Origin: a virus | Length of the DNA stretch: 64,000 nucleotides | Reading direction: 5' to 3' (one strand) | Virus record (IMG/VR): IMGVR_UViG_3300030108_005139 | Span: 1 to 64,000 of that record | Part shown: one piece after another, positions 1 to 64,000 of the stretch | Layout: each line of letters begins with the position of its first letter | Numbering within the stretch: position 1 is the stretch's first letter | Translations under genes and position numbers: made by a program | The notes under the pieces: generated by a model | Told to the model about the DNA's origin: nothing | The model's input: the letters and a program-made list of their open reading frames with translations, nothing else | Databases searched by the model: none

Positions 1-79
1 TAATCTTCTTGAAGATGGTCCCATAGACCAATATTAATGTGAGACCATAAGATATAAGAATAAAGTATAATAGTTCCAT
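1..79 (-). CDS. small membrane protein, partial (runs off window edge)
   Basis: ATG at 79 after an AGGGAG RBS; reads MELLYFILISYGLTLILVYGTIFKKI, hydrophobic; not in ORF track. Confidence 0.65.
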   Translation of the reverse strand, partial: MELLYFILISYGLTLILVYGTIFKKI

Positions 80-156
80 CACTCCCTAGTAGCCCCACAC
101 ACTAATAATATTATGAGACTATATGATATAATAATGAAGTATGCTAAATGCTCCAT
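79..156 (-). CDS. 25-aa hydrophobic micro-ORF, degenerate duplicate of the next gene's N-terminus
   Basis: MEHLAYFIIISYSLIILLVCGATRE; TAATG and TGATG overlaps with neighbours; AGGGAG RBS. Confidence 0.45.
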   Translation of the reverse strand: MEHLAYFIIISYSLIILLVCGATRE

Positions 157-692
157 TACTCCCTATATGTAAAACTCATTCCATAAGGATTACGAATGTA
201 AATTGACTGCATAGCTCCCTTAACATCACTATGTCTAGACGAATCATAATCTGTCGATTCAGACTCGCTTGGTTCCACCAATCTAGCATTTTGAAGTTTT
301 TCAAATTCCTCAAGGTATTCAAAATATGGCTTTTCTTGCTCAATAAATTTAGCAATCGACATCAAAGAGAATTTGATAACATTTAATTTATCGCTTTCTA
401 AAATTTGAGCCTCCATTGAGCCGTGGAGATTACCACCTTGAACACTTTCGTGAGATACTATTCCTTTTTTAATTAGAAAATTGAATAGTTTATCCTGAGT
501 TTGGTATACTTCGTTAGTAAGGTCTTCCTTTGGAAAAGCTAAGATTTTCTTTTTTTCCACCATCAAAACAATATCAATGTCTGGATGGTCTCTAACAACA
601 ATATCACCACTCAAAGTTTTTCTAGCATTTAAACTAAAAACATATTCATCGGGCTCTTCTTGATCACCAATTATAATTTGGATATCAGCCAT
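156..692 (-). CDS. hypothetical protein, head-gene region
   Basis: 178-aa ORF coupled to neighbours downstream of portal; N-terminal DIQIIIG motif. Confidence 0.75.
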   Translation of the reverse strand: MADIQIIIGDQEEPDEYVFSLNARKTLSGDIVVRDHPDIDIVLMVEKKKILAFPKEDLTNEVYQTQDKLFNFLIKKGIVSHESVQGGNLHGSMEAQILESDKLNVIKFSLMSIAKFIEQEKPYFEYLEEFEKLQNARLVEPSESESTDYDSSRHSDVKGAMQSIYIRNPYGMSFTYRE

Positions 693-1512
693 CTGATTCT
701 ATCTCCTCAACGAGTTTTTGAATCCTTAGAATTCTTTCAAGAACTTCCTCATTAATATTTTCTTTCTTATATCCATCGATTAAAGAAAGCACCTTCTTGG
801 TGGACTCAACCATTGAAAGATCCGCACTGATTTCTTCCATAGTTAGAGATTGTTCTAGTTTCTCCTTGAGTCTTCCTATTTCCTCATTTAGGTATACCTT
901 CAAGCCAACACCGTTGTCAGCAAATGAATAAATGTATTGTGTCAACAAATCTCTCTGCTCTTTTATAAGATCGCTGTAAGTATCATTGAATTTGCTTATA
1001 AAAGTGTTAAAAGTTAATTTATCGATTGGCTTCATTTTTTCTTTTACAACCTCTTCCTTAGAAGTCATATCTTTAATAATTTGCCTTTCCAACATAACCC
1101 TTTTCTTAACAGTCAATTCATCATTAAAAATTTGTGACAATGTTGCTAAATCTTTATAGTTTGGCACAAAGTTGGAAAAGACACTCTTGGTTAATTCTTT
1201 ATTGACCTTAGATATTACCTCGCTCTGCTCATCATATACTTGTTGATTCTTGAAACCTCTTGCATAGACAGTCTTAGCTTCATAAAGAATCCTTTCAGCA
1301 GTATCGTAGTCCAAGCCCCTGCTTTCTAAGACATCTTTATAAAGTTGCAATTCTTTTCCGAGAAGTGAGTCTTTTTTAAAATGTTCTTTTAAAATTGAAA
1401 GGATATGTTTTTTCTTACTGTCATTATCGTTGACAACGTTTTTAGTTAATTCTTTAACCAACGTTTCATATAAAAACGCCGTATTTCTTTTTTTATTATG
1501 CCTCAGTTTCAT
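685..1512 (-). CDS. helical hypothetical protein, probable head assembly role
   Basis: 275 aa, overlaps the portal stop; function inferred from position only. Confidence 0.7.
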   Translation of the reverse strand: MKLRHNKKRNTAFLYETLVKELTKNVVNDNDSKKKHILSILKEHFKKDSLLGKELQLYKDVLESRGLDYDTAERILYEAKTVYARGFKNQQVYDEQSEVISKVNKELTKSVFSNFVPNYKDLATLSQIFNDELTVKKRVMLERQIIKDMTSKEEVVKEKMKPIDKLTFNTFISKFNDTYSDLIKEQRDLLTQYIYSFADNGVGLKVYLNEEIGRLKEKLEQSLTMEEISADLSMVESTKKVLSLIDGYKKENINEEVLERILRIQKLVEEIESDG

Positions 1513-3424
1513 TATTCTTATTCTCCAATTCAGATATTAATCCCCTCACTTCATTGTTTATTTCCAACAATAAATCCTCTTCGTCCTTATAATTAGTTTG
1601 CTTTTCCTCTGTAATTCCATTAGCTAAACTTTTAAGAGGATCATATCCTGGAAAAAGTTTTCTATTCGTAGCAAATTCGGGAGTATGGGTTCTTCTCATA
1701 TTTACTGTTCTTCGACCAGCGCCGTGCTTATTGGACTTAACAGGATAATATATTTTGCCTTTTGCGCCTGGGGTTACATAGCCATCATCTCTTTTACCTG
1801 GTGGTGTTGCCAATAGATCTGGTGTCTCGGCTGGGGCATCGGGAGGTGTCTCAGCTGGGGTATCAGGGGGCGCTCCCTCATCTCCCGGCAAGTCCGTTGG
1901 TATATCCCCGGCTTCGCCACCTGTTAAGCCTGGTGTGTCAAGGCCAAGAGCGTCACCTCCAGCCATTTCTGCTTCAGCGACGGCATCAAGAGCCGTTAGG
2001 AACTTGCGGTCTGAAAAGATCTCTCTTTGGTTGCGTACAAATTCCTCTTCTGATAAATCAAAAATATTCTTTGCAATCCAGCGGCGGCTAAAGTATCCCT
2101 CCGTAGCTGACGCGGCGATATCAAATTTTGTTTTCCAATGCTCCAGTTCTTGAAGTTCTGCTATTTTTGAAGGATTGTTCAACTTAAGCTTGAAAGAAAT
2201 TAAGTCTCTATTTCTATATCCAAGAGAATAAAGATGTACAATTCCAATTTTCTCAAGTTCAGAAATAACAACTCTCTGCAATCTTTGAATTGTTCTCGCG
2301 AAACGAATATCCTTTTGAGCAAGAGTTGTTTTGTCCTCTTCTGCTCCTTCTCCACGAGAGAGATAAGATTGTGGAATCTTGAGAGCAGAAAAAAGCTTGT
2401 CTCTCATATATTTGATATCATCGATATCGCCTGTGTATGATCCACCAGCTAAAGTTTCAATCCGAGATGAGTTACCACCACGAACAGGAATGAAATAATC
2501 CTCCTCAACAGAAAGTGGGTTGTATCTCAAGTCAACACGACCAGTATCTTGATCAACCACTTGGTTCCTCTTCATTTGCGTCATAACTTTCTGCATATAT
2601 TGTTCCACATCTTGCGGCGGAACATTGCCAGTATCAATATAAAACACACGACGCTCAGGAGAACGAACAATACGATAGGCCATAACGGCATCTTCTAAAA
2701 GAGTTAACTGACGCCAAATACGACGGGCAGGCTCTAGGACAGACGTGCCATAAGGAGCGAACTTATCGTTTCCAAGAATTCTAAAGTGTGCAATTTGCCA
2801 GTTTTCAAACGTCATCCCGCCTTGATTCCATTGATACTGAACGTAGTTGGGGTTTGTTTGATCTTCTCCTTCCACTCTCTCTATTTCATTAAAAGGCAAA
2901 CCTATGACATTTTTTACCCCCAACTCCTCATCAATATCAATATACAGAAACATATCTCCATATTTACACATTGTTCGACACCAACCAAAAAGGTTGAAAT
3001 TTATATTCATAATATTGTTGAACAAAGAATGGAGGACAGTTTTTATTTCTTCGTTTGGGCAATCAATAGATATGAGCGGCTGCAAATCAGATGAGGTTGT
3101 CATCTCATCTGCGTAGATATCTAAAGCAGAGGCAATCTCGGGTGTATATTCCATTTGATCAAAATCGGCATATCTTTCAACGCGATTTTGAGAACCAATA
3201 ATATTTGATGATAGGTTTTGAAATGGACTATATGAAGCTTTTTTATACTGCTGACCGCTTAAAGATTTAAAAGTTTTGGCAAATTTATCAAGCTGTGTGC
3301 GGCGATACTTTCGTATTGTTTGTGCTCGATAATCAATAATTGGACCAGAAAAGATTCTAGTCAGCCTTTTAAATAAGTCTGAATTTGGATTCTTAGGGTT
3401 CTTTTTATTTATTTTTGGTGCCAT
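1496..3424 (-). CDS. portal protein (T4 gp20-like)
   Basis: Motifs MEYTPEIASALDIYADE, IAHFR, LEDAVMAYRIVRSPERRVFYIDTGN, EDYFIPVRG; adjacent to terminase. Confidence 0.95.
   Translation of the reverse strand: MAPKINKKNPKNPNSDLFKRLTRIFSGPIIDYRAQTIRKYRRTQLDKFAKTFKSLSGQQYKKASYSPFQNLSSNIIGSQNRVERYADFDQMEYTPEIASALDIYADEMTTSSDLQPLISIDCPNEEIKTVLHSLFNNIMNINFNLFGWCRTMCKYGDMFLYIDIDEELGVKNVIGLPFNEIERVEGEDQTNPNYVQYQWNQGGMTFENWQIAHFRILGNDKFAPYGTSVLEPARRIWRQLTLLEDAVMAYRIVRSPERRVFYIDTGNVPPQDVEQYMQKVMTQMKRNQVVDQDTGRVDLRYNPLSVEEDYFIPVRGGNSSRIETLAGGSYTGDIDDIKYMRDKLFSALKIPQSYLSRGEGAEEDKTTLAQKDIRFARTIQRLQRVVISELEKIGIVHLYSLGYRNRDLISFKLKLNNPSKIAELQELEHWKTKFDIAASATEGYFSRRWIAKNIFDLSEEEFVRNQREIFSDRKFLTALDAVAEAEMAGGDALGLDTPGLTGGEAGDIPTDLPGDEGAPPDTPAETPPDAPAETPDLLATPPGKRDDGYVTPGAKGKIYYPVKSNKHGAGRRTVNMRRTHTPEFATNRKLFPGYDPLKSLANGITEEKQTNYKDEEDLLLEINNEVRGLISELENKNNETEA
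1821..1868. repeat. 2 x 24-bp imperfect tandem repeat in portal C-terminal linker
   Basis: ggtgtctcggctggggcatcggga / ggtgtctcagctggggtatcaggg, encoding PDTPAETP-PDAPAETP. Confidence 0.8.
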
Positions 3425-3429
3425 ATTTT

Positions 3430-5004
3430 TTAACCTTTAAATAGCCAAGCGTGTTCTTGTCTCTGTTTGATTTGTTTTGATTTATTAATCGCCTTATGTC
3501 CCGTCATACCAGGTATCGTAGTATTCATAACTATTGAACTTTTTGCAAAAGAATTCATTAATGCTTTTGTATATTCTATATCTTTTTTGTTTGCTGATAA
3601 TGCAGTATCCCTCACCCAACAAGCAATAGCTAGAGCCATCACTAGATCGTCATTATATCCTCGCATTGCCTCTGGCTTATTATTGTTCCAAACAAACGTC
3701 TTGATTTCATTGAGAAGGCGAGAAGAATATATACTAATTATGTTGTTTCTGATGAATTCCTCTAATTTAGCCAAAATCATTGGCCTTGTTTTACTGGAAG
3801 TTGTGAAACCTGGCACACAATCCGTCCTTCCCTCGGCTACATATTGCTCCACATATTCGTGTGTAGACTTAATAGAATGATACACATTAGCATAACCTAG
3901 TTCTTTTATTTTCTCAATAACCGTATACCCAATGTTATTGTTTTCCACAACAAGCATACAGTCACCGTATTGTTTGCCAATATCCATCAAAAAAGGAGCA
4001 TAGTGGTCAGGAGTCATCTTACCTTGGTACTCAGCAACAATCTCCATTGTGTTGAGGTTTATAACGTGAAAAACAGAATAATCTTTTCCATCCCCTCGGG
4101 CAACGTCAGCAGATATTAAATAAGAACAAGAAGGGTCGTACTGTTGCCACATCCAAAGACCACGATCAAAACCAGTTCTATATTCTGGCTCTTTTATATT
4201 GTTTTCTATCTTAGCGATATCATTAGGATGAATTACTGTCTCACCAGACATATTAAAGTTGCACTCAAACTCTTGTGCAATCTGTCGTCTGGACATATTC
4301 TTTGTTTCTTTCTCAAACCATTCCTGATCTCGGTCAGGGTGTAGATCCCACATCAACCTAACGTGATGAAAATCGTTTGCTTGCAATTCTGCATCAATAT
4401 AAGTTTGATGAAACCAGTTACCAACACCATTGGGTGTTGATACAACAATGCAGCGACCACCAGTTGAAATTGTAGGATAAAGACCAGTCCACAATTCATC
4501 AAGACCCTCAACGTGAGCGGCCTCATCAATAACCAACAACGACAACGCTTCTGAACGACCGGCATCACCAGAAGTCGAAGCGGCTTTAATTTGTGATCCG
4601 TTTGTCAATTCAAATGAACTTCTGTTATCAACAGAGATACTAGCTATTCTAACCCATTCTGGCAAAGTTTTAATGATTGCCTTGACTTTTTTTACTAAAT
4701 TTGATGCTGTCTGAAACTTTGTTGCCATAACAAGAATATTCTTGTCACGATGAAAAAGCATCAACCAAGACACATAGGCAGCAGTAATAGTAGAGATACC
4801 CATTTGCCGAGCCTTCAATACAATGTTGAAGCGGTAATCGTTGAAGTCTTCCAGCAATTCTTGTTGAAATTCGTATGTTTTGAAAGGAACTAGGCCGTGG
4901 ATGGGGTGGGAGATTTTAGCGTAGTTATTAATAAAGTAATAAGGGTCTTTGCCAGATTTAACGATCTCCTTGATCAGTTCCTTTTTGGATAATTGATAGC
5001 TCAT
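3430..5004 (-). CDS. terL: terminase large subunit (T4 gp17-like)
   Basis: Walker A KARQMGIST, Walker B LLVIDEAAH, STPNG, nuclease motifs ADVARGDGKDYS and DDLVMALA. Confidence 0.96.
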   Translation of the reverse strand: MSYQLSKKELIKEIVKSGKDPYYFINNYAKISHPIHGLVPFKTYEFQQELLEDFNDYRFNIVLKARQMGISTITAAYVSWLMLFHRDKNILVMATKFQTASNLVKKVKAIIKTLPEWVRIASISVDNRSSFELTNGSQIKAASTSGDAGRSEALSLLVIDEAAHVEGLDELWTGLYPTISTGGRCIVVSTPNGVGNWFHQTYIDAELQANDFHHVRLMWDLHPDRDQEWFEKETKNMSRRQIAQEFECNFNMSGETVIHPNDIAKIENNIKEPEYRTGFDRGLWMWQQYDPSCSYLISADVARGDGKDYSVFHVINLNTMEIVAEYQGKMTPDHYAPFLMDIGKQYGDCMLVVENNNIGYTVIEKIKELGYANVYHSIKSTHEYVEQYVAEGRTDCVPGFTTSSKTRPMILAKLEEFIRNNIISIYSSRLLNEIKTFVWNNNKPEAMRGYNDDLVMALAIACWVRDTALSANKKDIEYTKALMNSFAKSSIVMNTTIPGMTGHKAINKSKQIKQRQEHAWLFKG

Positions 5005-5017
5005 TCATTTTCCGATT

Positions 5018-5539
5018 TCATCGAGCGACGTCATTCTTACCCAAAGATAGCCAGTTCCTAACAGAGTCGGTGAGGCGCTCCTCGCTGGCCTCTGCAACTG
5101 GCGTTACATCTCCAATGCCGCCAATCTTATAAACCCTGTTTGCTTGAACCCAGGTTCGTACCCTTGAGGTATTTTGAACGATAGCATTAACTTCACCTTG
5201 TGCAGTAAGGGTTAAAGTATCGCCAGTAACCTTCTTGTACTCTTTTTTAATAAAGCTGGAGATTTCATTTATCATCGATTCCAATTCAGATTCAAAATTG
5301 CTATCGTGAACCTCTTTTAATTGAACCTCAGAGTGATAAAGGATGTGTAACTCATCGCCGTGCAGCTTAACTTTGAAACCATCCATAACACGCCTATCGA
5401 GAATTGGATCGCCCTGCTCTCTTTTTAGCCCAAAGCTGTGAGCCTCCCCGTCATCGGTGTAGCTTTCTTTATGCCCACCATCATACGAGTATGCCAGCGC
5501 TTGAGAAATGCCTCTAATAATCTCTAATGTTGTTGCCAT
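5018..5539 (-). CDS. hypothetical protein
   Basis: Start placed at MATTLEII (ATG 5539) after an AGGAGAA RBS. Confidence 0.75.
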   Translation of the reverse strand: MATTLEIIRGISQALAYSYDGGHKESYTDDGEAHSFGLKREQGDPILDRRVMDGFKVKLHGDELHILYHSEVQLKEVHDSNFESELESMINEISSFIKKEYKKVTGDTLTLTAQGEVNAIVQNTSRVRTWVQANRVYKIGGIGDVTPVAEASEERLTDSVRNWLSLGKNDVAR

Positions 5540-5540
5540 T

Positions 5541-5930
5541 TTATTCTCCTTTTGGTCTCCAGCCAGATTTCCAGCGTTCTTCACGCCCATCTACATATTG
5601 ATAATAACATTTAAAACAGCACCCATACTTATTCATATATATGTCGTCCTGTATTTTGAACGAATATGCCTTACAAGTTGGACACGTTCTATTGCTCTTC
5701 TTACTAAGTAGTTTCTTTGGAATGAAAATTCCATCCACTTCTACTTTCTCAGATTTCTCCTCCAATGATTGGAGTCTCTCATAATATCTTTTTTGTTGTT
5801 CAATGTATTCTTTTTCTTTTTCTTCGTCCCAACCTTTCTTTGGGTTCTGGATTGCTTCGTGGCCATATTTCTCCGCGATGGCCTTTTCAAGTTTAACAAT
5901 ATAATGTGGGTCGTCGTATTGTTTCATCAT
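5541..5930 (-). CDS. zinc-finger hypothetical protein
   Basis: CPTC...CCFKC cluster at C-terminus. Confidence 0.7.
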   Translation of the reverse strand: MMKQYDDPHYIVKLEKAIAEKYGHEAIQNPKKGWDEEKEKEYIEQQKRYYERLQSLEEKSEKVEVDGIFIPKKLLSKKSNRTCPTCKAYSFKIQDDIYMNKYGCCFKCYYQYVDGREERWKSGWRPKGE

Positions 5931-5931
5931 T

Positions 5932-6960
5932 TCAAACCTCGGCTTTATTTAAATGATTCCATATCTTTTGATTTATATCCTTACAAATATATTTACCTTT
6001 CAACCCATACTCTTCTTGCTTTTGAATCCAAGCATCTTCTAAGTCTTTCGGGATATACCCACAATGGTCTTCACCAATCTTAACGCTCTTAGTATAATCA
6101 AGTATCTTTAAATAAGCACCAATAACATTTTCATATTCCTCTGGTGAAGCATTAGTTCTTAACCATCTGTGAAGCGCAGGGTAATTGTTGGTTGTCTTTC
6201 TAGTCAACTCAGCACCATATAAACTGCCAAGCAACTTCAAAGTCTCATCTGGCGAACTGGCAACCAACTCTCTAGTTCCTCTTTTTCTAATTCCAGAGAT
6301 GTGCTCGTAAGTATAATCTTTAATTAAGAACATTGCCAACATAAGTTGTGTTCTGTGCAGACCTTTTAGAAATTGATCATCTGCTGATGGGGGATCTGAA
6401 TGATAAGCAAACTCTAGCCAGTCTGCATTGCCAACCATCCAATCAATCTGGATACCAATATCTTGTTGTTCTCCTTCTTCATTGAACTGAGGGAATAACG
6501 AGAACATCGTGCCAGGTCCAATCTTCTTTATATTAGAAATGATCATATCTGACTCGTTGTTGAAATACTTGGCAAGCTCTGTTAAGAAAGCACGCCAGCC
6601 AATCTCAGCGTCAGTTCTGGTTCTCGCTCTTCGCTTGAATAAGTCAAAGGTGCTTTGCCAAGCATCAGGATCAATGTTCCATTCTTTTAATCCTTCGGGA
6701 GTTACCACACCATCTTTAAAAAAACTTGTTGCATCCATTGCCAAATCGATGTCGCCAGATATTGACTTTTTACCGACAGAACCTAAATAACGAAATTCTG
6801 CAAAGACATCTTTTTTAAGAGGGAATAATTTATTTAACTCTTCACGATATTTATCAAGAGTTGGTTTTATATATTCCAGAGGAATGCTGGCAGCCTTTCC
6901 ATCAAAAACATTTCCGCCCTCGTCAAGAAACTTTCGCCAGTTTTCAAATATTAATTTCAT
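5932..6960 (-). CDS. Pol-beta superfamily nucleotidyltransferase with class-A leader
   Basis: LGSVGKKSISGDIDL (GS..DxD) and a third Asp in IQIDWM; begins MKLIFENWRKFLDE. Confidence 0.75.
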   Translation of the reverse strand: MKLIFENWRKFLDEGGNVFDGKAASIPLEYIKPTLDKYREELNKLFPLKKDVFAEFRYLGSVGKKSISGDIDLAMDATSFFKDGVVTPEGLKEWNIDPDAWQSTFDLFKRRARTRTDAEIGWRAFLTELAKYFNNESDMIISNIKKIGPGTMFSLFPQFNEEGEQQDIGIQIDWMVGNADWLEFAYHSDPPSADDQFLKGLHRTQLMLAMFLIKDYTYEHISGIRKRGTRELVASSPDETLKLLGSLYGAELTRKTTNNYPALHRWLRTNASPEEYENVIGAYLKILDYTKSVKIGEDHCGYIPKDLEDAWIQKQEEYGLKGKYICKDINQKIWNHLNKAEV

Positions 6961-7406
6961 TTCTGTCCCCTAAAATAATCCACGAGTTCTTCTCTTGTTG
7001 GAACCTCTGGACTATTCAAAAACTCTTTATATAGCCACCCATCTGGATTTTGTTTTCTATTTTCGCTCATCCACTCATAAGAAACAGAACCAATATCGCT
7101 GGCTCTTTCTTTATTACATATATTACAAGCCCACGCCAAGTTCCAAAGATCTCCCTTCAGCATCCTTCGCGCTTTGCCATTGTTGCCAGCGGCTGATTGT
7201 GGTATGATGTGTTCAACTGAAATTATTCTATTTTCGGTTAGCCCGCACCAACAACAAGGTACCCCTTCGGTGGCCTGTTTCTTTATCCACCTTCCTACTG
7301 GTCTCTTCACATCTACTGGTAAAGCCTTGACCCAATCAACCCAGACCGATGCGATGCTTGTTTCTTCTTTCAAGTACTTTCGCCAGTTTTCAAATAGTAA
7401 TTTCAC
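6957..7406 (-). CDS. HNH endonuclease with class-A leader
   Basis: CCWCG...SVEHIIPQS...NLAWACNICN; begins MKLLFENWRKYLKE. Confidence 0.85.
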   Translation of the reverse strand: MKLLFENWRKYLKEETSIASVWVDWVKALPVDVKRPVGRWIKKQATEGVPCCWCGLTENRIISVEHIIPQSAAGNNGKARRMLKGDLWNLAWACNICNKERASDIGSVSYEWMSENRKQNPDGWLYKEFLNSPEVPTREELVDYFRGQK

Positions 7407-7768
7407 TTCTGCTTCCTATAAACCGGAATCTTTTTTATCCCTAAGCGCTTTGCTGCTTCCAATCTATGGTGTCCATCTAGCACATAAAAAAACGATTCAC
7501 TAGTTCCACTTTTTTCTGTTGGGGTGTAATCCTCTTGCCCTTTTAGTTTGTAGGTCACAACAGGCTTTTGATTACAAACTTCTATAGGGGGAAAATTACC
7601 AGAGTCAATTTGTTTCATTTTTTTTTGAATTACCTCTTCGCACTCTCTTGAGGGACATTCGTGCTCTTTACCGTGACCCAATTCTTCTGTTGGGATTAAT
7701 GTGGCAACATCAACGTAAAAAACCCGCTCATTTAAAAATCTTTTCCAGTTTTCAAATAGTAGTTTCAC
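7403..7768 (-). CDS. ParB/sulfiredoxin-like domain protein with class-A leader
   Basis: PPIEV...YVLDGHHRLEAAKRLGIKKIPV; begins MKLLFENWKRFLNE. Confidence 0.85.
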   Translation of the reverse strand: MKLLFENWKRFLNERVFYVDVATLIPTEELGHGKEHECPSRECEEVIQKKMKQIDSGNFPPIEVCNQKPVVTYKLKGQEDYTPTEKSGTSESFFYVLDGHHRLEAAKRLGIKKIPVYRKQK

Positions 7769-8985
7769 TTCTTGTTGGTCTTTTTAACAGAGTTGATATA
7801 TTTTCTGTAAACGCCAGCAGCGGACTTCTTTCCGGCTGCTTTGGCTCTTTGTTCCATTGCAACGGCTGCTTGAATTTTGTGAGCGTGTGAACGGCCTGAC
7901 CTTTTAATCTTATTAACACTTGCTTCTGCATCCTTTGCGGTTGCAAACTTCAATCCGTGAATTGTCCCTTTTGGATCTTCATCGGTGTAAAGATCACTGT
8001 GTTTTTTAGACTTGGCGGGTTGTCCTTTTTTGCGAGGTATTCTCGGGTTTTTCTTTTCATTGGTTCTCTCACCTTTTTTAGATCTAGTTTTTTGGTTTTT
8101 GCAGAATTGCTTCATTGTAAAACCTTTTGGATTAGCGCATTTGTTTTTTCTTTTAGATCGCTCTTTTTCTGACCACTTTTCTTGAAGTGTGGTGTCACCA
8201 ATCTTTATTGTAATACCGGAGGGTTGCCCACCATTTAGCGACATCATACGATCATAGGCGTTTGTTCTTACGTCTGACAGTCTTCCCAAATACCCATTTC
8301 TTCTCAAGACTTTAAATGCAAGGTTTTCTGGAGAAAACTCACCTCCTTGTTCCAGTCCGCACTTACGAAAGTCTCTGATTCTATCTCGTAACCGAATCGC
8401 CTCTTCGCGGGCTTCTTCGTACCTTCCGGCAGCAAATACGTCCTCGACATCTTCTATCAAGTCCATAAGCGCTTGTGCTTTTTTACCAACTAGAGGCTCA
8501 TCGATTGTAACCTCTCTATAAGTTGGCTTTGTTTGCCACTCATTATACACTAGGGAATATATACCGGTTGACATATGTGGCTCACCAGTGTCTTGAACAT
8601 AAAGCTCCACTTCGTGTGGGCCAATCTTAATATTATGAACCTTATTCCAATTAGCCCGAACACTTCTAAAATAGTCTTTTACTAAGTCCATAGGAGCATT
8701 GATATCATTAAAATTTACAAGAATGTGTAAATCAATGTCAGACTTTTCTGACCAGTTGTAGTTGGCTGCAGAGCCAGTGATAATTATATCAACAATTCCA
8801 GCATCTTTTAAATCTAAACCACTCCAAAAATCATTGACAATATCGTGCAACCTACTTGCTACTTCTGGTCGTAGTTTTTCACCATCCCAAACTTTTGGAT
8901 TAAGTTCTTTCTTTAATTCAAAGGTTGAGAAATCAAAGTCTAATTCTTCTAGGTATTGTCGCCAATTTTCAAAAAATAATTTCAT
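7765..8985 (-). CDS. nucleotidyltransferase with basic C-terminal modules and class-A leader
   Basis: ITGSAANYNWSEKSDIDLHILV and VELYVQ; basic tail modules follow LQE and TNE; begins MKLFFENWRQYLEE. Confidence 0.8.
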   Translation of the reverse strand: MKLFFENWRQYLEELDFDFSTFELKKELNPKVWDGEKLRPEVASRLHDIVNDFWSGLDLKDAGIVDIIITGSAANYNWSEKSDIDLHILVNFNDINAPMDLVKDYFRSVRANWNKVHNIKIGPHEVELYVQDTGEPHMSTGIYSLVYNEWQTKPTYREVTIDEPLVGKKAQALMDLIEDVEDVFAAGRYEEAREEAIRLRDRIRDFRKCGLEQGGEFSPENLAFKVLRRNGYLGRLSDVRTNAYDRMMSLNGGQPSGITIKIGDTTLQEKWSEKERSKRKNKCANPKGFTMKQFCKNQKTRSKKGERTNEKKNPRIPRKKGQPAKSKKHSDLYTDEDPKGTIHGLKFATAKDAEASVNKIKRSGRSHAHKIQAAVAMEQRAKAAGKKSAAGVYRKYINSVKKTNKK

Positions 8986-9938
8986 TTCTTTAGTTCTTTT
9001 ATATTTGCCTGCAAACTGGTAATGTTTGCATCGGCTGCGTTGGCAGCATCTTTATCCATATTCTCCAAATAAAATCTATTAATATTATTGGACAATTGTT
9101 CAATTTGATCGTAGATGTCAAATAAAACTGTACCCAATCGTTCAAAGTAGTTATTTGTTATCTCTCTAAGTTGTGTTTTTGATCCAAAGCCTAGTGTGCC
9201 AATTAAGTGACCACCGTTCACAACGCAGGACATCTTAAGACCATCGCCGGTACCACAATCGGTTGCCTTTTGTTTACCTACATCACCAGCATCAAAATCA
9301 CCTGCCACCCCAAGCTCTGCACTGCCAACAGTAAACTTATAAAAATCAATTGATAAAACCTCTTGTTCTTTGTGTGATTTGTTTTTAATCGCAACCACGT
9401 ATGTCACTGGCTGCCCTTGTTCTCTGATTGATTCTATAAGTTTATCATAAGAGCCTCCCACATATTTTTCTCTTCCACCAAAGAGAAATTTAAGACTCCA
9501 TTTTTCTGCTTGCCCTGCGGCTTGAACTTCCACGTCAGCAATTTCACCCTCAACAGCGGGGATCATTTTTCCACCCAACATTGCAGAAAGTAGTGATTCA
9601 AATAGAAAACCACCAGTTTGTGGGTTGAAATCACTAATGACAGAGGCTAAGACCTCTAGAAACATTAAATTAGATAGAATCTCTGATACGTCTTTTTGTT
9701 GCTGACATTGTTCTTCGCAGTCAACAACAAAACTGTTTAATGAGTTAAGTTTTGCTACAAAGTCGTTTCCTGGAATTCTTGCTATAAAGTTTTCAACTAA
9801 CCTACGGTCTTCGCTATCGGGCTCACCCCACTGATCTGATATTCTATATCTGGGTAATTTAAGAGAATATTCTTTTGTTTTCTCGGTAGTTTCTGCCTCA
9901 ACGATAAACTTTCGCCAGTTTTCAAATAATGGTTTCAT
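8982..9938 (-). CDS. possible PD-(D/E)xK nuclease-like protein with class-A leader
   Basis: GFLFESLL...IADV...WSLKF pattern; begins MKPLFENWRKFIVE. Confidence 0.5.
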   Translation of the reverse strand: MKPLFENWRKFIVEAETTEKTKEYSLKLPRYRISDQWGEPDSEDRRLVENFIARIPGNDFVAKLNSLNSFVVDCEEQCQQQKDVSEILSNLMFLEVLASVISDFNPQTGGFLFESLLSAMLGGKMIPAVEGEIADVEVQAAGQAEKWSLKFLFGGREKYVGGSYDKLIESIREQGQPVTYVVAIKNKSHKEQEVLSIDFYKFTVGSAELGVAGDFDAGDVGKQKATDCGTGDGLKMSCVVNGGHLIGTLGFGSKTQLREITNNYFERLGTVLFDIYDQIEQLSNNINRFYLENMDKDAANAADANITSLQANIKELKK

Positions 9939-9959
9939 TTAATTACATTACTCCCTTTG

Positions 9960-9969
9960 TATAAATAGT
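9960..9969 (-). promoter_or_regulatory. candidate late promoter ACTATTTATA
   Basis: Intergenic, ~22 nt upstream of ATG 9938; motif recurs before other virion genes. Confidence 0.6.
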
Positions 9970-9990
9970 CGCATTTTTTAGTTGTAGAAA

Positions 9991-10416
9991 CTAAAAAGAA
10001 AGAATGGCTTTTTTGATTAAAGTAATCTCGTATGATTCAAAGACTGTCTTATAATCATCTATTTCTTTCATATCTACCCAAGCATATTCATCGTGTTCAA
10101 AACTTAACACGACCTCATCACCAGAAAACTTATTAGTGATGAAATGATATATCATCCCAAAACTATGCTTAGACCTTTGTAATAATAACTTTAGATCCTC
10201 TGGATCTACCGACAATCCACTTTCTTCCAAGGTTTCTCTAACTGCACCTTGTTTTGGTGTTTCACCATCTTCGACGTGACCACCAGGTGGACCCCAGTGG
10301 CGTGGCTTAAAACTAGCCCCTTCTCCTCTCAATAAGAGAAGGATCTTCCCGTCCTTGACAAGAATAACATTTGCTCCCCTGTTATTCTTTGACATCCCTA
10401 TCTTGATCCTTATCAT
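9991..10416 (-). CDS. NUDIX hydrolase
   Basis: NUDIX box GGHVEDGETPKQGAVRETLEESGL. Confidence 0.93.
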   Translation of the reverse strand: MIRIKIGMSKNNRGANVILVKDGKILLLLRGEGASFKPRHWGPPGGHVEDGETPKQGAVRETLEESGLSVDPEDLKLLLQRSKHSFGMIYHFITNKFSGDEVVLSFEHDEYAWVDMKEIDDYKTVFESYEITLIKKAILSF

Positions 10417-10862
10417 TTGATTTCGCTAACTGCAAACGCAATACCAATTGTCGCTGCAACGCCAATAATAATACCGCCAGCAAACCACCAGTGACTATAA
10501 TCTCCATTATCTGCCTCCAAGGCTATTTCTGTAAGCCTTTCTATCTCGTCGTCTTTAATCTCCATTATAGAGTTATATCTTTCTTGTAGTGCCTCCAAGC
10601 TTGCAACAGTGCTATCCAACGATAAATTACACATTGCTTGTTGTCGGTCTTCTGCGTATTGGATGCGAAGTTCGCACTCTGTTTGATTTGCTTCTTGTTC
10701 AGCGAGCATCTGTGCAACTGCTGCTGAGTTCAGGAGAGTTCCTGTAAATGGTGCGGCTTGTCCTTCTCTGATGTCTGTTATAACTGGCTCTTCGTCTTGT
10801 GCCCAGACAAGGGGTTGGAAGGCCAGTAAGCAGATTAGAAAAGGGATTAGTAGTCTCATCAT
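10413..10862 (-). CDS. membrane protein with signal peptide, coiled coil and C-terminal TM (possible spanin-type lysis protein)
   Basis: N-terminal MMRLLIPFLICLLAFQPLVWA-QD; C-terminal WWFAGGIIIGVAATIGIAFAV. Confidence 0.6.
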   Translation of the reverse strand: MMRLLIPFLICLLAFQPLVWAQDEEPVITDIREGQAAPFTGTLLNSAAVAQMLAEQEANQTECELRIQYAEDRQQAMCNLSLDSTVASLEALQERYNSIMEIKDDEIERLTEIALEADNGDYSHWWFAGGIIIGVAATIGIAFAVSEIK

Positions 10863-11440
10863 CTATTTCTTCCAACATATGCCTTTATTTTAGTTGGATT
10901 AAAAATAATCTCCCCTCCTTGGTCAATATTACTACCTTTTAAAAAAGCAGCAAAAACTCTATGCCGACCACCTAAAATATCAACAACCTTGTCACCTTCC
11001 ATTTTAAGTATAACTGGCTCGTGTTCACCCTTGCCAAGACCGGGCAATGTTTTAATAATTCGTTGTATTTTTTGTTGATACTGATCCATTGGAAAATTTG
11101 GATTTAAACCTAAATGTTTATCCATCAAAAACTTTCTCTCTTCGGCACTCAAATCTTCCCACTTTAAATCCAAAACAACTGGATTTTTAGTCCAGGTTAA
11201 ATCATAGCGGTCATATATTTCTTTGGCATATTCATCAGTTTTAAAAAACTTTTCTAAACCTATTTTATTTATATCATCTGTTCTATCAACAGCATAGTCT
11301 TTCACCCCCTCGTGCCCATACATATCATTAAATACAAGATCTGGCAAATGAGGGAATACTTTATTTTTGAGGGCTTTTTCAAAGCCTTTAAATCTTGACT
11401 CTATTAAAAAAAGCCTCCAATTTTGCATTACAAATTTCAT
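10859..11440 (-). CDS. ParB-like domain protein with variant class-A leader
   Basis: EPVIL...ILGGRHRVFAA...IKAYVG; begins MKFVMQNWRLFLIE. Confidence 0.6.
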   Translation of the reverse strand: MKFVMQNWRLFLIESRFKGFEKALKNKVFPHLPDLVFNDMYGHEGVKDYAVDRTDDINKIGLEKFFKTDEYAKEIYDRYDLTWTKNPVVLDLKWEDLSAEERKFLMDKHLGLNPNFPMDQYQQKIQRIIKTLPGLGKGEHEPVILKMEGDKVVDILGGRHRVFAAFLKGSNIDQGGEIIFNPTKIKAYVGRNR

Positions 11441-11453
11441 TTAGTAATCTCAT

Positions 11454-11720
11454 TTATTCTTCCATCGTTTCTGATGGGACAATCAGATAATCTCTAGCCT
11501 TGTTAAGATAGTCTGACGCCAAAGTCAACTTACTCATCCACCAAGAAGGAAGTTCTTCATCAGGACGACCCTCAAGGGCTTGCAGGATTTGTACTGCATC
11601 TTCAGTGGCTGTTTTTAGTTTCCTAATGGCTGACGGGACATCTGTGTGTCCGTCTTCGTTTATGTTTGCCTCAAGTTCTTCCTTGATAATTTGTTTGAGT
11701 TGTGTTTTTGTAATCTTCAT
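11454..11720 (-). CDS. small helical protein with class-B leader
   Basis: MKITKTQLKQIIKEEL followed by an LPSWWMSKLTLASDYL domain. Confidence 0.8.
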   Translation of the reverse strand: MKITKTQLKQIIKEELEANINEDGHTDVPSAIRKLKTATEDAVQILQALEGRPDEELPSWWMSKLTLASDYLNKARDYLIVPSETMEE

Positions 11721-11721
11721 T

Positions 11722-12225
11722 TTATTTTTCCTGCAACTTTGCCAACGTCCTCTCGTATGCTTGGATATATGCTACGCTTTTCGGGAGCATATTTGGATTA
11801 GAGCCTAACTCTATTTGGGCCTTTCTATCGGCCATTATTTTTTGGTCTTTGGGTTTGCCGTCTTTCGCATCTTGTACTCCCTGGAGTCCGGCTTTGTATG
11901 CTATTTCATATGAAGCCCTTTGTATCCAACGCTTACCGGGTTGCGCTGTCGGAGGGGCTGATTGTTCGCCTTTTATCGCATCTTGTATTGCCCGTTCTAT
12001 GTCTTTTTTTGTTTTTTCCGTCTCTTTCCTATAGTATTCCTGATCTTGCTTGTATTCCTCTGGGGTTTTCCTGCGATAAAATGGTTCTCCTCTTGTACTC
12101 CAGGATCTTCCAGTAGAGCCGTATTTGACCAGTTGATCGTCGCGGTATGTATCATATTCCTCTTCACTGAGAAGTTGTAGTTCCTCTAAGATAATCTGTT
12201 TGAGTTGTTGTTTTGTAATCTTCAT
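11722..12225 (-). CDS. hypothetical protein with class-B leader
   Basis: MKITKQQLKQIILEEL; AGGAG RBS. Confidence 0.8.
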   Translation of the reverse strand: MKITKQQLKQIILEELQLLSEEEYDTYRDDQLVKYGSTGRSWSTRGEPFYRRKTPEEYKQDQEYYRKETEKTKKDIERAIQDAIKGEQSAPPTAQPGKRWIQRASYEIAYKAGLQGVQDAKDGKPKDQKIMADRKAQIELGSNPNMLPKSVAYIQAYERTLAKLQEK

Positions 12226-12239
12226 ATTAATCTCCTATC

Positions 12240-12623
12240 CTAATCCACATCGCCCAGTCGAAGTTCCTCGTCATCGCCGAGATCAAACGCCGGTGTGGGT
12301 GAGTCTTTCGCTACCATATCACCAATATGATCCTTAATCTTAGATATCATACTGTAGGCATCAGCAGCCATTCGGTGAATTTCATTTAGAGCTTCTATTC
12401 TCCTCTCGACCTCGGACTCGGAGTCTCCACCATATAAATCAACTTGTTCTCCAGACTCCATTGAGTCTGGTTGGGTTATCTCCTCGATGTCCTGAAGATG
12501 TTTAGTGATTGTTTCAAGATCAGTGAGTAAGTTCTCGTCATCTCCTTTGTATTCCTCTTCCTCTAAGCTTCTTGCAAGTTCTTCCTTAATGATCTGTTTG
12601 AGTTGTGATTTCGTAATCTTCAT
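12240..12623 (-). CDS. acidic hypothetical protein with class-B leader
   Basis: Start placed at ATG 12623 (MKITKSQLKQIIKEEL) after an AGGAG RBS. Confidence 0.8.
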   Translation of the reverse strand: MKITKSQLKQIIKEELARSLEEEEYKGDDENLLTDLETITKHLQDIEEITQPDSMESGEQVDLYGGDSESEVERRIEALNEIHRMAADAYSMISKIKDHIGDMVAKDSPTPAFDLGDDEELRLGDVD

Positions 12624-12624
12624 T

Positions 12625-12888
12625 TTAATCTCCTTTCCTTGCAAGAGACTGATCATCGTGAATTATTTTATCAAGATCGGCTGCAAGGGGTGAGCCGACC
12701 CCTTGTGCGAGGCCATAATAATCTTCAATAGCTCGCATCATAACTTCGCGTTTGGCGTCATCGAGATTGGTTGGTTTTACAACTGTGAACTTCCCAACGG
12801 GCCTTTTTTCCCACTCAATGTCGCCTTCTTGGATTCTACCAAGTTCTTCTTTGATAATCTGTTTGAGTTGTGATTTCGTAATCTTCAT
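12625..12888 (-). CDS. small hypothetical protein with class-B leader
   Basis: MKITKSQLKQIIKEEL; GAGG RBS. Confidence 0.8.
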   Translation of the reverse strand: MKITKSQLKQIIKEELGRIQEGDIEWEKRPVGKFTVVKPTNLDDAKREVMMRAIEDYYGLAQGVGSPLAADLDKIIHDDQSLARKGD

Positions 12889-12889
12889 A

Positions 12890-13474
12890 TTATTTTCCTC
12901 TTTCGGCTTTGCTAATTTCTACAGCACCAAGTTGTGCTAGGGCTGCTTTTTTAGTTCTGTGTGGTTTTTTAGAAAGATGTTTGCCACTCTTTGAAGTTAC
13001 AAAATAACCACCCTTTACTTTTTTTATTTTCTCTTCTAGTTCTTCGTCTTTGCTTCCTTTTGCCTGCCATTCATATGACACCTTATCTTTTGATATCGGC
13101 CCGCCAGCAGCCCAAGTATAACAGGATCTTGCTGAGTGGCACTTGAAGTGGTGCATCCAACAATATCCTAAATAGCCCTCTTCATCCTCAATCGGTTCTG
13201 AAGTTGGACCAGGCATACATTCTAACATTCTTGGTGAGATATCAAAAGCAATACAGTTAGAACATTTTGATTTTTTTGCAACCTCTGGTTCTGTATTCCA
13301 GTGTTCTGCTGCTCTTTCCCAATACTCATCGTCAGCAAGATTAAGCGGACCATACTGAATATGCTCTGCTTTAATGGCTGCATTTCTGTTCTTTGTGTTA
13401 AGCTCCAGATCCTGTGTGGCATCGGGACACTCTAAACGTGCTTCTGTTTTTCCTATGATAATTTTAATTCCCAT
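12890..13474 (-). CDS. Cys/His-rich metal-binding protein with basic C-terminal module
   Basis: CSNC...YCWMHHFKCHSARSC; basic tail after LEE; begins MGIKIIIG. Confidence 0.7.
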   Translation of the reverse strand: MGIKIIIGKTEARLECPDATQDLELNTKNRNAAIKAEHIQYGPLNLADDEYWERAAEHWNTEPEVAKKSKCSNCIAFDISPRMLECMPGPTSEPIEDEEGYLGYCWMHHFKCHSARSCYTWAAGGPISKDKVSYEWQAKGSKDEELEEKIKKVKGGYFVTSKSGKHLSKKPHRTKKAALAQLGAVEISKAERGK

Positions 13475-16119
13475 TATTCTGGCCTCTCTCCACTTCGCGT
13501 GTATCTTTCCTCATCGGATTGTGGTCGTCTTGTAGGTTCTTCCTCTTGAGTTTCTTCACCTGAAGTCCTGTATCTTCTCAACGCTTGTCTAAGTTCTTGT
13601 TGTGCCTCAGATGGTGGAGAAGAAGGAAGTTCTTTATCTTCATATTTTTTAACGAACTCTCTGTCATCGTCAGTTACGTGCCAGTATTGGGCTCGCTTCA
13701 TATAACCCCTAATAGAACTTGCTCTACTTCTAAGATCCCAAATCTCCTGTGATTTTTCATTGTACGCCCTTACATCCTCTCGTCGGATTGGGTTTTCCTG
13801 AATGATTTCAAACATACCACGTATTAGTTTTTCAAGATTTTTTCTGTTTGTTACATCGGCCATCTCGTCGCGTGTTTTCTTTAGGTCAGCCTCAAAGACA
13901 ACCAATGGCACAAGAAACTCTTCAATCCTATATTCCATATCCTCTAGAGATACTAGACCTCCTTGGGTTCGTTCAGCACCTCGACCCTCGGAGGCTTGTA
14001 TTACCTGCAACCTTGCAGATTTTGTTGCAGAGTCTATTCCGTTGTAAATTGCATAACCCCTGTCTAGAAAACGTTGCTCAATTGTACCCATACTCCCAGC
14101 CGTCGTGCGATCTCTTGCAACTTCTCTTTCAGCCTCAGACGTTAAAAAATTATATAATGGGACTATATTTCTTGGAATCAAGCCGTTTACAACAATTGTT
14201 CCTTTCTTTAAGGCTCTTACATTATCAAGAGATGTTGCTTTTTCGTATTCCACGTCCTTTAGGTTGTTGATAAATCCAACAAGTTTTTTCATATACTCAT
14301 CGTTTTTGTACTGTGGATCTGTAGAGATCTTAATTATATGAGCGTAATACAATGTGGCATTTCTCATAACATCATAATTTAAAGCATCGTGGCCTGGATA
14401 TCTAAACTCCACATATTTACGATACGGTAAGTGTTTGATATTAAACCCCATTTGTTTTGGAGAGGTATATCGTGTAGAGACCTCAACAGCGTTTGAAAGT
14501 GCTTTCTTCACAGCATCAAAGTCTCTCTCTGTTAAATCTTTGATAACACTAGTCGTTTCTTTGTTGTCACCAGTGAGTTTCCAGATACCGGGCCTAACTT
14601 CTTGTGCTACTTCATTTTGAACAAGCGTTGCGATGTGATTGATAGCATCTTTTTTAATATCGCCTGCCCAGCCGCTATATCTTCTGCTTTCAAACCCTTT
14701 TGTTGCGAACTCGTGATTTAGGAAAAGCATTGCCTTCATTAAATCATAATCTTCAATTGGGTCATCATCTTCGTCCAAGATTCCAACATTGGTATGCAAG
14801 CCAGTTCGATTGTCCATAAAGAAATTGTCTTGATTCTCAAAATCTGTGAAGAATGTTTCAAGATATTCCAATGCCTCTTCTAATCCAGTAATATAGGCTG
14901 GGTAGTCCATTGAAAACTCAACGTGAGGATCGGGGGCCAACGAAGCATCTTCTTCAAGCTTAATATCACTAGCATATTTTGCCATAAAGTTAGGAAGATG
15001 TTCATACATAAGTTCGTGCATATCTTCTGCACCACCTTCGTCTTGGCCAGGATAAACATCGTAACGGTCGTAATATTCCTGCTCCAAATTATAGCCAAAA
15101 TTGCCTTCTAGGTAATCAACAGGGTCACTTTGAAATTCTTCGTATTCACTATTAGATTGCTCATCTATATACTCATCAATTGCATCATCAATCATTTTAG
15201 CCATTGCTGTTAAGTGCGGTGATTGACTATTACGAAACTGATATGCTATGTTCTGCATCGAACTAAGTGTGGCATATCTTTCGGGCTCCAAGAACGTGTC
15301 AGAAATGAACGTATCCATTTCATCCATAATCCCCATAATAAGCTCATCGGTTCCCAGGACTGCCTCATAAAAAGTATCTAAAGGAATCACCTTGTCAAAA
15401 TAACGAACTTTAGGAAACCCAGACCATTCAGCATCTAAATCAAAAACATATCTTTTAAATAATTCAACATTGTCAACTCCTGACAAAATGTGAATGAGTT
15501 GTTCTTCTTCATCTTCCGGGTCAAGTTCTAAGTTTCTTTGAATTGCTTTTGTTTCTGTGTACTCCTCTAGCTCTGTTTTAATTAATGGATGTTCCAACAA
15601 TAATTTTAAGAAACTGTTTGCTTCTCGGGAACCATCTTTAGAAATCATTTCTAGTGTTCGTTGATACAACTCGGGGGCACCATAATCTGCCAGACTAATA
15701 GCCATCTCAAACAATAAAATTAAGCGATCTCTACGTTCATTTTGTGCTTGTGGTGGGATTCCAATAACTTCTTGATCAACATATTTGTCTACAAGTCCCT
15801 CAGAATCAACAATGTAATCTTCTAAAAAATTATATTCATAGAATTCTGATAGGTCTCTCTCAATTACATTTTGATAAAAGTAGTCTTGATCCAGATAATT
15901 TCTGGCAAACTGCTCTAACGTTGGAAGGTCTCCTCTTCCAGCCGCACCGGCTGATTGATTAGAAAGCAATTCAATTTCATATGAAATAGTAAAGCGTTCG
16001 CCTGCTTCTAGAATAGCGGCTTTATCAGATTCCTTGAACTCTTGAATCAGTTCTTCTTCTAATATTTCTTCTTTTTCTTCGTTTCTAAATTTTCGCCAGT
16101 TTTCAAACAGTGATTTCAT
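13474..16119 (-). CDS. putative amidoligase (COOH-NH2 ligase type) with class-A leader
   Basis: SYEIEL, EDASL..VEF, TGLHTNVG, YVEFRYPG; ATG 16119 gives MKSLFENWRKFRNEE. Confidence 0.75.
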   Translation of the reverse strand: MKSLFENWRKFRNEEKEEILEEELIQEFKESDKAAILEAGERFTISYEIELLSNQSAGAAGRGDLPTLEQFARNYLDQDYFYQNVIERDLSEFYEYNFLEDYIVDSEGLVDKYVDQEVIGIPPQAQNERRDRLILLFEMAISLADYGAPELYQRTLEMISKDGSREANSFLKLLLEHPLIKTELEEYTETKAIQRNLELDPEDEEEQLIHILSGVDNVELFKRYVFDLDAEWSGFPKVRYFDKVIPLDTFYEAVLGTDELIMGIMDEMDTFISDTFLEPERYATLSSMQNIAYQFRNSQSPHLTAMAKMIDDAIDEYIDEQSNSEYEEFQSDPVDYLEGNFGYNLEQEYYDRYDVYPGQDEGGAEDMHELMYEHLPNFMAKYASDIKLEEDASLAPDPHVEFSMDYPAYITGLEEALEYLETFFTDFENQDNFFMDNRTGLHTNVGILDEDDDPIEDYDLMKAMLFLNHEFATKGFESRRYSGWAGDIKKDAINHIATLVQNEVAQEVRPGIWKLTGDNKETTSVIKDLTERDFDAVKKALSNAVEVSTRYTSPKQMGFNIKHLPYRKYVEFRYPGHDALNYDVMRNATLYYAHIIKISTDPQYKNDEYMKKLVGFINNLKDVEYEKATSLDNVRALKKGTIVVNGLIPRNIVPLYNFLTSEAEREVARDRTTAGSMGTIEQRFLDRGYAIYNGIDSATKSARLQVIQASEGRGAERTQGGLVSLEDMEYRIEEFLVPLVVFEADLKKTRDEMADVTNRKNLEKLIRGMFEIIQENPIRREDVRAYNEKSQEIWDLRSRASSIRGYMKRAQYWHVTDDDREFVKKYEDKELPSSPPSEAQQELRQALRRYRTSGEETQEEEPTRRPQSDEERYTRSGERPE

Positions 16120-16125
16120 TATCAA

Positions 16126-16662
16126 TCAATCCTTCTTTTTAGATTTTTTGCCCCACTTCTTACCTTTCCCTTTCGTTCCACAGGCTGCTGGGGTTGGCCG
16201 ACAAGCTGGATATTTTGAACGCTTTTCACCTTTTGATCTACCACAGGCTTTGCACTTCTTTCTTCCAGTCTTTGGATCCTTTCGGCAGGTATTGCAATCT
16301 ACCCAACCTTTACTTCCGCCTCCCCCAGCGCGGCTAAACCACCCGTGGAGCCCAGACTTTTTCTCTTTTGAGTAGTCAGTCCGTGCTTTCTTTTTTTTTT
16401 CGTCTAGACAAGCTTCAATTTCTTCATCGATAATACGATACAAGTCTTCCTTGACACCTTTCCAGATCTCTCCTCTGCGACATCTTACAACAGCGCCAGA
16501 GGCATATGCAGAAGGCCACACATCGTATTTGCGCTTGGCAATGCGTGTACAGCGATCATCTTTTTTCTTTTTAGCCTTCTTCTTCTTTTTCTTCTTTTTT
16601 TTCTTCTTCTCATCTAAGAAGGCTTCAATTTCTTCATCAATAATTTTTTCAATATTATCCAT
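16126..16662 (-). CDS. highly basic Cys-containing protein with poly-Lys tract
   Basis: Two IIDEEIEAxLDE motifs, each followed by a Lys run; PSAYASGAVVRC and YPACRP modules. Confidence 0.8.
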   Translation of the reverse strand: MDNIEKIIDEEIEAFLDEKKKKKKKKKKKAKKKKDDRCTRIAKRKYDVWPSAYASGAVVRCRRGEIWKGVKEDLYRIIDEEIEACLDEKKKKARTDYSKEKKSGLHGWFSRAGGGGSKGWVDCNTCRKDPKTGRKKCKACGRSKGEKRSKYPACRPTPAACGTKGKGKKWGKKSKKKD

Positions 16663-16664
16663 AA

Positions 16665-17072
16665 TTATTTATTCCCTGGAACATAATGAATTCCAAAAGC
16701 GTTGCTCAATGCTCTTGACAGCCCTTCAGGATTGTCGTGATTTTCTTTGACGAGTTCCTTTATTCTTCTTTCTTTATTTAGTTTGTTACTCACCAAATCA
16801 TCTTCCAATTGTTCATCAAGTTGTTCCATAACTTCCTGATGAACACGAATAATCTCATCTCTTTGGGCAATCTCGTTAGCGTGTGATTCATTAAGGGTTT
16901 CTATTTGCTCTTCATAAGATTTATTTCTTGTCCTCAACAAGTCTCTAGCCACATCAGATCTCCTACTAAAAAGGGCCGCCAAAGCAAGAACAGCGATCAG
17001 GGGAACATACCAGTGGTTTTTAATCCACACCCAAGATCGCTGCAAGAAATGCTTGACTGCCAGCCAAGTCAT
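16665..17072 (-). CDS. inner-membrane spanin-like protein
   Basis: ATG 17072 overlaps the holin-like stop (ATGA); single N-terminal TM followed by a long coiled coil. Confidence 0.55.
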   Translation of the reverse strand: MTWLAVKHFLQRSWVWIKNHWYVPLIAVLALAALFSRRSDVARDLLRTRNKSYEEQIETLNESHANEIAQRDEIIRVHQEVMEQLDEQLEDDLVSNKLNKERRIKELVKENHDNPEGLSRALSNAFGIHYVPGNK

Positions 17073-17260
17073 TTGCCGTGTTTCCAAGTCGCGGCTAAGT
17101 CCGCAAATCCTTGAATACCTACATATCCAATCGTAATTGCTGTCCATTGCTCATTATTAATAAAGCCCAAACATAAAAATGTTGAGGCAGTGATCCAAGA
17201 TAAAAGTTTACGACTGATTATTTTATTGAGCCCTTTATCTAGTGCTTGTTTCATACTCAT
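17069..17260 (-). CDS. small two-TM holin-like protein
   Basis: 63 aa from ATG 17260 after AGGAGG; two hydrophobic segments after SRKLL; M-S-M possible dual start. Confidence 0.55.
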   Translation of the reverse strand: MSMKQALDKGLNKIISRKLLSWITASTFLCLGFINNEQWTAITIGYVGIQGFADLAATWKHGK

Positions 17261-17276
17261 AAACCCTCCTTGGTAA

Positions 17277-17354
17277 TTACGAGCAACAGCATCCGTCACA
17301 GGCACAGTCACAATCGCACCTACACTGCCTACATCCATTTACAATCTTATTCAT
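17277..17354 (-). CDS. 25-aa cysteine-rich metallothionein-like microprotein
   Basis: MNKIVNGCRQCRCDCDCACDGCCCS (9 Cys); AGGAGG at 17364-17369, 9 nt upstream; fills the gap between genes. Confidence 0.7.
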   Translation of the reverse strand: MNKIVNGCRQCRCDCDCACDGCCCS

Positions 17355-17616
17355 TTGACAAATCCTCCTTTTCTTCCTCCAGAGCAAACCCATAAATATG
17401 CTTCATTATAATCTTGCTCATAGGTTCTTTTAACATTATTGCATTCGCGGCTTGTTGAGCCAGCCCTCGATCTACCTTTGTAACATCCTCAATAACGTCA
17501 GCAATTTTGCCTGCAATCTGATCCCTGTAATCAGTTGGATCAGAGGCATACTCGTGTTTTTCCTCTTCAAGAGTCTCTAAAATAACTTGTTTTAATTGGG
17601 ATTTAGTGAACTTCAT
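17347..17616 (-). CDS. small hypothetical protein with class-B leader
   Basis: MKFTKSQLKQVILETLEEE; AGGAG RBS. Confidence 0.8.
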   Translation of the reverse strand: MKFTKSQLKQVILETLEEEKHEYASDPTDYRDQIAGKIADVIEDVTKVDRGLAQQAANAIMLKEPMSKIIMKHIYGFALEEEKEDLSNE

Positions 17617-17640
17617 ATTGGTCTCCTTGGAAGGTCCACC

Positions 17641-17650
17641 AATAAATAGT
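17641..17650 (-). promoter_or_regulatory. candidate late promoter ACTATTTATT
   Basis: Immediately after the Mre11-Rad50 stop, ~25 nt before the first gene of the accessory/lysis array. Confidence 0.6.
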
Positions 17651-20600
17651 CTACTGATTTACAAATGCAAGACCATTTTTTTTGTCAATTGTGATTTGTT
17701 GGTCAACACAATCTTTAAGAGAGTCAAGGTGGGAGATGAGTATCACGGTCTTAAAGTAAGATTTGACAAGATCAAGAATACGAATAAAACTTTCCATATT
17801 CTCTTCGTCTAGTGCTGTGCCTGGTTCATCAAGGATAAAAATGTCTCCTTGTGGCAGTGACGAAACTGTCAATAAAGACAAACGAATAGCAATTGCAGCA
17901 ATAGACTTTTCGCTTCCACTGCCCATTGCAATTGGTCTAGGATCGTACTTTGGATGTTTGATTAAAATATTTAATCTGTTTTCGTCGTTTTCAAAGTACA
18001 CTTCAAAGTCAACAATATTTGCAAGAATCTTAGCAATCTCATTGTTGATTACTGGCAGCCTCTTCTTAATGATATCGTATGCAATACCGTTACTGTGCAT
18101 ACACCGCATAAACAGATCGTATGCTGAGAACTCTTCGCGAAAGTCAGCCAGTTCCTGCTTTTGTTCGTTGATTGAAGCAAGCTTCTGCTCAAGTGAGCCG
18201 TGTAGCTTGTAAAGTTCCAATATGTCTTTTTCACAAGATTCCAGTTGCTCTTGTGACTTTTGAATTAGTTGATCACCTTGATCTCGCTCAGAGATTAACT
18301 CCTCTAAGTTTTCAATTGCTTCTTTGTTTTTTTCGTACTCTTGAATCTTTTGTTCTAGAAGAGAAATTTGCTCCTCGGCCTTTGAAATCTCGTGCTTTCT
18401 TTTTTCTAGCGAGAGTTCAACTTTAACAATTTGGTTTTTTATCTCTCCCTGTTTTGTTTTTAACTTCTCGTATTTGTCCAGGTAGCTCTGTATCTGTTCA
18501 GGGTTAAGTTCCTCAATAACCACTTCAGTCTTTTCTTTTTTGAATAGAAAATCCTGTACTTGTTGGTGGATGTCGTCTTTTTTATCCAATGCATCATAAG
18601 CATCCTTAATAAACTTGCAGTGACTAAATTCTGAACCACAAGGAACTTCCTTTAGAAGACAAGACTTGTTGTTGATATCCTTTTGTTTTCTTTCAAGAGT
18701 ATCTAGATCTTCTTGAATGTGCGATAGGATTTCTTCAAGGTTGTTTAAATTTTCTTGCCTGTTCTTATATAAATCGATATCAAAGTCATCAACAAATTTG
18801 CTTATCTCCATCAAAACTTCTTGTCTGTTTGATAGTTTTTCTTCTTCTTGGGCTTGAAGGAGAACTAGGTCGTTATAAGAATCTTTCAAATTAATCAATG
18901 ATTTATTGATATCTTTGACGTTAATAATCTCTGCTGGAATTGAATCTATTTTGCCGGTAAGATACGCGACCTTTTCTTGAAGAGAGGAGATATCCTCTCT
19001 AATCTTCTCGCACTCTCTTTCCTTCTGCTTTGTTGTGTTTTCATTTTCTTCTAGTTCATATTCGGCTTCTTTAATTTCTTGATCAAATTCTTTCCCTTCA
19101 AGTCTTTTTAATGCACCCTTTAAATCAGAGGCATCGTCTTTTGCCATCTTGAACTTCTTGTCAAAGATATGAAGATCTAAAAACTTTGCTAAGATTTCCT
19201 TTCGCTTCGTTGAACCCTCGTTGATAAACTGGAGAGAATCAAGCTGAGAAGCCATAGAGGTTAACAAGAAATCATCTAATGAGCCAAAAACACGACGAAT
19301 GTTTTTGTCTGTTTCTATTCTTGTTAAGCCGTTTAGTGGCGTATTAGTTTGCGTAACTTCGTTGTATTTGTTGAATTCAACGTTTGTCTTTGCCTCTGTC
19401 GAGGTTTTGCCTTTTAATTTCCTAACGTACTTCTCTAAATCTCTTTGGATGACATAGTGCTCGTTACCAATCTCTATTTCAACTAAACCACTGGCTGTGT
19501 TTTCGTTTTGATTAATAACGTTGACATTCTTGCGCTCGTTTTTAGAAGTCGAATTAAAGATTGTAAAAAGAAGCGAATCGATGATTGAACTCTTCCCAGA
19601 GTAGTTTTTACCAAAAATTCCAACAGTTCCACGTAGTTTTTCAAAATCGATAGCATTGCTTTCTCCGTAGTTAAAAAGGTTATCCCACGACAATCGTTTT
19701 AGTTTCCAGTTGATGTTTCTGGACACATCTTCGTTTTCTTCTGCGAGCTTGTTATATTTTTTATTTAACTTAAAAACTTTTTCTAGGATCTCATCGCTTA
19801 CCTCGTAATCTTTAAGGTAATCTTCCATTAGCTCTTCTTGGACTTCTATATCACGGAGGTCTTCCTTGTCAAAAAGAACGCTTAAATCCTCACCAACATT
19901 TCCCTTATCTGTTGCTCTATTGAGGAATGATATGGACTCTGGTCTAAAACGAACCTTTGCAACATCAACCGCTTTGCGAAGCTTGTTGAGAGACAAGTTG
20001 TTGTTAGAAATAACACGAAGACGAACGCCTTCGGGTATATCAATGTCTTTTGGAAATTTGCCCTTTGAATTGAGTTCTATTGTGATGAAGGGCTTTGGAT
20101 TGTTTAGACGAATATGCTTGCAGGTATATTCATTTTTATTTTTTAAATCCCACAACAAATACCCCTTATCGTTGGTTTCACCAAAGTTTTGTTGAACTAA
20201 GGAGCCTGCATATCTAACCTTACCTTTGTCGTCCATAATTTGATTTGTCTTATGGATATCGCCAAGAAAGATGTAATCGTGTGCTTCAAAACATTCTGTT
20301 GAGTCATCGCTCTCGTTAATAACCCAACCAGCATCTGTTTCAGAACCAGCAATCGCTCCGTGATATAACCCAATATTTACTGCATTTGGATCACTTGGTG
20401 TTTGCCAATTGTCTGGATCAAAGATTGATAGACTATTAAATTTAAAGTCCAAGCCATCTTCTGTGTTAATTAAAACCTCTCTTGAGTCCCTAATCAAATG
20501 GAGATCAGGGTGCTCAAGTGCCTCAACCACTGGAGTCACAGCATCTTGACGTGCCATATTCCTTAGATTGCCGTCGTGGTTTCCAAGTATAATGTAAGTG

Positions 20601-20815
20601 GGAGCAATGTCAGCAAGGTTACGAAACAAGTCCGTTGCCATCTTGACAAACTCTGGTGAGATTTGTGTTTTTGTGTGTGCAATATCACCGCACAAAACAA
20701 TGCAGTCTACATCTTGTTCTTTTAGTGATTCGTAGAACTGATTAAAAACTTCGTTGTATTCATAATGATATTTTAAATTTCGTATGTGGATGTCTGCTGT
20801 ATGTGCTATTCTCAT
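17651..20815 (-). CDS. fused Mre11/SbcD nuclease and Rad50/SbcC ATPase (T4 gp47-gp46-like)
   Basis: HTADIH, GNHD and GDIH phosphoesterase motifs; Walker A GKNYSGKS; long coiled coil; Walker B FILDEP; ISH. Confidence 0.93.
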   Translation of the reverse strand: MRIAHTADIHIRNLKYHYEYNEVFNQFYESLKEQDVDCIVLCGDIAHTKTQISPEFVKMATDLFRNLADIAPTYIILGNHDGNLRNMARQDAVTPVVEALEHPDLHLIRDSREVLINTEDGLDFKFNSLSIFDPDNWQTPSDPNAVNIGLYHGAIAGSETDAGWVINESDDSTECFEAHDYIFLGDIHKTNQIMDDKGKVRYAGSLVQQNFGETNDKGYLLWDLKNKNEYTCKHIRLNNPKPFITIELNSKGKFPKDIDIPEGVRLRVISNNNLSLNKLRKAVDVAKVRFRPESISFLNRATDKGNVGEDLSVLFDKEDLRDIEVQEELMEDYLKDYEVSDEILEKVFKLNKKYNKLAEENEDVSRNINWKLKRLSWDNLFNYGESNAIDFEKLRGTVGIFGKNYSGKSSIIDSLLFTIFNSTSKNERKNVNVINQNENTASGLVEIEIGNEHYVIQRDLEKYVRKLKGKTSTEAKTNVEFNKYNEVTQTNTPLNGLTRIETDKNIRRVFGSLDDFLLTSMASQLDSLQFINEGSTKRKEILAKFLDLHIFDKKFKMAKDDASDLKGALKRLEGKEFDQEIKEAEYELEENENTTKQKERECEKIREDISSLQEKVAYLTGKIDSIPAEIINVKDINKSLINLKDSYNDLVLLQAQEEEKLSNRQEVLMEISKFVDDFDIDLYKNRQENLNNLEEILSHIQEDLDTLERKQKDINNKSCLLKEVPCGSEFSHCKFIKDAYDALDKKDDIHQQVQDFLFKKEKTEVVIEELNPEQIQSYLDKYEKLKTKQGEIKNQIVKVELSLEKRKHEISKAEEQISLLEQKIQEYEKNKEAIENLEELISERDQGDQLIQKSQEQLESCEKDILELYKLHGSLEQKLASINEQKQELADFREEFSAYDLFMRCMHSNGIAYDIIKKRLPVINNEIAKILANIVDFEVYFENDENRLNILIKHPKYDPRPIAMGSGSEKSIAAIAIRLSLLTVSSLPQGDIFILDEPGTALDEENMESFIRILDLVKSYFKTVILISHLDSLKDCVDQQITIDKKNGLAFVNQ

Positions 20816-20846
20816 TTACACCTATCCATTAAAATGGTTTGACACC

Positions 20847-20875
20847 ATTATACAATAGTGTTTTAGGTTAGTCAA
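20847..20875 (-). promoter_or_regulatory. sigma70-type promoter for Mre11-Rad50
   Basis: TTGACT (20875-20870), 17-nt spacer, TATAAT (20852-20847), ~31 nt upstream of ATG 20815. Confidence 0.8.
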
Positions 20876-21800
20876 GTGGATTTGTATTTTTTTTCAGATA
20901 TTCGCGATCCGCCCACACACTACCAAGGTACCTCTCGCCTCGATCACAAAGCATAGTAACAACAGTTCCCGTAATGTTATTTTCTTCTATCCACTTTTCT
21001 GCTGCCAATATATTGGCTCCGGCTGATATTCCTACTAGTAAGCCGTTTTCAACTGCTAGTCTTCTTGCTCGCTCTTTAGCATCCTCAGTCTTTATTCTAA
21101 TAATTTCGTCAAACAGAGAAGTATCAGCTAAAAAATCTTCTCCGTCGCTAATGCCTTGAATTCCGTGCTGATCGCTTGGCTCGTCAGGCTTGACCATTAT
21201 AATTTTTGTGTTTAAGCTCGGGGTTTTTTGTATGAAGCTATGAACACCCATTATTGTTCCACCTGTGCCTACACCCGACACAAATCCAGCCCACGCAGTA
21301 TTACCTGGAATTTGCTCGTATATCTCAGGGGCTGTTTTGTGCATATGGCACTTTATATTGTCGCTATTTTCAAATTGACACGGAGACCAGCTGTCATCGA
21401 TACAGGCTAAGATTTCGTTTCTTTTCTGTATCGCAGCATCGAAATCACTAGCAGCAACCTCCAATATGTCGGCTCCAAATGCACGCATCATCTGCTTTCT
21501 CTCTTCTGACATATTTGAAGGCATTACTATCTGGACTGGGTTTCCCATTGCAGCACCAAGTGCCGAGAGTGAGATGCCGGTATTGCCGCTTGTTGCTTCA
21601 ACTAAAAGAGTAGTTGACTTTATTTCTGAGTTTTTTATCGCTCCTTCAACAACATACGATATCATTCTGTCTTTAACAGACCCTGTAGGGTTTGCTGTTT
21701 CAAGTTTTCCATACAGATTTTTTGAGATCTTAACTAAAGGTGTATTGCCTACAGCTTTTAAGAAATTTAATGCTGGGCTTTCTTTAAAACCTGCAGGCAT
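20868..21800 (-). CDS. cysK: cysteine synthase (PLP-dependent, CysK/CysM family), auxiliary metabolic gene
   Basis: GNTPLV, KLETANPTGSVKDR (PLP Lys), EATSGNTG, GVGTGGT, HGIQGI, DRGERYL; cysK versus cysM not resolved. Confidence 0.9.
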   Translation of the reverse strand: MPAGFKESPALNFLKAVGNTPLVKISKNLYGKLETANPTGSVKDRMISYVVEGAIKNSEIKSTTLLVEATSGNTGISLSALGAAMGNPVQIVMPSNMSEERKQMMRAFGADILEVAASDFDAAIQKRNEILACIDDSWSPCQFENSDNIKCHMHKTAPEIYEQIPGNTAWAGFVSGVGTGGTIMGVHSFIQKTPSLNTKIIMVKPDEPSDQHGIQGISDGEDFLADTSLFDEIIRIKTEDAKERARRLAVENGLLVGISAGANILAAEKWIEENNITGTVVTMLCDRGERYLGSVWADREYLKKNTNPLD

Positions 21801-21829
21801 ATGCTAACCTCCGCTAAGGAATATCTTCC

Positions 21830-22108
21830 TTATTCCTTGTAAAAAGTCATTGTACCCTTGGGGGTAATAGAAAAGAAACTGCGATCAAGCAAAGCTTCTA
21901 AGCGATTTAAACCCATAATCTGTATCTGGCGTACATCATCGGCATCCATTTTATTTATAATTTCTTCTACATCAACATCTACTCCATCGGGAAAACCCTT
22001 AGATGCACGAGAAACTGCGTCCGTAATGCCTGCCAATCTATCTTTTGGTGATTGAGAACTCAACTCCTCTAAAATCATTTTCTTTAATTGTGACCTGGTA
22101 ATTTTCAT
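21830..22108 (-). CDS. small hypothetical protein with class-B leader
   Basis: MKITRSQLKKMILEEL; GAGG RBS. Confidence 0.8.
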   Translation of the reverse strand: MKITRSQLKKMILEELSSQSPKDRLAGITDAVSRASKGFPDGVDVDVEEIINKMDADDVRQIQIMGLNRLEALLDRSFFSITPKGTMTFYKE

Positions 22109-22117
22109 ATTGCACCT

Positions 22118-23053
22118 CTACAATGAACTAAGCGTTCGATACAATAAATAGTTGTCTGAGTTTATAAGCGTTGCTTTTTTCTTCAGACGTAAAAAATTTG
22201 CTTTGGGCATCGCACCAACATCTTCGTATGCCGTTGTATCTATCTTGTAGATTTCAATCCCATACTCCAAAAACTTCTCTATTAACCTGTTTTCTTTTTT
22301 CTTTGCGTCTCGATCAAATGCGATATAGACGGGAGTGTCGTTGCGAACTATCTCCTGAAACAAGGGCGACTCCTCATTTAAGGTCGAACCAAGCACAGGA
22401 ACTGCGTTTGGCCCTGCAATAATCGCATCAAAGACACCTTCTACAATTGTAAGATCTTCATCAAAGTCAAGATAAAGATGATTGAATACAATGTCACGAC
22501 TGGCTTGTGGGTTCATATATTTGTAACCGCCCCTCTTATATGATCTGGCTACAAAATAATTTGCTCGACCACAAAGAGAAAACGATGGTACAACAACACG
22601 ACCACCAAACTTACCTGTTGGGCAATAGCCAATTTTCCATTGAAGAATATCTTTTTTTGTTATTCCCCTATCATAAAGATATTTCAGTGGAATACGACTG
22701 GCGTGATTGTCGGTACCATTTGCCAAAGAGACAAATTCATTTGGAAGATCAACAAACTGTTCTGTTTCTTCCTCTTTGTTTTCTGAGAAAAGATCATAGA
22801 ACTCATTAATATCAACCCTGTCCTCTGTCTCGTCCCAAGCTTGTCTATCTTTGAAGCTACCAAAGCGACGAACAACACGACGTATAGATCTGCCTGAATA
22901 ATCGCAGATCCAACACTTAAAGACATTTTTTTCTAAATTAACGGAAAACTTACGTTTATGATGGTCACACTTTGGACACTTGAATAAGTATTCGTCATTC
23001 GTCCGACTGCAATAACCCAGAACATCTCTTAGGATTTCAATCCTTCTTTCCAA
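22118..23053 (-). CDS. DNA primase (zinc finger plus TOPRIM)
   Basis: CPKCDHH...CWIC; IVEGVFD and FDRD TOPRIM motifs. Confidence 0.9.
   Translation of the reverse strand: MERRIEILRDVLGYCSRTNDEYLFKCPKCDHHKRKFSVNLEKNVFKCWICDYSGRSIRRVVRRFGSFKDRQAWDETEDRVDINEFYDLFSENKEEETEQFVDLPNEFVSLANGTDNHASRIPLKYLYDRGITKKDILQWKIGYCPTGKFGGRVVVPSFSLCGRANYFVARSYKRGGYKYMNPQASRDIVFNHLYLDFDEDLTIVEGVFDAIIAGPNAVPVLGSTLNEESPLFQEIVRNDTPVYIAFDRDAKKKENRLIEKFLEYGIEIYKIDTTAYEDVGAMPKANFLRLKKKATLINSDNYLLYRTLSSL
22143..22152 (-). promoter_or_regulatory. candidate late promoter ACTATTTATT inside the primase 3' end
   Basis: ~35 nt upstream of the isolated class-B leader gene. Confidence 0.5.
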
Positions 23054-23556
23054 AGTCTATACCCCGCTTTCGCTATAATCCAACTGTCGGCACGATCATA
23101 CGAACCTGGCTTTGGATTTCCGTGACTAGTATATTCAATTTTGTTACCATTGTCAAGAAAATGTTGAAGGGCGATCTCTTTTGCTTTGGTTCCCCTGGGG
23201 ACTTTTAGTTCGCAAAGCTTTCTTGCCTGTGTGGCTGTGATATACTCTGGGATCATATTTAAATCATTGTAGCAAATCCACGACACAATACCATTAAACC
23301 TTTGTAGTGTAGCCATCGTTTTTGCCGTCGAGCCACCACTATTAAAGAACGTAAAAGGCTGTTCGATGTAAATCTTTGTAAACGGATATTGAAGTCCGAA
23401 TAAGTTCTTTCTTATAAACTGGGCTTTGTGGAAAAGTAAAGGAAACTTGTTCTTATTTCTTGTATCCCAGGACTCACAGAGAAGAGTATTTCCCTGCCTG
23501 TCAAGTATAGTAACACCTGTGATACTCGTTGAAAGATCTAAACCAAGTATAACCAT
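23029..23556 (-). CDS. RuvC-like Holliday junction resolvase
   Basis: ILGLDLST, IYIEQP, DRADS RNase H-fold catalytic pattern. Confidence 0.8.
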   Translation of the reverse strand: MVILGLDLSTSITGVTILDRQGNTLLCESWDTRNKNKFPLLFHKAQFIRKNLFGLQYPFTKIYIEQPFTFFNSGGSTAKTMATLQRFNGIVSWICYNDLNMIPEYITATQARKLCELKVPRGTKAKEIALQHFLDNGNKIEYTSHGNPKPGSYDRADSWIIAKAGYRLWKEGLKS

Positions 23557-23568
23557 AACAGTATTATA

Positions 23569-25359
23569 CTATATATCAAGCTTTAATTTAAATGTGAAGT
23601 CGCGGTCTTCGGTCTTTTTAACTGGTGTAGCGACTTTAGCGATACCAATAAGATTCCTGTTTTCGTCGTAGATACCCACCTTAGAGATATAAGTTTGCCT
23701 CTTGTAAGAAGCATCATATCCTTGATAGGAAGAAGAAACAATATTTTTAATCTCTATATCTTTCTTTTCCTTAAACCTATTTGATCCAGATGCTGCCGAT
23801 AAGGTCTGACCGTGTTTAAGATACGTGGGGTTATTTGAAAAATTAAGATGCCCCTTTCTGGCGTGGGCTAACATTGTGATTGTTGGAACATAGTTTGTTC
23901 CCTTGAAATCAATTTCAAAACTTGAAGAATGTACTCTTGGGGGACTTTCAACGGAGCCAGTTGCTATTGTTTGAGCAAAGTCAATCCAACGAGGAGAAGT
24001 TAAAGTATCCTGACTGATATAAGCCTCAGTATGAGGCCCACCATATTCCCCACTCATTCCATCAATAAACTTAGACGTAACAGTAACATTGTCTGACGAT
24101 ATTACAATTGGAGTATTTCCCGATACACCTTTAGTGTCTTGCGTCAGAGTCACATTTCTAGAACTTACAGTGGCTGTAATTTTAAGTGTTTTACCATTTG
24201 TAGAATTAGAAGTGACATTATTTATAGAGTTTCTAAATTTACTTGCGGCATTAGCACCACCAGCAGTAGCAATCCCAACACTTATACTAGTGCCATCAGT
24301 ATGCAATCTGCCATCTTGGTGATCATCACTAGTATCAAACTTAAACGTTACTGTGTTGTTTTCTCCATCAGTTAAAGTTATGGTGTCGTTATTTGCTGGT
24401 TTCGTAGATTTAAAGTTTAGCTGTGCAGTAGAGGCAACTGCATTTGCAGTTAAATCCCAACTACCAGTCAACAACATAAACCCTTCTTTGTATAAAACAA
24501 CACCAGCAGTGCTACCTGAATGAGGGCTCCCAACGGGACCAATTTGCACTAATTCACCGTTTTTATTTTTATCCTGTAATTCGCCAACCAAAGTACCAGT
24601 AATATAAAATTTTAAACTGACCGTTCCTTTTTGTATTTCTCGACCATAAAAAATTGATGGAATACTAAGAAGCCCCATCTCTTGATCTGCTTTGTTCCAA
24701 TTCACTTTAGTGTTTGAGTGAATAGCCATAGAGGAACTTTCATATGCATAGTGGGGGCTTAAATATGTATAATAATTTAGTGTATTTTTTAGTGCGGCTA
24801 TCTTAGAACCCTTCATTGTTTTTTCTGGATAGCCCATATCCAAAACTTCTGTGTCCGACTCAGGTAGGATAACGCGCCGCTCAATCGCATCAATAATGTC
24901 TTGTTTGGCGTTAGATACGTGGTTTGGGGCCAGGTACTCTTTTTCAATTGAAGCAGACATTGGATATGTACCTGTCAGAAGAGTTCCGTGAGGCACTGTT
25001 TCTTCAAACAAAGTTTCTTGGCCATTAATAGTTACTACATTTACACCTCGAAAACGATTATTGTTAGCGCTCTTATAAATAAATGGATAAATTACATCAG
25101 GTGCTGTTGTTTCAGTCCCTTCTTCAACAAGCTCCAACGAACCACTGATTCGATCAACATTTAATTCAAATAAGCTCTCAAACCCAGGTTGAACGTTTGG
25201 CACGCTAGACACGTGGACGCCATCTAAACGCGGTCGATTGTTGTAATAACGGGTGCCACTAATTGGCATACTTCCACTGTAAATAAAGAAATTACAGTGT
25301 GGGTGGGTTTCTATTCTATTATGGAATAGGTCGTTTTTATCAAATTTATACAAGGGCAT
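23569..25359 (-). CDS. virion tail/baseplate structural protein
   Basis: C-terminal YISKVGIYDENRNLIGIAKVATPVKK, paralogous to the next gene; beta-rich. Confidence 0.7.
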   Translation of the reverse strand: MPLYKFDKNDLFHNRIETHPHCNFFIYSGSMPISGTRYYNNRPRLDGVHVSSVPNVQPGFESLFELNVDRISGSLELVEEGTETTAPDVIYPFIYKSANNNRFRGVNVVTINGQETLFEETVPHGTLLTGTYPMSASIEKEYLAPNHVSNAKQDIIDAIERRVILPESDTEVLDMGYPEKTMKGSKIAALKNTLNYYTYLSPHYAYESSSMAIHSNTKVNWNKADQEMGLLSIPSIFYGREIQKGTVSLKFYITGTLVGELQDKNKNGELVQIGPVGSPHSGSTAGVVLYKEGFMLLTGSWDLTANAVASTAQLNFKSTKPANNDTITLTDGENNTVTFKFDTSDDHQDGRLHTDGTSISVGIATAGGANAASKFRNSINNVTSNSTNGKTLKITATVSSRNVTLTQDTKGVSGNTPIVISSDNVTVTSKFIDGMSGEYGGPHTEAYISQDTLTSPRWIDFAQTIATGSVESPPRVHSSSFEIDFKGTNYVPTITMLAHARKGHLNFSNNPTYLKHGQTLSAASGSNRFKEKKDIEIKNIVSSSYQGYDASYKRQTYISKVGIYDENRNLIGIAKVATPVKKTEDRDFTFKLKLDI

Positions 25360-25371
25360 CGCGAGACCCCT

Positions 25372-26466
25372 TTAATAATCAAGCCTTACTCTCAAGGTCA
25401 ACTCGTTTGAGGGTGTTTTTCTTAACGGTTCTGACAATTTAGCAGTTGCCATCAGAACGTTTTCAGAATTGTAAAGTCCAATTGTTGTAATGTAAGAAAC
25501 AGGATTGTCTGTTTCTTTTGTTTTAACCCTAATCTGACTTGACGATAAGTAAGTTGGATTGGAACTGTAATTGAACTCATTAAAATTTGCACGACAGAAG
25601 TAGATTGTTGAATTTAGTTCTGTTGTATTATTGAAGCTGATATTAGTTAATCGATGTCTAACTCCGTCACACGAAGAAGAAATATTTGCACCACTTAATA
25701 CAGTTTCAATTGAGCCAGTGTCTAAAGTAGTTCCTGGGGGACCAAATGCGCCTTCAGACGCTGCTGATTGACCGGCTTGTGTTCTATTTGGGAAAATAGA
25801 AGCAGTTAAGACAGCGATACCAGCCTGGTAGTAAAGCAACCCAACACGACTTGTTCCACCGGCATCGGAATATAAGATTCCATACTCGCCCGCTGGTGAG
25901 TTGCTTTTGTAAGTCTTTGTAGCATTAACTTCTTGCACAGTTAGTGGACCTTCAGCATCCCCATCTACACCTTCACTAAAAGCACCAGGAAAACCACCAG
26001 TTAAAAAGTTCATTGTAAATGAACCCTTCTTAATTTCATCTTTTGTCAAAAGTCTGGAAAAATTAAAGAAGACCACCTCATTCATTTTTGTGCCAGCGTC
26101 CGTCAAGTCACCAGCTTGATCAAACCTAAGCACTGATCCGGTCACATCATAACCAACAAGCACTTGTGCCATCTGATTATAGAGATTAATCTTTTTGCTG
26201 TTCTGTACGCTAGTTGCTCCACTTAGAGCAGACAATGCAGAGTATCCAACAGAAACATCAAATACGTGATTAGCCGAAGAACTTAGATAGGGATAGTCAT
26301 ATACCGACTGAAACATCCCGTGAGAATAGTTCTTAATATTATGCTCTGTGTCGTCCTGGTTATACGTTCCAGAAACAATTGTACCAGTAAGTGGAATTGC
26401 TTCGTGGAGTAGAGTTCTAGTTGTTGTGATATCTTTTGGTGTAATTTCTTTAAATCTTTTAGCCAT
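25372..26466 (-). CDS. virion tail/baseplate structural protein
   Basis: C-terminal YITTIGLYNSENVLMATAKLSEPLRK; shares IxKG(S/T) and SxNPTY with 23569-25359. Confidence 0.7.
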   Translation of the reverse strand: MAKRFKEITPKDITTTRTLLHEAIPLTGTIVSGTYNQDDTEHNIKNYSHGMFQSVYDYPYLSSSANHVFDVSVGYSALSALSGATSVQNSKKINLYNQMAQVLVGYDVTGSVLRFDQAGDLTDAGTKMNEVVFFNFSRLLTKDEIKKGSFTMNFLTGGFPGAFSEGVDGDAEGPLTVQEVNATKTYKSNSPAGEYGILYSDAGGTSRVGLLYYQAGIAVLTASIFPNRTQAGQSAASEGAFGPPGTTLDTGSIETVLSGANISSSCDGVRHRLTNISFNNTTELNSTIYFCRANFNEFNYSSNPTYLSSSQIRVKTKETDNPVSYITTIGLYNSENVLMATAKLSEPLRKTPSNELTLRVRLDY

Positions 26467-26477
26467 TGTTTTACCTT

Positions 26478-27401
26478 TTATTCATCCGATTTTTTAAAGT
26501 ATCTAACCGGAATATCAATAGTATAGCCGGTTGTGGTTCCCATCACCTTGATTACTGAGTCGATGACGCGAATATCAGTTTGAACATCATTGTTGTTAAC
26601 AGCCGTAGTGGTTGTTCCAATATTATCAAACAGGTAGTTTGATTTTTGTAAGTTAAGTGTTGATTTAACTAAAAACTCAACCGTTGTACCACGAGGGCCT
26701 TGAATAACTTGAGTGTCTGGAGCCTGTTCAGTTTTTGTATTTCTAGTAACAACGTTAGGGTTTGCTTTGAGAGTTAAGTAATAAGTTGCGATATTATCAT
26801 CATCAACAAAACTCTTTTCAAGACGCCCACGAGTACCTTCTTTGTTTCTAAGCTCGCCAAGGCGGTTGTCCATAAGAACAGTATATTGTGTTTCTCTGTC
26901 TTCAGCATCTAACCCTCTATCGGGTGGGATTTCAAACTCAGTGTGCAAGCCCTGATCAATTCTTATAATCGTCGTGCTTTCAGAAGGATCAAATCCATCC
27001 AGTATACCTTGTTTTTTAGTAAACTTATCACGAGTTGCTTCAGTAACAGCAATCATAAAAGAACCAGTAGTAGCTGCTGGTTTGTTTAACGTGGCTTTAT
27101 CATTCAAGCGAAGAATTGGTAAGTAAAACTTTGTATTGTTTAAGTAAGTAATCAGTGGAGACTTAAGACTTGAACCAGCATCCGTAAATGCCTCCAAGAC
27201 AGGGGTCTGCAATATCTGTAAATCATAATAAGCACTACCACTTATATGATCACTATCATACAGAGAGTAGTCAACCTCGTCGTCTCCTAAAGCAAATTTT
27301 GTAATATTGAAAGTCCCATTACCTTGGGCCAACCGTCTTCGACCCTCATCGGTTAAGACTGCATCTAAAATAATATCTCCAGAATTATCTAAAAACGCCA
27401 T
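26478..27401 (-). CDS. virion structural protein
   Basis: N-terminal LDAVLTDEGRRRLA..ITKFALGDDEVDY; GAGGAG RBS and late motif upstream. Confidence 0.7.
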   Translation of the reverse strand: MAFLDNSGDIILDAVLTDEGRRRLAQGNGTFNITKFALGDDEVDYSLYDSDHISGSAYYDLQILQTPVLEAFTDAGSSLKSPLITYLNNTKFYLPILRLNDKATLNKPAATTGSFMIAVTEATRDKFTKKQGILDGFDPSESTTIIRIDQGLHTEFEIPPDRGLDAEDRETQYTVLMDNRLGELRNKEGTRGRLEKSFVDDDNIATYYLTLKANPNVVTRNTKTEQAPDTQVIQGPRGTTVEFLVKSTLNLQKSNYLFDNIGTTTTAVNNNDVQTDIRVIDSVIKVMGTTTGYTIDIPVRYFKKSDE

Positions 27402-27424
27402 CTTTTATCTCCTCTTGTTCTCAA

Positions 27425-27433
27425 GTAAATAGT
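27425..27433 (-). promoter_or_regulatory. candidate late promoter ACTATTTAC
   Basis: Intergenic, ~23 nt upstream of ATG 27401. Confidence 0.55.
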
Positions 27434-27476
27434 ATTTTAATTATGTTTTTGATTCTTTTTAAATATTTATGCAATT

Positions 27477-30400
27477 TTATTCAAACGACTCTTCAGTTGG
27501 CCTATTCAAATCTTCGTTATCTTTATCTGTATGAATCTGTCTAAATTTAAAATTGATGTCTATTTTTTTACCAGTCAGTTCCGAAGTTATCCTAAGTTTA
27601 TATTTTCTTCCCCAAAGAGTTCTTGCTTCCGCTGCCTTAGAGCCTAAATTCTTGTCTAGTAAGTATGATTCTAAATCCTGTTCATCAATAAACTGTTGAT
27701 TGAACGCCTCTTGGATTTGTGAGGGTTTAATTTTTATATATCTCCTCATATGCTTACTATAACTATCTGGAACAACTGGGAACACGTATTCTTCTATCGT
27801 TGGAAAAATTGAATTACCAGTATCCACCATCTCTACTTGTAATACCCCTGTTGGATTAGACGGATTATTATGTATATCAACCACTCTAAATGTGTACCAA
27901 TATTTTTTGTTTGGAACAATATCATCAACAAAAGAGTTTGCTGTTGTTACCACCTGATCTCTCCAAGTTCCTTCCTCCTGGTTCATCCGTCGAGCAGTGT
28001 TGTCTAAGATTATTTTTCTTGCATCAGAAAAATCTCCATAACTTGATGGCGGGAAGTCCAATCTATAAACTTCAAAAAGTTCTGGATAATCGTCATTTAA
28101 AAACAATACATCAAAGTCTTCAATATTGTTCTCATTAAGATCTGATTCTGTGGCCACTCGTCCACCATCAAGCGTTGATTGTTCCAAGCCTTGCTCAAGA
28201 ATCATATCTCTAAATTTGTCAACATCACTTGGAAGAACAATTTTTGGTTTATCAACATATTGACCCTGACCTGAATTCATCTGCACCAAAATTTTATCTT
28301 TTACAGAACGATACGGTATTAAATCAACATTTGGCGGTGTTGGGGGGTTGCCAATAATTTTAACCTCTGGTGGTTGATATCCAGCTGAGAAAATACTTGC
28401 TTCAACTATAACTGGGTGTGGCATATTGTTAACAGCGAACGTGTAGCTCGTAGGGGCGGGTTCCTTTCCACCACTACCGATGGTTCCTCCAGAGCGAAAA
28501 GGTCTATAAAATGGTGCTCGTCCTGCATCATAATCCGCTCGTTCTTGAGAAATTAACATCTCCATTCGTTGAACAATTATTGTTTCTATTCTATCTGCAG
28601 TTATAACATTTTGATATTCAATTTCAAGCTCTCTTATGATTGGACCTGGAGGGCTGAAGAAGTCTCTTCCATAGCGCTCCGTTAATTGTTCGTATCTAAC
28701 ATAGAGTCGATTTTTAGCGATTGCCAATAACCTAGCGAGCGATCTCGGATCATCAAACGCACCTGTAATCGACAGACCAAAGGGTGCTATTGGCCCAGCT
28801 GTCGTGTATCGACCCAATCCCTCAAGTTCCGCTTGTTCAGACAATAACAAAACCATATCCAAAGTATAGCGTCTAGCTCCAGGTATAATCCCTGGCGATG
28901 TTCCAATTGGATTTTGAACAATTAATAATGATGCCAGTTGGTCTCTAATTTCATCAAGAAGTTGATCAGTGCTGTAATCATAGCGTAGTTCAGTATCTGG
29001 CGTCTCAGTACTTAAGTACCTTTCTTGAAGCTCTGGTGATAACTCCACCCACGGAATCGCTTCAAACTCTCGATCAGGGGGCAAGGGTATAGTCGCTGGA
29101 TCCGGTTGCTCGATTTCTTCATACCAATATTCATTTCCAAAAACAAGATAATAACCATAGATATTATATCTATATCCAACACCATAACGGACTTGTGCGT
29201 CAATGTGTGAAAAACCACTATTTAAAAGAGTTGCGGGCAAAACAAAATTTTGTGTCACCTGGTCTGTTTCGGCATCGACTTTCTCTATCCTATAAAAAAG
29301 GGCCTCAGAATAAGCTAACTGACCATTAACTATATCTTTATATCTTCTAAAAATCCCACCAATAATGTCAGCAAGTTCTTCTGTTTCTGGCGTTGCTCCT
29401 AGAACATCTAGTGTCTCATCAGACTCCCTTCCAACTCTTTCTAAATATAAATTTATAAACGCCAAAATTACACCAAGGTGAGTTTGTATATCCACAGTGC
29501 TCAAACAGTTGGACCAGTTTTCTTCACCGGGTACTCTCATAATGTCTGGACCTAAAGAGTCTGATGATGGGATACCACTAATTGGAAATGTTTTATTAAA
29601 ATCCATCATAGTATCTGTTGGGGAGTTCTTGCCCCAAGTCTTTATCTCATCAAATAAGAGTGGACCAATCTCTGGTACACGGGTTAACAAACCTTCAAAC
29701 ACATCAGGATTTACAACCATTTCTTCAATTTCAGGCGTACAATAAATCTTAAACCACTCACGAAAATCCCAAACACGCTCTATTTTTGTTATGAGTTCTT
29801 GCCGACTCTCCATAACATTGATGCTTAAATCACTAGACGGCATCTTTGTTGATGAGGGACTACTTCCAAGTGGAGTCATACTACCATAATCTGATAGCAA
29901 TGACGCTATCCTAGATTTGTCCATATACCCACTTAGTGAACCATTAATGTTGGCTTGTACAAAGATATTTTTTGAACTTCGAGAGAAAGTATCAGAGGCT
30001 ATATTAGATATAGGATCGTAGTAAATTCCACCACCATCTGTGGTAAGGATTGATGCCCTTTCCATAGCTTCAGCAAAAAAACTTACAAATTCACGATAAC
30101 CCTCAAAATTAAATCTAGTAGTTACGTGCATCGGAGCAACACTAACCACCCCTCCAGGTGCATACTTGCTACCAGTTTCCTTGTAAGTTTCTTTATAAAA
30201 GTTACTAAAAATTAAATTTCTATACTCCAAACTTAATTTTTCAAGACCCTCCATATCGTTTGTTTGTTGAGCTATAGAAACAGTCTTATTCCACAAAGAT
30301 ATATATGGATGTTCCCTAGAGTACCTAAAGCGATTGAAATAATTTTCCCAATCAGGTGTGAATCGTTCCGGTAAACCAAGCGAATCCATCCTACGGTCTA

Positions 30401-32654
30401 AAGATATTAATTTACGAAACTCTGAAATGTTTGTTTTTGCAAAATCTACAACATAAAGATTAGGAAACACTGGTTCGTATATCAAATCCAATTCACTAGT
30501 TAATTGTTCAAACTCAGGTGCGAATGAGCCATTATAATGTCCTGTTAGTTTAACTAAGTCATCACATACAGGAATTTCAAAAGTGTAATCATAATAGCGC
30601 CTTGGTACCAATACAGATCGTGCTGCTTCAGAGGAGTCACCGTCACCAGTTCCATTTCTTAAATCAGCAGGATCATATGCGTAAGGATCCTTTATTTTTA
30701 AAAATGGTTCAAGATAATCATCCACTATGTTAACAAATCTAAGTCCCAATGGGCCTTCAGACTCAGAAACAAGATAATCTATTGCATTGAATCTCTTAAC
30801 GGTAACCTCTGTTCTTTTCCAATTACCCAATTTAATGTCTTGTGTATCATCAAATATTCTACGAACCGCTGCATCACGCTCAGAGGGCGAACTTCCAGCT
30901 GATATTAAGCCTAGTTCGAATAAGCGCTCGGGATCTCCCACATATGTCTCTGGACCAAAATTGCTGATATAGATCAAAGGAATCATATTTTTAGTCAACT
31001 CCTGACTAAGCAATGATTCACGATATCTTACAGCACCATCCACCAAACTAGTAATTGGCTCCCCCGGTATAGGTCTTGCAACCATATGCCCAGCAGCTAA
31101 TTCTGAAACAACATTAAGAAAGGCTGAGAAATCATCGGTTAAAACATCTTCGTTAGTTGAAATGGTCGGAAAATATCCAAACATTGGATTAAGGGTTTCT
31201 GACGAAATAATTTCGCCGCCTGCCCTTATTGGATCCGCACTAAGTGGCAGATCCCAACCATAAGCAAACCACATCCTCAAAGACATTCTCCTGATTAAAT
31301 CTTGCACCAAAAAGCCACTTTGAATTGTTTGCTCAATTGTATCTTCGTATCGATGAATAACAGGATCATCTCTCATTACGGCTTGATTATATTCAAGGAA
31401 AAAATTAGCTGCAGAGGGGTTACTTAAAACAGTCCTAGCATCTGGCAAGAGAAAGACTGAATCTCTCTTAACAATAGCCTTGTGTTTAGGATATTTAGGA
31501 ATGCCAGGGGTTTCATCTTTTCCGCTTGAATCTGGTTTCGGATCTGCAACATTGTCGCCATTTAGCAACCCTACTGCTGGATTTGGTCCATCCGATGCCA
31601 CCGACATAGGGGAGCCGCTTTCACCCCCCACAGTAGTGGCCACACCAACAACTCCACAATCACTAACATCATATGTACCTTCGGCTTGTCTATGTGCGAT
31701 TTCGTCCATAATATCAACTAATCGCAACCTCATTTCTGTCATTTCTGACGCAGAAGCAGTGTTCTGTTCAATTAAACTCGTAATCTGAGCACGAAGTTCA
31801 TTTTTTTCGGTTGTGGTGAGGCCAGATTCCAGAAGCCTTGCTTGAAGTTCAGCAAGCACTGCTGACCGGGATTCTGACCCAGCAACCGCACTTGTTATGT
31901 TATATTCAAGAGTTAATCTTTCTCCTCTAAGCCTACAATCTGACAAACTCCCGATGCCATCATCTTCTGGTGAGATGTCCTCTGCACAGGGCTCTTCCGA
32001 CCACATATTGTCAGATATTCTTCGCGCTCGCTCCTCCTTATAGTCTGTTAAACCTCTTTCTAAGAAAGTTTTTCTTTCTTGTAGCACTTCTATTTCAGCT
32101 GTGATTTCAGTTAGTTCTGCTATAGCCTCGCTGCGTTCAGAAGTTCCCGATTCAAGAGTAGGGATGAATGCTTGTAATGAATTTCTCTTGGCAAGGAGGG
32201 TGATAAGGTTCTCTTCCAACCTAGCAAGACTAGCCTCATCACCCAAAATCACCTCAGACAATTCACAGTTATCGATCTCGTCTAAGTAAGAGTCCTCTAC
32301 AATTAAAGATTCTTCTCTTCTTTGATCTGCTTCCTCTTTTACTCTTTGTAGTGTCATTGTTAAGAAACGGACTACCAGATCATCGCCGGATTCGATGGCT
32401 ACATAATAAGCACTAGCCGCTTCTAATGCTGCCGTCAGGGTACCTACACCTTCAAAAATTGCATCATCAGGAATTCCATCCAAAATCGCAGCGCTTGGCA
32501 TTGGAGGTGGTAGCTCACCAACAATATACCTCCAAGGCCCCCACACATACTCGGTACCTCTCAAGCTATCTGCAAGTTCAGAATCACTAGAACTGGCGAT
32601 ACCTGGTAGGGCAACGAGTGCAGCGACAAGCATTATAACAAATAAAATCATCAT
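27477..32654 (-). CDS. very large acidic hypothetical protein (~1725 aa), virion gene region
   Basis: Start placed at ATG 32654 just after the upstream stop; hydrophobic N-terminus, coiled coils. Confidence 0.75.
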   Translation of the reverse strand: MMILFVIMLVAALVALPGIASSSDSELADSLRGTEYVWGPWRYIVGELPPPMPSAAILDGIPDDAIFEGVGTLTAALEAASAYYVAIESGDDLVVRFLTMTLQRVKEEADQRREESLIVEDSYLDEIDNCELSEVILGDEASLARLEENLITLLAKRNSLQAFIPTLESGTSERSEAIAELTEITAEIEVLQERKTFLERGLTDYKEERARRISDNMWSEEPCAEDISPEDDGIGSLSDCRLRGERLTLEYNITSAVAGSESRSAVLAELQARLLESGLTTTEKNELRAQITSLIEQNTASASEMTEMRLRLVDIMDEIAHRQAEGTYDVSDCGVVGVATTVGGESGSPMSVASDGPNPAVGLLNGDNVADPKPDSSGKDETPGIPKYPKHKAIVKRDSVFLLPDARTVLSNPSAANFFLEYNQAVMRDDPVIHRYEDTIEQTIQSGFLVQDLIRRMSLRMWFAYGWDLPLSADPIRAGGEIISSETLNPMFGYFPTISTNEDVLTDDFSAFLNVVSELAAGHMVARPIPGEPITSLVDGAVRYRESLLSQELTKNMIPLIYISNFGPETYVGDPERLFELGLISAGSSPSERDAAVRRIFDDTQDIKLGNWKRTEVTVKRFNAIDYLVSESEGPLGLRFVNIVDDYLEPFLKIKDPYAYDPADLRNGTGDGDSSEAARSVLVPRRYYDYTFEIPVCDDLVKLTGHYNGSFAPEFEQLTSELDLIYEPVFPNLYVVDFAKTNISEFRKLISLDRRMDSLGLPERFTPDWENYFNRFRYSREHPYISLWNKTVSIAQQTNDMEGLEKLSLEYRNLIFSNFYKETYKETGSKYAPGGVVSVAPMHVTTRFNFEGYREFVSFFAEAMERASILTTDGGGIYYDPISNIASDTFSRSSKNIFVQANINGSLSGYMDKSRIASLLSDYGSMTPLGSSPSSTKMPSSDLSINVMESRQELITKIERVWDFREWFKIYCTPEIEEMVVNPDVFEGLLTRVPEIGPLLFDEIKTWGKNSPTDTMMDFNKTFPISGIPSSDSLGPDIMRVPGEENWSNCLSTVDIQTHLGVILAFINLYLERVGRESDETLDVLGATPETEELADIIGGIFRRYKDIVNGQLAYSEALFYRIEKVDAETDQVTQNFVLPATLLNSGFSHIDAQVRYGVGYRYNIYGYYLVFGNEYWYEEIEQPDPATIPLPPDREFEAIPWVELSPELQERYLSTETPDTELRYDYSTDQLLDEIRDQLASLLIVQNPIGTSPGIIPGARRYTLDMVLLLSEQAELEGLGRYTTAGPIAPFGLSITGAFDDPRSLARLLAIAKNRLYVRYEQLTERYGRDFFSPPGPIIRELEIEYQNVITADRIETIIVQRMEMLISQERADYDAGRAPFYRPFRSGGTIGSGGKEPAPTSYTFAVNNMPHPVIVEASIFSAGYQPPEVKIIGNPPTPPNVDLIPYRSVKDKILVQMNSGQGQYVDKPKIVLPSDVDKFRDMILEQGLEQSTLDGGRVATESDLNENNIEDFDVLFLNDDYPELFEVYRLDFPPSSYGDFSDARKIILDNTARRMNQEEGTWRDQVVTTANSFVDDIVPNKKYWYTFRVVDIHNNPSNPTGVLQVEMVDTGNSIFPTIEEYVFPVVPDSYSKHMRRYIKIKPSQIQEAFNQQFIDEQDLESYLLDKNLGSKAAEARTLWGRKYKLRITSELTGKKIDINFKFRQIHTDKDNEDLNRPTEESFE

Positions 32655-32655
32655 T

Positions 32656-35600
32656 TTAGTACCCTGATGTTCCTCCACCAGATCCGCCACCAGATCCGCC
32701 ACCATACCCACCACCACTCATTCCAGATGTTGTTCTAGTTGTGGCAGCACTTCTCCGACCAGCCATACTGGTGCTTCGCTGTGCTCTTGTAGTCATTCTC
32801 CGAGTAGCGGTCCTCGCTATTCTAGTTAATCTTTCGTGAGGTTCTGAGGTGTGTGTCCGACCAACCATTGGACCCTCTGTCGGATGCACGTGATAAAAAC
32901 CAACATAGTCTTCACCATTTGGAAGCAAAAATTGGCCACCAGATGTATACAAATCAGTTTGTATATCGCTGACTCTTCGATTTCTATAAATGGAATGGTC
33001 TAGCAACAATCTTGAATCTTTCATCACAGGAGTATGATCATAGTATTCAGGAGGTTGCAAACTCATTTTCACTCTTAAATTATCACCCCTTGGTGGAACC
33101 CTCATAGACATTTGTTCGTTTGTCGCTGAAGACAATAGAAAATATTCATCAAACACTGGGCATTTTAACTTGTCCTCAATCCCTAACTCACCGTTACTAT
33201 ATGGTCGAAGTCTAATCAAAGCGTTACCATTTAATCTTTCTATTGTATCTTTTGTAAGTAAACGCCATTCAGTATCTCTTAGTCCTGCACCATACCCTAC
33301 CAAAACCTCTACTCTTTGTAAGCTATTTATTTTAATATTAAATTCAGCATCATTTAAATAATTTCTAACAAAATGACCTGGATTTCTCGATTTGAAATTG
33401 TTTGGAGTTTTTGCAACCATAGATATAACTTGATTTGGAATCTCTCTTAACTTATTTGGTTGTATTGTATCAATAATATTTTTCTTATTTTCCAAATTGA
33501 ATTTCTCATTAGTCTTCTTAATTGAAGTTTTCTTTTGAGATATTGTTTTACTTTGCCCATCGCTGTCTTTAGAATTTAACGATTGGTTCGGTACAATCTG
33601 TGATAACAGCGCAGAAGTTTTTGTAATTTTATTAATATCCTTGGGTTTTTTAGAAATTGTAGCATCGACAAATTTCTTCTTATCTTTTTCAGTGGCATCA
33701 AACTTATTGGTATTGCCAACAAATTTCTTTGAATTAAGCTCTGTGCTTTCTTCGGTAGAAACTAGACTTAAAGATTTTATTTTTTCAATTTCATCGTCAG
33801 GCACTACAGTGACAGATTTTTTGCTCATAAAGTTTTCTATTTCCTTTAATGAGCCTTCCTCTGTGTCAATCGTGTTTTCATAATATCTTTCGTCACTATC
33901 AGATATGTTTTTTTCTTCATTTCTAGAAAGTATTAAAGCATTGAGGCCAACATATTTTACTTGATCCACCTTATCATCTAACTTAACAACATTATCTCCT
34001 GCTCTAACACTAATCGGCGATAAAAAGGAGTTTTTATTGTTTTCTGCGTTAAAATTAAACGTGTTCTCTAAACCACTTAAAACAGTGTTTGAATCTGACC
34101 CTGGAAACTTGTTACCCTCTTGTTGTACCCTGCTATTCCATTCAGAAACAGACACCTTAACTAGCCCCACCGACTCGCTTTGTTGCTCCTCTGGATAAAG
34201 ATAGCTGAAGCCAGTGTTGTTTTGACAATCAATTACATAAGTATCTTCTTGCTTGGAAAATTCTCTACTGACTACAAACGTTTTAAATTCAGTTTTATCT
34301 ATGTGCCCAAAGGAACTGTTATGAACTTTTTTCTTACTACTCAAGTAATTTCTTTTTGTTAAAAGAGCTTCATTCCTTAACATTAAGTCTTGAATTAGCT
34401 CTAGAAACCTCTCTAAACCACTAATGTTCCCACTAACAGGGTGAGTCATATTGAAAATAGTTCTTATTAAGACCTCTCTCGTTGTTTTAGAAATACCCTC
34501 GATGATAGACAAATTTTGAACGTAAACACCAAGACATTTTGCAAGCAAATCTTGTTTGGCCTTTTGATCAGTTTGAATGAAATTCTGATGGAATCTGTTC
34601 GAATGGTAATTCATTCCCTCTACACTTTCTTGAATGTATTCTTCCAACAACTTAGAACTTCTTTGAAGCGCTGCATATTGTTTACGAAAAAAACCCTCAG
34701 TACCATCTTCAAATTCTATCTCAACACGGTAAAAGTAACGACCAGCAGTAAATTGACTTACTTCGTGGTCAGTGACTGAAAAATATCTAACTCGATTACT
34801 ATCGCCAATATAGTTTTGGTCTAAATAGGTCTCCTCCAGAGAGGCGATTGTGGACTCTCCTTCCAAATAGGAATTGTTGATTAATTGTCTACCATTTTCA
34901 ATGTCTTGTGAAAAAACAATTAATTTATCTTGTTGCACTCCCTTCTCAAAACGGCTCCTAAAGACTTTTAAGTATTTAATCTTCATAAATGGCATCAACC
35001 TATCGAGCGTTTTTGGGTTGTCAATAAATTTAGTAAACTTTACATTTTTTAGATAAATCTGCTTGCAATCAATTCCAAACATAAATCTAACATTTTTACT
35101 TCTGTCGGTTGTTAGGTAAAAGTTTGAAAATTCAGCACCATTAAAGTTTTTAGGATCTAACGGGCTACTAATTTGCAATAAAGAAGAGACCTTCTTAAAA
35201 ACTCTAAAATCTTGAATTTTTGTATTTGGCGTTTCAAAAAACTTTAACGAGTTATTAACTCCTGTCCCACTAAAAGTTATTGGCGATGGCTTATAAAAAT
35301 CACCAGACCACAGCTTGCCATCTCTAGTTCTTAATCCATAATTATTTAATGATAATTCAGAATTATCAATAATAATATCTGTTTTAATCCTACCAACTGT
35401 CTGATATTTATCTGTGACCCCAGAAGCCTGTTCTTCAAATATTCTATAGGGAAATATTACAGTTGCAAGATGTGGAGGGTTTTCATCAGTGACCCTAGCA
35501 TCTTCAAAAGTTATGTCGAACGGTATCTCATAAAATGAATTATTTCTATTGTCGGTAATAACATTGAGCATTTTAACGTCAGAAATGCTTATATTTTCTA

Positions 35601-35901
35601 AACTAACAATTTGATGAGTTGCATCTTTTGCCTTTTTATAGTTGTACTTTAAAGACGCTCTTCTGTTTGATAATTCTTTTGTTAGTTTTGCACTAAAGCT
35701 TAATATAGCCTTAACGCTAAAGCCAGTTAATAAACTTCTAATTTGTTCTACTTGAACCACGTCTTGTTCGTCTGTTCTTTTCTTTTTTATACAACAACGC
35801 AGAATAACTTTTCCAGTGTCCAAAGTAATACCGTTAACATACACAGGGGGTAGGCTATCAGTGTGGCCTCTAGAATCTATTTTTAATTTAGCCATTGCCA
35901 T
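32656..35901 (-). CDS. large hypothetical virion-region protein
   Basis: ~1081 aa from ATG 35901; C-terminal LYTSGG..YVGFYHVH..GPMVG module and Gly/Ser tail. Confidence 0.75.
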   Translation of the reverse strand: MAMAKLKIDSRGHTDSLPPVYVNGITLDTGKVILRCCIKKKRTDEQDVVQVEQIRSLLTGFSVKAILSFSAKLTKELSNRRASLKYNYKKAKDATHQIVSLENISISDVKMLNVITDNRNNSFYEIPFDITFEDARVTDENPPHLATVIFPYRIFEEQASGVTDKYQTVGRIKTDIIIDNSELSLNNYGLRTRDGKLWSGDFYKPSPITFSGTGVNNSLKFFETPNTKIQDFRVFKKVSSLLQISSPLDPKNFNGAEFSNFYLTTDRSKNVRFMFGIDCKQIYLKNVKFTKFIDNPKTLDRLMPFMKIKYLKVFRSRFEKGVQQDKLIVFSQDIENGRQLINNSYLEGESTIASLEETYLDQNYIGDSNRVRYFSVTDHEVSQFTAGRYFYRVEIEFEDGTEGFFRKQYAALQRSSKLLEEYIQESVEGMNYHSNRFHQNFIQTDQKAKQDLLAKCLGVYVQNLSIIEGISKTTREVLIRTIFNMTHPVSGNISGLERFLELIQDLMLRNEALLTKRNYLSSKKKVHNSSFGHIDKTEFKTFVVSREFSKQEDTYVIDCQNNTGFSYLYPEEQQSESVGLVKVSVSEWNSRVQQEGNKFPGSDSNTVLSGLENTFNFNAENNKNSFLSPISVRAGDNVVKLDDKVDQVKYVGLNALILSRNEEKNISDSDERYYENTIDTEEGSLKEIENFMSKKSVTVVPDDEIEKIKSLSLVSTEESTELNSKKFVGNTNKFDATEKDKKKFVDATISKKPKDINKITKTSALLSQIVPNQSLNSKDSDGQSKTISQKKTSIKKTNEKFNLENKKNIIDTIQPNKLREIPNQVISMVAKTPNNFKSRNPGHFVRNYLNDAEFNIKINSLQRVEVLVGYGAGLRDTEWRLLTKDTIERLNGNALIRLRPYSNGELGIEDKLKCPVFDEYFLLSSATNEQMSMRVPPRGDNLRVKMSLQPPEYYDHTPVMKDSRLLLDHSIYRNRRVSDIQTDLYTSGGQFLLPNGEDYVGFYHVHPTEGPMVGRTHTSEPHERLTRIARTATRRMTTRAQRSTSMAGRRSAATTRTTSGMSGGGYGGGSGGGSGGGTSGY

Positions 35902-36983
35902 TAGTCGCAAACTTCTCCAACATCAACGTCCCTACGGGCATACATATCACTGGCCATAGTTCTTGTAGGTTCCCTTTCATCTCCGCAATCGTACACCCTG
36001 TCAAGAAAGAGACCCTTGGCAGTGTCCAAACCCTTGTACTTACAAAGAAATCTTTCTGAAATTTCGTCATCCACCTTTATTGATAAATAATAATCAGCGT
36101 ACTCGGCAACCTTCCTATTAAGCTTGTCAAAATATCTTCGCTTCGGGATAGGGTTGTGATCTAAATCAAAATCTTCGCTTTCAAAAAAATCCATCTCTTC
36201 GCTTTTATTAGGATCAGAATTCCAAAATTTAATTGGCTTTAATCTTGTTGCTGAGTTATTATTAGATATTCCTGCCGAGGGGTGTTTGCCACCAAAATCA
36301 GGGAACTCCTCACTAACTTCAAAAAGCTCTATTTTAAAATTTTCTTTTTGATATGGAGAATTTACTTCATCTATCTCCACCAATAAAAAGTTGTCTCGAA
36401 GCTCTAGGAAGCCATCTTCAAGATCATACACAAATCGCTCTTCTTCATCAAAAACAACTTCAGGTGATGTCAAAGATCCATAAACTGTTTCATAGACCAA
36501 ATCTTTAACATTCAATTGTGGAATCTTAAATTTTGGTCCCTCATAAGTATCACCAACTCTTATCGAACTGGTAAACAACATTGGAGAATCCGATAACTCA
36601 CCTCTCAGTATATTGACATCGAAAGCAGGAGAGTTGTCGCTGTAATAATCTGCAATTCCTAATTCAGAGGACAAAGAGTAGTTTCTTATGTAATAAGATT
36701 GTATAGTGCTTTGCTCATCGGTCTCTTGAGCAAGAACACTAGTGTCAAACTCTTCTCTACAATTCCTAAACGTCTTTTGAATCTTGGGCCTTGGTGTTTC
36801 TTTTATCCTATCTTCTGCGGCACTTTGTGACTCATCATATCCCATATACTTTGAATCATATATGATATCATCATCAAAAAAAGAATAATAAACTGGCTTA
36901 AACCGACCCTTCGACAACAGATGTCTACCATATGAGGTCAATTCAATTTCCAACACTTCTTCTTGTCTATTATAGAAAACCAC
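35901..36983 (-). CDS. virion structural protein, N-terminus paralogous to 26478-27401
   Basis: LEIELTSYGRHLLS..YYSFFDDDIIYD. Confidence 0.7.
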   Translation of the reverse strand: MVFYNRQEEVLEIELTSYGRHLLSKGRFKPVYYSFFDDDIIYDSKYMGYDESQSAAEDRIKETPRPKIQKTFRNCREEFDTSVLAQETDEQSTIQSYYIRNYSLSSELGIADYYSDNSPAFDVNILRGELSDSPMLFTSSIRVGDTYEGPKFKIPQLNVKDLVYETVYGSLTSPEVVFDEEERFVYDLEDGFLELRDNFLLVEIDEVNSPYQKENFKIELFEVSEEFPDFGGKHPSAGISNNNSATRLKPIKFWNSDPNKSEEMDFFESEDFDLDHNPIPKRRYFDKLNRKVAEYADYYLSIKVDDEISERFLCKYKGLDTAKGLFLDRVYDCGDEREPTRTMASDMYARRDVDVGEVCD

Positions 36984-36997
36984 TACTTTTTCCCTTT

Positions 36998-37007
36998 AAA
37001 TAATTAG
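36998..37007 (-). promoter_or_regulatory. candidate late promoter variant CTAATTATTT
   Basis: Intergenic, ~14 nt upstream of GTG 36983. Confidence 0.4.
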
Positions 37008-37016
37008 AAATCAAGA

Positions 37017-40000
37017 CTATTCTTCATCAGATTTATTTTCAATAACCACTTCTGCATCCATTTTAACCAATTCAATCAATGAGAAGAAATCATATGGCCA
37101 ATTGTAAGAATAATTAAATTCAGATTTATCTTTTACAACACCCTTATCTCTGAGAAGTTCAAACTTAAAGCCCTCTTCCTTAATTGAGTCAGCCAACATT
37201 TCAAAATAATTATCTGACGCCCTTTGTTTGACTTTAAAAACCATCCACCTTAATGAGTCTTTTATCTCGCCCTGCATTAATTCATTTTCTAACAAATCGT
37301 GACTAACTACGACCGACTTAGCTTCAAACCTCCTACCAATGTCTGGGGGTAAATTCTGCCAAATATCAGTTAAGTCTTGTTTAGTCAGCGTATGCTCAAA
37401 CTCAAATATATACATCGCCACGGGATTAATTGTGGTGTTAGTAATAAAATCAAATTTTGGAGGAAACACATAATGTCTCACCTTATCAACCATATCTATT
37501 ATAGACTGCCCAACCTTAACTTCCTCTTTGTTCGCCCCTCTGAGAGACAACAAGGCTTGCTGTACCTGTTCTCTAGAAATACTAAAGAATTGTTTTACAC
37601 CATTATTTTCTACAAACGGGATAGCAACAACGGCCTCTCGAATAGTCTTTTCTTCCAACACTTGACCCAATTTAACTGGCGACTTATTGAATCCCATTAA
37701 ATCGGCCAATGAACCAGTCAATGACGGTATACTTTTCTCTTGCTCTGTTAAATCTTGTACTTCTAAATATATACCATCTGCTGTTGCTGGCTCTACTCCG
37801 TATTGATGCCACATCCCCCTTGCTATTGAACTAGACCCAACTGTTGGAGATGTTATCGAAACATTGGAAAAATCTAAAATAGGTGTTTCCCATTTTGGCT
37901 GAATAATCGCAACGCTTGGTGCAGCGGCATCATCCTCAACAAGTGTTGCTTGACCTGTGATGGGGTCGAATGTAGCCTTCTTCTCTCTTGCAATATCAAA
38001 TAAATTAATTGAAGAAGTAATCTGCATTTGATTTTTGTAAGCCGGGGTCCGGGCACCAGAACCAACGGTGAAATACTGCTCACCCACTCTAAAGAAACTC
38101 TGACTTAGATTACTAACAATCTCATCAATTGAATAATACTTTGAAGTCTCTGGAGTAAAAGTAAGTTCCACATCTGCATATCCGTCCATATAGGGTGGAG
38201 TGTGTGGCTCAAAACTTTCAGCACCACGAATATAGTCTGCACGAGTGGGTGGACCAAAGGCCGAACGTCTAGAGTACATAGTTATTGTTGGGTTTGTAAA
38301 GAAAGAACCCGTGAGAGTTATGTCTTGGCCCTTACTATTGTCTCTTGGAGCACTAGATTCTAGCTGTCCTCTTCTAGAAACCCTACCGTTTCTTAGAACA
38401 ACTCGCATCTTATATTCTTTACCCCTTTCAGCTTTAAAGTATTTTTTGTTGTCGTCTCTGGCTGAAATCAGACTTGTTACTCCCTGCTGCTTAAGGAAGA
38501 ATTTTGGAACCTCTGATACAAAATTATTCATTGCAACTTTGTATAGCGAGCCACCACTACCATCCCAAGACGCCGTAGAATTAATCCTAGCATCAGGATG
38601 AACTTCGCCATCTACTATTGATACACCTGCTAGGTGATTTTCAGGCAAGATTAAAGATTCAAAAGGCACTCGATAGCCATACGAAGAACTTACTCTATGG
38701 CTCGCTGTGTGATCATTAATAATTTCAGTTGCCGCCACATCAAACGAAGATGTCATTATAGGATAGTCAACGGCCAAGCCAGATTTAATTGAGTTGTATA
38801 GCACACCAGGTGCAAACATCGGAGTAAAGAAAGTTTTAAAACTTACCTGATTGCCGAAAGAATCCGCTGTTGTAGTGGCAGATTGATCCTTAAAATTAAC
38901 TCTTTCTGAATAAGATTGTGAAAACAGTGAGGCCAACTCAACAGTCCTAGAGGCAGGATAAAAGCCTTCATAAGGCAAGAATTTCATAACTGCATTGCAC
39001 TGAAGAGCGAACTTAGTCGGAGTGTGTCCTACTTCAGAGTGATCTTGTTTAATAACATCAAAGAACTTCATAAAGTCAGTGTTTGTATATACTTTATAGA
39101 AGTTGTCATTCTTGCTTGAAGTTAAGTTCCTGGCCGCACCAGTTAGTTCCAAGAAGTTATCATTATCAGCTAGGAAATTTCCAGCCTTAGTATTAAGGTA
39201 GAACTCCATATGTTCGCTTATTCTGAACTCTGGAATTATACTATAATCCTTGCCGTACCCTCTAAAGTCCTCTCTAAAATCATCATACGAATTATAGAAC
39301 GGCTCCTTACCACTTTGCGCGGCAGCTTCCCACAAAGTATCTCCTACTTTTTCATTTATTTCTTTGCCCGTATCATCTCTTTCTGGTACATACCTGGAAT
39401 ACAGCGGGCCAAAAATGTTAGTATTGGCAGTAGAGCCATTAAAAGGAGCATCAGAAACAATGCCTTGATCAATATTACTAAAACCAGAATGTGCGTAAGA
39501 ACTTACCGAAGCAGACAAATTACCAACATAATGCAATTCATTGCTAACAGTATCTTGTATGTTGCCAGAAAGTTGTGATAGTGGCCCATCATTTTCGTGT
39601 TCCCCCATTCTATAGTGAGATAAAACAGTAAGATTCCCAGCACCGGAGCTTGACAAGGTGGTGTTGGTTACATCTATTGGGTTTCCATTGTTATATAAAG
39701 TGGTTATAACGGAGTCGTTCCATTGCCCAGAACCAGTGTCATATATTGAACCGGTAAAGAAAGTTAATTCATCAATAAGCCCCTTGTATCCTATTGTAGC
39801 AGTTTGAGTAGAAAATGTTCCAGTGCTATCCGGTGGGTTTCCTCCAACAACAACAAAAGAGCCAAAACTATTTGATAACCCTTTACCAGCGTTTGTTGAA
39901 CCAATCGCTCGACGCTCTCCGTCTACATAAAGGCTCATACTGTGTTCTGTTAAGCCATCGTGATACCAGGCTAAAGCGACGTGGTGCCAACTATCGTTAC

Positions 40001-43000
40001 TTACAATATGATTATCGCTAGTAATTTCTATATTAGCAAGAGCCCAATGATCTCTGTCTATATTAGCAAACTCGTCTTGGTACCATCTAAGGTATAAAAG
40101 ATCAGTTGAGTCAATTGTTGTAGACTGTGTAAGCCACTGCCCTCCAACAAAATCTGGATTTGTACCATTAATACCATCACCGAAACCAAGGTGAGTGATA
40201 GCTGTTGTCCAAGTGGTCCCGTCAGGACTATACTGGAAGTACAATGAATCGAGGCCACCACTGTTAACGGTGTCAAATTCTGGCCTTTCTAGTGCGAGCC
40301 CAGAAGGATCATATACGGTAGCATAATCAGTTCCTGTTCCGCCAGCAATGTAACTGTATTTAACAGTTAACGGCCCCTGATATCGATGTATCGTTTCAAG
40401 GAAACGATCTGCACCGCTTCCATCCGAAGTTGCAAGTGCATTGTCACCAGAACCAGACAGCACATAGGCGAAGGTTTTGGCTGTCGCATCTCGCTTGATA
40501 GCATCCTCGCTTCCCCTACCAGATGAGCCTGTCCAAAAATTAGGATTAACTGGGCCACTGGACGTTCCAAAATTATCATTCACAACTTTTTGAAAAGCAA
40601 TCTCTTCAACCTTGTCACCTCGTGATGATCCTATATTTGCAAATATATTATTCTGTTCTAGACGAATATCATAATGCATTTTCTCAGCAAGAGAGCCACC
40701 AGTATCTTTTCGACCCCTGGAGACAAAACTAGCTGACGAGTTAATTGACGAATCACTTTCAGAAGCTTTAAACCAGAAAGATATTACCGACGAAGATAGA
40801 TAACCAAGATTTAAAGTATTGGAAGAATGTGCCTGAGATGCTGACAGATAAGATCTCCTGCCGAACTTAACAGATTTTGTGCTAATTGTTGATGAGCCTA
40901 GATTCTGACCATTATGAAAATGAGTGTATCCATTTTGAAGCTCTCCAGCACCTGAACCAGTTGCAGGTATGTCAAGCTCCTCTTGTGTGACTGAGACAAA
41001 ATTATCTCTTGCATCTAGTGGCCATATACTTTGTTTGGTAACGGTAAATCCCATAGAACTTACCTTGTTAGTTTCGTTTCTTGAGTTTCTTCTAGATTTC
41101 CACTCAGGGTGATCAAAAGTTAATCGACCCCTTGAGCCTGAAAGATAAGTGTTTTCTGGTTGAGGAAACACTGTCTCTCTATAAGAAAGATAGTTAAACC
41201 TATTAACAGCATTCTCTTCATTGGTGTCTAAATATAGTTCTGTTAAATCATCATAAGGGCCTCTTGCGGCGTTCTTAATCTTTAAGATGAAATTAATTTC
41301 ATCAGTTGCAAACATCTCTTTTTTATTTGCAAATGTATATTTTAAAGCTGATTCTACAGTTGGTACTTTTGGATTTTTTGAACCTATATCAAATGGATCT
41401 ACTAAATTATCTGTTTCTAAAATATGCACAACTGGCTTATATTTTGACGTGACGGGGGGATCAATAAAGTGCCGCAGCTTACCACCCCTTCTTTGAGCAG
41501 TTACTGACTCTGATTCTTCTTTTGTAAAAACCTCGCTCGATGGTGTCAAGAGAGAGAGGATATTTTTCTTTCTTTGATATCTAATAATTTGATTATCACC
41601 ACCTCTAATTTGTTTCCACGAAGGGTGTTGGTATGGTCCGTGGCGAAGAAGAGCAATACCGTGAATTGCCTCTGGTATGTTTGTAACCCCTCCCAAGCCA
41701 CTAACATACCCACTCGGAAAATTAGAAGAACTCAACAAATTTTTATTAGAGTGAACTTCATCAACAAGATAGGTGTTGTGTGCAGCAAACGGAACTGTCA
41801 CACCATCAGCGTTGGTTACTTGGCTTTCATTAACAAAATTATAAGCCGCAACCACACCCTCAACAGAAGAGGATACAAGTCCGTCTGCAGGCGCGTGACC
41901 AAAAGTCTCTGCTTTTGAGGGATATGATGAGAAAGAGGCCGTCAACCAAGTATATTGTAAATCACTTTGAGGGATTGGATGCTGTACCCAATAGTTATCA
42001 TATACGGAAGCAGTTATTACTGTTCCCAAATCACCAACTAATTCATTTGAATATTCTATTCTTCTTCGAATATTGCTTGGAGTCTTATGAAAAGAGGCCG
42101 TTGCTCCATATCCATCCACTCTAATTGAACCATATTGGCTATCCACACCAAATTTGCCCTGGTGTCGTGTTAAGAGGGTTTGAAGCCCTTCTCGGATCCC
42201 GCCACCCAAAATGTTAGCACGAATAGAATGCGACTCACCACTTCCACTACTACGAACAGAAAGATTCCTGTAGGGAAGAGCATTATAAACTGAATGTTCT
42301 TCTGCGATTATATCCAAATAACCCCGAGACATAACTTCTGCACCACCCGGAGCAGAAAAACGACTCACAATGACAGAATCGGAGCCGGTCAAATCAAGAC
42401 GAGGCAGGCTGAAGATAGTTTCAAGGCCAGCATCTGCACTAAATCGAGGCGACAAAAACGCCCCTTCACTATCAATATAGGGACCAAAATAATTACCACC
42501 ATTAAGATCTCCGTGCTCACTTTGGTCTACACTTATAAGAGTGTGTACATTGGTTGTTTTTGGAAGATCGACAGCATATCTGGGTGGTAAACTAACTCCA
42601 CCATTTTCTTTAAAATATGCGTTGTTTTCTGTTCGGCCAACAGTTTGTACATATTCTATACTACTAGAGTAGTTACCCAAGACAGTGTTGGTGTTGCGAA
42701 TGTTGGTAATATTAACAGGGCTTTTAGCTGTTAAGCCTCTAAAATATCTCGCCCTTGGAACCTCACTATCATATTGACCAGTCGTGGTATATGTTGGACC
42801 CACTATGCCTAAAGCAGCATCACCATCTCTGAGAGAGCCTAATAAAATATAATATGACTCTGGTCTATTTCTTTGATCGTCAACGTTGTTTCTAGTAGAT
42901 TTGTTCTCATCATATCTATTAATTTCTATGTGTCGATGCTGCATACCACCGACGTGCCTTTCCGTAAATGGACCCTGCATCGGGGTCTCGTTTTCTAGCC

Positions 43001-46000
43001 CATAAGAATCAAAGTGAATGTTTGTAAAATCCATACCATCTTTGAAATTTTCAACAATATGCTTATTGTATCCACCAGTCACTGGGATTTTGTGTTGATA
43101 TAAATTGAACGGTACAACCGTGTCTCCCTTGAGAATGTTGTAGTCATATGAGTTGGCTAACTTAATTTCTGAGTTGTCGTAAGCTAAATACCTATATTTT
43201 CTTTTGTTTAGCTCGTCAGGGAAAGTAACATCGCGAGTATCTATAAACTCGTCTATATCCTTCCTAAGAACTAGCACAAAATTATTTGAAGCAGTAAGAC
43301 TATATGGGCCAATCGTAAAAGTAGTTGTTGGACCAAAATCAGTCGTTGCAAGGTTTACATATCTAGTTTTTTTATTTCTTGCAAAGTTAACACCACCGTG
43401 GATGGGAGTTTGAGCCTGAAACCCTAATGATAAAACTGCTCCTCTATTTTTAAGACTACCCACACTAGGTGACGAAGCGGACAATATCTTGTCTCTATCG
43501 CTATCAACAGCGGCATCGCCTGAAGTAATTGACGGGTGTGACCTTTCAGCCCTAGTCATCCACCAAGTAGAACTTCTATCTTGTGGCATCGGACTTTCAG
43601 GAGGTGGTGGCTGTGACACCTTATAGCCGCCGAAGCCGTCTCTAATTGCCGTTCTTTGAGCAGTCTTAATTGCCAACGTTGAAACACCACCTGAGTCTTT
43701 TAATGGATCGGGATCCGGCTTTATTTCAGGTGTTGGTTTTCCTGGTGATTTACCTGGGATTGCTGTCAAATCAGCAGAAGAGTTTCTTTGAACTAATCTT
43801 GGAATCTTATTAAAGTGCTTGTTGCGCTCTAAAATGTGACTTTCAACCATAGTCCTAAGATTATCAGAAAAGTTAGAAGTCGCTGGCATTAACTGATTGA
43901 TAATTGTTGTAATTGAATGGTCAATCCATTTGTAATAATCAACGTATTTATCTAGGTCAGGCGTGTTCTTGATCCTCTCAAAGAATAGCTGCCTTAGCTT
44001 TGACAAGTCTTTATATTCAGGTCGATACCTGTTTACTGTCTCACCAATTAAATTATTGAAATCAACAATTGTAGCAAACATACTAATCATTTCTTCCGAA
44101 ATGGTTTGATACATACTTTTTTCTACTGCAAAAAAGAACTGCGTGGGTCGGCTCTCTCTAGTGAATGTAGGATCATCTTCGTCAACTATATTAATCATAT
44201 CACTACCAACAACCAACTCAGGCAGCAGTTGTTTGGCAGTGTGCATATATTCTTTGGTTACAGACTTGCTATTGTTCGCAGGGAAAAATTGCCCATAACC
44301 AGGATAGTTTCTCTTCGTTATAGATCCAACATCACCGTATCTCTCATTAGCTAAGGTGGTGGAACCAGAGGAAAAGTCTTGAACAAAGAAATTGCCATTT
44401 TGATCAGACCCAGTGATATTCTGGAAATCCCAAAATAAACCAAGAGATTCTATTGCAGGAGTGTAAACGTTATTTGCTCCAGTGTGAAACAATGACAAGT
44501 TTCTATATGGATTTTTAAGTCCATAATTTGTAACATCTTTTGCGTGTGCTTTGATTGTATCATTGTCTAGATAATTTAACCAAAACCTTAATGAGGAGGC
44601 TTTAACATCAGTTGGTGTAATAACAGAACCTGTAAAGTTAGTCCTGTGTGCGCCCACATACATCCTCTTGTTTGCCTGTATAAAAGGTTCTGCTAGTTCA
44701 GAATCTACAGACGCAGTGACTAAAAACTCATTAACTACCTCATCAAGAATAGTGTTAACACCATAAAATTCAACAACAAAGTTTTCAGTACTAGTTGGTG
44801 TCGCATAACTACCAGTTGCACCAACCACTGCATTAATTTGTTTATGCTTATCGTGCCTTAACCTAACAGCAAAATTCCATTTGGTGTCATCATAAACATC
44901 ACTGTATACGCTACTAGTTAAAGCCGGAAAAACTGGCTGTGAGCCAAAATAGGCAACAGAAGACGGCGTAGACGATGTAAGCATAAAATATGCATCTTTT
45001 GTATCTAAGTCGCTATCAAAAGAGCTTGATCTAATTGCATACACTTGAAAGTTAGAGGTATCAGTATCCTCCCAAGTCATATCAGTGCCAGTGGGACCAG
45101 TTATTGGTTCGTGGGCACCAAAAAGAGACGAGGAAAAGAAAGTGGTGTTGAAGTATCCTTCGTCAGATCGCTTTCTCTTTTTTGGAAAAATAAATTCTGC
45201 TTCAAAAGTGCAGGATACGTCTTCTAGATTGTTTGAACCAACAATGTAACCATATTCTGAGCCGCTGGGGTATTGGTATACTGTCGCGTCAAACCTATTT
45301 GGTTCATTAAAGTTAACAAAACTTTTCCTTACAACCGTTGATCTGTAATTGTCGTCCAACTTGTGAAGCGCGTTTTGACCATAAATATTAAATTTCAGTA
45401 TTTCATCATCGATACCAAAACATCGAACAAGGTTCCGAAAAGATTTTTCAGTTCCCTTTGTCTTATAAATGTAAGCTAAATTGTTGTAAATATTGTGATA
45501 TATTAAATTTTTAATATCACTAAGTTCTTGTTCAAACTCAAGTTTCTCATTGCGATTAGCAAGCTTTTCAATTATCTCAGTGTCAATAAAAAGTTCTGGA
45601 GTTGACAGGCCCAACCCTTCCAATAGTCTACCTGCAAATGGTAAAGGTTTAGCACTTGAACTAACACTAGCGCTTGTATAAGTAGAATATGTTGCTTCTC
45701 GCAAAGTCGAAAGTGATTGAATTTGCAAATGAAGAGAGTCAAAATAACTAGCTAGTATTTGAGTTAGGTTTCTAATTTCACCTTTGTTGTCTAAATCGTC
45801 ATCAACAACCCAACGAGGCAACATATTGTAAAGTGCTGCATTGTTTCGAGTGTCGTAAGTTAATCCAATTTGTTTTTTATCAGTTAAAAAACTATCAACA
45901 TCTGGATGGAACGAATATACAATGGGATCCTTAAATTCTGTTTTTGCTGCACTAGCGGACACAATAGCCGATCCCATCCCTCTAGCTGTTGAAGAATATC

Positions 46001-47249
46001 CAACCCAGTTTCCATTTGAAAAACGTCCCGAATAATCCAACACAGTTGAATCTATAGTGTCTTTAGTGGTGACCCCCTCATTAAATTTAAAATACACTCC
46101 CAAATCAAGTGGGTTTGATTCATTGTATTTGTTAAAATCTGTATTTGATCCGCCGTCTACTTGAGTAAACCAATAACGACCAACTTGTTCAGGTGTCCTA
46201 CTTGTCTTCCAATATCTAAACTCATCTAACGAACCAGATAATTTACCCCAACCAGCACTAATAACGCCGCTATAATCAGAATGCTTTGATGCTGATGGTG
46301 CGGTTATTAAAGAACCAATATGTGCTTTAAGGCCACCGGTAACTTCGTTTAGTGGGGAATTACCAAACTGAGATACTTGGTTAAGATCGCCATTGACATA
46401 TAATGATGCAGTTACATTATTGTTACCATTGATAAAAGAAAACGCATAATGATTCCAGTCTTTTACAGAGGACTGCGTTAAACCATCACCAATTGAAGAA
46501 GTAGCAAAACCACTAGTACCAGACATAGCAGTGATTAAGAAGGGATTAGAATTGGTTGGCGTACCAGCTAATTCAATTCTTAAACGACCGTAATCGGCAC
46601 TAGAAGATACTTGCCCGTTCCAAAGATCAAATATTACTTCCCTTTCAGTATTGTTCGATGTGTCAAAAGCCTCTTTTCGAAGCCAAAATTCTACTGTAAC
46701 GCCAGTGTTTAAGTTAAATTCAAGATTAGATTGTCTATTGCTAAGAGCATCATAGACATTCGATCCGGTGAACCCAACCTGAATTTTATCCATATTGGAA
46801 CCAGTGTGGGGGCCACCAATTATTTGAATGTATTCTACTGAGTTGGTTTCTCCGTACCCAGTAGCAGAATTTATATTTTTAGCACTATTAAAACCATCAG
46901 CAGAAAAAATAGCATACCCATTAACCCTGGGGTATTCATTTTCAAATATATGCCTATCAATATAGGAGGAAGAATTGTGCCACTCTAGCTTTTCACGCCT
47001 GGATCCGTCATAAGGATACGTTTCATAAATCCTCTTAATGGCGTCTTCATAATATTTTTCAGCTAATCCATATTTAGCAAAATTAGCAGGATCAGTATAA
47101 TCAACAGCAGGTATAAACCGCTCTTTGGCAGCTTCAAACTCTCTAACAAAATCACTAGATTCCCCTACTTCTCTTGCAACTTCATCAGAACTTTTCAATG
47201 AGGAAATTTTAAACGATTTCCTGTTTTTAAAAAGGTCTTTGAGACTCAT
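37017..47249 (-). CDS. giant baseplate/tail protein (3410 aa) with LamG/concanavalin-like domains
   Basis: TVEFW..WNHYA..LYVNG..LDEFRYW and ISFWFK..WHHVA..LYVDG..IDELTFF repeats; IYKTKGT wedge-type motif. Confidence 0.8.
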   Translation of the reverse strand: MSLKDLFKNRKSFKISSLKSSDEVAREVGESSDFVREFEAAKERFIPAVDYTDPANFAKYGLAEKYYEDAIKRIYETYPYDGSRREKLEWHNSSSYIDRHIFENEYPRVNGYAIFSADGFNSAKNINSATGYGETNSVEYIQIIGGPHTGSNMDKIQVGFTGSNVYDALSNRQSNLEFNLNTGVTVEFWLRKEAFDTSNNTEREVIFDLWNGQVSSSADYGRLRIELAGTPTNSNPFLITAMSGTSGFATSSIGDGLTQSSVKDWNHYAFSFINGNNNVTASLYVNGDLNQVSQFGNSPLNEVTGGLKAHIGSLITAPSASKHSDYSGVISAGWGKLSGSLDEFRYWKTSRTPEQVGRYWFTQVDGGSNTDFNKYNESNPLDLGVYFKFNEGVTTKDTIDSTVLDYSGRFSNGNWVGYSSTARGMGSAIVSASAAKTEFKDPIVYSFHPDVDSFLTDKKQIGLTYDTRNNAALYNMLPRWVVDDDLDNKGEIRNLTQILASYFDSLHLQIQSLSTLREATYSTYTSASVSSSAKPLPFAGRLLEGLGLSTPELFIDTEIIEKLANRNEKLEFEQELSDIKNLIYHNIYNNLAYIYKTKGTEKSFRNLVRCFGIDDEILKFNIYGQNALHKLDDNYRSTVVRKSFVNFNEPNRFDATVYQYPSGSEYGYIVGSNNLEDVSCTFEAEFIFPKKRKRSDEGYFNTTFFSSSLFGAHEPITGPTGTDMTWEDTDTSNFQVYAIRSSSFDSDLDTKDAYFMLTSSTPSSVAYFGSQPVFPALTSSVYSDVYDDTKWNFAVRLRHDKHKQINAVVGATGSYATPTSTENFVVEFYGVNTILDEVVNEFLVTASVDSELAEPFIQANKRMYVGAHRTNFTGSVITPTDVKASSLRFWLNYLDNDTIKAHAKDVTNYGLKNPYRNLSLFHTGANNVYTPAIESLGLFWDFQNITGSDQNGNFFVQDFSSGSTTLANERYGDVGSITKRNYPGYGQFFPANNSKSVTKEYMHTAKQLLPELVVGSDMINIVDEDDPTFTRESRPTQFFFAVEKSMYQTISEEMISMFATIVDFNNLIGETVNRYRPEYKDLSKLRQLFFERIKNTPDLDKYVDYYKWIDHSITTIINQLMPATSNFSDNLRTMVESHILERNKHFNKIPRLVQRNSSADLTAIPGKSPGKPTPEIKPDPDPLKDSGGVSTLAIKTAQRTAIRDGFGGYKVSQPPPPESPMPQDRSSTWWMTRAERSHPSITSGDAAVDSDRDKILSASSPSVGSLKNRGAVLSLGFQAQTPIHGGVNFARNKKTRYVNLATTDFGPTTTFTIGPYSLTASNNFVLVLRKDIDEFIDTRDVTFPDELNKRKYRYLAYDNSEIKLANSYDYNILKGDTVVPFNLYQHKIPVTGGYNKHIVENFKDGMDFTNIHFDSYGLENETPMQGPFTERHVGGMQHRHIEINRYDENKSTRNNVDDQRNRPESYYILLGSLRDGDAALGIVGPTYTTTGQYDSEVPRARYFRGLTAKSPVNITNIRNTNTVLGNYSSSIEYVQTVGRTENNAYFKENGGVSLPPRYAVDLPKTTNVHTLISVDQSEHGDLNGGNYFGPYIDSEGAFLSPRFSADAGLETIFSLPRLDLTGSDSVIVSRFSAPGGAEVMSRGYLDIIAEEHSVYNALPYRNLSVRSSGSGESHSIRANILGGGIREGLQTLLTRHQGKFGVDSQYGSIRVDGYGATASFHKTPSNIRRRIEYSNELVGDLGTVITASVYDNYWVQHPIPQSDLQYTWLTASFSSYPSKAETFGHAPADGLVSSSVEGVVAAYNFVNESQVTNADGVTVPFAAHNTYLVDEVHSNKNLLSSSNFPSGYVSGLGGVTNIPEAIHGIALLRHGPYQHPSWKQIRGGDNQIIRYQRKKNILSLLTPSSEVFTKEESESVTAQRRGGKLRHFIDPPVTSKYKPVVHILETDNLVDPFDIGSKNPKVPTVESALKYTFANKKEMFATDEINFILKIKNAARGPYDDLTELYLDTNEENAVNRFNYLSYRETVFPQPENTYLSGSRGRLTFDHPEWKSRRNSRNETNKVSSMGFTVTKQSIWPLDARDNFVSVTQEELDIPATGSGAGELQNGYTHFHNGQNLGSSTISTKSVKFGRRSYLSASQAHSSNTLNLGYLSSSVISFWFKASESDSSINSSASFVSRGRKDTGGSLAEKMHYDIRLEQNNIFANIGSSRGDKVEEIAFQKVVNDNFGTSSGPVNPNFWTGSSGRGSEDAIKRDATAKTFAYVLSGSGDNALATSDGSGADRFLETIHRYQGPLTVKYSYIAGGTGTDYATVYDPSGLALERPEFDTVNSGGLDSLYFQYSPDGTTWTTAITHLGFGDGINGTNPDFVGGQWLTQSTTIDSTDLLYLRWYQDEFANIDRDHWALANIEITSDNHIVSNDSWHHVALAWYHDGLTEHSMSLYVDGERRAIGSTNAGKGLSNSFGSFVVVGGNPPDSTGTFSTQTATIGYKGLIDELTFFTGSIYDTGSGQWNDSVITTLYNNGNPIDVTNTTLSSSGAGNLTVLSHYRMGEHENDGPLSQLSGNIQDTVSNELHYVGNLSASVSSYAHSGFSNIDQGIVSDAPFNGSTANTNIFGPLYSRYVPERDDTGKEINEKVGDTLWEAAAQSGKEPFYNSYDDFREDFRGYGKDYSIIPEFRISEHMEFYLNTKAGNFLADNDNFLELTGAARNLTSSKNDNFYKVYTNTDFMKFFDVIKQDHSEVGHTPTKFALQCNAVMKFLPYEGFYPASRTVELASLFSQSYSERVNFKDQSATTTADSFGNQVSFKTFFTPMFAPGVLYNSIKSGLAVDYPIMTSSFDVAATEIINDHTASHRVSSSYGYRVPFESLILPENHLAGVSIVDGEVHPDARINSTASWDGSGGSLYKVAMNNFVSEVPKFFLKQQGVTSLISARDDNKKYFKAERGKEYKMRVVLRNGRVSRRGQLESSAPRDNSKGQDITLTGSFFTNPTITMYSRRSAFGPPTRADYIRGAESFEPHTPPYMDGYADVELTFTPETSKYYSIDEIVSNLSQSFFRVGEQYFTVGSGARTPAYKNQMQITSSINLFDIAREKKATFDPITGQATLVEDDAAAPSVAIIQPKWETPILDFSNVSITSPTVGSSSIARGMWHQYGVEPATADGIYLEVQDLTEQEKSIPSLTGSLADLMGFNKSPVKLGQVLEEKTIREAVVAIPFVENNGVKQFFSISREQVQQALLSLRGANKEEVKVGQSIIDMVDKVRHYVFPPKFDFITNTTINPVAMYIFEFEHTLTKQDLTDIWQNLPPDIGRRFEAKSVVVSHDLLENELMQGEIKDSLRWMVFKVKQRASDNYFEMLADSIKEEGFKFELLRDKGVVKDKSEFNYSYNWPYDFFSLIELVKMDAEVVIENKSDEE

Positions 47250-47251
47250 TT

Positions 47252-48784
47252 TTAATCAACCCTAAATTTAAAAATCTCAGGCTGTTCTCTATAATTTCCA
47301 TCTGGCATTTTATAAATAAACCTAATTGCGTACATATAACCAGCCTCTAAAATTTCCATTGGAAAATCAAAATAACTCCCTGACGTATCATACGAAAGTT
47401 TAGTGTGCTCGGTAGATCCTGTACCATATGATACAACTTCAAATTCATCAACTGTTCTATAAATTCTGTAATGTGCATCTTCTACTATTGCCGTTGGAAT
47501 ATCACTTGTAGCCCTATCATAAATATTTGGATTCCAATCTTTTTCTCTTATGTAAAGCCTAAACCTTGTCGATTTCTCATCGCGATGGTAGGTGTCTCTC
47601 AAGTTAACAATATTTGTAACGTACTCAGGATGAGGATTGTAATCCACTGAATCAAATGTTTTTACCGTTATCGCAGAGGCTGTGTGGAACTCTACTTTGG
47701 TTTCTTGCCCAAGAGATATGTTGTGCCAAACTGGGAATATAGTTGTCGCAGAACCAGTATACGCAAATGATGCCGAGTATATACCAGTTGATACATAACC
47801 ACCCGTCACATTAACATCATTATTGGCAACTACACCACCACCAATTGGCAGGGAGTACTTGCTACCAGAATCGGGCACAGAATTGTCTTTAGAGCCAGAA
47901 TAAATACTAACTAATATGTCGTTCGCTCCGTCTTCAACAATGGGTATGTTTCTTAAGCGTCCGCGAATATTGTTGTATAGATAAATAGTATTTAGATTCT
48001 CGTCGCCAGTGGCTAAAGAACTACTTAAGTAGAAATCTCCAGCACTATCTCTTTTTGAGGAATCCCACCGAGCCTCGATGGATGGTCTCTTTAGCACATA
48101 TTCAGAATGTCTAGCAAAGAATTTTTTCGTGTAATATGATCTTTTTTCAGCTTCTTGAGCATCAGGAAATTTAATTATAACTCCGTAATTTGGCTTTTGC
48201 CCAAGAACGTTACCAGTGCTGTTAAGCCATTGTTCTACAAGAGTTGTAATATCTACACAAATATTTTCTGTACCATCTTCAAACGATGCTGTAAAAGAAG
48301 AAGATACATCACTGTGAAAATCACCCCCTGTAGTAATCCAATTAGATGAAGCGGTAGCTGGTGGTGTCCCCGATGTGGCCTGAATCCAGTTTGAACCAAA
48401 ACCACTATATGTCAAATCCTTGTATTCATCCATATCCAAACCATAACCCTCTTCCCAAGATTGAGTTAAAGCTGCGATAGTTAATTTAAAATCTTTTGGA
48501 AGTGTGTGGGTGTGTTCTGCATTGTACATTTTCAAGAAGAAAGAGGCACTGCCACTAACTGGAATATTTCCAGCAGAACGGTCACTTGATATAACATCAA
48601 CTGGAAACTGGATTAAAATTCTAGACAACTCAGACGACGCACTGCTTTCTTGACCATAAATTGAAAACACTTCAAGTGTATCAGCTAAACCCATATTAGA
48701 GCCGGTCGCCCTAGTTCTAAGGTTCATTTGATAAGCATTACTAATTGTTGTATCTATACTGGCACTATATCTTTGAATTCCCAT
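47252..48784 (-). CDS. baseplate-associated beta-sandwich protein (DNRLRE-like domain)
   Basis: DTTIS..SNMG..SRILIQF..LKMY..LTQSWEEG pattern; follows the wedge gene. Confidence 0.6.
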   Translation of the reverse strand: MGIQRYSASIDTTISNAYQMNLRTRATGSNMGLADTLEVFSIYGQESSASSELSRILIQFPVDVISSDRSAGNIPVSGSASFFLKMYNAEHTHTLPKDFKLTIAALTQSWEEGYGLDMDEYKDLTYSGFGSNWIQATSGTPPATASSNWITTGGDFHSDVSSSFTASFEDGTENICVDITTLVEQWLNSTGNVLGQKPNYGVIIKFPDAQEAEKRSYYTKKFFARHSEYVLKRPSIEARWDSSKRDSAGDFYLSSSLATGDENLNTIYLYNNIRGRLRNIPIVEDGANDILVSIYSGSKDNSVPDSGSKYSLPIGGGVVANNDVNVTGGYVSTGIYSASFAYTGSATTIFPVWHNISLGQETKVEFHTASAITVKTFDSVDYNPHPEYVTNIVNLRDTYHRDEKSTRFRLYIREKDWNPNIYDRATSDIPTAIVEDAHYRIYRTVDEFEVVSYGTGSTEHTKLSYDTSGSYFDFPMEILEAGYMYAIRFIYKMPDGNYREQPEIFKFRVD

Positions 48785-50589
48785 TATCTAACGGTTCCCT
48801 TAATATCAGAGTCTAAATATCTGATTTCAAACACTACATCCTCTGGAGCTAACAAGTACCTCCCATCAAAAGATGTATTTTCACCAATATCAAAAGAGAT
48901 TGCAGAGTGTAGAGCGCTAGTTTTATTAACCATTGTTACATCAACCGTGTCTGAAATTCCCTCAACTTGATTTAAGATGCGATATATGTTTGCAATATTT
49001 ATTGGTTCCCCTATTTCATTAATATTGAGGAACTGAGCTTTTAGTTCTGTCTCAGCTGCTTGAAGAATTGAAAACTTATCGACCTCTGATTCTGTGACAA
49101 TCGTAAATTCTATTCCAATGTTAACAATATTAGCATCAACGATATCAACAGTATCGTTAACCATTCTATACTGGTTTATCCAATTTTTAAGATTATTCTT
49201 AATTGTGTCATTGGTCTTTGTCAAATTACCATTAAAATCTTCGGACACTACATATATGTTTAAATTTCTTTTAAAAGCATCTGGATCTTGAAAAATATTA
49301 CACCTCTTAATAGAGCCAAACTTAGCTGGCATCATATACACTATTGCTTTGTAATCTTGCGCTGTGACTGCCCTATTTTGTGAGGAGAAAGTATCAAATA
49401 TTTTTCTTTTTACCTCATCCATAGACGGGTAAGATACATCACCAACAATTGGTTCATCATTTGTAACTTCTAAAGAATTGATTACTGTTCTTTTCAACGA
49501 CTCGTTTAATGAAACAGAATCTGGAAATGCTACGATTGGACCATTCATACTGTTAATGGCACCAACACCCGCGTTAACAGTTGCAGAAGTGTTCTTTCTA
49601 TACGAGACCGTTATCGTTGTATTAGAAGGTGCAATGCCAAATTTATCACTTTGCAACAATCTTGTTGGGTCAAAAGATAAATCTGTAATGTGATCTCTTG
49701 CGTGCCTGTCGAGAACAATATCTTCAGGTCTTAAAACGCTGTTATTTGACAGCAGATTTTCATCGTCAGAACCATATCCAAACTGCAAAAAATTCCTACC
49801 AAAATCTCTTTCAACAACAAACCTCCTCATTGCAACAAACGGTTTAAGAAGGTTAGGAACTATATCTGAATTTGCACCTGTGTTAGTGATCGGTCGATAA
49901 ATTATGTTTTGAGACAAATAATCAACTTCAAAATACTCATTACCGTCAGCATCAACAACTTTAACTATTTCAGTTAAATTTGGATCCCCAAGATCGACTC
50001 TTTTAAATTTTTCAAATTTTCCAACTTGAAAGGTTTTAACCTCATAGACGCCCGATACTACCTCGCCATAAGCCCTAATCGCATACTCAGAGGGCAAACC
50101 AGTAGATTGATTAACCTTAGCAACAACTGTTTGATTAGCAGGATCTGCAAAATTTACATCATTCATTAACATAAAAGTCGCGCCCGTGGTGGAGGAAAAT
50201 GTGGTGCCCCTTTTCAATACAGGCAAATAACTTCTATTCACTCCCATTCCAGAAGCAGCGGCTGGCACTCTAGCAAATAAAGTTACCACTCCATAAGATG
50301 ATGGAACAGAATCTAATTTGAAGCCTAACGCCTTTGCGTGTTTAACAACATTATTGTATTCATTGGCTGTTGATAAAAATGATTCATTTGCTTGATAATC
50401 CAAGTAAAACGACATCATATCACCAATATAAGATACCGCATCTACCATCAATGCCCCGAAAGAAGCCTCATTAAAATCTTTGTAAGTGTCTGGGTAATAT
50501 CTTCTCGCATATTCAATCAAATCATCACGAATTCGATTAAAGTCTCTACTTGTGTACTTAATTGATGGAAATTTTAATTTATCGGGCAT
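48784..50589 (-). CDS. baseplate wedge subunit (T4 gp6 / baseplate J-like)
   Basis: YTSRDFNRIRDDL, NESFLSTA, LQFG, NRAVTAQDY. Confidence 0.88.
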   Translation of the reverse strand: MPDKLKFPSIKYTSRDFNRIRDDLIEYARRYYPDTYKDFNEASFGALMVDAVSYIGDMMSFYLDYQANESFLSTANEYNNVVKHAKALGFKLDSVPSSYGVVTLFARVPAAASGMGVNRSYLPVLKRGTTFSSTTGATFMLMNDVNFADPANQTVVAKVNQSTGLPSEYAIRAYGEVVSGVYEVKTFQVGKFEKFKRVDLGDPNLTEIVKVVDADGNEYFEVDYLSQNIIYRPITNTGANSDIVPNLLKPFVAMRRFVVERDFGRNFLQFGYGSDDENLLSNNSVLRPEDIVLDRHARDHITDLSFDPTRLLQSDKFGIAPSNTTITVSYRKNTSATVNAGVGAINSMNGPIVAFPDSVSLNESLKRTVINSLEVTNDEPIVGDVSYPSMDEVKRKIFDTFSSQNRAVTAQDYKAIVYMMPAKFGSIKRCNIFQDPDAFKRNLNIYVVSEDFNGNLTKTNDTIKNNLKNWINQYRMVNDTVDIVDANIVNIGIEFTIVTESEVDKFSILQAAETELKAQFLNINEIGEPINIANIYRILNQVEGISDTVDVTMVNKTSALHSAISFDIGENTSFDGRYLLAPEDVVFEIRYLDSDIKGTVR

Positions 50590-50607
50590 TTTCTTCCTCT
50601 ATCCTTT

Positions 50608-50985
50608 TTAAGCCTGTATTCTTAATACATCTCTTTCACTTAACGAAGGAATCACATATTTTATAACAACCCCAAGGGCGTTTCTATCAGTTTCTAATCC
50701 CTCAGAATCAGTAAAATTTATCTCTGATATTTGAACAAATGGGAGATATTTTTTAACCTGTTCTGTAATTCTTTGCATAATTTCCATCCTTACAGCTTCA
50801 TTGTTAAACTCGAATAAATAATTATACATCCCCACTCCAAAAAGAGGATCCATAATCCTCTCACCCGGTGATGTCAGCACCAGCATTTTTAGATTCTGCG
50901 ATATGACCTGTTTAACAGTTTTTGTCTGTGTGTAGCCGCCCGCAGCATCTAACAGTAATGGAAGTTTTGGTGAATATCCTTTCAT
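50608..50985 (-). CDS. baseplate wedge protein, gp25/GPW-like
   Basis: QNLKMLVLTSPGERIMDPLFG; 125 aa; precedes the gp6-like gene. Confidence 0.9.
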   Translation of the reverse strand: MKGYSPKLPLLLDAAGGYTQTKTVKQVISQNLKMLVLTSPGERIMDPLFGVGMYNYLFEFNNEAVRMEIMQRITEQVKKYLPFVQISEINFTDSEGLETDRNALGVVIKYVIPSLSERDVLRIQA

Positions 50986-51000
50986 TGCTATTGTCTTCTA

Positions 51001-51010
51001 TATAATTATC
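51001..51010 (-). promoter_or_regulatory. candidate late promoter variant GATAATTATA
   Basis: Intergenic, ~15 nt upstream of the gp25-like ATG. Confidence 0.35.
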
Positions 51011-51017
51011 TTAATCA

Positions 51018-54000
51018 TCAAGATTTATATAGATTTTCTATAATCCCTCGAATAAATGATTTTGTCCTTGTAAATTGTTCTGGATCTATTACAGAAGCAT
51101 TCAATAATTTTTTATAACGAACACCCCCAGTTCCAAAACCACCTGGCACTGATGTTATATCTTCGATTTCAGAAGGAAAATTGCTAGATATCGTTTCTTT
51201 TTCACTTGTGCCTAAGTTGATTGGATTTGTTAAAAATGCAGATATGTTTTGGTCATTTATCATTAACAAATAATTAAATAATTTTCTTACAGGGAAGATA
51301 TATTCAAACATTGTTTTAAACTGAGTGTTTTGGATCATTCCCTCTTTTAGTGCATCTAGTGTGGCCCTTCTTGTTGCATTGTTAGTTAGGGGGCTGTCCG
51401 AGCCAACCTCACCCCTAATTGAGCCCCATTTGGCCTCATAAGTTATAATAGGAACACCCTTTTCAAAACTATAAGAATTAAGTGCCAAAATATCTTCAGA
51501 CAAATCAAACTCAAAAAGAGTACGAAGTAGGTATGTTAACCCTTCTGAACTGAGACCGCGACCAAGATATCCGTGAGTTTTTGATCCGCGCAAACAAACC
51601 CTCAATCCAATGGTGTCTTCATCGGTAATTGCACGGTCAGAACTAGCTGCATATCGATCCATAAAGACAACATCTGGAACCTCGTCATCAGCACGAACAA
51701 CATAGTATTCCATATACAAACCCTCACCATTTTGTTCCCAATAGCTTGTATATCTCCCACTACCAGGGTCTTCAAACAATGTAAGGTTTAGTGGCGCTCC
51801 ATCAATATTGTGCCCAATAATTTCAAACTTATCAAGGAAAGATAACATCAAAGACCGCATATTCGTATCTGAAATACTTTCGCCTGGTGATACTTCTGGA
51901 AAACCTTTACTCTCCACGAACAATTGATAGATTAGCCCATTAAATGCACTTAGTGTTATTTCTAATTCTTTAGCGACATAATAACCAATCGCTGCCCGAT
52001 TTAAACTAAGTCTTTCATCTATTGGAGGATAATAGGCCAAGGTATCCCCAGGACCATCCACGGATAAAAAGCCTGATTCGGGCCTTTTTTGTTCTAACTC
52101 CATTTGAGCTAATTCCCTAGCTGCATCTTGAAACGTACCACAGGTTGGCGTATCAAAAAGACCGTCCCTAATCGAGGTAAATAATATATATTCTACAATA
52201 TATGACACAAGGGTGGAGTCAGCTATATCCTCTATATTTAACATCCTTTTATATCCCCGAGCCAATGCAGGATTGTTAACTGGAGAGTCGTTAGTTGCCC
52301 CAGCATCATTAACAAATTCATTACCCCAAGTAGTATTGAACTTTTCAGGCACTGATGTTAGTGCATACATATTTTTGCATAAAAACTCAAATATATATAT
52401 TCGAAGCAAGTATCTCAAAGAAGTCTCCTTCATAACATATTCTCTGAGATTTGGAACTCCACCAGGATTTGACATAGCTAAAGTTATTTTGTTTTTTATA
52501 ACCTCTTTAACACTAGACTCTCGACCTTCTTGACCCTCAAGACCCAACAACTGTAATACTATATCGAAATTACCAAAAGCACCTCTCATTGAAGACAACA
52601 ACTCTGATGAGTCTTCTAACAGTGGTGAGTCAGATACAAATCGATATAAAATTCTCATAACATCGTTGAAAACATTCGTGTAGGTTCTTGCTAACTTACT
52701 AGACCACTCAGAATCATTCCAAGGCTTTTCAAGACCTTCTGGCCACACTGTATTGAGTTTTTCAATTATGAAATTAGTATACAATTCTTGCTGCTTTGTA
52801 CATTGCATTTCATCAAAATCAGCAAAACTAACAGAAGACTCCCCATCAATTAATTCTGTAGGGAGGTCATTAAAGACAGGAATATCCCGATACTGTGAAG
52901 CATTTATAAATTCATCTGGTGGAGTGGAATTATCAATTACATCATTTTGAAGTCGCTCTAGTTCGGTTCCCGGCGCGTTGAGGTATTTCACAACTGGCCC
53001 CTCTACATTAGCACGCCTTAAAGAATCAGGGAAACCAGATATTGGAGCCCTATTGATAAAAAATGTCCTAAGAACTGGAAAATCTGTTCCGCTCGATGCA
53101 TCGGCAACCCACCAGCCTGGAATGGTATTACTTTCGTCCACTTGATATGAAATCGCAGCTTTTTTTCCATCCCTTAATAAAATTGAATCTCGATATGCAC
53201 CAACTGAATGATGTAGTGTGGAACTATAAACCCAATTTCTATTTTCTATAGGATCAGAAGCTACAATATCTCTAGGTGTCCCTGCTGGTTGATAGAGATC
53301 ACTTAAATTAATTCTAGTTCTTAGCTTGGGTGGCATTGCTGCGTTGGTTAAAGCAAACCCTACTGGGTTTGACCAAGCCTTGTTGTAGCCCTCATCCGAA
53401 ATAATGTACATCACTCCCCTGTTCTTGGGAAATTCTTCAGAGTATGTTTGCCCTTCAAAAAGAGACCTTACAAATTCAGCGGTTTCGCCGAAAAGAGAAT
53501 CAAAACGAGTTGGTGCGGACACCCCATATTCGATTGTGTCATAGGGGGTTTCTCGTTCCCCCATTCCCTCCTCAATCATCACTCTAGCGGGTGCTACAAA
53601 CACAGATTCAACCACTTGCTCTATCATCTGTTCCGTTGTGGAGTGATTTGCAATTTGTTCTCCAATTACACCACTTTTATTTATTAAAGCATCATAAGAA
53701 TCAGTAAACGGACTCTCTGGTGATTCAAACATTGAAGCCATTTGTGCTAAAAGTCTTTTTCTTCTTTCTTTTTCTGCGTTGATTTGCTCTTCTATTTGTT
53801 CAGAACTTATACCCTCTTTTCGACCCAACAAACTTCTTCTTATTTCCTCAGAAAAGCCATCATCACATATTCTTCTAGATGGAATTGTGTATCCAAATTC
53901 ACAAATTGAAGAGTCAACTAAAGAACCTAAAGAAGAAAAGAAACTTGCTACATCTTTTTTTGTACTAAAAAGAGAGGACATAGGAGCATAAGCATCTAAT

Positions 54001-55895
54001 AAAACAATACCATATACCACATCTAAAACCTCAACCGATGCCTTGTTCTGCAACAAAGAACACAATTCTGACACGTCTAGTACAGCCGACACATCATTCA
54101 TTAGTTCTCTTAGCAACTCACTTGTTGCAGTTCCATCACCCGCGTTAGAGGATAAAAGGTTATAAAATGAATCTAACTCTTCAGAAAAATCTGAAGAATT
54201 AGAAAGTAGTGAGTTTATGTTCTCTCTACCGTAATTCAATTCTTCATTTGATGCACCCGTTAGCTGGCTTAGTAGGCCCATAACTATTTGGGTAATAATA
54301 AAAACCGCTATCTCTATCAATACACTAAAAATCAATATGGCCAAGTTTTTAGTTACATCGAATATCAAACTTTCAGCAGGAAAATTAAATGGTATCGTAA
54401 CATTAGATATGTCAGGTAATTTTTCAAGAAACTTTTCAATACCTCTGGATGCCTCGCTTAACATAGAATCACTAACGGGCTCGCCCAAGCCTTCAAATAA
54501 TTTGACTGCTAAATATTTAAAATCAACGTGATTCAACAAGTTGTTATATAATCCATCAAAACCACTCCCAAAAGAATCGAATAGTTCTGATAGATCCATT
54601 TCAAAGGGGCCTGTCCCTGTAGAGTGTACAACATCTCTAACTTGATCTGCTACATTTAGTTGAAAATCAAAATTAAGTATATTATTATTTTCAGACAAAA
54701 GTTGCGTTGCAGTTTTTATGGCATCTTGAGATAATGGAGATAAGCTTTCATCTCTTGATAGCAACCCAGTGCCATAGTTAATTAAGCCCAATATAGCAGC
54801 AGCTTTTTGCGCCCCCCTTTCAAGTGGGGTGTTTCTTAATATTTCAGACTCAAACGAAGGTGAATCCAACAAATCAGGTCTAGGCGGGTATACATATCTA
54901 TTTACAAACTCCTCCCAAGATGGCTCAATTGAGTTTGAAAACATTTGTGCCATTTCTTCGTTAGCCCAATAAATTAACGCAGAAGTAGTTTGAGAAATTA
55001 GTGGTTGCCTTGTATTCATTTCCATTCTAGGCCAAGCCGTTCTTAAGAACATATCAATGGGTGGTTCATTTAAATCTTCTGCGAGATATCTCACATCTAA
55101 AATGTTGTAATTTGCTGCGTCGAACACAAACTCTAAATACTTTTCTGCTGTTGTTGGTACAGTTTTTAAATCAACATCAACCTCATTGTATCTTAGAAAC
55201 TCCTGTAATAAATCAATAAATTTATTTAACCTCTCTCCTTCGGATGATAAATTAAGAGAAGTTACAACGCCTTCGGCCAAGCTCGTTGCCCCTTCAATAA
55301 AAAAGCTTGGAACACCATCACTAATCCCACTTAAAAAAGCTGATCCATATTTTCGGATCATAACATCGGATACTAATTTATGTTTTTGTCTTATCTCCGC
55401 AACTTGGTATCGTGTAACAACAGTATCGGCTGATGAATAAGCTGGAGTATATGTAGACTCTGGATATTCACTCAGAAGATTAACCGGTAATGTAACCAAA
55501 GTTTTTACTTTTGTTGTTGGTCTCGGGCTGATATAGTATCTGATTTCTCCCCTAGATGAATAAGTTTGATATAGTTCTTTTGATCTAACCAGCAAAACAT
55601 CCTTCTCTGCAGATGTGACTCTTTTATTATAGAATTCTATTAATAAGTCAACGCCCCTTTTAATATACCCATCAATTCTTTGTTCTCTTTGCTCAAGCGA
55701 ACCTAATGAATCGTATTGAACTAATTCTCCATCACTGTAAGCTTCATCAACAACAATACAATGTTCACAACTACGCCTATCAATGTAGGGAGAGAGTCTG
55801 TCTTTGTATTTCCACTCAACTACAGGCGCGTCGGGTTGACTAACACATTTGGGTTTTTGTAGTTTTTCTACTTGATCTGTACAAAGTTCTGCCAT
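51018..55895 (-). CDS. large hypothetical baseplate-region protein (1625 aa)
   Basis: Long ORF between the spike and gp25-like genes; mostly helical and acidic, with one hydrophobic stretch. Confidence 0.75.
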   Translation of the reverse strand: MAELCTDQVEKLQKPKCVSQPDAPVVEWKYKDRLSPYIDRRSCEHCIVVDEAYSDGELVQYDSLGSLEQREQRIDGYIKRGVDLLIEFYNKRVTSAEKDVLLVRSKELYQTYSSRGEIRYYISPRPTTKVKTLVTLPVNLLSEYPESTYTPAYSSADTVVTRYQVAEIRQKHKLVSDVMIRKYGSAFLSGISDGVPSFFIEGATSLAEGVVTSLNLSSEGERLNKFIDLLQEFLRYNEVDVDLKTVPTTAEKYLEFVFDAANYNILDVRYLAEDLNEPPIDMFLRTAWPRMEMNTRQPLISQTTSALIYWANEEMAQMFSNSIEPSWEEFVNRYVYPPRPDLLDSPSFESEILRNTPLERGAQKAAAILGLINYGTGLLSRDESLSPLSQDAIKTATQLLSENNNILNFDFQLNVADQVRDVVHSTGTGPFEMDLSELFDSFGSGFDGLYNNLLNHVDFKYLAVKLFEGLGEPVSDSMLSEASRGIEKFLEKLPDISNVTIPFNFPAESLIFDVTKNLAILIFSVLIEIAVFIITQIVMGLLSQLTGASNEELNYGRENINSLLSNSSDFSEELDSFYNLLSSNAGDGTATSELLRELMNDVSAVLDVSELCSLLQNKASVEVLDVVYGIVLLDAYAPMSSLFSTKKDVASFFSSLGSLVDSSICEFGYTIPSRRICDDGFSEEIRRSLLGRKEGISSEQIEEQINAEKERRKRLLAQMASMFESPESPFTDSYDALINKSGVIGEQIANHSTTEQMIEQVVESVFVAPARVMIEEGMGERETPYDTIEYGVSAPTRFDSLFGETAEFVRSLFEGQTYSEEFPKNRGVMYIISDEGYNKAWSNPVGFALTNAAMPPKLRTRINLSDLYQPAGTPRDIVASDPIENRNWVYSSTLHHSVGAYRDSILLRDGKKAAISYQVDESNTIPGWWVADASSGTDFPVLRTFFINRAPISGFPDSLRRANVEGPVVKYLNAPGTELERLQNDVIDNSTPPDEFINASQYRDIPVFNDLPTELIDGESSVSFADFDEMQCTKQQELYTNFIIEKLNTVWPEGLEKPWNDSEWSSKLARTYTNVFNDVMRILYRFVSDSPLLEDSSELLSSMRGAFGNFDIVLQLLGLEGQEGRESSVKEVIKNKITLAMSNPGGVPNLREYVMKETSLRYLLRIYIFEFLCKNMYALTSVPEKFNTTWGNEFVNDAGATNDSPVNNPALARGYKRMLNIEDIADSTLVSYIVEYILFTSIRDGLFDTPTCGTFQDAARELAQMELEQKRPESGFLSVDGPGDTLAYYPPIDERLSLNRAAIGYYVAKELEITLSAFNGLIYQLFVESKGFPEVSPGESISDTNMRSLMLSFLDKFEIIGHNIDGAPLNLTLFEDPGSGRYTSYWEQNGEGLYMEYYVVRADDEVPDVVFMDRYAASSDRAITDEDTIGLRVCLRGSKTHGYLGRGLSSEGLTYLLRTLFEFDLSEDILALNSYSFEKGVPIITYEAKWGSIRGEVGSDSPLTNNATRRATLDALKEGMIQNTQFKTMFEYIFPVRKLFNYLLMINDQNISAFLTNPINLGTSEKETISSNFPSEIEDITSVPGGFGTGGVRYKKLLNASVIDPEQFTRTKSFIRGIIENLYKS

Positions 55896-55903
55896 CGTAA
55901 ATC

Positions 55904-56791
55904 CTAATTAGTGTTGTTGTATCTGCTTAATATATAAGTGGGGGATACTGGTTTAAGATATTTCATTTTTAGAAACTCGCCGCCAACGCGACTAAGCGCC
56001 TGAGATATCGCTCCCTGTATACCCAACTTAGATTGCATACCTGCAACTATACCTTGAAAAACCGGATCTGGTAGAGGGGAGCCTGGAATGGCGTGAGTGT
56101 GAGCCAACATTGCAGTGTTTACTGTCATCTGAGCGGTTAAATTACCTTGAACAATTCCATTTAACTGCCCGATCTGATCCACCAGGGAAATAAGTAAACT
56201 AATCAAATCGTCACCCTTAACCATTGGTTGTAATCCCGAATCATCGTTTCCCGCTATTAAATCAATCCCTTTAACAAATTCTATTTTACCACCTTGTGAG
56301 TTTTTTGATTCTGGGCGAGTGATTAATTTAATACCCTCACGACCTATAATCCTTACAGCGTCTGCCTTAATGCCTATACCTGAACGTGCTGTCGATTTTC
56401 CAACCTTGCCTGCAGCCAGTTTGAAGTATCCATCTATATTTGCTTTCTGGCTTATGTATATTCTTGCTGCATCTTTTTTCATTGATGGATCGACATATAT
56501 TTCTTCTCCATTTCTATCATAAGTTGCCAAGTTGTCAGCAGACATCCTGCCAACAACAATGTCGATTCTAGACGCACCCATTTCAGCACCGTAACCAGAA
56601 AGACGACTTCCTGGTCTGTCTCTTCCAATTACAATTTCTGCGTTTTTTCCGATTACCTCTTCAGAATCAGATTTAATATATCTTGGTTTTGGCTCTACCA
56701 TTATAGAACCAGCAACGCCACGCTGACCCAAACTGACATCGGCTAATGTCTTACCACTACCTGTGTAATCAATTGCCTTTCTAGATGACAT
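55904..56791 (-). CDS. baseplate spike/hub protein (gp5 C-terminal / gpV-like)
   Basis: Short beta-strand repeats, QPMVKGDDL and an HTH (His-x-His) tip motif; baseplate context. Confidence 0.6.
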   Translation of the reverse strand: MSSRKAIDYTGSGKTLADVSLGQRGVAGSIMVEPKPRYIKSDSEEVIGKNAEIVIGRDRPGSRLSGYGAEMGASRIDIVVGRMSADNLATYDRNGEEIYVDPSMKKDAARIYISQKANIDGYFKLAAGKVGKSTARSGIGIKADAVRIIGREGIKLITRPESKNSQGGKIEFVKGIDLIAGNDDSGLQPMVKGDDLISLLISLVDQIGQLNGIVQGNLTAQMTVNTAMLAHTHAIPGSPLPDPVFQGIVAGMQSKLGIQGAISQALSRVGGEFLKMKYLKPVSPTYILSRYNNTN

Positions 56792-56810
56792 AAACCAGTA
56801 TCCTTAAAAA

Positions 56811-58244
56811 TTAGAAATCGTTTGGAACATCAGTGTTTCTAGGATCCCAATCTGGAGGGATCGGGCGTCCGTTTCCTAGCACCGGTGCTTCCACTAGACC
56901 AAATTCATCTCGTATCGGTATGCAGACTTTTTGCCAAGTTTCAAAACCAGGGTCGCCAGATTTTGGATTATACGCATTACGATGAGCACCAATATATTGT
57001 ATTCTTCCGCCTGCAGCAGCCACTTCAGCAATAATACATCTAATAAGTTGAATAGCAACCTGAGCTTGGCGATCTGATAACCTATCAGGATACCTTTCTG
57101 GTCGTAAACGGTCGGATCTTCTTGGAAATTTTCCTTCCATCTCTATTTGCACTGCCCTGGTATTAAATCCGTGAGAGCCCCACACTTTTTTAGTAAAATC
57201 ATAAAGTCGATATGCCTTTGGGCCGCCCCAAGCTTCACTACCATATTCATTAGTAACCATATAATGCACGTGCAAGCCCATCCATCGACGATAACCACCC
57301 GTTCCACGACCGCGCTTTATTATCATACCAGTCGCATCGCGCTCTCCGCGCTCTAAGCAAGCAGTATCATACCTAGAACAATCTGTTTGACCTTCCGGGT
57401 GTCTTGAATCATCATCATCGAGTGGTCCTGCTTTTGAATCCATTTGATGTAGTACAATTGTATCTATTCTTTCAATTGGATTATCTCTTCTAGAACCAGG
57501 AGGATCAAGCATTTCGGCGCGAACATCAACGACCTCCAGGCAACTACTTAACGGAGGAATTGGGGAAAGCGGATCAAATGGCTCCGTTGGTCTAGACGCA
57601 TTGTTTGATGAGTTTGATGGAAAATTACCCCCAAGTGGAGATCTTGAACCACCCCCTCGCCCTCCTGGTCCAGTTGAACCACCAGATCTTGGCCAAGAAC
57701 CATTAGGCCCAGCAACAGCACCGGGAAACTCGTACTTACCACTACTAAAAGTCCTAGCATTAGAATATGTTACAACTATTCTATCTCCTGGCATTGGAAG
57801 GGGATACCCCTCTACTTCAACTTTTGGAAAAAGGATACCTGTCTGCATATGTGCTCTAATTGCAGACCAAAAAAGAAATTTCTCCTGCTCAGTACCCTCT
57901 GGATTATAATAACCTGGGTGGGGTAAATTATCGTGAATTCCGTCAATCCTTGCAACACACCAAGGTAATCTAATTTGTGCAGCCGGATCGGCATAATCGT
58001 ACATATAACCAGGTGGAGGGCCTATATTTGCAGGATATGACATCAAACATTGTCCAACAAATGGTCCGTTTGATGGAATGATGGGTAATCTATAGGGAGC
58101 AGTTACTGCATAAGTTAATGCGTCGTAAGGCTCAATGCCTACAACAGATGAGTTGTGAGTTAACCCACCAACAAGGTTGTTTTGCGCTCCTGGCGCAAAT
58201 ATTGTATAAGGGTTGGCTTGATTTTGGTCGGCCACTTCACGCAA
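56811..58244 (-). CDS. baseplate hub-like protein with C-terminal N-acetylmuramoyl-L-alanine amidase (Amidase_2)
   Basis: TIVLHQ, VHYMV, SHGFNTRAVQIEMEG, IGAHR..GDPG; Gly/Pro linker. Confidence 0.75.
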   Translation of the reverse strand: MREVADQNQANPYTIFAPGAQNNLVGGLTHNSSVVGIEPYDALTYAVTAPYRLPIIPSNGPFVGQCLMSYPANIGPPPGYMYDYADPAAQIRLPWCVARIDGIHDNLPHPGYYNPEGTEQEKFLFWSAIRAHMQTGILFPKVEVEGYPLPMPGDRIVVTYSNARTFSSGKYEFPGAVAGPNGSWPRSGGSTGPGGRGGGSRSPLGGNFPSNSSNNASRPTEPFDPLSPIPPLSSCLEVVDVRAEMLDPPGSRRDNPIERIDTIVLHQMDSKAGPLDDDDSRHPEGQTDCSRYDTACLERGERDATGMIIKRGRGTGGYRRWMGLHVHYMVTNEYGSEAWGGPKAYRLYDFTKKVWGSHGFNTRAVQIEMEGKFPRRSDRLRPERYPDRLSDRQAQVAIQLIRCIIAEVAAAGGRIQYIGAHRNAYNPKSGDPGFETWQKVCIPIRDEFGLVEAPVLGNGRPIPPDWDPRNTDVPNDF

Positions 58245-58521
58245 CCTCCTTAATCATATCAAAAAGTTCATCTTTATCTTTTTCGCTTAAGCCAGCGTCG
58301 GCGTTCTTATTTTTCTGTAAAAGTGCAGCCACCTTAACTAATTGTTCGTTAGATCGCTGTAGTGTTTCCAGATATTTCGCCGCAACAACGCCTAGTTGTT
58401 TGTGACTATGTGTGTCATTGGATACAACAGTTTCTAACTGCTTCAGAAGATCCTTAGCCTTATCGCGATCTGCTCGAATGTTATCAACAGCCTCTTCTAA
58501 ATATGAATCCAAATCTTTCAC
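58237..58521 (-). CDS. small coiled-coil hypothetical protein
   Basis: 94 aa, coupled to both neighbours. Confidence 0.7.
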   Translation of the reverse strand: MKDLDSYLEEAVDNIRADRDKAKDLLKQLETVVSNDTHSHKQLGVVAAKYLETLQRSNEQLVKVAALLQKNKNADAGLSEKDKDELFDMIKEVA

Positions 58522-59219
58522 TAAATATCTCCTTCATTCCACTTACCTTTAAAATCTCGGTACTTAGAACGCATCTTGTTGAGACTATTAACAATCTGTT
58601 TTGTATTTAGACCGGTAATCTCTCTCATATACAGATAAATAGCTTTTTTATTAAAAATTTCAATGTCCTCGCTGTTCTCCAAGAGGATCTTAACAGCTTT
58701 CAAAACTTTTTCATCATTTGGTTTTAATTTGCCCGTGTCCCAAGATTCTATCTCTTCCCACAGGTGTGTCCAAAATTCGTGTTTCTCTCTCTTAGATTCA
58801 TATCCATTTGTCGTGACAAGATATTTTATTTCTAAATCTTTTGATATGTCATCAAAATCAACCTCTCTCTTTGCCTGCTTTGCGTTTTTCTTAACCTTGT
58901 GAATAAACCAGTTTTTAGTGATTACGGAAAAATAAGAAAACGCTTTTGACCCCTTGTTGGGATCATATTTGTCCAAAATCATCGTAAGCCATACTTTACA
59001 CTCTTCGCGAAGCTCAACAATATTAGGCAAGTTAGTAAATTTATAAGTGAAAATAATTTTATCAACCATCTCACCAAAAGCTGGCTGTATATAGGTTACA
59101 TACAACTCTGTTCTTTCTTTAATATCTTCACTAATAGCGTATTTTACTATTGCGTCTTCGTGAACTTGTGTAAAATAATGCTTACTTCTCTTCTTCCGCC
59201 TCTTCTTCATTGAATACAT
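58521..59219 (-). CDS. phage sigma-factor-like protein (possible late sigma, gp55-like)
   Basis: Region-2-like KYDPNKGSKAFSYFSVITKNW; C-terminal HTH-like LYMREITGLNTKQIVNSLNKM. Confidence 0.65.
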   Translation of the reverse strand: MYSMKKRRKKRSKHYFTQVHEDAIVKYAISEDIKERTELYVTYIQPAFGEMVDKIIFTYKFTNLPNIVELREECKVWLTMILDKYDPNKGSKAFSYFSVITKNWFIHKVKKNAKQAKREVDFDDISKDLEIKYLVTTNGYESKREKHEFWTHLWEEIESWDTGKLKPNDEKVLKAVKILLENSEDIEIFNKKAIYLYMREITGLNTKQIVNSLNKMRSKYRDFKGKWNEGDI

Positions 59220-59502
59220 CCTCTATTTTGTCTTCGTCAATCGTAATAGTATAAACATCTCTATATAACTCGATGTCGCTCACTACTTGCTGAGAATGTA
59301 TGATCAAATTTTGTATTGTTTGATCTCCATAATACATTTCAAGCTCATTAATAGCAGATAAATGATCTGAAAAGGCTTGAACTGTTTCCAGCAAGTTATA
59401 AACATTTTCCGACAAAAAAGAGAAATTTTTTAATATCCACCTTAAATAGAAAATAAAAAATATGTTTATAACTATCGATATTATTAATATTGTTTCAATC
59501 AT
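59182..59502 (-). CDS. membrane-anchored hypothetical protein
   Basis: N-terminal TM MIETILIISIVINIFFIFYL. Confidence 0.7.
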   Translation of the reverse strand: MIETILIISIVINIFFIFYLRWILKNFSFLSENVYNLLETVQAFSDHLSAINELEMYYGDQTIQNLIIHSQQVVSDIELYRDVYTITIDEDKIEDVFNEEEAEEEK

Positions 59503-59758
59503 CGTATGTTTGACTTCTTAGTTCCTTTTTTTCTTGCTCTAAATCATCTTTCGCATCTTCAATATATTGCTTAACAAGGGAGCCGGTTTTTTGTTTTTGC
59601 TGACCTCCTGTTTGTTTCAAAACAACAGGCATTGAAGGTATTCGCTTAAGACTTTGTTCAGAATCACACTCCTCACAATCTGTTAGCTTTTCTTTAATTG
59701 AATGAACAACTTGAAAAACTATAGAACAATCATCGCATTTATATATGTATCTTGGCAT
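59495..59758 (-). CDS. FmdB-family zinc-ribbon protein
   Basis: MPRYIYKCDDC...CEEC...LKRIPS; ATG at 59758. Confidence 0.8.
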   Translation of the reverse strand: MPRYIYKCDDCSIVFQVVHSIKEKLTDCEECDSEQSLKRIPSMPVVLKQTGGQQKQKTGSLVKQYIEDAKDDLEQEKKELRSQTYDD

Positions 59759-59759
59759 A

Positions 59760-60560
59760 TTAAATTGTAATCGATTTAGTGATACTGTCTTTCTGCATAC
59801 ACCACACCAACATTTCCTCATTAGAAGCTGGTCTGTCTAAAGCCTCAAAAGCCTCTACCATATCTTGCTTTTGCAAAGGCTTATTAAGAACATATTTTTC
59901 CTCGTTAATTATAGCAACTGGATATTTTAACATATTCCTTCTATAACCCTGTGCGTGTGCCCTTTTCATATACTCTGACTCTGCACCAGGCTTGCCAAGA
60001 GGGTAGCCTGCTTCTAGTTCATATTTAAACTCCCCAAGTTCCCGATACGTTTCTTTGGCCATTATATGATAATCAGCATAACCCTTATGGAGCGATTCAT
60101 AAATTTCAAGATTGTTTTCGTGTGGATTCATAGCGTTATTTTGCTTTCTAAACCTATAAAATGGATAAGCGTAATGAATAACACAACCCACATTATTATG
60201 TGAATTTATGTGACTTATACTTCTAGAAATCCAATCATCTTCAACAACAAACAAATGGTCATCAGGTGAGTCAATAAAATAATCCCCTTGAGCTATCCTT
60301 CTAGCTTGAACCTTTGCATACTTTGTGCAGATAGGGTAATCGTTCTTTTCATTTAATATTAGTTTGTAGTCAGCACAGTTCGGTTGTAAACTATTGAGAT
60401 AGTTCAAAACCCTGTCGTCAGTCGAACCGTTGTCAACAACGATGAGTTCAATGTTGTTTGAATCGTATGTGCTTGTTTTAAAAAAACTTTCTATACAGTT
60501 TTTAATTAACAAGGGTCTGTTGTAAGAAGTGACACACAGACTGACTAAGCCGCTACTCAT
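59760..60560 (-). CDS. glycosyltransferase family 2
   Basis: VSLCVTSYNR, ELIVVDNGSTD, GDYFIDSPDD. Confidence 0.88.
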   Translation of the reverse strand: MSSGLVSLCVTSYNRPLLIKNCIESFFKTSTYDSNNIELIVVDNGSTDDRVLNYLNSLQPNCADYKLILNEKNDYPICTKYAKVQARRIAQGDYFIDSPDDHLFVVEDDWISRSISHINSHNNVGCVIHYAYPFYRFRKQNNAMNPHENNLEIYESLHKGYADYHIMAKETYRELGEFKYELEAGYPLGKPGAESEYMKRAHAQGYRRNMLKYPVAIINEEKYVLNKPLQKQDMVEAFEALDRPASNEEMLVWCMQKDSITKSITI

Positions 60561-61203
60561 TATAAACCCTCTTAAAAACAACACATCGATCTGCTTTTTC
60601 TACGAATTCAACTCTTGGGTCTAACTTAAGTTCTTCACAAACTTTCCAGGGACCACCATCTCTTTCTACATAATGTATATCTGGAACTTGATCTTTACTG
60701 GCATTGTGAAAAACAATATATGACCCAGCGCCGCCAGATAAAATACAACTCTCAGCATCTTTTTTTGTTTGAAGATAGGTGTGATTGCCATCAATAAAAT
60801 ACACATCCATATCAAACTTTTCGCTATCCAGCACTTTATCCGAATGACCTTTAACTAGGGTAAAGTTTTCGTAACCCTTGTCTTCTAAAAAGTCCACAAT
60901 GTCCTTGTGAAGAGCAACATTCAACATTCTCCATTTGTTAATTATTTTGTGAGTCTGTTCGCCACTGTTTTCTTCAGCAATTAACTCAAACAAATCAACA
61001 CCAGTCGCATAATAATTTTCTTTATTTTCACTTAAAAAGTCTAAAACTTTTCGAAAAGTACCACAAAAATAGACACCAATCTCAAGATATCTAGGTTCGT
61101 CAAACTTGTTTAATAATTCTAAAATACATTGAGTTTCAATTTCTGACAAATCGGTTCTACTACCATATAATTCATCACGAAATTCTTTCTCTTTAATATC
61201 CAT
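60553..61203 (-). CDS. class I SAM-dependent methyltransferase
   Basis: YLEIGVYFCGT, GVDLF, YFIDGNHTY. Confidence 0.85.
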   Translation of the reverse strand: MDIKEKEFRDELYGSRTDLSEIETQCILELLNKFDEPRYLEIGVYFCGTFRKVLDFLSENKENYYATGVDLFELIAEENSGEQTHKIINKWRMLNVALHKDIVDFLEDKGYENFTLVKGHSDKVLDSEKFDMDVYFIDGNHTYLQTKKDAESCILSGGAGSYIVFHNASKDQVPDIHYVERDGGPWKVCEELKLDPRVEFVEKADRCVVFKRVYNE

Positions 61204-61206
61204 TTA

Positions 61207-62265
61207 CTAAGCGCCTCCAAATTCTTTAAAATATTTTTCCAATGTCTCACTATCTCGTATTACATTAACAGAATCACAACTTCTGTAGGAATTTGAATCT
61301 GAGAAGTCGTTTACTAATACTCTTTTACAGTGCGGTAAATCAAATATAATATTATCATATTGAACTCCAAAGCCCTCCAGTTGCCTAATTGTATTATCGT
61401 AACTTTCTTTTCGTTTTCTGGAAGTTGTTAGCACTAGGTGAATCTTTCCAGTATTATAAATCTTGTTAATAAACTCGATGTTTTTATTCAAGGGCCTAGA
61501 AAACCCCCATCGCGGGGAAAAGAACCTAGAGGAGTTCTTAAATAATACGCCATCTATATCTAGGAATATTGTCATAAAATCAGATTTATATTTTCGCCAC
61601 TCCTCAAGCGTTCCCCAATCACAATAATCACTAATTTCTTTTGAGGAAAATAAAGTATTATCCAATATCATATTGAAAATTATATGTGATATATACAGGG
61701 AATCTTTTTGTTCCATTTTCTCATAATATTCCACAAACTGTTCTGCCTTTAAAAAAGAGTAGCCGCCTACACAGAAATTGGAACTAATGATTCTTTTTTC
61801 AACTATGTTATCAATTAAATCCATATCATTTAAGGAAACGTAACTCTTGTTTGACGCATTAACACTTTGTAAATCATTTAAATCACAAGTACAAACGTAA
61901 TTTCCCTCCTCCAAATCAGCAACAAAAAAGTTATCAACGTCTTTTATAAAGATTGGACCCTGAATATCGTTATCAATAATTGTCCTGTATACAGTTTCAG
62001 GCTGAGATTTTGTTGGTTGTTTTAATACATATATTTTTGGCACCACGCCCACCTCTTTAAAGGCAGCGAAAATACCCTCAATACTAGCGTATTGGTGTAG
62101 GTGTTCCTCTAAAATGGTTAAATAAACGTTCTCAACTTTTTCCAAGTTTAAGCCCTTAATAGCTGCAACCACCATTAAGTTTCCATCCGGGTGTGTTAAC
62201 AGCCACTTTGGTCTAAGGTTTGGAAATCTTGAAGACTTACCAGCAGCTGGTATAATTAAATTCAT
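61207..62265 (-). CDS. sugar/alcohol-phosphate nucleotidyltransferase fused to a HAD-like domain
   Basis: IIPAAGKSSRF..PK, DWGT; C-terminal IFLDIDGVL..LTTSR. Confidence 0.85.
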   Translation of the reverse strand: MNLIIPAAGKSSRFPNLRPKWLLTHPDGNLMVVAAIKGLNLEKVENVYLTILEEHLHQYASIEGIFAAFKEVGVVPKIYVLKQPTKSQPETVYRTIIDNDIQGPIFIKDVDNFFVADLEEGNYVCTCDLNDLQSVNASNKSYVSLNDMDLIDNIVEKRIISSNFCVGGYSFLKAEQFVEYYEKMEQKDSLYISHIIFNMILDNTLFSSKEISDYCDWGTLEEWRKYKSDFMTIFLDIDGVLFKNSSRFFSPRWGFSRPLNKNIEFINKIYNTGKIHLVLTTSRKRKESYDNTIRQLEGFGVQYDNIIFDLPHCKRVLVNDFSDSNSYRSCDSVNVIRDSETLEKYFKEFGGA

Positions 62266-63148
62266 CCCTTTCTCCTAGTAAACAAAACAGACACTCAATA
62301 ACGTATCTCTTTACCTCCACAGTTTTTGCGTAGGGAAGTAAGCGAAACATATTTAGTAATTGGAAAAGCTTATAATATTGTGTGTAAAAAGGATACTTGT
62401 TAAAGTGTGCATCGATTTTTTCGTCTAAGTGTTTCAAAACTGTTAGCATCCTAATTTGATCATAATCTTGTTTATAAAACAAGCTGCTCCAAAAAAAGTA
62501 AGTATCCTGTCTAAGTTTCGCAATATCCTGTAGTGGAGACTCTAGATAACAATTGAGGAAATCAATTAGGTATATCTCTTTATTTGCTTCACTCACTAAA
62601 ATATTTGAAAGCGTTAAGTCACCGTGACAAGAACCTACAGGTATTGTATAACACATCTGCTCATTATTTAAATAAGCATCAATTAAAGCATAAATTTTCT
62701 CTATATTCTTTCCATATTTATCATTCTTGTCGATTCTTTGATAGGTTTGTTTTAATTTAGAATTGAACAACCCTCTATCAACCAATTGAGGTGTACTGGT
62801 CTCAATTGACTGTTCAATCAAGCCGACAATTTTTTCAATGAAAAACTCTAATTGACTTTTAGAGCAAAACTGTAAAAACGTAATACAATCCCTTGCTTGT
62901 GCATATTCCATATCAAAAAAAAATAAACCATTGTCACTTTCACCACAACAGTCAATTAGTGGAATATTTATATTCTCAAGCTTTAGATTTTTACGAGCTT
63001 CTTTTTGTTTCTCAGCCTGTATTTTTAATCTATGGGAGGTAGCTTCATTCGTAGACTTTTTTCTAACAAAATAAGAACCAGACTTGTGTATTATACTTAA
63101 TTCTGCACCAGAATTACCTTCAATTACGATTTGCCTAGTTCCACCCAT
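62237..63148 (-). CDS. aminoglycoside phosphotransferase / choline kinase-like kinase
   Basis: GNSGA, VRK, CHGDLTLSNIL, LIDFL. Confidence 0.85.
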   Translation of the reverse strand: MGGTRQIVIEGNSGAELSIIHKSGSYFVRKKSTNEATSHRLKIQAEKQKEARKNLKLENINIPLIDCCGESDNGLFFFDMEYAQARDCITFLQFCSKSQLEFFIEKIVGLIEQSIETSTPQLVDRGLFNSKLKQTYQRIDKNDKYGKNIEKIYALIDAYLNNEQMCYTIPVGSCHGDLTLSNILVSEANKEIYLIDFLNCYLESPLQDIAKLRQDTYFFWSSLFYKQDYDQIRMLTVLKHLDEKIDAHFNKYPFYTQYYKLFQLLNMFRLLPYAKTVEVKRYVIECLFCLLGERDEFNYTSCW

Positions 63149-63169
63149 AAACTAAAAAACAACAAGCCT

Positions 63170-63346
63170 TTATTCATCTTCTTCTTTTTTTACTTCAATC
63201 AACGGTGGGTTCGTTACCATTAATTCACCCTCTTCATTAGCAGCCAGTACAAAGCTCTTTAACACTTCTGTAATGTCGCTTTGTTCCATCAATGACTTTT
63301 GTAAAGCCATCATAACTGATCCGAGCGCTTGATTAGATAATTTCAT
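63170..63346 (-). CDS. 58-aa hypothetical protein
   Basis: MKLSNQALGSVMMALQKSLMEQSDI...; AGGAGG RBS; below ORF-track cutoff. Confidence 0.7.
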   Translation of the reverse strand: MKLSNQALGSVMMALQKSLMEQSDITEVLKSFVLAANEEGELMVTNPPLIEVKKEEDE

Positions 63347-64000
63347 TTTTTAGCCTCCTAAAGCATTCATTAATTCCTTTCTCAATAGTATACTCAGGCT
63401 TCCACCCTAAGTCCAGTAGAGGTTGGATATCTGCCTTTGTATATCTTACGTCACCTTCCCTTTCCGCCACATATTTAAACACGGTCTCTGGAAGATGTTG
63501 TAACACAATTTCTTTCATTTCATTTAGCGATATATTATTGCCCGTTCCAACATCAAAATGTTGACCATAAAAATCACGGTCGTGCTCCATTGCAAATATA
63601 TTTGCCGACACAACATCTTCGCGATTAGCCATATCTCTTCTTTGTTCACCATCACCAGTAATAAAGGGAGATTTATCATCTCGGATGTGCTGCATCCAAT
63701 TTGCTACTGCTGTGGCGTATGCAGTCTTGGCCTGCTGATCGGGAGAGTAAACATTAAAATATCTCAATGTAACAGTATCTAAACCATATAATTGAGAGTA
63801 CATCTTACACTCCATCTCAGTATAAAGCTTTTGCAAAGCATAAGGACTGGCTGGGCCGTCTCCGTTCCCTACGACAGAAGAGGAACCAGCATAAATTAAA
63901 CGTTTAGCCCCAACCTTTCTGGCAAAGTTTAAAACAGTGCTCCCGGCAATGACATTATTTTTTGTTGTTTCAACGGGATGCTCAACACTGTAGGCTACTC
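63333..64000 (-). CDS. NAD-dependent sugar epimerase/dehydratase, 5' truncated by the window
   Basis: AGSSSV, SPYALQK (YxxxK), LRYFNVY, GDGEQRRD; frame stays open to the window end. Confidence 0.9.
   Translation of the reverse strand, partial: VAYSVEHPVETTKNNVIAGSTVLNFARKVGAKRLIYAGSSSVVGNGDGPASPYALQKLYTEMECKMYSQLYGLDTVTLRYFNVYSPDQQAKTAYATAVANWMQHIRDDKSPFITGDGEQRRDMANREDVVSANIFAMEHDRDFYGQHFDVGTGNNISLNEMKEIVLQHLPETVFKYVAEREGDVRYTKADIQPLLDLGWKPEYTIEKGINECFRRLKNEII

Follow-up and report, generated by a model that had tools for sequence, protein, structure and literature searches.

Why should thirteen genes of one phage, whose proteins are otherwise unrelated, begin with one or the other of only two short peptides? 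The question is raised by a 64,000-nucleotide stretch of DNA (the window), which comprises positions 1 to 64,000 of a 79-kb contig that is 33% complete. Its large terminase (TerL) and portal place the source, an uncultured marine virus, among the T4-like phages. An earlier note on this DNA had reported seven leaders of one kind and six of another, and all thirteen starts were confirmed on the minus strand at the coordinates given beforehand (Table 1). Tag A has the consensus MKxxFENWRxF/YLxE and tag B the consensus MKITKSQLKQIIxEEL. When the whole window was scanned in six frames with regular expressions for the tag cores ([FM][EQ]NW[RK] for A and [TS][KR]xQL[KR]xx[IL] for B), the A core was found seven times and the B core six times in open frames, each time as the N-terminus of an ORF on the coding strand, and nowhere else in open frames. 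The tags most likely serve to bring their proteins into the head of the phage, after which the tags themselves are removed by cleavage.

Table 1. Tagged genes, promoter-like motifs and neighbouring features of the window
Feature	Position	Strand	Description
178-aa head-module protein	156..692	-	
275-aa post-portal protein	685..1512	-	member of the 273-aa post-portal family
Portal	1496..3424	-	T4-type (gp20-like), phrog_213
TerL	3430..5004	-	T4-type large terminase, 44% identity to TerL of Flavobacterium phage immuto
A1	5932..6960	-	tag A MKLIFENWRKFLDE + 342-aa body
A2	6957..7406	-	tag A, GTG start, 4-bp overlap with A3 stop
A3	7403..7768	-	tag A + ParB/sulfiredoxin-fold body (DGHHR)
A4	7765..8985	-	tag A + Pol-beta-type nucleotidyltransferase-like body (weak Pfam)
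A5	8982..9938	-	tag A + 318-aa body, no recognised fold; first gene after motif 9961-9969
Promoter-like motif	9961..9969	-	ACTATTTAT, 30 nt upstream of A5
NUDIX hydrolase	9991..10416	-	untagged here; orthologues on other contigs bear tag A
A6	10859..11440	-	divergent tag A MKFVMQNWRLFLIE + 193-aa body, GGRHR (ParB-like) motif
B1	11454..11720	-	tag B + 88-aa acidic orphan (pI 4.4)
B2	11722..12225	-	tag B + 167-aa basic orphan
B3	12240..12623	-	tag B + 127-aa very acidic orphan (pI 4.1)
B4	12625..12888	-	tag B + 87-aa orphan
194-aa protein	12890..13474	-	'CPDATQDLELNTKNR' protein, untagged here
A7	13474..16119	-	tag A MKSLFENWRKFRNE + 881-aa acidic body; start is ATG 16119
B5	17347..17616	-	tag B MKFTKSQLKQVILETL + 89-aa acidic orphan, directly after motif 17642-17650
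Promoter-like motif	17642..17650	-	ACTATTTAT, 33 nt upstream of B5
B6	21830..22108	-	tag B MKITRSQLKKMILEEL + 92-aa orphan, after motif 22144-22152
Promoter-like motif	22144..22152	-	ACTATTTAT, 43 nt upstream of B6, within the end of a primase-like gene

Both tags are widespread in a single uncultured marine clade of T4-like phages (∼185–305 kb). As the earlier note had anticipated, the leaders of these relatives are strictly N-terminal and stand on diverse bodies: the clade yielded ∼200 A genes (196 bodies in 120 sequence clusters) and ∼200 B genes (181 bodies in 167 clusters), with 2–8 A genes and 0–8 B genes per genome, and in the ∼170 loci sampled the tags mark nearly 290 cargo families. 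They are confined to viruses: in 596 Gb of cellular genomes there is next to no trace of them, tag A matching no stretch and tag B six, in three marine MAGs; two of these MAGs were checked and both also encode an S77 protease. The tags were not found in cultured phages when the tagged proteins and a 21-aa leader were compared by tblastn with 50,697 records, a weak test because of its E-value limit. Literature searches returned only irrelevant matches to the literal A and B core peptides and no virion proteome paper for the nearest cultured relatives, immuto and Mel-JY01, and a look-up in the ESM Atlas returned viral hypothetical clusters only.

In T4, a capsid-targeting sequence (CTS) is carried by the internal proteins IPI–III and Alt and is removed by the prohead protease gp21 (Mullaney and Black; PMC9026906, PMC3012670). 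Like the tags, the CTS is a short N-terminal peptide that starts from MK, ends in (L/I)-x-E and is found on unrelated, fast-evolving proteins. Both systems belong to T4-type phages with an S77 protease, the tagged genes here may be late, and the bodies of T4 IPII and IPIII likewise spare the cleavage motif, their only [LI]xE being the IAE of the CTS. However, the tags have no sequence homology to the T4 CTS, MKTYQEFIAE, with which only M1, K2 and E6 coincide and no significant alignment was obtained, and they are longer (14 and 16–22 aa). Moreover, two unrelated tags coexist here on different cargo classes, and the cargo amounts to hundreds of families across the clade, many of them enzymes, known from sequences alone. 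On balance we favour the view that the tags are portable N-terminal propeptides and functional analogues of the T4 CTS, by analogy and with no demonstrable homology, and A and B together would then probably make up a version of the T4 capsid-targeting system that is large and works with two tags.

The claim that the leaders close with (I/L)-x-E applies to 12 of the 13 window tags and does not extend to A7, whose leader ends R-N-E and whose next I-L-E comprises residues 20–22. Across the clade, position 12 of tag A is L, I, V or M in 88% and position 14 is Glu in 80% of leaders, with a sharp loss of conservation past E14, while I12 and E14 of tag B are each conserved in 97% and conservation is lost sharply past position 16. 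In the mechanism that we infer, tagged proteins would be made late, alongside the head proteins, and the tag helix would dock each of them onto the core of the assembling prohead. The gp21-type (S77) head protease would then cut after the Glu of the tag's terminal (L/I)-x-E, that is at E14 in A and, in B, at the I-x-E of residues 12–14 and/or at a second phi-x-E at 20–22, and the cut would free the cargo within the head for delivery with the DNA. This proposal builds on the tags themselves, their modularity, their restriction to a T4-like clade with an S77 protease, the co-regulation motifs and the avoidance of the cleavage motif in the cargo. Against it stand the resemblance of many cargos to housekeeping nucleotide enzymes, for which the reason for injection is not obvious, the ∼20% of A tags that lack E14, the R-N-E end of A7 and the variable array positions.

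The protease itself is absent from the source contig, a partial record; in the syntenic relatives G002 and G026, the 178-aa head-module protein is followed by a small membrane protein and then by the S77 protease, and the protease is therefore expected just beyond position 1 of the window. All 15 tag-bearing records with a completeness of at least 82% encode Peptidase_S77, in accord with the prediction that the tags occur only with a gp21-type protease; since all T4-like phages have an S77 protease, this co-occurrence is not independent evidence. The major capsid proteins (MCPs) of the clade have an invariant LLE and L[RK]E at the propeptide boundary, where T4 gp23 is cut (after LTE65, before A), and in the clade proteases LL[RQT]E and LLTE are conserved close to the N-terminus, comparable to LIE9 of T4 gp21. 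In 4 of 18 genomes, the closest relative among them, tagged genes lie within the head module beside the protease. Four conserved proteins of the head module (273, 180, 147 and 135 aa) had no match in Pfam or PHROGs.

Tagged genes also lie behind a promoter-like motif, ACTATTTAT. In the window, the motif at 9961–9969 is followed by the run A5–A1, a 129-aa and a 190-aa protein, TerL and the portal, and that at 17642–17650 by a run that begins with B5 and includes A7, B4–B1 and A6. In G002 the same motif precedes genes of the scaffold, sheath and tail by 30–47 nt; late timing is suggested by the genes downstream of it. Across the clade, it occurs at most 70 nt upstream of 12% of A genes, 10% of B genes and 5% of other genes. 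The earlier note had proposed late promoters; the motif does precede arrays and structural genes, but its five occurrences in the window, against 2.0 expected, are only marginally above chance.

A further line of evidence comes from the cargo bodies, which avoid the cleavage motif. The observed/expected ratio (O/E) of [LI]xE, with a cluster-level bootstrap, is 0.94 (0.86–1.03) in tagged bodies versus 1.29 (1.24–1.34) in untagged proteins, and lies at 1.28–1.33 in glycan, replication and structural genes. Conversely, [LI]xD is raised in tagged bodies (1.33 versus 1.14), and Asp at P1 is known to block processing in T4 (PMC9026906). The effect is restricted to spacing i+2, is seen in both cargo classes and peaks when P3 is L or I, with M, V and C weaker. 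Single protein families range from 0.76 to 2.65, so the avoidance signal is one of averages over many families. Enriched families include the protease (2.65) and the 273-aa post-portal family (2.11). By analogy with the T4 scaffold gp22, which is similarly rich in the motif (16 [LI]xE versus 5.7 expected), the post-portal protein is a candidate prohead-core substrate.

This avoidance bears directly on the alternatives. It is unlikely, though worth keeping in view, that the tags act as docking helices that are never cleaved and that bring clients to a common partner elsewhere than in the capsid, for example a hub of phage or host, a chaperonin, the membrane, or the machinery of replication or nucleotide synthesis. 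Each tag is a short amphipathic helix, which in the model of A3 has a low pLDDT (∼56) and is detached from the body (>88); many A cargos are enzymes of nucleotides or nucleic acids, for which co-localization could be an advantage; and relatives encode GroEL- and GroES-like proteins, judged by N-terminal sequence. Such docking would also fit tags whose cleavage is proposed from their sequence. However, it leaves unexplained why [LI]xE is avoided at a specific spacing and replaced by [LI]xD in both cargo classes, why the tags lie at the extreme N-terminus with a conserved Glu at their end, and why a late-type promoter motif and placement by the protease gene recur. Rather improbable, in our estimate, is that the tags guide proteins into the virion, or onto it, yet stay on, as a structural plug bound to the portal, the inner shell or the scaffold. 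The same context (S77 protease, promoter motif, head-module neighbours) is shared by this possibility and by head loading with cleavage, and the A tags without Glu would suit a retained plug, but the conserved phi-x-E at the tag end and its avoidance in the bodies suggest that a protease acts on them, and the precedent in T4 is cleavage.

If the tags are loading labels, what do they load? Tag A cargo consists mostly of enzymes, including ParB-like proteins, HNH endonucleases, nucleotidyltransferases, protein kinases, NUDIX hydrolases, phosphatases and nucleases. In the window, A1 appears nucleotidyltransferase-like, judged by eye (GS...DIDL), A2 appears HNH-endonuclease-like from weak Pfam matches below the cut-off, and the C-terminal region of A4 is very basic. 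Pfam and PHROGs gave no match for A1, A5, A6 and A7, and PDB sequence searches with A1, A5 and A7 were empty. A3 has more than 120 orthologue clusters, and the tag is kept in 13 of 13 orthologues inspected, with variable linkers; it is also kept in the A7 orthologues of close relatives, which have 837 aa. The B proteins, of which B3 starts at an internal ATG (12623) immediately past the B4 stop, have no match in Pfam or PHROGs. Tag B cargo comprises small, mostly acidic orphans that look like inhibitors. It is possible, and we suggest it only tentatively, that loading occurs through two channels, with tag A carrying host-directed enzymes and tag B small acidic inhibitor-like proteins, both trimmed by the head protease.

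The proteins that a phage injects are the first effectors to face host defences and, outside a few model phages, are found only by virion proteomics, which is impossible for uncultured ocean phages. Were the tags head-loading labels, the injected proteins of this abundant phage group would be predictable from sequence alone, and a readable tag combined with a footprint of protease exposure would make metagenomes catalogues of candidate injected effectors. Among the marked families are kinases, nucleotidyltransferases and nucleases, and also numerous small acidic orphans, which are natural anti-defence candidates. If the two-channel reading is true, the complete injected repertoire could be read from tag and cleavage-motif avoidance, and would amount to a large and rapidly evolving collection of effectors for counter-defence and takeover. 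The CTS principle, documented for a handful of T-even proteins, would be extended to a distant lineage, where it would use two tags that are independent of each other and operate at a far larger scale. The tags would also supply new loading peptides for capsid-cargo engineering.

Other systems share parts of this logic. Encapsulin cargo-loading peptides are short and portable and send diverse enzymes inside a shell of the HK97 fold. Unlike the tags, they are usually C-terminal and uncleaved, and serve a cellular nanocompartment with no DNA or injection. In the giant phages phiKZ, 201phi2-1 and SPN3US, inner-body or ejection proteins are processed after Glu by the gp175/gp245 proteases (PMC5694885, PMC7411985, PMC10052503). 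There too, many proteins are packaged in the head, with a short motif, a gp21-related protease and propeptides that are thought to mediate incorporation; however, no single short tag is common to those propeptides, the cargo falls largely into paralogous families and the lineage is another. In the Dar antirestriction system of phage P1, the packaging of DarB, Ulx and DdrA/B depends on DarA/Hdf (PMC9024508, PMC12810830). Defence-countering proteins likewise enter the P1 head during assembly and are then injected, but by means of helper proteins and ordered assembly, without a common cleavable N-terminal tag.

One and the same family of bodies can be found with a tag, without it, or with variable linkers, as in the NUDIX, NT5C-like, CPPATQD and ParB-like families, so the enzyme itself does not include the tag. 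Comparison of the NUDIX orthologues indicates both gain and loss, and orthologues of the 194-aa protein have tag A or degenerate A-like tags in other contigs. An apparent case of A and B tags on one body, from a loose single-linkage cluster, was dropped because the cluster was chained through basic C-terminal modules; stricter clustering of bodies left one mixed A/B/untagged cluster only. Array genes abut or overlap (ATGA and GTGA junctions), and the make-up and position of the arrays differ greatly among relatives. The location just upstream of terminase and portal, as originally described, is a common placement, with TerL, portal and protease among the commonest array neighbours, but is not general across the genomes of the clade.

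Such compact and variable arrays, together with 71–75% identity of the leader DNA in the window, might be expected if the leaders were mainly DNA-level cassettes, either microhomology for shuffling in hyperplastic arrays or optimized translation-initiation regions, and the peptide a by-product. This is very unlikely. Upstream of the starts, DNA identity is 0.32–0.34, which is background, and it is at background again in the codons directly after the leaders. Pairwise differences inside the window leaders include 48 (A) and 76 (B) that are synonymous, and in 179 A leaders Leu3 is encoded by five codons and Arg9 by six, while Trp, Asn and Glu are near-invariant. This synonymous variation, between flanks at background level, identifies the peptide as the conserved entity, as the earlier note had argued, and the bodies that follow are indeed unrelated (mean column identity 4–6%). 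Recombination may use the leaders, but it cannot account for conservation of the peptide or for motif avoidance in the bodies. Equally hard to credit is that a dedicated modifying enzyme or a degron system recognizes the tags: leader-guided maturases, too, follow the logic of a single tag shared by many unrelated proteins, but radical-SAM genes are absent from three of four complete tag-bearing genomes and no enzyme family besides head and packaging genes is prominent among the array neighbours. A radical-SAM/SPASM maturase partner was rejected on the same grounds, PF04055 being absent from G000 as well as from those three genomes.

An origin of tag B from the N-terminus of the MCP was also rejected, as clade MCPs begin MSILEKLTEG. 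The small protein that follows the protease ('PPP', MKKSELKKILKPLVKECIKE) was considered as a bearer of tag B and dropped, its N-terminus being weakly B-like, with a median of 3.2 bits against the B-HMM, a score reached by 1.3% of non-B N-termini; as a homologue of T4 gp68 or gp22 it was negative by hhalign. Elsewhere in the window, a 1088-aa open frame lies in the region 32.7–35.9 kb.

The 64-kb window covers the start of a 78.9-kb IMG/VR contig, whose completeness is estimated at 33%, and practically all of its genes lie on the minus strand. Thirteen genes upstream of terminase and portal, in the same orientation, begin with one of two leaders, termed tag A and tag B. The earlier note had proposed these shared leaders, and the proposal is borne out by the gene starts, a six-frame scan of the window and a comparison of DNA with peptide. 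The A and B core patterns are confined to the 13 N-termini, with the exception of a single B-pattern match running across a stop codon. Leader DNA is 71–75% identical with many synonymous differences, similarity is gone directly past the leader, and the DNA 5' of the tagged starts is unrelated (identity 0.32–0.34). The leaders had also been said to end in (I/L)-x-E, which holds for all except A7, where the ending is R-N-E.

Tagged genes and other features of the window
Feature	Position	Strand	Description
Head-module protein	156-692	-	178 aa; start MADIQIIIGD
Post-portal protein	685-1512	-	275 aa
gp20-type portal	1496-3424	-	phrog_213
T4-type large terminase	3430-5004	-	44% identity to Flavobacterium phage immuto
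Tag A genes A1–A7, MKxxFENWRxF/YLxE	starts 6960, 7406, 7768, 8985, 9938, 11440, 16119	-	Bodies: A1 and A4 nucleotidyltransferase-like; A2 HNH-like; A3 ParB/Srx fold (confirmed by structure model and Foldseek); A6 ParB-like
NUDIX protein	9991-10416	-	start MIRIKIGMSK
Tag B genes B1–B6, MKITKSQLKQIIxEEL	starts 11720, 12225, 12623, 12888, 17616, 22108	-	
194-aa protein	12890-13474	-	start MGIKIIIGK
Basic Cys-rich protein	16126-16662	-	178 aa; pI ~10
Mre11/SbcD-Rad50/SbcC-like fusion	17651-20815	-	1054 aa
Cysteine synthase-like ORF	20868-21800	-	310 aa
Sugar-nucleotide/glycosyltransferase-like run	59760-64000		continues in the contig to 78.7 kb

Degenerate DNA patterns matched 90 IMG/VR stretches for tag A and at least 119 for tag B. 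The translated loci gave ∼200 distinct A-tagged and, among the matches listed, ∼200 B-tagged ORFs, with the tag N-terminal in every case. Clustered by sequence without their tags, 196 A bodies formed 120 clusters and 181 B bodies, among the matches listed, formed 167. The A cargo is medium-sized (median 228 aa) and its Pfam-matching members are enzymes, namely protein kinases, NUDIX, AAA_33 kinases, NT5C, poly(A)/CCA polymerase, HD, RNase T, RNase H, GNAT and DnaJ. The B cargo is small (median 110 aa) and mostly acidic (median pI 4.9), with a Pfam match in 3 of 150 cases. Complete genomes contain 2–8 A and 0–8 B genes, on the coding strand throughout. Bacterial and archaeal genomes (596 Gb) lacked the A pattern and contained the B pattern in six stretches, from three marine metagenome-assembled genomes (MAGs); since both of the two MAGs checked contain an S77 (gp21-type) head protease gene, these stretches are probably mis-binned phage. 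NHDW01000006.1 (loci L259, L262 and L263; 305,838 bp), labelled as Methylococcaceae MAG TMED69, has at least five B-tagged genes, and an S77 protease gene occurs under another contig number of the same bin. This contig is more probably the genome of a mis-binned jumbo phage than DNA of a bacterium. The feature is real and widespread. The tags were not found in cultured phages, a weak test, nor were their motifs found in the literature, and the feature is apparently undescribed in print.

The tags are modules and not parts of the enzymes. In tag A, M1, K2, E6, N7, W8 and R9 are near-invariant, 88% of sequences have an aliphatic residue at position 12 and 80% have E14, and information content falls from ∼3 bits to <1 after position 14. 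Tag B is conserved to position 16 (E14, 97%), with a weaker second ϕ-x-E at 20–22. Among orthologues of ParB-like A3 (>120 clusters), the tag is kept in 13 of 13 inspected and is separated from the body by linkers of up to 50 residues; AlphaFold models the A3 tag as a helix (pLDDT ∼56) next to a confident body. Tagged and untagged members coexist within NUDIX, NT5C-like, 'CPPATQD' and NTase families, and the NUDIX and 194-aa proteins of the window are untagged members of families tagged elsewhere. These two and the 178-aa head-module protein may share a third N-terminal motif, M-x-I-[KRQ]-I-x-I-G, which could be due to chance in so small a sample; in relatives, the 180-aa head-module family conserves it at the N-terminus.

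Peptidase_S77 is present in all tag-bearing records that are ≥82% complete (12 found via tag A, 3 via tag B), including phages of 273–289 kb. The major capsid proteins (MCPs) of tag-bearing records are mutually 58–79% identical, and the A-tag phages thus form one clade. G002, a relative whose complete 204-kb genome has terminal repeats, has the gene order B gene, 178-aa protein, large terminase, portal, 273-aa protein, 180-aa protein, small membrane protein, S77 protease, small protein, and then scaffold and MCP. Along this order the window reaches as far as its 178-aa protein, which is homologous to the 180-aa one of G002, so the protease should lie just past position 1. Two motifs, LLE50 and L[RK]E59, are invariant in the clade MCPs and fall where these align with the maturation site of T4 gp23, LTE65|A; the proteases conserve LL[RQT]E and LLTE close to their N-terminus, just as T4 gp21 has LIE9 (T4 motifs were read from the T4 sequence itself and PMC9026906, PMC3012670). 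Immediately downstream of the protease, relatives (L091-L095, L243-L255) encode a conserved 127–189-aa protein starting MKKSELKKILKPLVKECIKEVLFEEG, its N-terminus weakly B-like, which may be a prohead core protein specific to the clade; the G002 copy had no PHROG match, and hhalign gave no similarity of the protein to T4 gp68 or gp22. G002 also appears to encode GroEL-like (167553-169130) and GroES-like (150701-151018) proteins, as judged by N-terminal sequence.

Cargo exposed to a protease cutting after the Glu of (L/I)-x-E should avoid this motif in its body. The observed/expected (O/E) ratio of [LI]xE, normalised to the composition of each protein and bootstrapped over clusters, is 0.94 [0.86–1.03] in cargo versus 1.29 [1.24–1.34] for proteins that lack a tag at the same loci. 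It is 1.28–1.33 in glycan-synthesis, replication and tail/structural genes of this contig and G002; the sugar-nucleotide/glycosyltransferase-like run (23–52 kb in G002) served as the untagged enzyme control (1.28). The 13 window genes have 34 sites where 38.6 are expected; the comparison set has 323 where 238 are expected. [LI]xD is higher in cargo (1.33 versus 1.14), and the cargo–untagged difference occurs at i+2 only, with none at spacings 0, 2, 3, 4 and 5. Avoidance is strongest with L or I at P3, weaker with M, V or C, and is found in A and B cargo separately. As single families range from 0.76 to 2.65, it is a property of the two whole cargo classes and not of any one protein. The cargo bodies avoid the cleavage motif, which is an independent footprint. 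The CTS (capsid targeting sequence) IAE is the only [LI]xE in T4 IPII and IPIII. The motif is enriched in T4 gp22 (16 versus 5.7 expected), gp68 and gp21, and in the clade in the protease (2.65) and post-portal (2.11) families. The post-portal protein (273 aa in G002, 105657-106478, with 14 [LIVM]xE sites) has no family match. It is crowded with [LI]xE, as the T4 scaffold protein gp22 is, and is a candidate for a prohead core or scaffold component.

A promoter-like motif, ACTATTTA(T/A), lies in G002 30–47 nt 5' of the scaffold gene and several tail/structural genes, 80 nt 5' of the sheath gene, and upstream of the A array and B cluster. All five window copies are on the coding strand, including those 30–43 nt 5' of A5, B5, B6 and a structural gene (27401). 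Apart from B6, which has a copy to itself, all tagged genes fall within two long motif-headed runs, and these extend into terminase and portal. Because of the genes it precedes, we infer that the motif is late. Across all loci it occurs within 70 nt upstream of 12% of A, 10% of B and 5% of other genes. In 4 of 18 genomes, tagged genes are found immediately next to that of the protease, and the closest relative has a canonical B gene between protease and next head gene. The genes that most often neighbour the arrays include those for large terminase (41 loci), portal (28) and protease (15).

In T4, the first ten residues of IPIII suffice for encapsidation, its processing is governed by residues 8 and 10, with Asp at 10 blocking it, and T-even internal proteins are diverse except for the CTS (PMC9026906, PMC3012670). 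We consider it probable that the clade has a CTS-like system of two cleavable head-loading tags on late proteins, with cargo left in the head for delivery. Two amphipathic N-terminal helices would dock these proteins onto the prohead core, the S77 protease would remove the tags at the terminal (L/I)-x-E, and the enzymes (A) and small acidic proteins (B) would stay inside the head and be delivered with the DNA. The tags are analogous to the T4 CTS although homology is not demonstrable; they would thus work like it rather than belong to it by descent, most likely as a large variant, with two tags, of the T4 capsid-targeting principle. They are unlikely to be uncleaved docking tags for a hub other than the capsid, and still less likely to be virion tags that stay uncleaved. 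A tag for a modifying enzyme is very improbable, radical-SAM genes being absent from three of four complete genomes, as is a DNA-level shuffling or translation cassette, which the synonymous variation in the leaders contradicts.

The very basic Cys-rich protein has an acidic segment, IIDEEIEA(F/C)LDE-KKKK, present twice, which resembles the second half of tag B (4.4 and 1.8 bits with the B-HMM) and has L-D-E ending before a basic module; from its sequence it could be a small polyprotein that the head protease cuts into basic DNA-binding-like peptides. The Mre11-Rad50-like fusion, recognised by eye, has N-terminal nuclease motifs, a coiled coil and an ABC ATPase end, is conserved in relatives (19 loci) and often neighbours tag arrays. 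Between it and B6 sits the PLP-dependent cysteine synthase-like ORF (CysK/CysM type; PTGSVKDR, by eye), which may be an auxiliary metabolic gene.

What the first reader, a model, noticed from the sequence alone, without database searches (positions are those of the whole stretch)
5932..11440. Class-A leader cargo looks like a nucleic-acid and nucleotide-acting enzyme arsenal
Seen: class-A leaders precede two Pol-beta nucleotidyltransferases, an HNH nuclease, two ParB/Srx-like domains and a PD-(D/E)xK-like protein, with a NUDIX gene embedded. Class-B leaders precede small proteins with no recognisable enzyme motif. Established: these folds recur in phage-host conflict systems (RNA repair, protein nucleotidylation, signal turnover). 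Inference: these are pre-made effectors for host takeover or counter-defence acting before phage transcription, and the two leader classes may mark different cargo types or docking sites.
Basis: partly seen in the sequence, partly recalled or inferred. Interest (0 to 1): 0.7.

Follow-up and report, generated by a model that had tools for sequence, protein, structure and literature searches.

The report
Leader-tagged enzyme cargo of T4-like phage
An uncultured marine T4-like phage puts the same 14-residue N-terminal tag, ending in the cutting motif of the T4-type head protease, on a row of nucleic-acid and nucleotide enzymes, so these are most likely loaded into the capsid and delivered with the DNA, though nobody has measured this.

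Summary
The observation largely holds. Seven minus-strand genes start with MKLxFENWRKFLxE (class A) and six with MKITKxQLKQIIKEEL (class B). Class-A cargo in 5932-11440: a Pol X-like nucleotidyltransferase (AF2 pLDDT 93.6; ASFV Pol X Z 9.5), a second Pol-beta-superfamily NTase, an HNH protein, a ParB/Srx-like protein, a probable PD-(D/E)xK protein (moderate support), and a protein whose ParB/Srx call rests on one motif. An untagged NUDIX gene is solid.

The leaders are common in IMG/VR: 68 distinct class-A proteins in 43 cargo clusters and 231 class-B proteins in 176 clusters.

In the Pol X-like family, 92 of 92 N-extended homologues have Glu just before the mature start and L/I/V/F/M two residues earlier, whatever the leader, and 20 begin exactly there. 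That fits the T4 gp21 site. A gp21-type protease is encoded in 5 of 5 complete relatives, but this truncated contig lacks one.

My best reading is a T4-like capsid-targeting propeptide system with enzyme cargo. Packaging, cleavage and any anti-defence role are inferred. Leader class correlates with cargo size and enzyme content but is not tied to cargo family.

The scan has noted similar leader-tagged enzyme cassettes on other DNA.

The parts
5932..6960 (-). 342-aa class-A protein. The leader is MKLIFENWRKFLDE (codons at 6919-6960). The mature part starts GGNVF and is a Pol X-like nucleotidyltransferase (palm plus thumb, with an extra C-terminal helical part).
   Evidence: AF2 pLDDT 93.6. Foldseek Pol beta/lambda E 7e-6. 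VIA ASFV Pol X Z 9.5 and Pol beta Z 9.3. G45 S46, D55, D57 and D158 are invariant. More than 1049 homologues.
6957..7406 (-). 149-aa class-A protein with a GTG start. HNH (beta-beta-alpha-Me) nuclease-like, with two CxxC pairs.
   Evidence: PHROG HNH families, best 1.7e-6. Pfam HNH_5 and HNH at about 1e-3, below the cut-off. It aligns to a Cas9 HNH domain on the motif only.
7403..7768 (-). 121-aa class-A protein with a GTG start. ParB/Srx-like, with a DGHHR motif.
   Evidence: Five PHROG ParB families, best 4.5e-6. Top PDB rows are SerK and SbnI on the motif, not significant. Atlas lead to ParB_N. A relative fuses this domain to NUDIX behind one leader (L041:5571-6704).
7765..8985 (-). 406-aa class-A protein. 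It has an N-terminal Pol-beta-superfamily nucleotidyltransferase domain (about residues 16-265) and a lysine-rich C-terminal module.
   Evidence: phrog_36119 at 7.5e-46. Pfam NTP_transf_2, Polbeta and MTPAP-like at about 1e-3. 23 of 30 homologues hit PF01909. Invariant GS..DxD..E. The C-terminal module is found alone in P0293.
8982..9938 (-). 318-aa class-A protein. Probable PD-(D/E)xK (restriction-endonuclease-like) core followed by a C-terminal helical hairpin.
   Evidence: AF2 pLDDT 75. Core matches are ThaI Z 6.2, PvuII Z 6.1, Hjc Z 5.8 and SwaI Z 5.7. Foldseek rows at E 0.04 or weaker are the same fold. E99, D123 and S133-x-K135 are invariant.
9991..10416 (-). 141-aa NUDIX hydrolase without a leader.
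   Evidence: Pfam NUDIX 2.1e-18, 67.1 bits against a 21.1-bit cut-off. The Nudix box is readable in the translation.
10859..11440 (-). 193-aa protein with a divergent class-A leader, MKFVMQNWRLFLIE. Orthologues carry the canonical leader. Fold unresolved; the GGRHR motif is ParB/Srx-like.
   Evidence: 12 homologues, aligned in A5. No Pfam, PHROG or PDB match. hhalign to the 121-aa protein aligns 16 columns only.
13474..16119 (-). 881-aa class-A protein outside the finding's range. It is conserved in relatives and its fold is unknown.
   Evidence: Leader seen. Homologue L030:553-3063. No Pfam or PHROG hit.
11454..12888 (-). Four class-B leader genes of 88, 167, 127 and 87 aa. Two further class-B genes lie at 17347-17616 and 21833-22108.
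   Evidence: No Pfam hit.
1496..5004 (-). T4-type portal (gp20, 1496-3424) and large terminase (3430-5004). They lie directly downstream of the leader genes and in the same orientation.
   Evidence: Pfam Portal_T4 4.5e-85. The terminase is 44% identical to that of Flavobacterium phage immuto.

Best explanation
The class-A leader (and probably class B) is a capsid-targeting propeptide of the kind phage T4 uses for its internal proteins.

Proposed sequence of events:
1. Late in infection, the roughly 14-residue N-terminal peptide docks the protein to the scaffolding core of the prohead.
2. A gp21-type (Peptidase_S77) prohead protease cuts after the Glu of a hydrophobic-x-Glu motif at residues 12-14.
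3. The mature protein stays in the head and leaves with the DNA at the next infection.

In this phage the class-A cargo is mostly enzymes that act on nucleic acids or nucleotides: a Pol X-like NTase, a second NTase, an HNH protein, a ParB/Srx-like protein and a probable PD-(D/E)xK protein. They would therefore be present in the host cell before any phage gene is expressed.

Shown here: the leaders, their modularity, the cut-site signature, the protease gene in relatives and most of the folds.

Inferred: docking, cleavage, packaging, ejection and what the enzymes do.
For: 1. 7 class-A and 6 class-B genes share only their first 14-16 residues.

2. The class-A motif was found in 80 IMG/VR stretches (the cap). 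87 of 108 motif matches lie at the start of an ORF. They give 68 distinct proteins in 43 unrelated cargo clusters. Class B gave at least 119 stretches and 231 proteins in 176 clusters.

3. Selection acts on the peptide, not the DNA. The conserved Arg uses all six Arg codons, and Asn and Lys each use both of theirs.

4. Cut-site signature: 60 of 68 class-A proteins have hydrophobic-x-Glu with the Glu at residue 13-17, and 42 have it at residue 14.

5. In the 342-aa family, 92 of 92 homologues with any N-terminal extension have Glu at P1 and L/I/V/F/M at P3 before the conserved GGNVF. The extensions are otherwise unrelated (class A, class B, MIKVKIKKSLAE, MRFxELLTE). Another 20 homologues start M-GGN, including the one in cultured phage immuto.

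6. A gp21-type protease (PF03420) is encoded in 5 of 5 complete 186-205 kb genomes that carry class-A leaders, and in immuto three genes after the portal. In immuto, small leader-bearing genes lie within the portal-protease-scaffold cluster.

7. The genes lie directly upstream of terminase and portal, in the same orientation, with overlapping stop and start codons. Class-B genes have a terminase homologue in the same stretch in 63 of 119 cases.

8. The T4 precedent is established: a 10-residue CTS on otherwise diverse internal proteins, removed by the prohead protease (PMC3012670, PMC9026906).
Against: - No virion proteomics exists for this lineage, so neither cleavage nor packaging has been observed.
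- The protease gene is not on this contig, which is cut two genes past the portal.
- The leader shares only the MK start and the hydrophobic-x-Glu end with the T4 CTS.
- Some cargo in relatives looks like ordinary cytoplasmic nucleotide metabolism: guanylate kinase, NT5C, HAD.
- The same enzymes also occur without a leader, so packaging is not needed for their activity.
- In complete genome G002 the class-A genes lie about 100 kb from the protease gene.
- The conserved Glu could partly belong to the folded domain.
- The class-B consensus is not clearly amphipathic.
Confidence: 0.6

Rival explanations
1. The leader does load proteins into the prohead, but the cargo serves the virion or the incoming genome itself rather than attacking host defences. 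Examples would be end processing, gap filling or repair of the packaged or entering DNA by the Pol X-like enzyme and the nucleases.
For: The best structural match of the 342-aa protein is a minimal repair polymerase, ASFV Pol X. The cargo set mixes a polymerase-like enzyme with nucleases. The family is very widespread and conserved, with more than 1049 homologues, which is unlike fast-evolving anti-defence genes.
Against: The overall cargo repertoire is hypervariable: 43 clusters among 68 class-A proteins and 176 among 231 class-B proteins. That is the pattern of conflict genes. Kinase, HD, NUDIX and 2H-type cargo in relatives do not fit DNA repair.
Confidence: 0.15
2. The leader is a cytoplasmic docking or sorting tag. 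It would assemble enzymes on a common phage scaffold such as a replication or nucleotide-metabolism complex, or time their turnover, and the proteins never enter the capsid.
For: Relatives tag guanylate kinase, NT5C, HAD and NUDIX enzymes that normally work in the cytoplasm. In G002 the tagged genes are far from the head genes. Class-A stretches rarely contain terminase or portal (9-11 of 80).
Against: This does not explain why every extension of the Pol X-like family ends in hydrophobic-x-Glu exactly at the mature start (92 of 92). It also does not explain why leaderless homologues begin there, or why leader-bearing genes sit inside the prohead-core cluster of immuto.
Confidence: 0.12
3. The shared N-terminus is the recognition sequence of a modifying enzyme (RiPP-like logic, for example a radical-SAM maturase), not a sorting signal.
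For: Three of five complete relatives encode a radical-SAM protein.
Against: There is no radical-SAM gene on this contig. Two of five complete relatives have none. In G002 it lies 35 kb or more from the leader genes. The S77 protease is present in 5 of 5.
Confidence: 0.04
4. The leader has no function of its own. It is a relic of cassette recombination or a translation-initiation region kept at the DNA or RNA level.
For: Genes are tightly packed with overlapping stop and start codons. Cargo modules are clearly shuffled.
Against: Synonymous codons vary freely while the residues stay fixed: six Arg codons, and both Asn and Lys codons. The peptide is kept across contigs whose cargo is unrelated. 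Orthologous cargo shows graded divergence of the leader at the protein level.
Confidence: 0.04

Closest known systems
Phage T4 internal proteins IPI, IPII and IPIII (and Alt), with the capsid targeting sequence removed by the gp21 prohead protease
   Same: A short N-terminal propeptide is shared by otherwise unrelated, fast-varying proteins and ends in a (L/I)-x-Glu site. The phage has a T4-type terminase and portal. A gp21-family protease is present in relatives. The genes lie close to the head genes.
   Different: The leader is 14-16 residues rather than 10, and is not alike in sequence beyond the MK start and hydrophobic-x-Glu end. There are two co-existing leader classes. Tagged genes number 13 on one fragment, against three IPs in T4. 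Many cargoes are large enzymes. Nothing has been shown experimentally.
Propeptide-processed ejection and inner-body proteins of phiKZ-like giant phages (201phi2-1, SPN3US)
   Same: Many head proteins are cut after Glu by a diverged gp21-like protease, and a large mass of proteins is delivered into the cell (PMC9026906).
   Different: Those propeptides are long and varied, not one short shared tag. The phage lineage and head architecture are different.
Encapsulin cargo-loading peptides
   Same: A short transferable peptide addresses diverse enzymes to the inside of an HK97-fold shell (from my own knowledge, not tested here).
   Different: Those peptides are usually C-terminal and are not removed. 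The shell is not a virus and nothing is injected.
Family X DNA polymerases, minimal form (ASFV Pol X)
   Same: The 342-aa cargo has the palm plus thumb arrangement. It carries the GS..DxD..D catalytic pattern.
   Different: No sequence-level match to any solved Pol X. It has an extra C-terminal helical part. The substrate is unknown, so it may be a terminal transferase or act on something other than DNA.

Membership tests
T4-type capsid-targeting-sequence (CTS) internal-protein system | One short N-terminal peptide shared by otherwise unrelated proteins of the phage | tested here: met
   7 class-A and 6 class-B genes in the window. 43 and 176 unrelated cargo clusters in IMG/VR.
T4-type capsid-targeting-sequence (CTS) internal-protein system | The peptide ends at a prohead-protease site, hydrophobic-x-Glu | tested here: met
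   Glu at residue 13-17 in 60 of 68 class-A proteins. P1 is Glu and P3 is L/I/V/F/M in 92 of 92 extended homologues of the 342-aa family. This is sequence evidence only.
T4-type capsid-targeting-sequence (CTS) internal-protein system | The phage encodes a gp21-family (Peptidase_S77) prohead protease | tested here: inconclusive
   Not found on this contig, which is 33% complete and cut two genes past the portal. Present in 5 of 5 complete leader-bearing relatives and in phage immuto.
T4-type capsid-targeting-sequence (CTS) internal-protein system | Leader sequence similar to the T4 CTS MKTYQEFIAE | tested here: not met
   Direct reading shows that only the MK start and the hydrophobic-x-Glu end are shared. 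The length is 14-16 residues against 10 (the T4 sequence is from my own knowledge).
T4-type capsid-targeting-sequence (CTS) internal-protein system | The proteins are present in the virion in processed form and are ejected | not testable with these tools
   The literature searches found no virion proteome for the nearest cultured relatives.
Pol-beta-superfamily nucleotidyltransferase (342 aa) | hG[GS] motif, DxD and a third carboxylate on the palm sheet, plus the fold itself | tested here: met
   Invariant G45 S46, D55, D57 and D158. Foldseek Pol beta E 7e-6. VIA family X polymerases Z 8.5-9.5, well above other NTases at 6.8 or lower.
Pol-beta-superfamily nucleotidyltransferase (406 aa, N-terminal domain) | Match to Pfam NTase models and the GS..DxD..acid motif | tested here: inconclusive
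   The window protein scores 19.4-20.1 bits against a cut-off of 21. 23 of 30 homologues hit PF01909 at E 0.01 or better. The motif is invariant. The motif is met; the curated cut-off is not reached.
HNH endonuclease (149 aa) | Beta-beta-alpha-Me motif with His, Asn and two CxxC zinc pairs | tested here: inconclusive
   The motif is readable. Seven PHROG HNH families, best 1.7e-6. Pfam 19.6 and 19.3 bits are below the cut-offs of 27.5 and 21.4.
ParB/Srx superfamily (121 aa and 193 aa) | The ParB/Srx fold with the (D/G)GxHR motif | tested here: inconclusive
   121 aa: five PHROG ParB families, best 4.5e-6, and motif-level alignments to SerK and SbnI. 193 aa: the motif only, with no family or structure match.
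PD-(D/E)xK nuclease fold (318 aa) | An alpha-beta-beta-beta-alpha-beta core with D and (D/E)xK on strands 2 and 3 | tested here: inconclusive
   The model has the core, with D123 on strand 2 and S133-x-K135 on strand 3, so Ser replaces the usual acid. Matches to ThaI, PvuII, Hjc and SwaI reach only Z 5.6-6.2.
NUDIX hydrolase (141 aa) | Nudix box and a Pfam match over the cut-off | tested here: met
   PF00293 at 67.1 bits against a 21.1-bit cut-off. A GX5EX7REUXEEXGU-type box is present in the translation.

The most novel reading that the evidence does not exclude
Two short, protease-removable N-terminal tags define a very large, fast-changing library of proteins in uncultured marine T4-like phages: at least 200 unrelated cargo families in the capped samples taken here. 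These phages would pre-load the proteins into their capsids and inject them. Cargo would include polymerase-like, nuclease, kinase, NUDIX and HD enzymes. The two tags would sort cargo by size or docking site. The injected protein set of a phage could then be read directly from its genome.
Probability: 0.4. Interest if true: 0.8.

Novelty: new variant of a known kind. Interest (0 to 1): 0.62.

Why it matters
Proteins that a phage carries in its head act before any phage gene is read. They are therefore prime candidates for first-strike counter-defence, but they are normally found only by virion proteomics of cultured phages.

If these leaders are loading signals, a simple sequence rule (tag plus hydrophobic-x-Glu) would flag hundreds of candidate injected proteins in uncultured ocean phages. 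It would also show that T4's three-protein system is a small case of a much larger strategy that includes full-size enzymes.

The Pol X-like family alone has more than a thousand members and no description that I could find.

The idea is directly testable in two cultured flavobacterial phages, immuto and Molly.

Tried and rejected
- Sequence-profile searches of the 342-aa, 318-aa and 193-aa families against PDB gave nothing meaningful.
- The wide VIA search with the 318-aa model was swamped by its C-terminal helical hairpin. Only the second look at Foldseek's own list was informative.
- hhalign of the 193-aa family against the 121-aa protein aligned 16 motif columns only. The Atlas gave weak ParB_N leads only.
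- tblastn of 20-residue leaders against GenBank phages found nothing. This is a sensitivity limit, not evidence of absence.
- No paper in the library holds the strings FENWRK or LKQIIKEE. No virion proteome was found for immuto, Mel-JY01 or Molly.
- The sigma-70 promoter and terminator scan was uninformative.
- The hydrophobic-moment test supports an amphipathic helix for class A only.
- I considered and set aside three other readings. A secretion signal does not fit, because the leader has no hydrophobic core. A DNA-level cassette relic is contradicted by codon variation. A radical-SAM recognition leader is contradicted by the lack of consistent linkage.
Full report
**What the window is.**
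The window is the first 64 kb of a 78.9-kb IMG/VR virus contig that CheckV rates 33% complete. Almost all genes run on the minus strand. The large terminase (3430-5004) is 44% identical to that of Flavobacterium phage vB_FspM_immuto and about 35% identical to those of T4-like cyanophages. The next gene is a T4 gp20-type portal (Pfam Portal_T4, 4.5e-85). This is therefore a fragment of an uncultured T4-superfamily myovirus. No nucleotide-level relative exists among 50,697 GenBank phage records.

**The leaders are real.**
- Seven minus-strand ORFs begin with MKLxFENWRKFLxE (class A). Their starts are at 6960, 7406, 7768, 8985, 9938, 11440 and 16119. Two use GTG starts that overlap the preceding stop codon.
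- Six begin with MKITKxQLKQIIKEEL (class B). Their starts are at 11720, 12225, 12623, 12888, 17616 and 22108.
- Beyond the leader the proteins are unrelated.

**The leaders are widespread.**
I estimate only a handful would be expected by chance.
- 87 of 108 motif matches lie at the start of an ORF. They give 68 distinct proteins in 43 cargo clusters.
- The class-B pattern gave at least 119 stretches, with 231 distinct proteins in 176 clusters.
- Selection is on the peptide. The conserved Arg is written with all six Arg codons, and Asn and Lys each with both of theirs.

**Cargo folds inside 5932-11440.**
- *342 aa.* With 31 homologues the model has pLDDT 93.6. Foldseek puts Pol beta and Pol lambda first (E 7e-6). 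An independent search puts family X polymerases at Z 8.5-9.5: ASFV Pol X at 164 of 176 residues, and the Pol beta palm plus thumb. Other nucleotidyltransferases score 6.8 or lower. G45 S46, D55, D57 and D158 are invariant. This is a Pol X-like enzyme. It belongs to a family of more than 1049 clusters that carries no Pfam annotation.
- *406 aa.* The N-terminal domain belongs to a very large family of 4686 representatives. The window protein sits just under the Pfam NTase cut-offs. However, 23 of 30 homologues hit PF01909, and GS..DxD..E is invariant.
- *149 aa.* It has the HNH pattern and hits seven PHROG HNH families.
- *121 aa.* It has DGHHR and hits five PHROG ParB families.
- *318 aa.* The model is of moderate quality (pLDDT 75). 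Its core reads helix, three strands, helix, strand. It carries invariant E99, D123 and S133-x-K135. Every match that covers the core is a restriction-endonuclease-fold protein, but only at Z 5.6-6.2.
- *193 aa.* It could not be placed, and only GGRHR recalls ParB/Srx.
- *141 aa.* The untagged protein is a clear NUDIX hydrolase.
- *149 aa at 10413-10862.* A second untagged gene encodes a signal-peptide and C-terminal-TM coiled-coil protein. It is conserved beside leader genes in at least 45 stretches and looks like a lysis (spanin-type) gene.

**What the leader is.** The strongest evidence comes from the Pol X-like family.
- Of 112 homologues with a recognisable mature start (GGNVF), 20 begin M-GGN.
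- The other 92 carry extensions of 3-75 residues of quite different kinds: class-A-like, class-B-like, MIKVKIKKSLAE, MRFxELLTE and others.
- In 92 of 92 the residue before GGN is Glu, and the residue two before that is L, I, V, F or M.
- The homologue in the cultured phage immuto starts exactly at that point.
- Within class A, 60 of 68 proteins have hydrophobic-x-Glu with the Glu at residue 13-17.

This is the site type of the T4 prohead protease, which removes the 10-residue capsid targeting sequence from T4's otherwise diverse internal proteins (PMC3012670, PMC9026906).

The protease family (PF03420) is not on this truncated contig. It is encoded in 5 of 5 complete, 186-205 kb genomes that carry class-A leaders. 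In immuto it lies three genes past the portal, and small leader-bearing genes sit inside the portal-protease-scaffold cluster.

In the window the tagged genes are translationally coupled and lie directly upstream of terminase and portal. Class-B genes have a terminase homologue in the same stretch in 63 of 119 cases.

**Leader class and cargo.**
- Class-A cargo is longer, with a median of 230 aa against 111 aa.
- Class-A cargo is more often a recognisable enzyme. Among the 68 class-A proteins, Pfam finds protein kinase, NT5C, guanylate kinase, NUDIX, HD, a 2H-type phosphodiesterase, NTase, HAD and HNH.
- Among the 100 longest class-B representatives, Pfam finds only YkuD, DUF6321, AAA_33 and FliG_C, once each.
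- The link is not strict. Two cargo families occur behind both leaders. The Pol X-like family occurs behind class A, class B, other leaders and none.
- One complete relative has six class-A genes and no class-B gene.
- Modules are shuffled. A relative fuses the ParB-like domain to NUDIX behind one leader. The basic C-terminal part of the 406-aa protein occurs alone behind a leader elsewhere.
- Maribacter phage Molly, which is cultured, has the NTase homologue two genes after a NUDIX gene. It carries a third leader type (..LKSLVES) shared by its neighbours.

**Reading.**
The most likely mechanism is T4-like: capsid targeting, trimming by the prohead protease, then delivery with the DNA. This phage applies it to enzymes. 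The leaders, the cut-site signature, the protease gene in relatives and most folds are shown. Docking, cleavage, packaging, ejection and the enzymes' targets are inferred.

I consider the rivals weaker, for the reasons given in their own sections. They are a role in genome maintenance, a cytoplasmic docking tag, a recognition leader for a modifying enzyme and a functionless cassette relic.

**Known or new.**
The principle is known from T4. I found no description of these two leaders or of the Pol X-like family in the paper library.

Earlier notes of this scan describe the same kind of leader-tagged enzyme cassette in other uncultured T4-like phages. The phenomenon is therefore recurrent, and this window is one clear example with a particularly sharp cut-site test. 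I class it as a new variant of a known kind.

Noticed in passing
window 10413-10862 (-): An untagged 149-aa protein with an N-terminal signal peptide, a coiled coil and a C-terminal TM helix. Homologues lie beside leader genes in at least 45 related stretches. It looks like a spanin-type lysis gene embedded among the cargo genes.
   Followed up: partly
window 7765-8220 (-), C-terminal part of the 406-aa protein: A lysine-rich module of about 150 residues follows an LQE junction. It recurs on its own directly behind a leader in another protein (P0293, residues 18-146, 78% identical). This fits the idea that some tagged genes are polyproteins cut at internal hydrophobic-x-Glu sites.
   Followed up: partly
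L041:5571-6704 (-): A 378-aa relative joins a class-A leader, a ParB/Srx-like domain (52% identical to the window's 121-aa protein) and a NUDIX domain in one protein. This suggests that the ParB-like and NUDIX genes of the window work together.
   Followed up: partly
window 16126-16662 (-): A 178-aa ORF with a run of 11 lysines. It contains two copies of a leader-like stretch (IIDEEIEA-F/C-LDEKKKK), one at the N-terminus and one internal. This may be a third leader type or a two-part polyprotein.
   Followed up: no
homologues of window 5932-6960 (P0055-P0107): Many homologues of the Pol X-like protein are 531-550 aa long. One fused form carries a cytidylyltransferase-like domain (PF01467). In phage immuto the gene sits next to a gene annotated as NadR-type NMN adenylyltransferase. 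This hints at a link to NAD or nucleotide chemistry.
   Followed up: no
L216 (Maribacter phage Molly_1, 13571-14368 and neighbours): A cultured flavobacterial phage has at least five neighbouring genes starting with a shared ..LK(S/T)L(V/I)E(S/T) peptide. These include the homologue of the window's 406-aa NTase, two genes after a NUDIX gene. This is a possible experimental model.
   Followed up: partly
L001 (phage immuto, 3278-5338, 14172-19915, 24339-26452): Immuto carries diverged versions of both leader classes (MKKSQLxxIIKEEL-like and MENxFDLKKFLVENKL-like). Some of these lie between the portal, protease and scaffold genes.
   Followed up: partly
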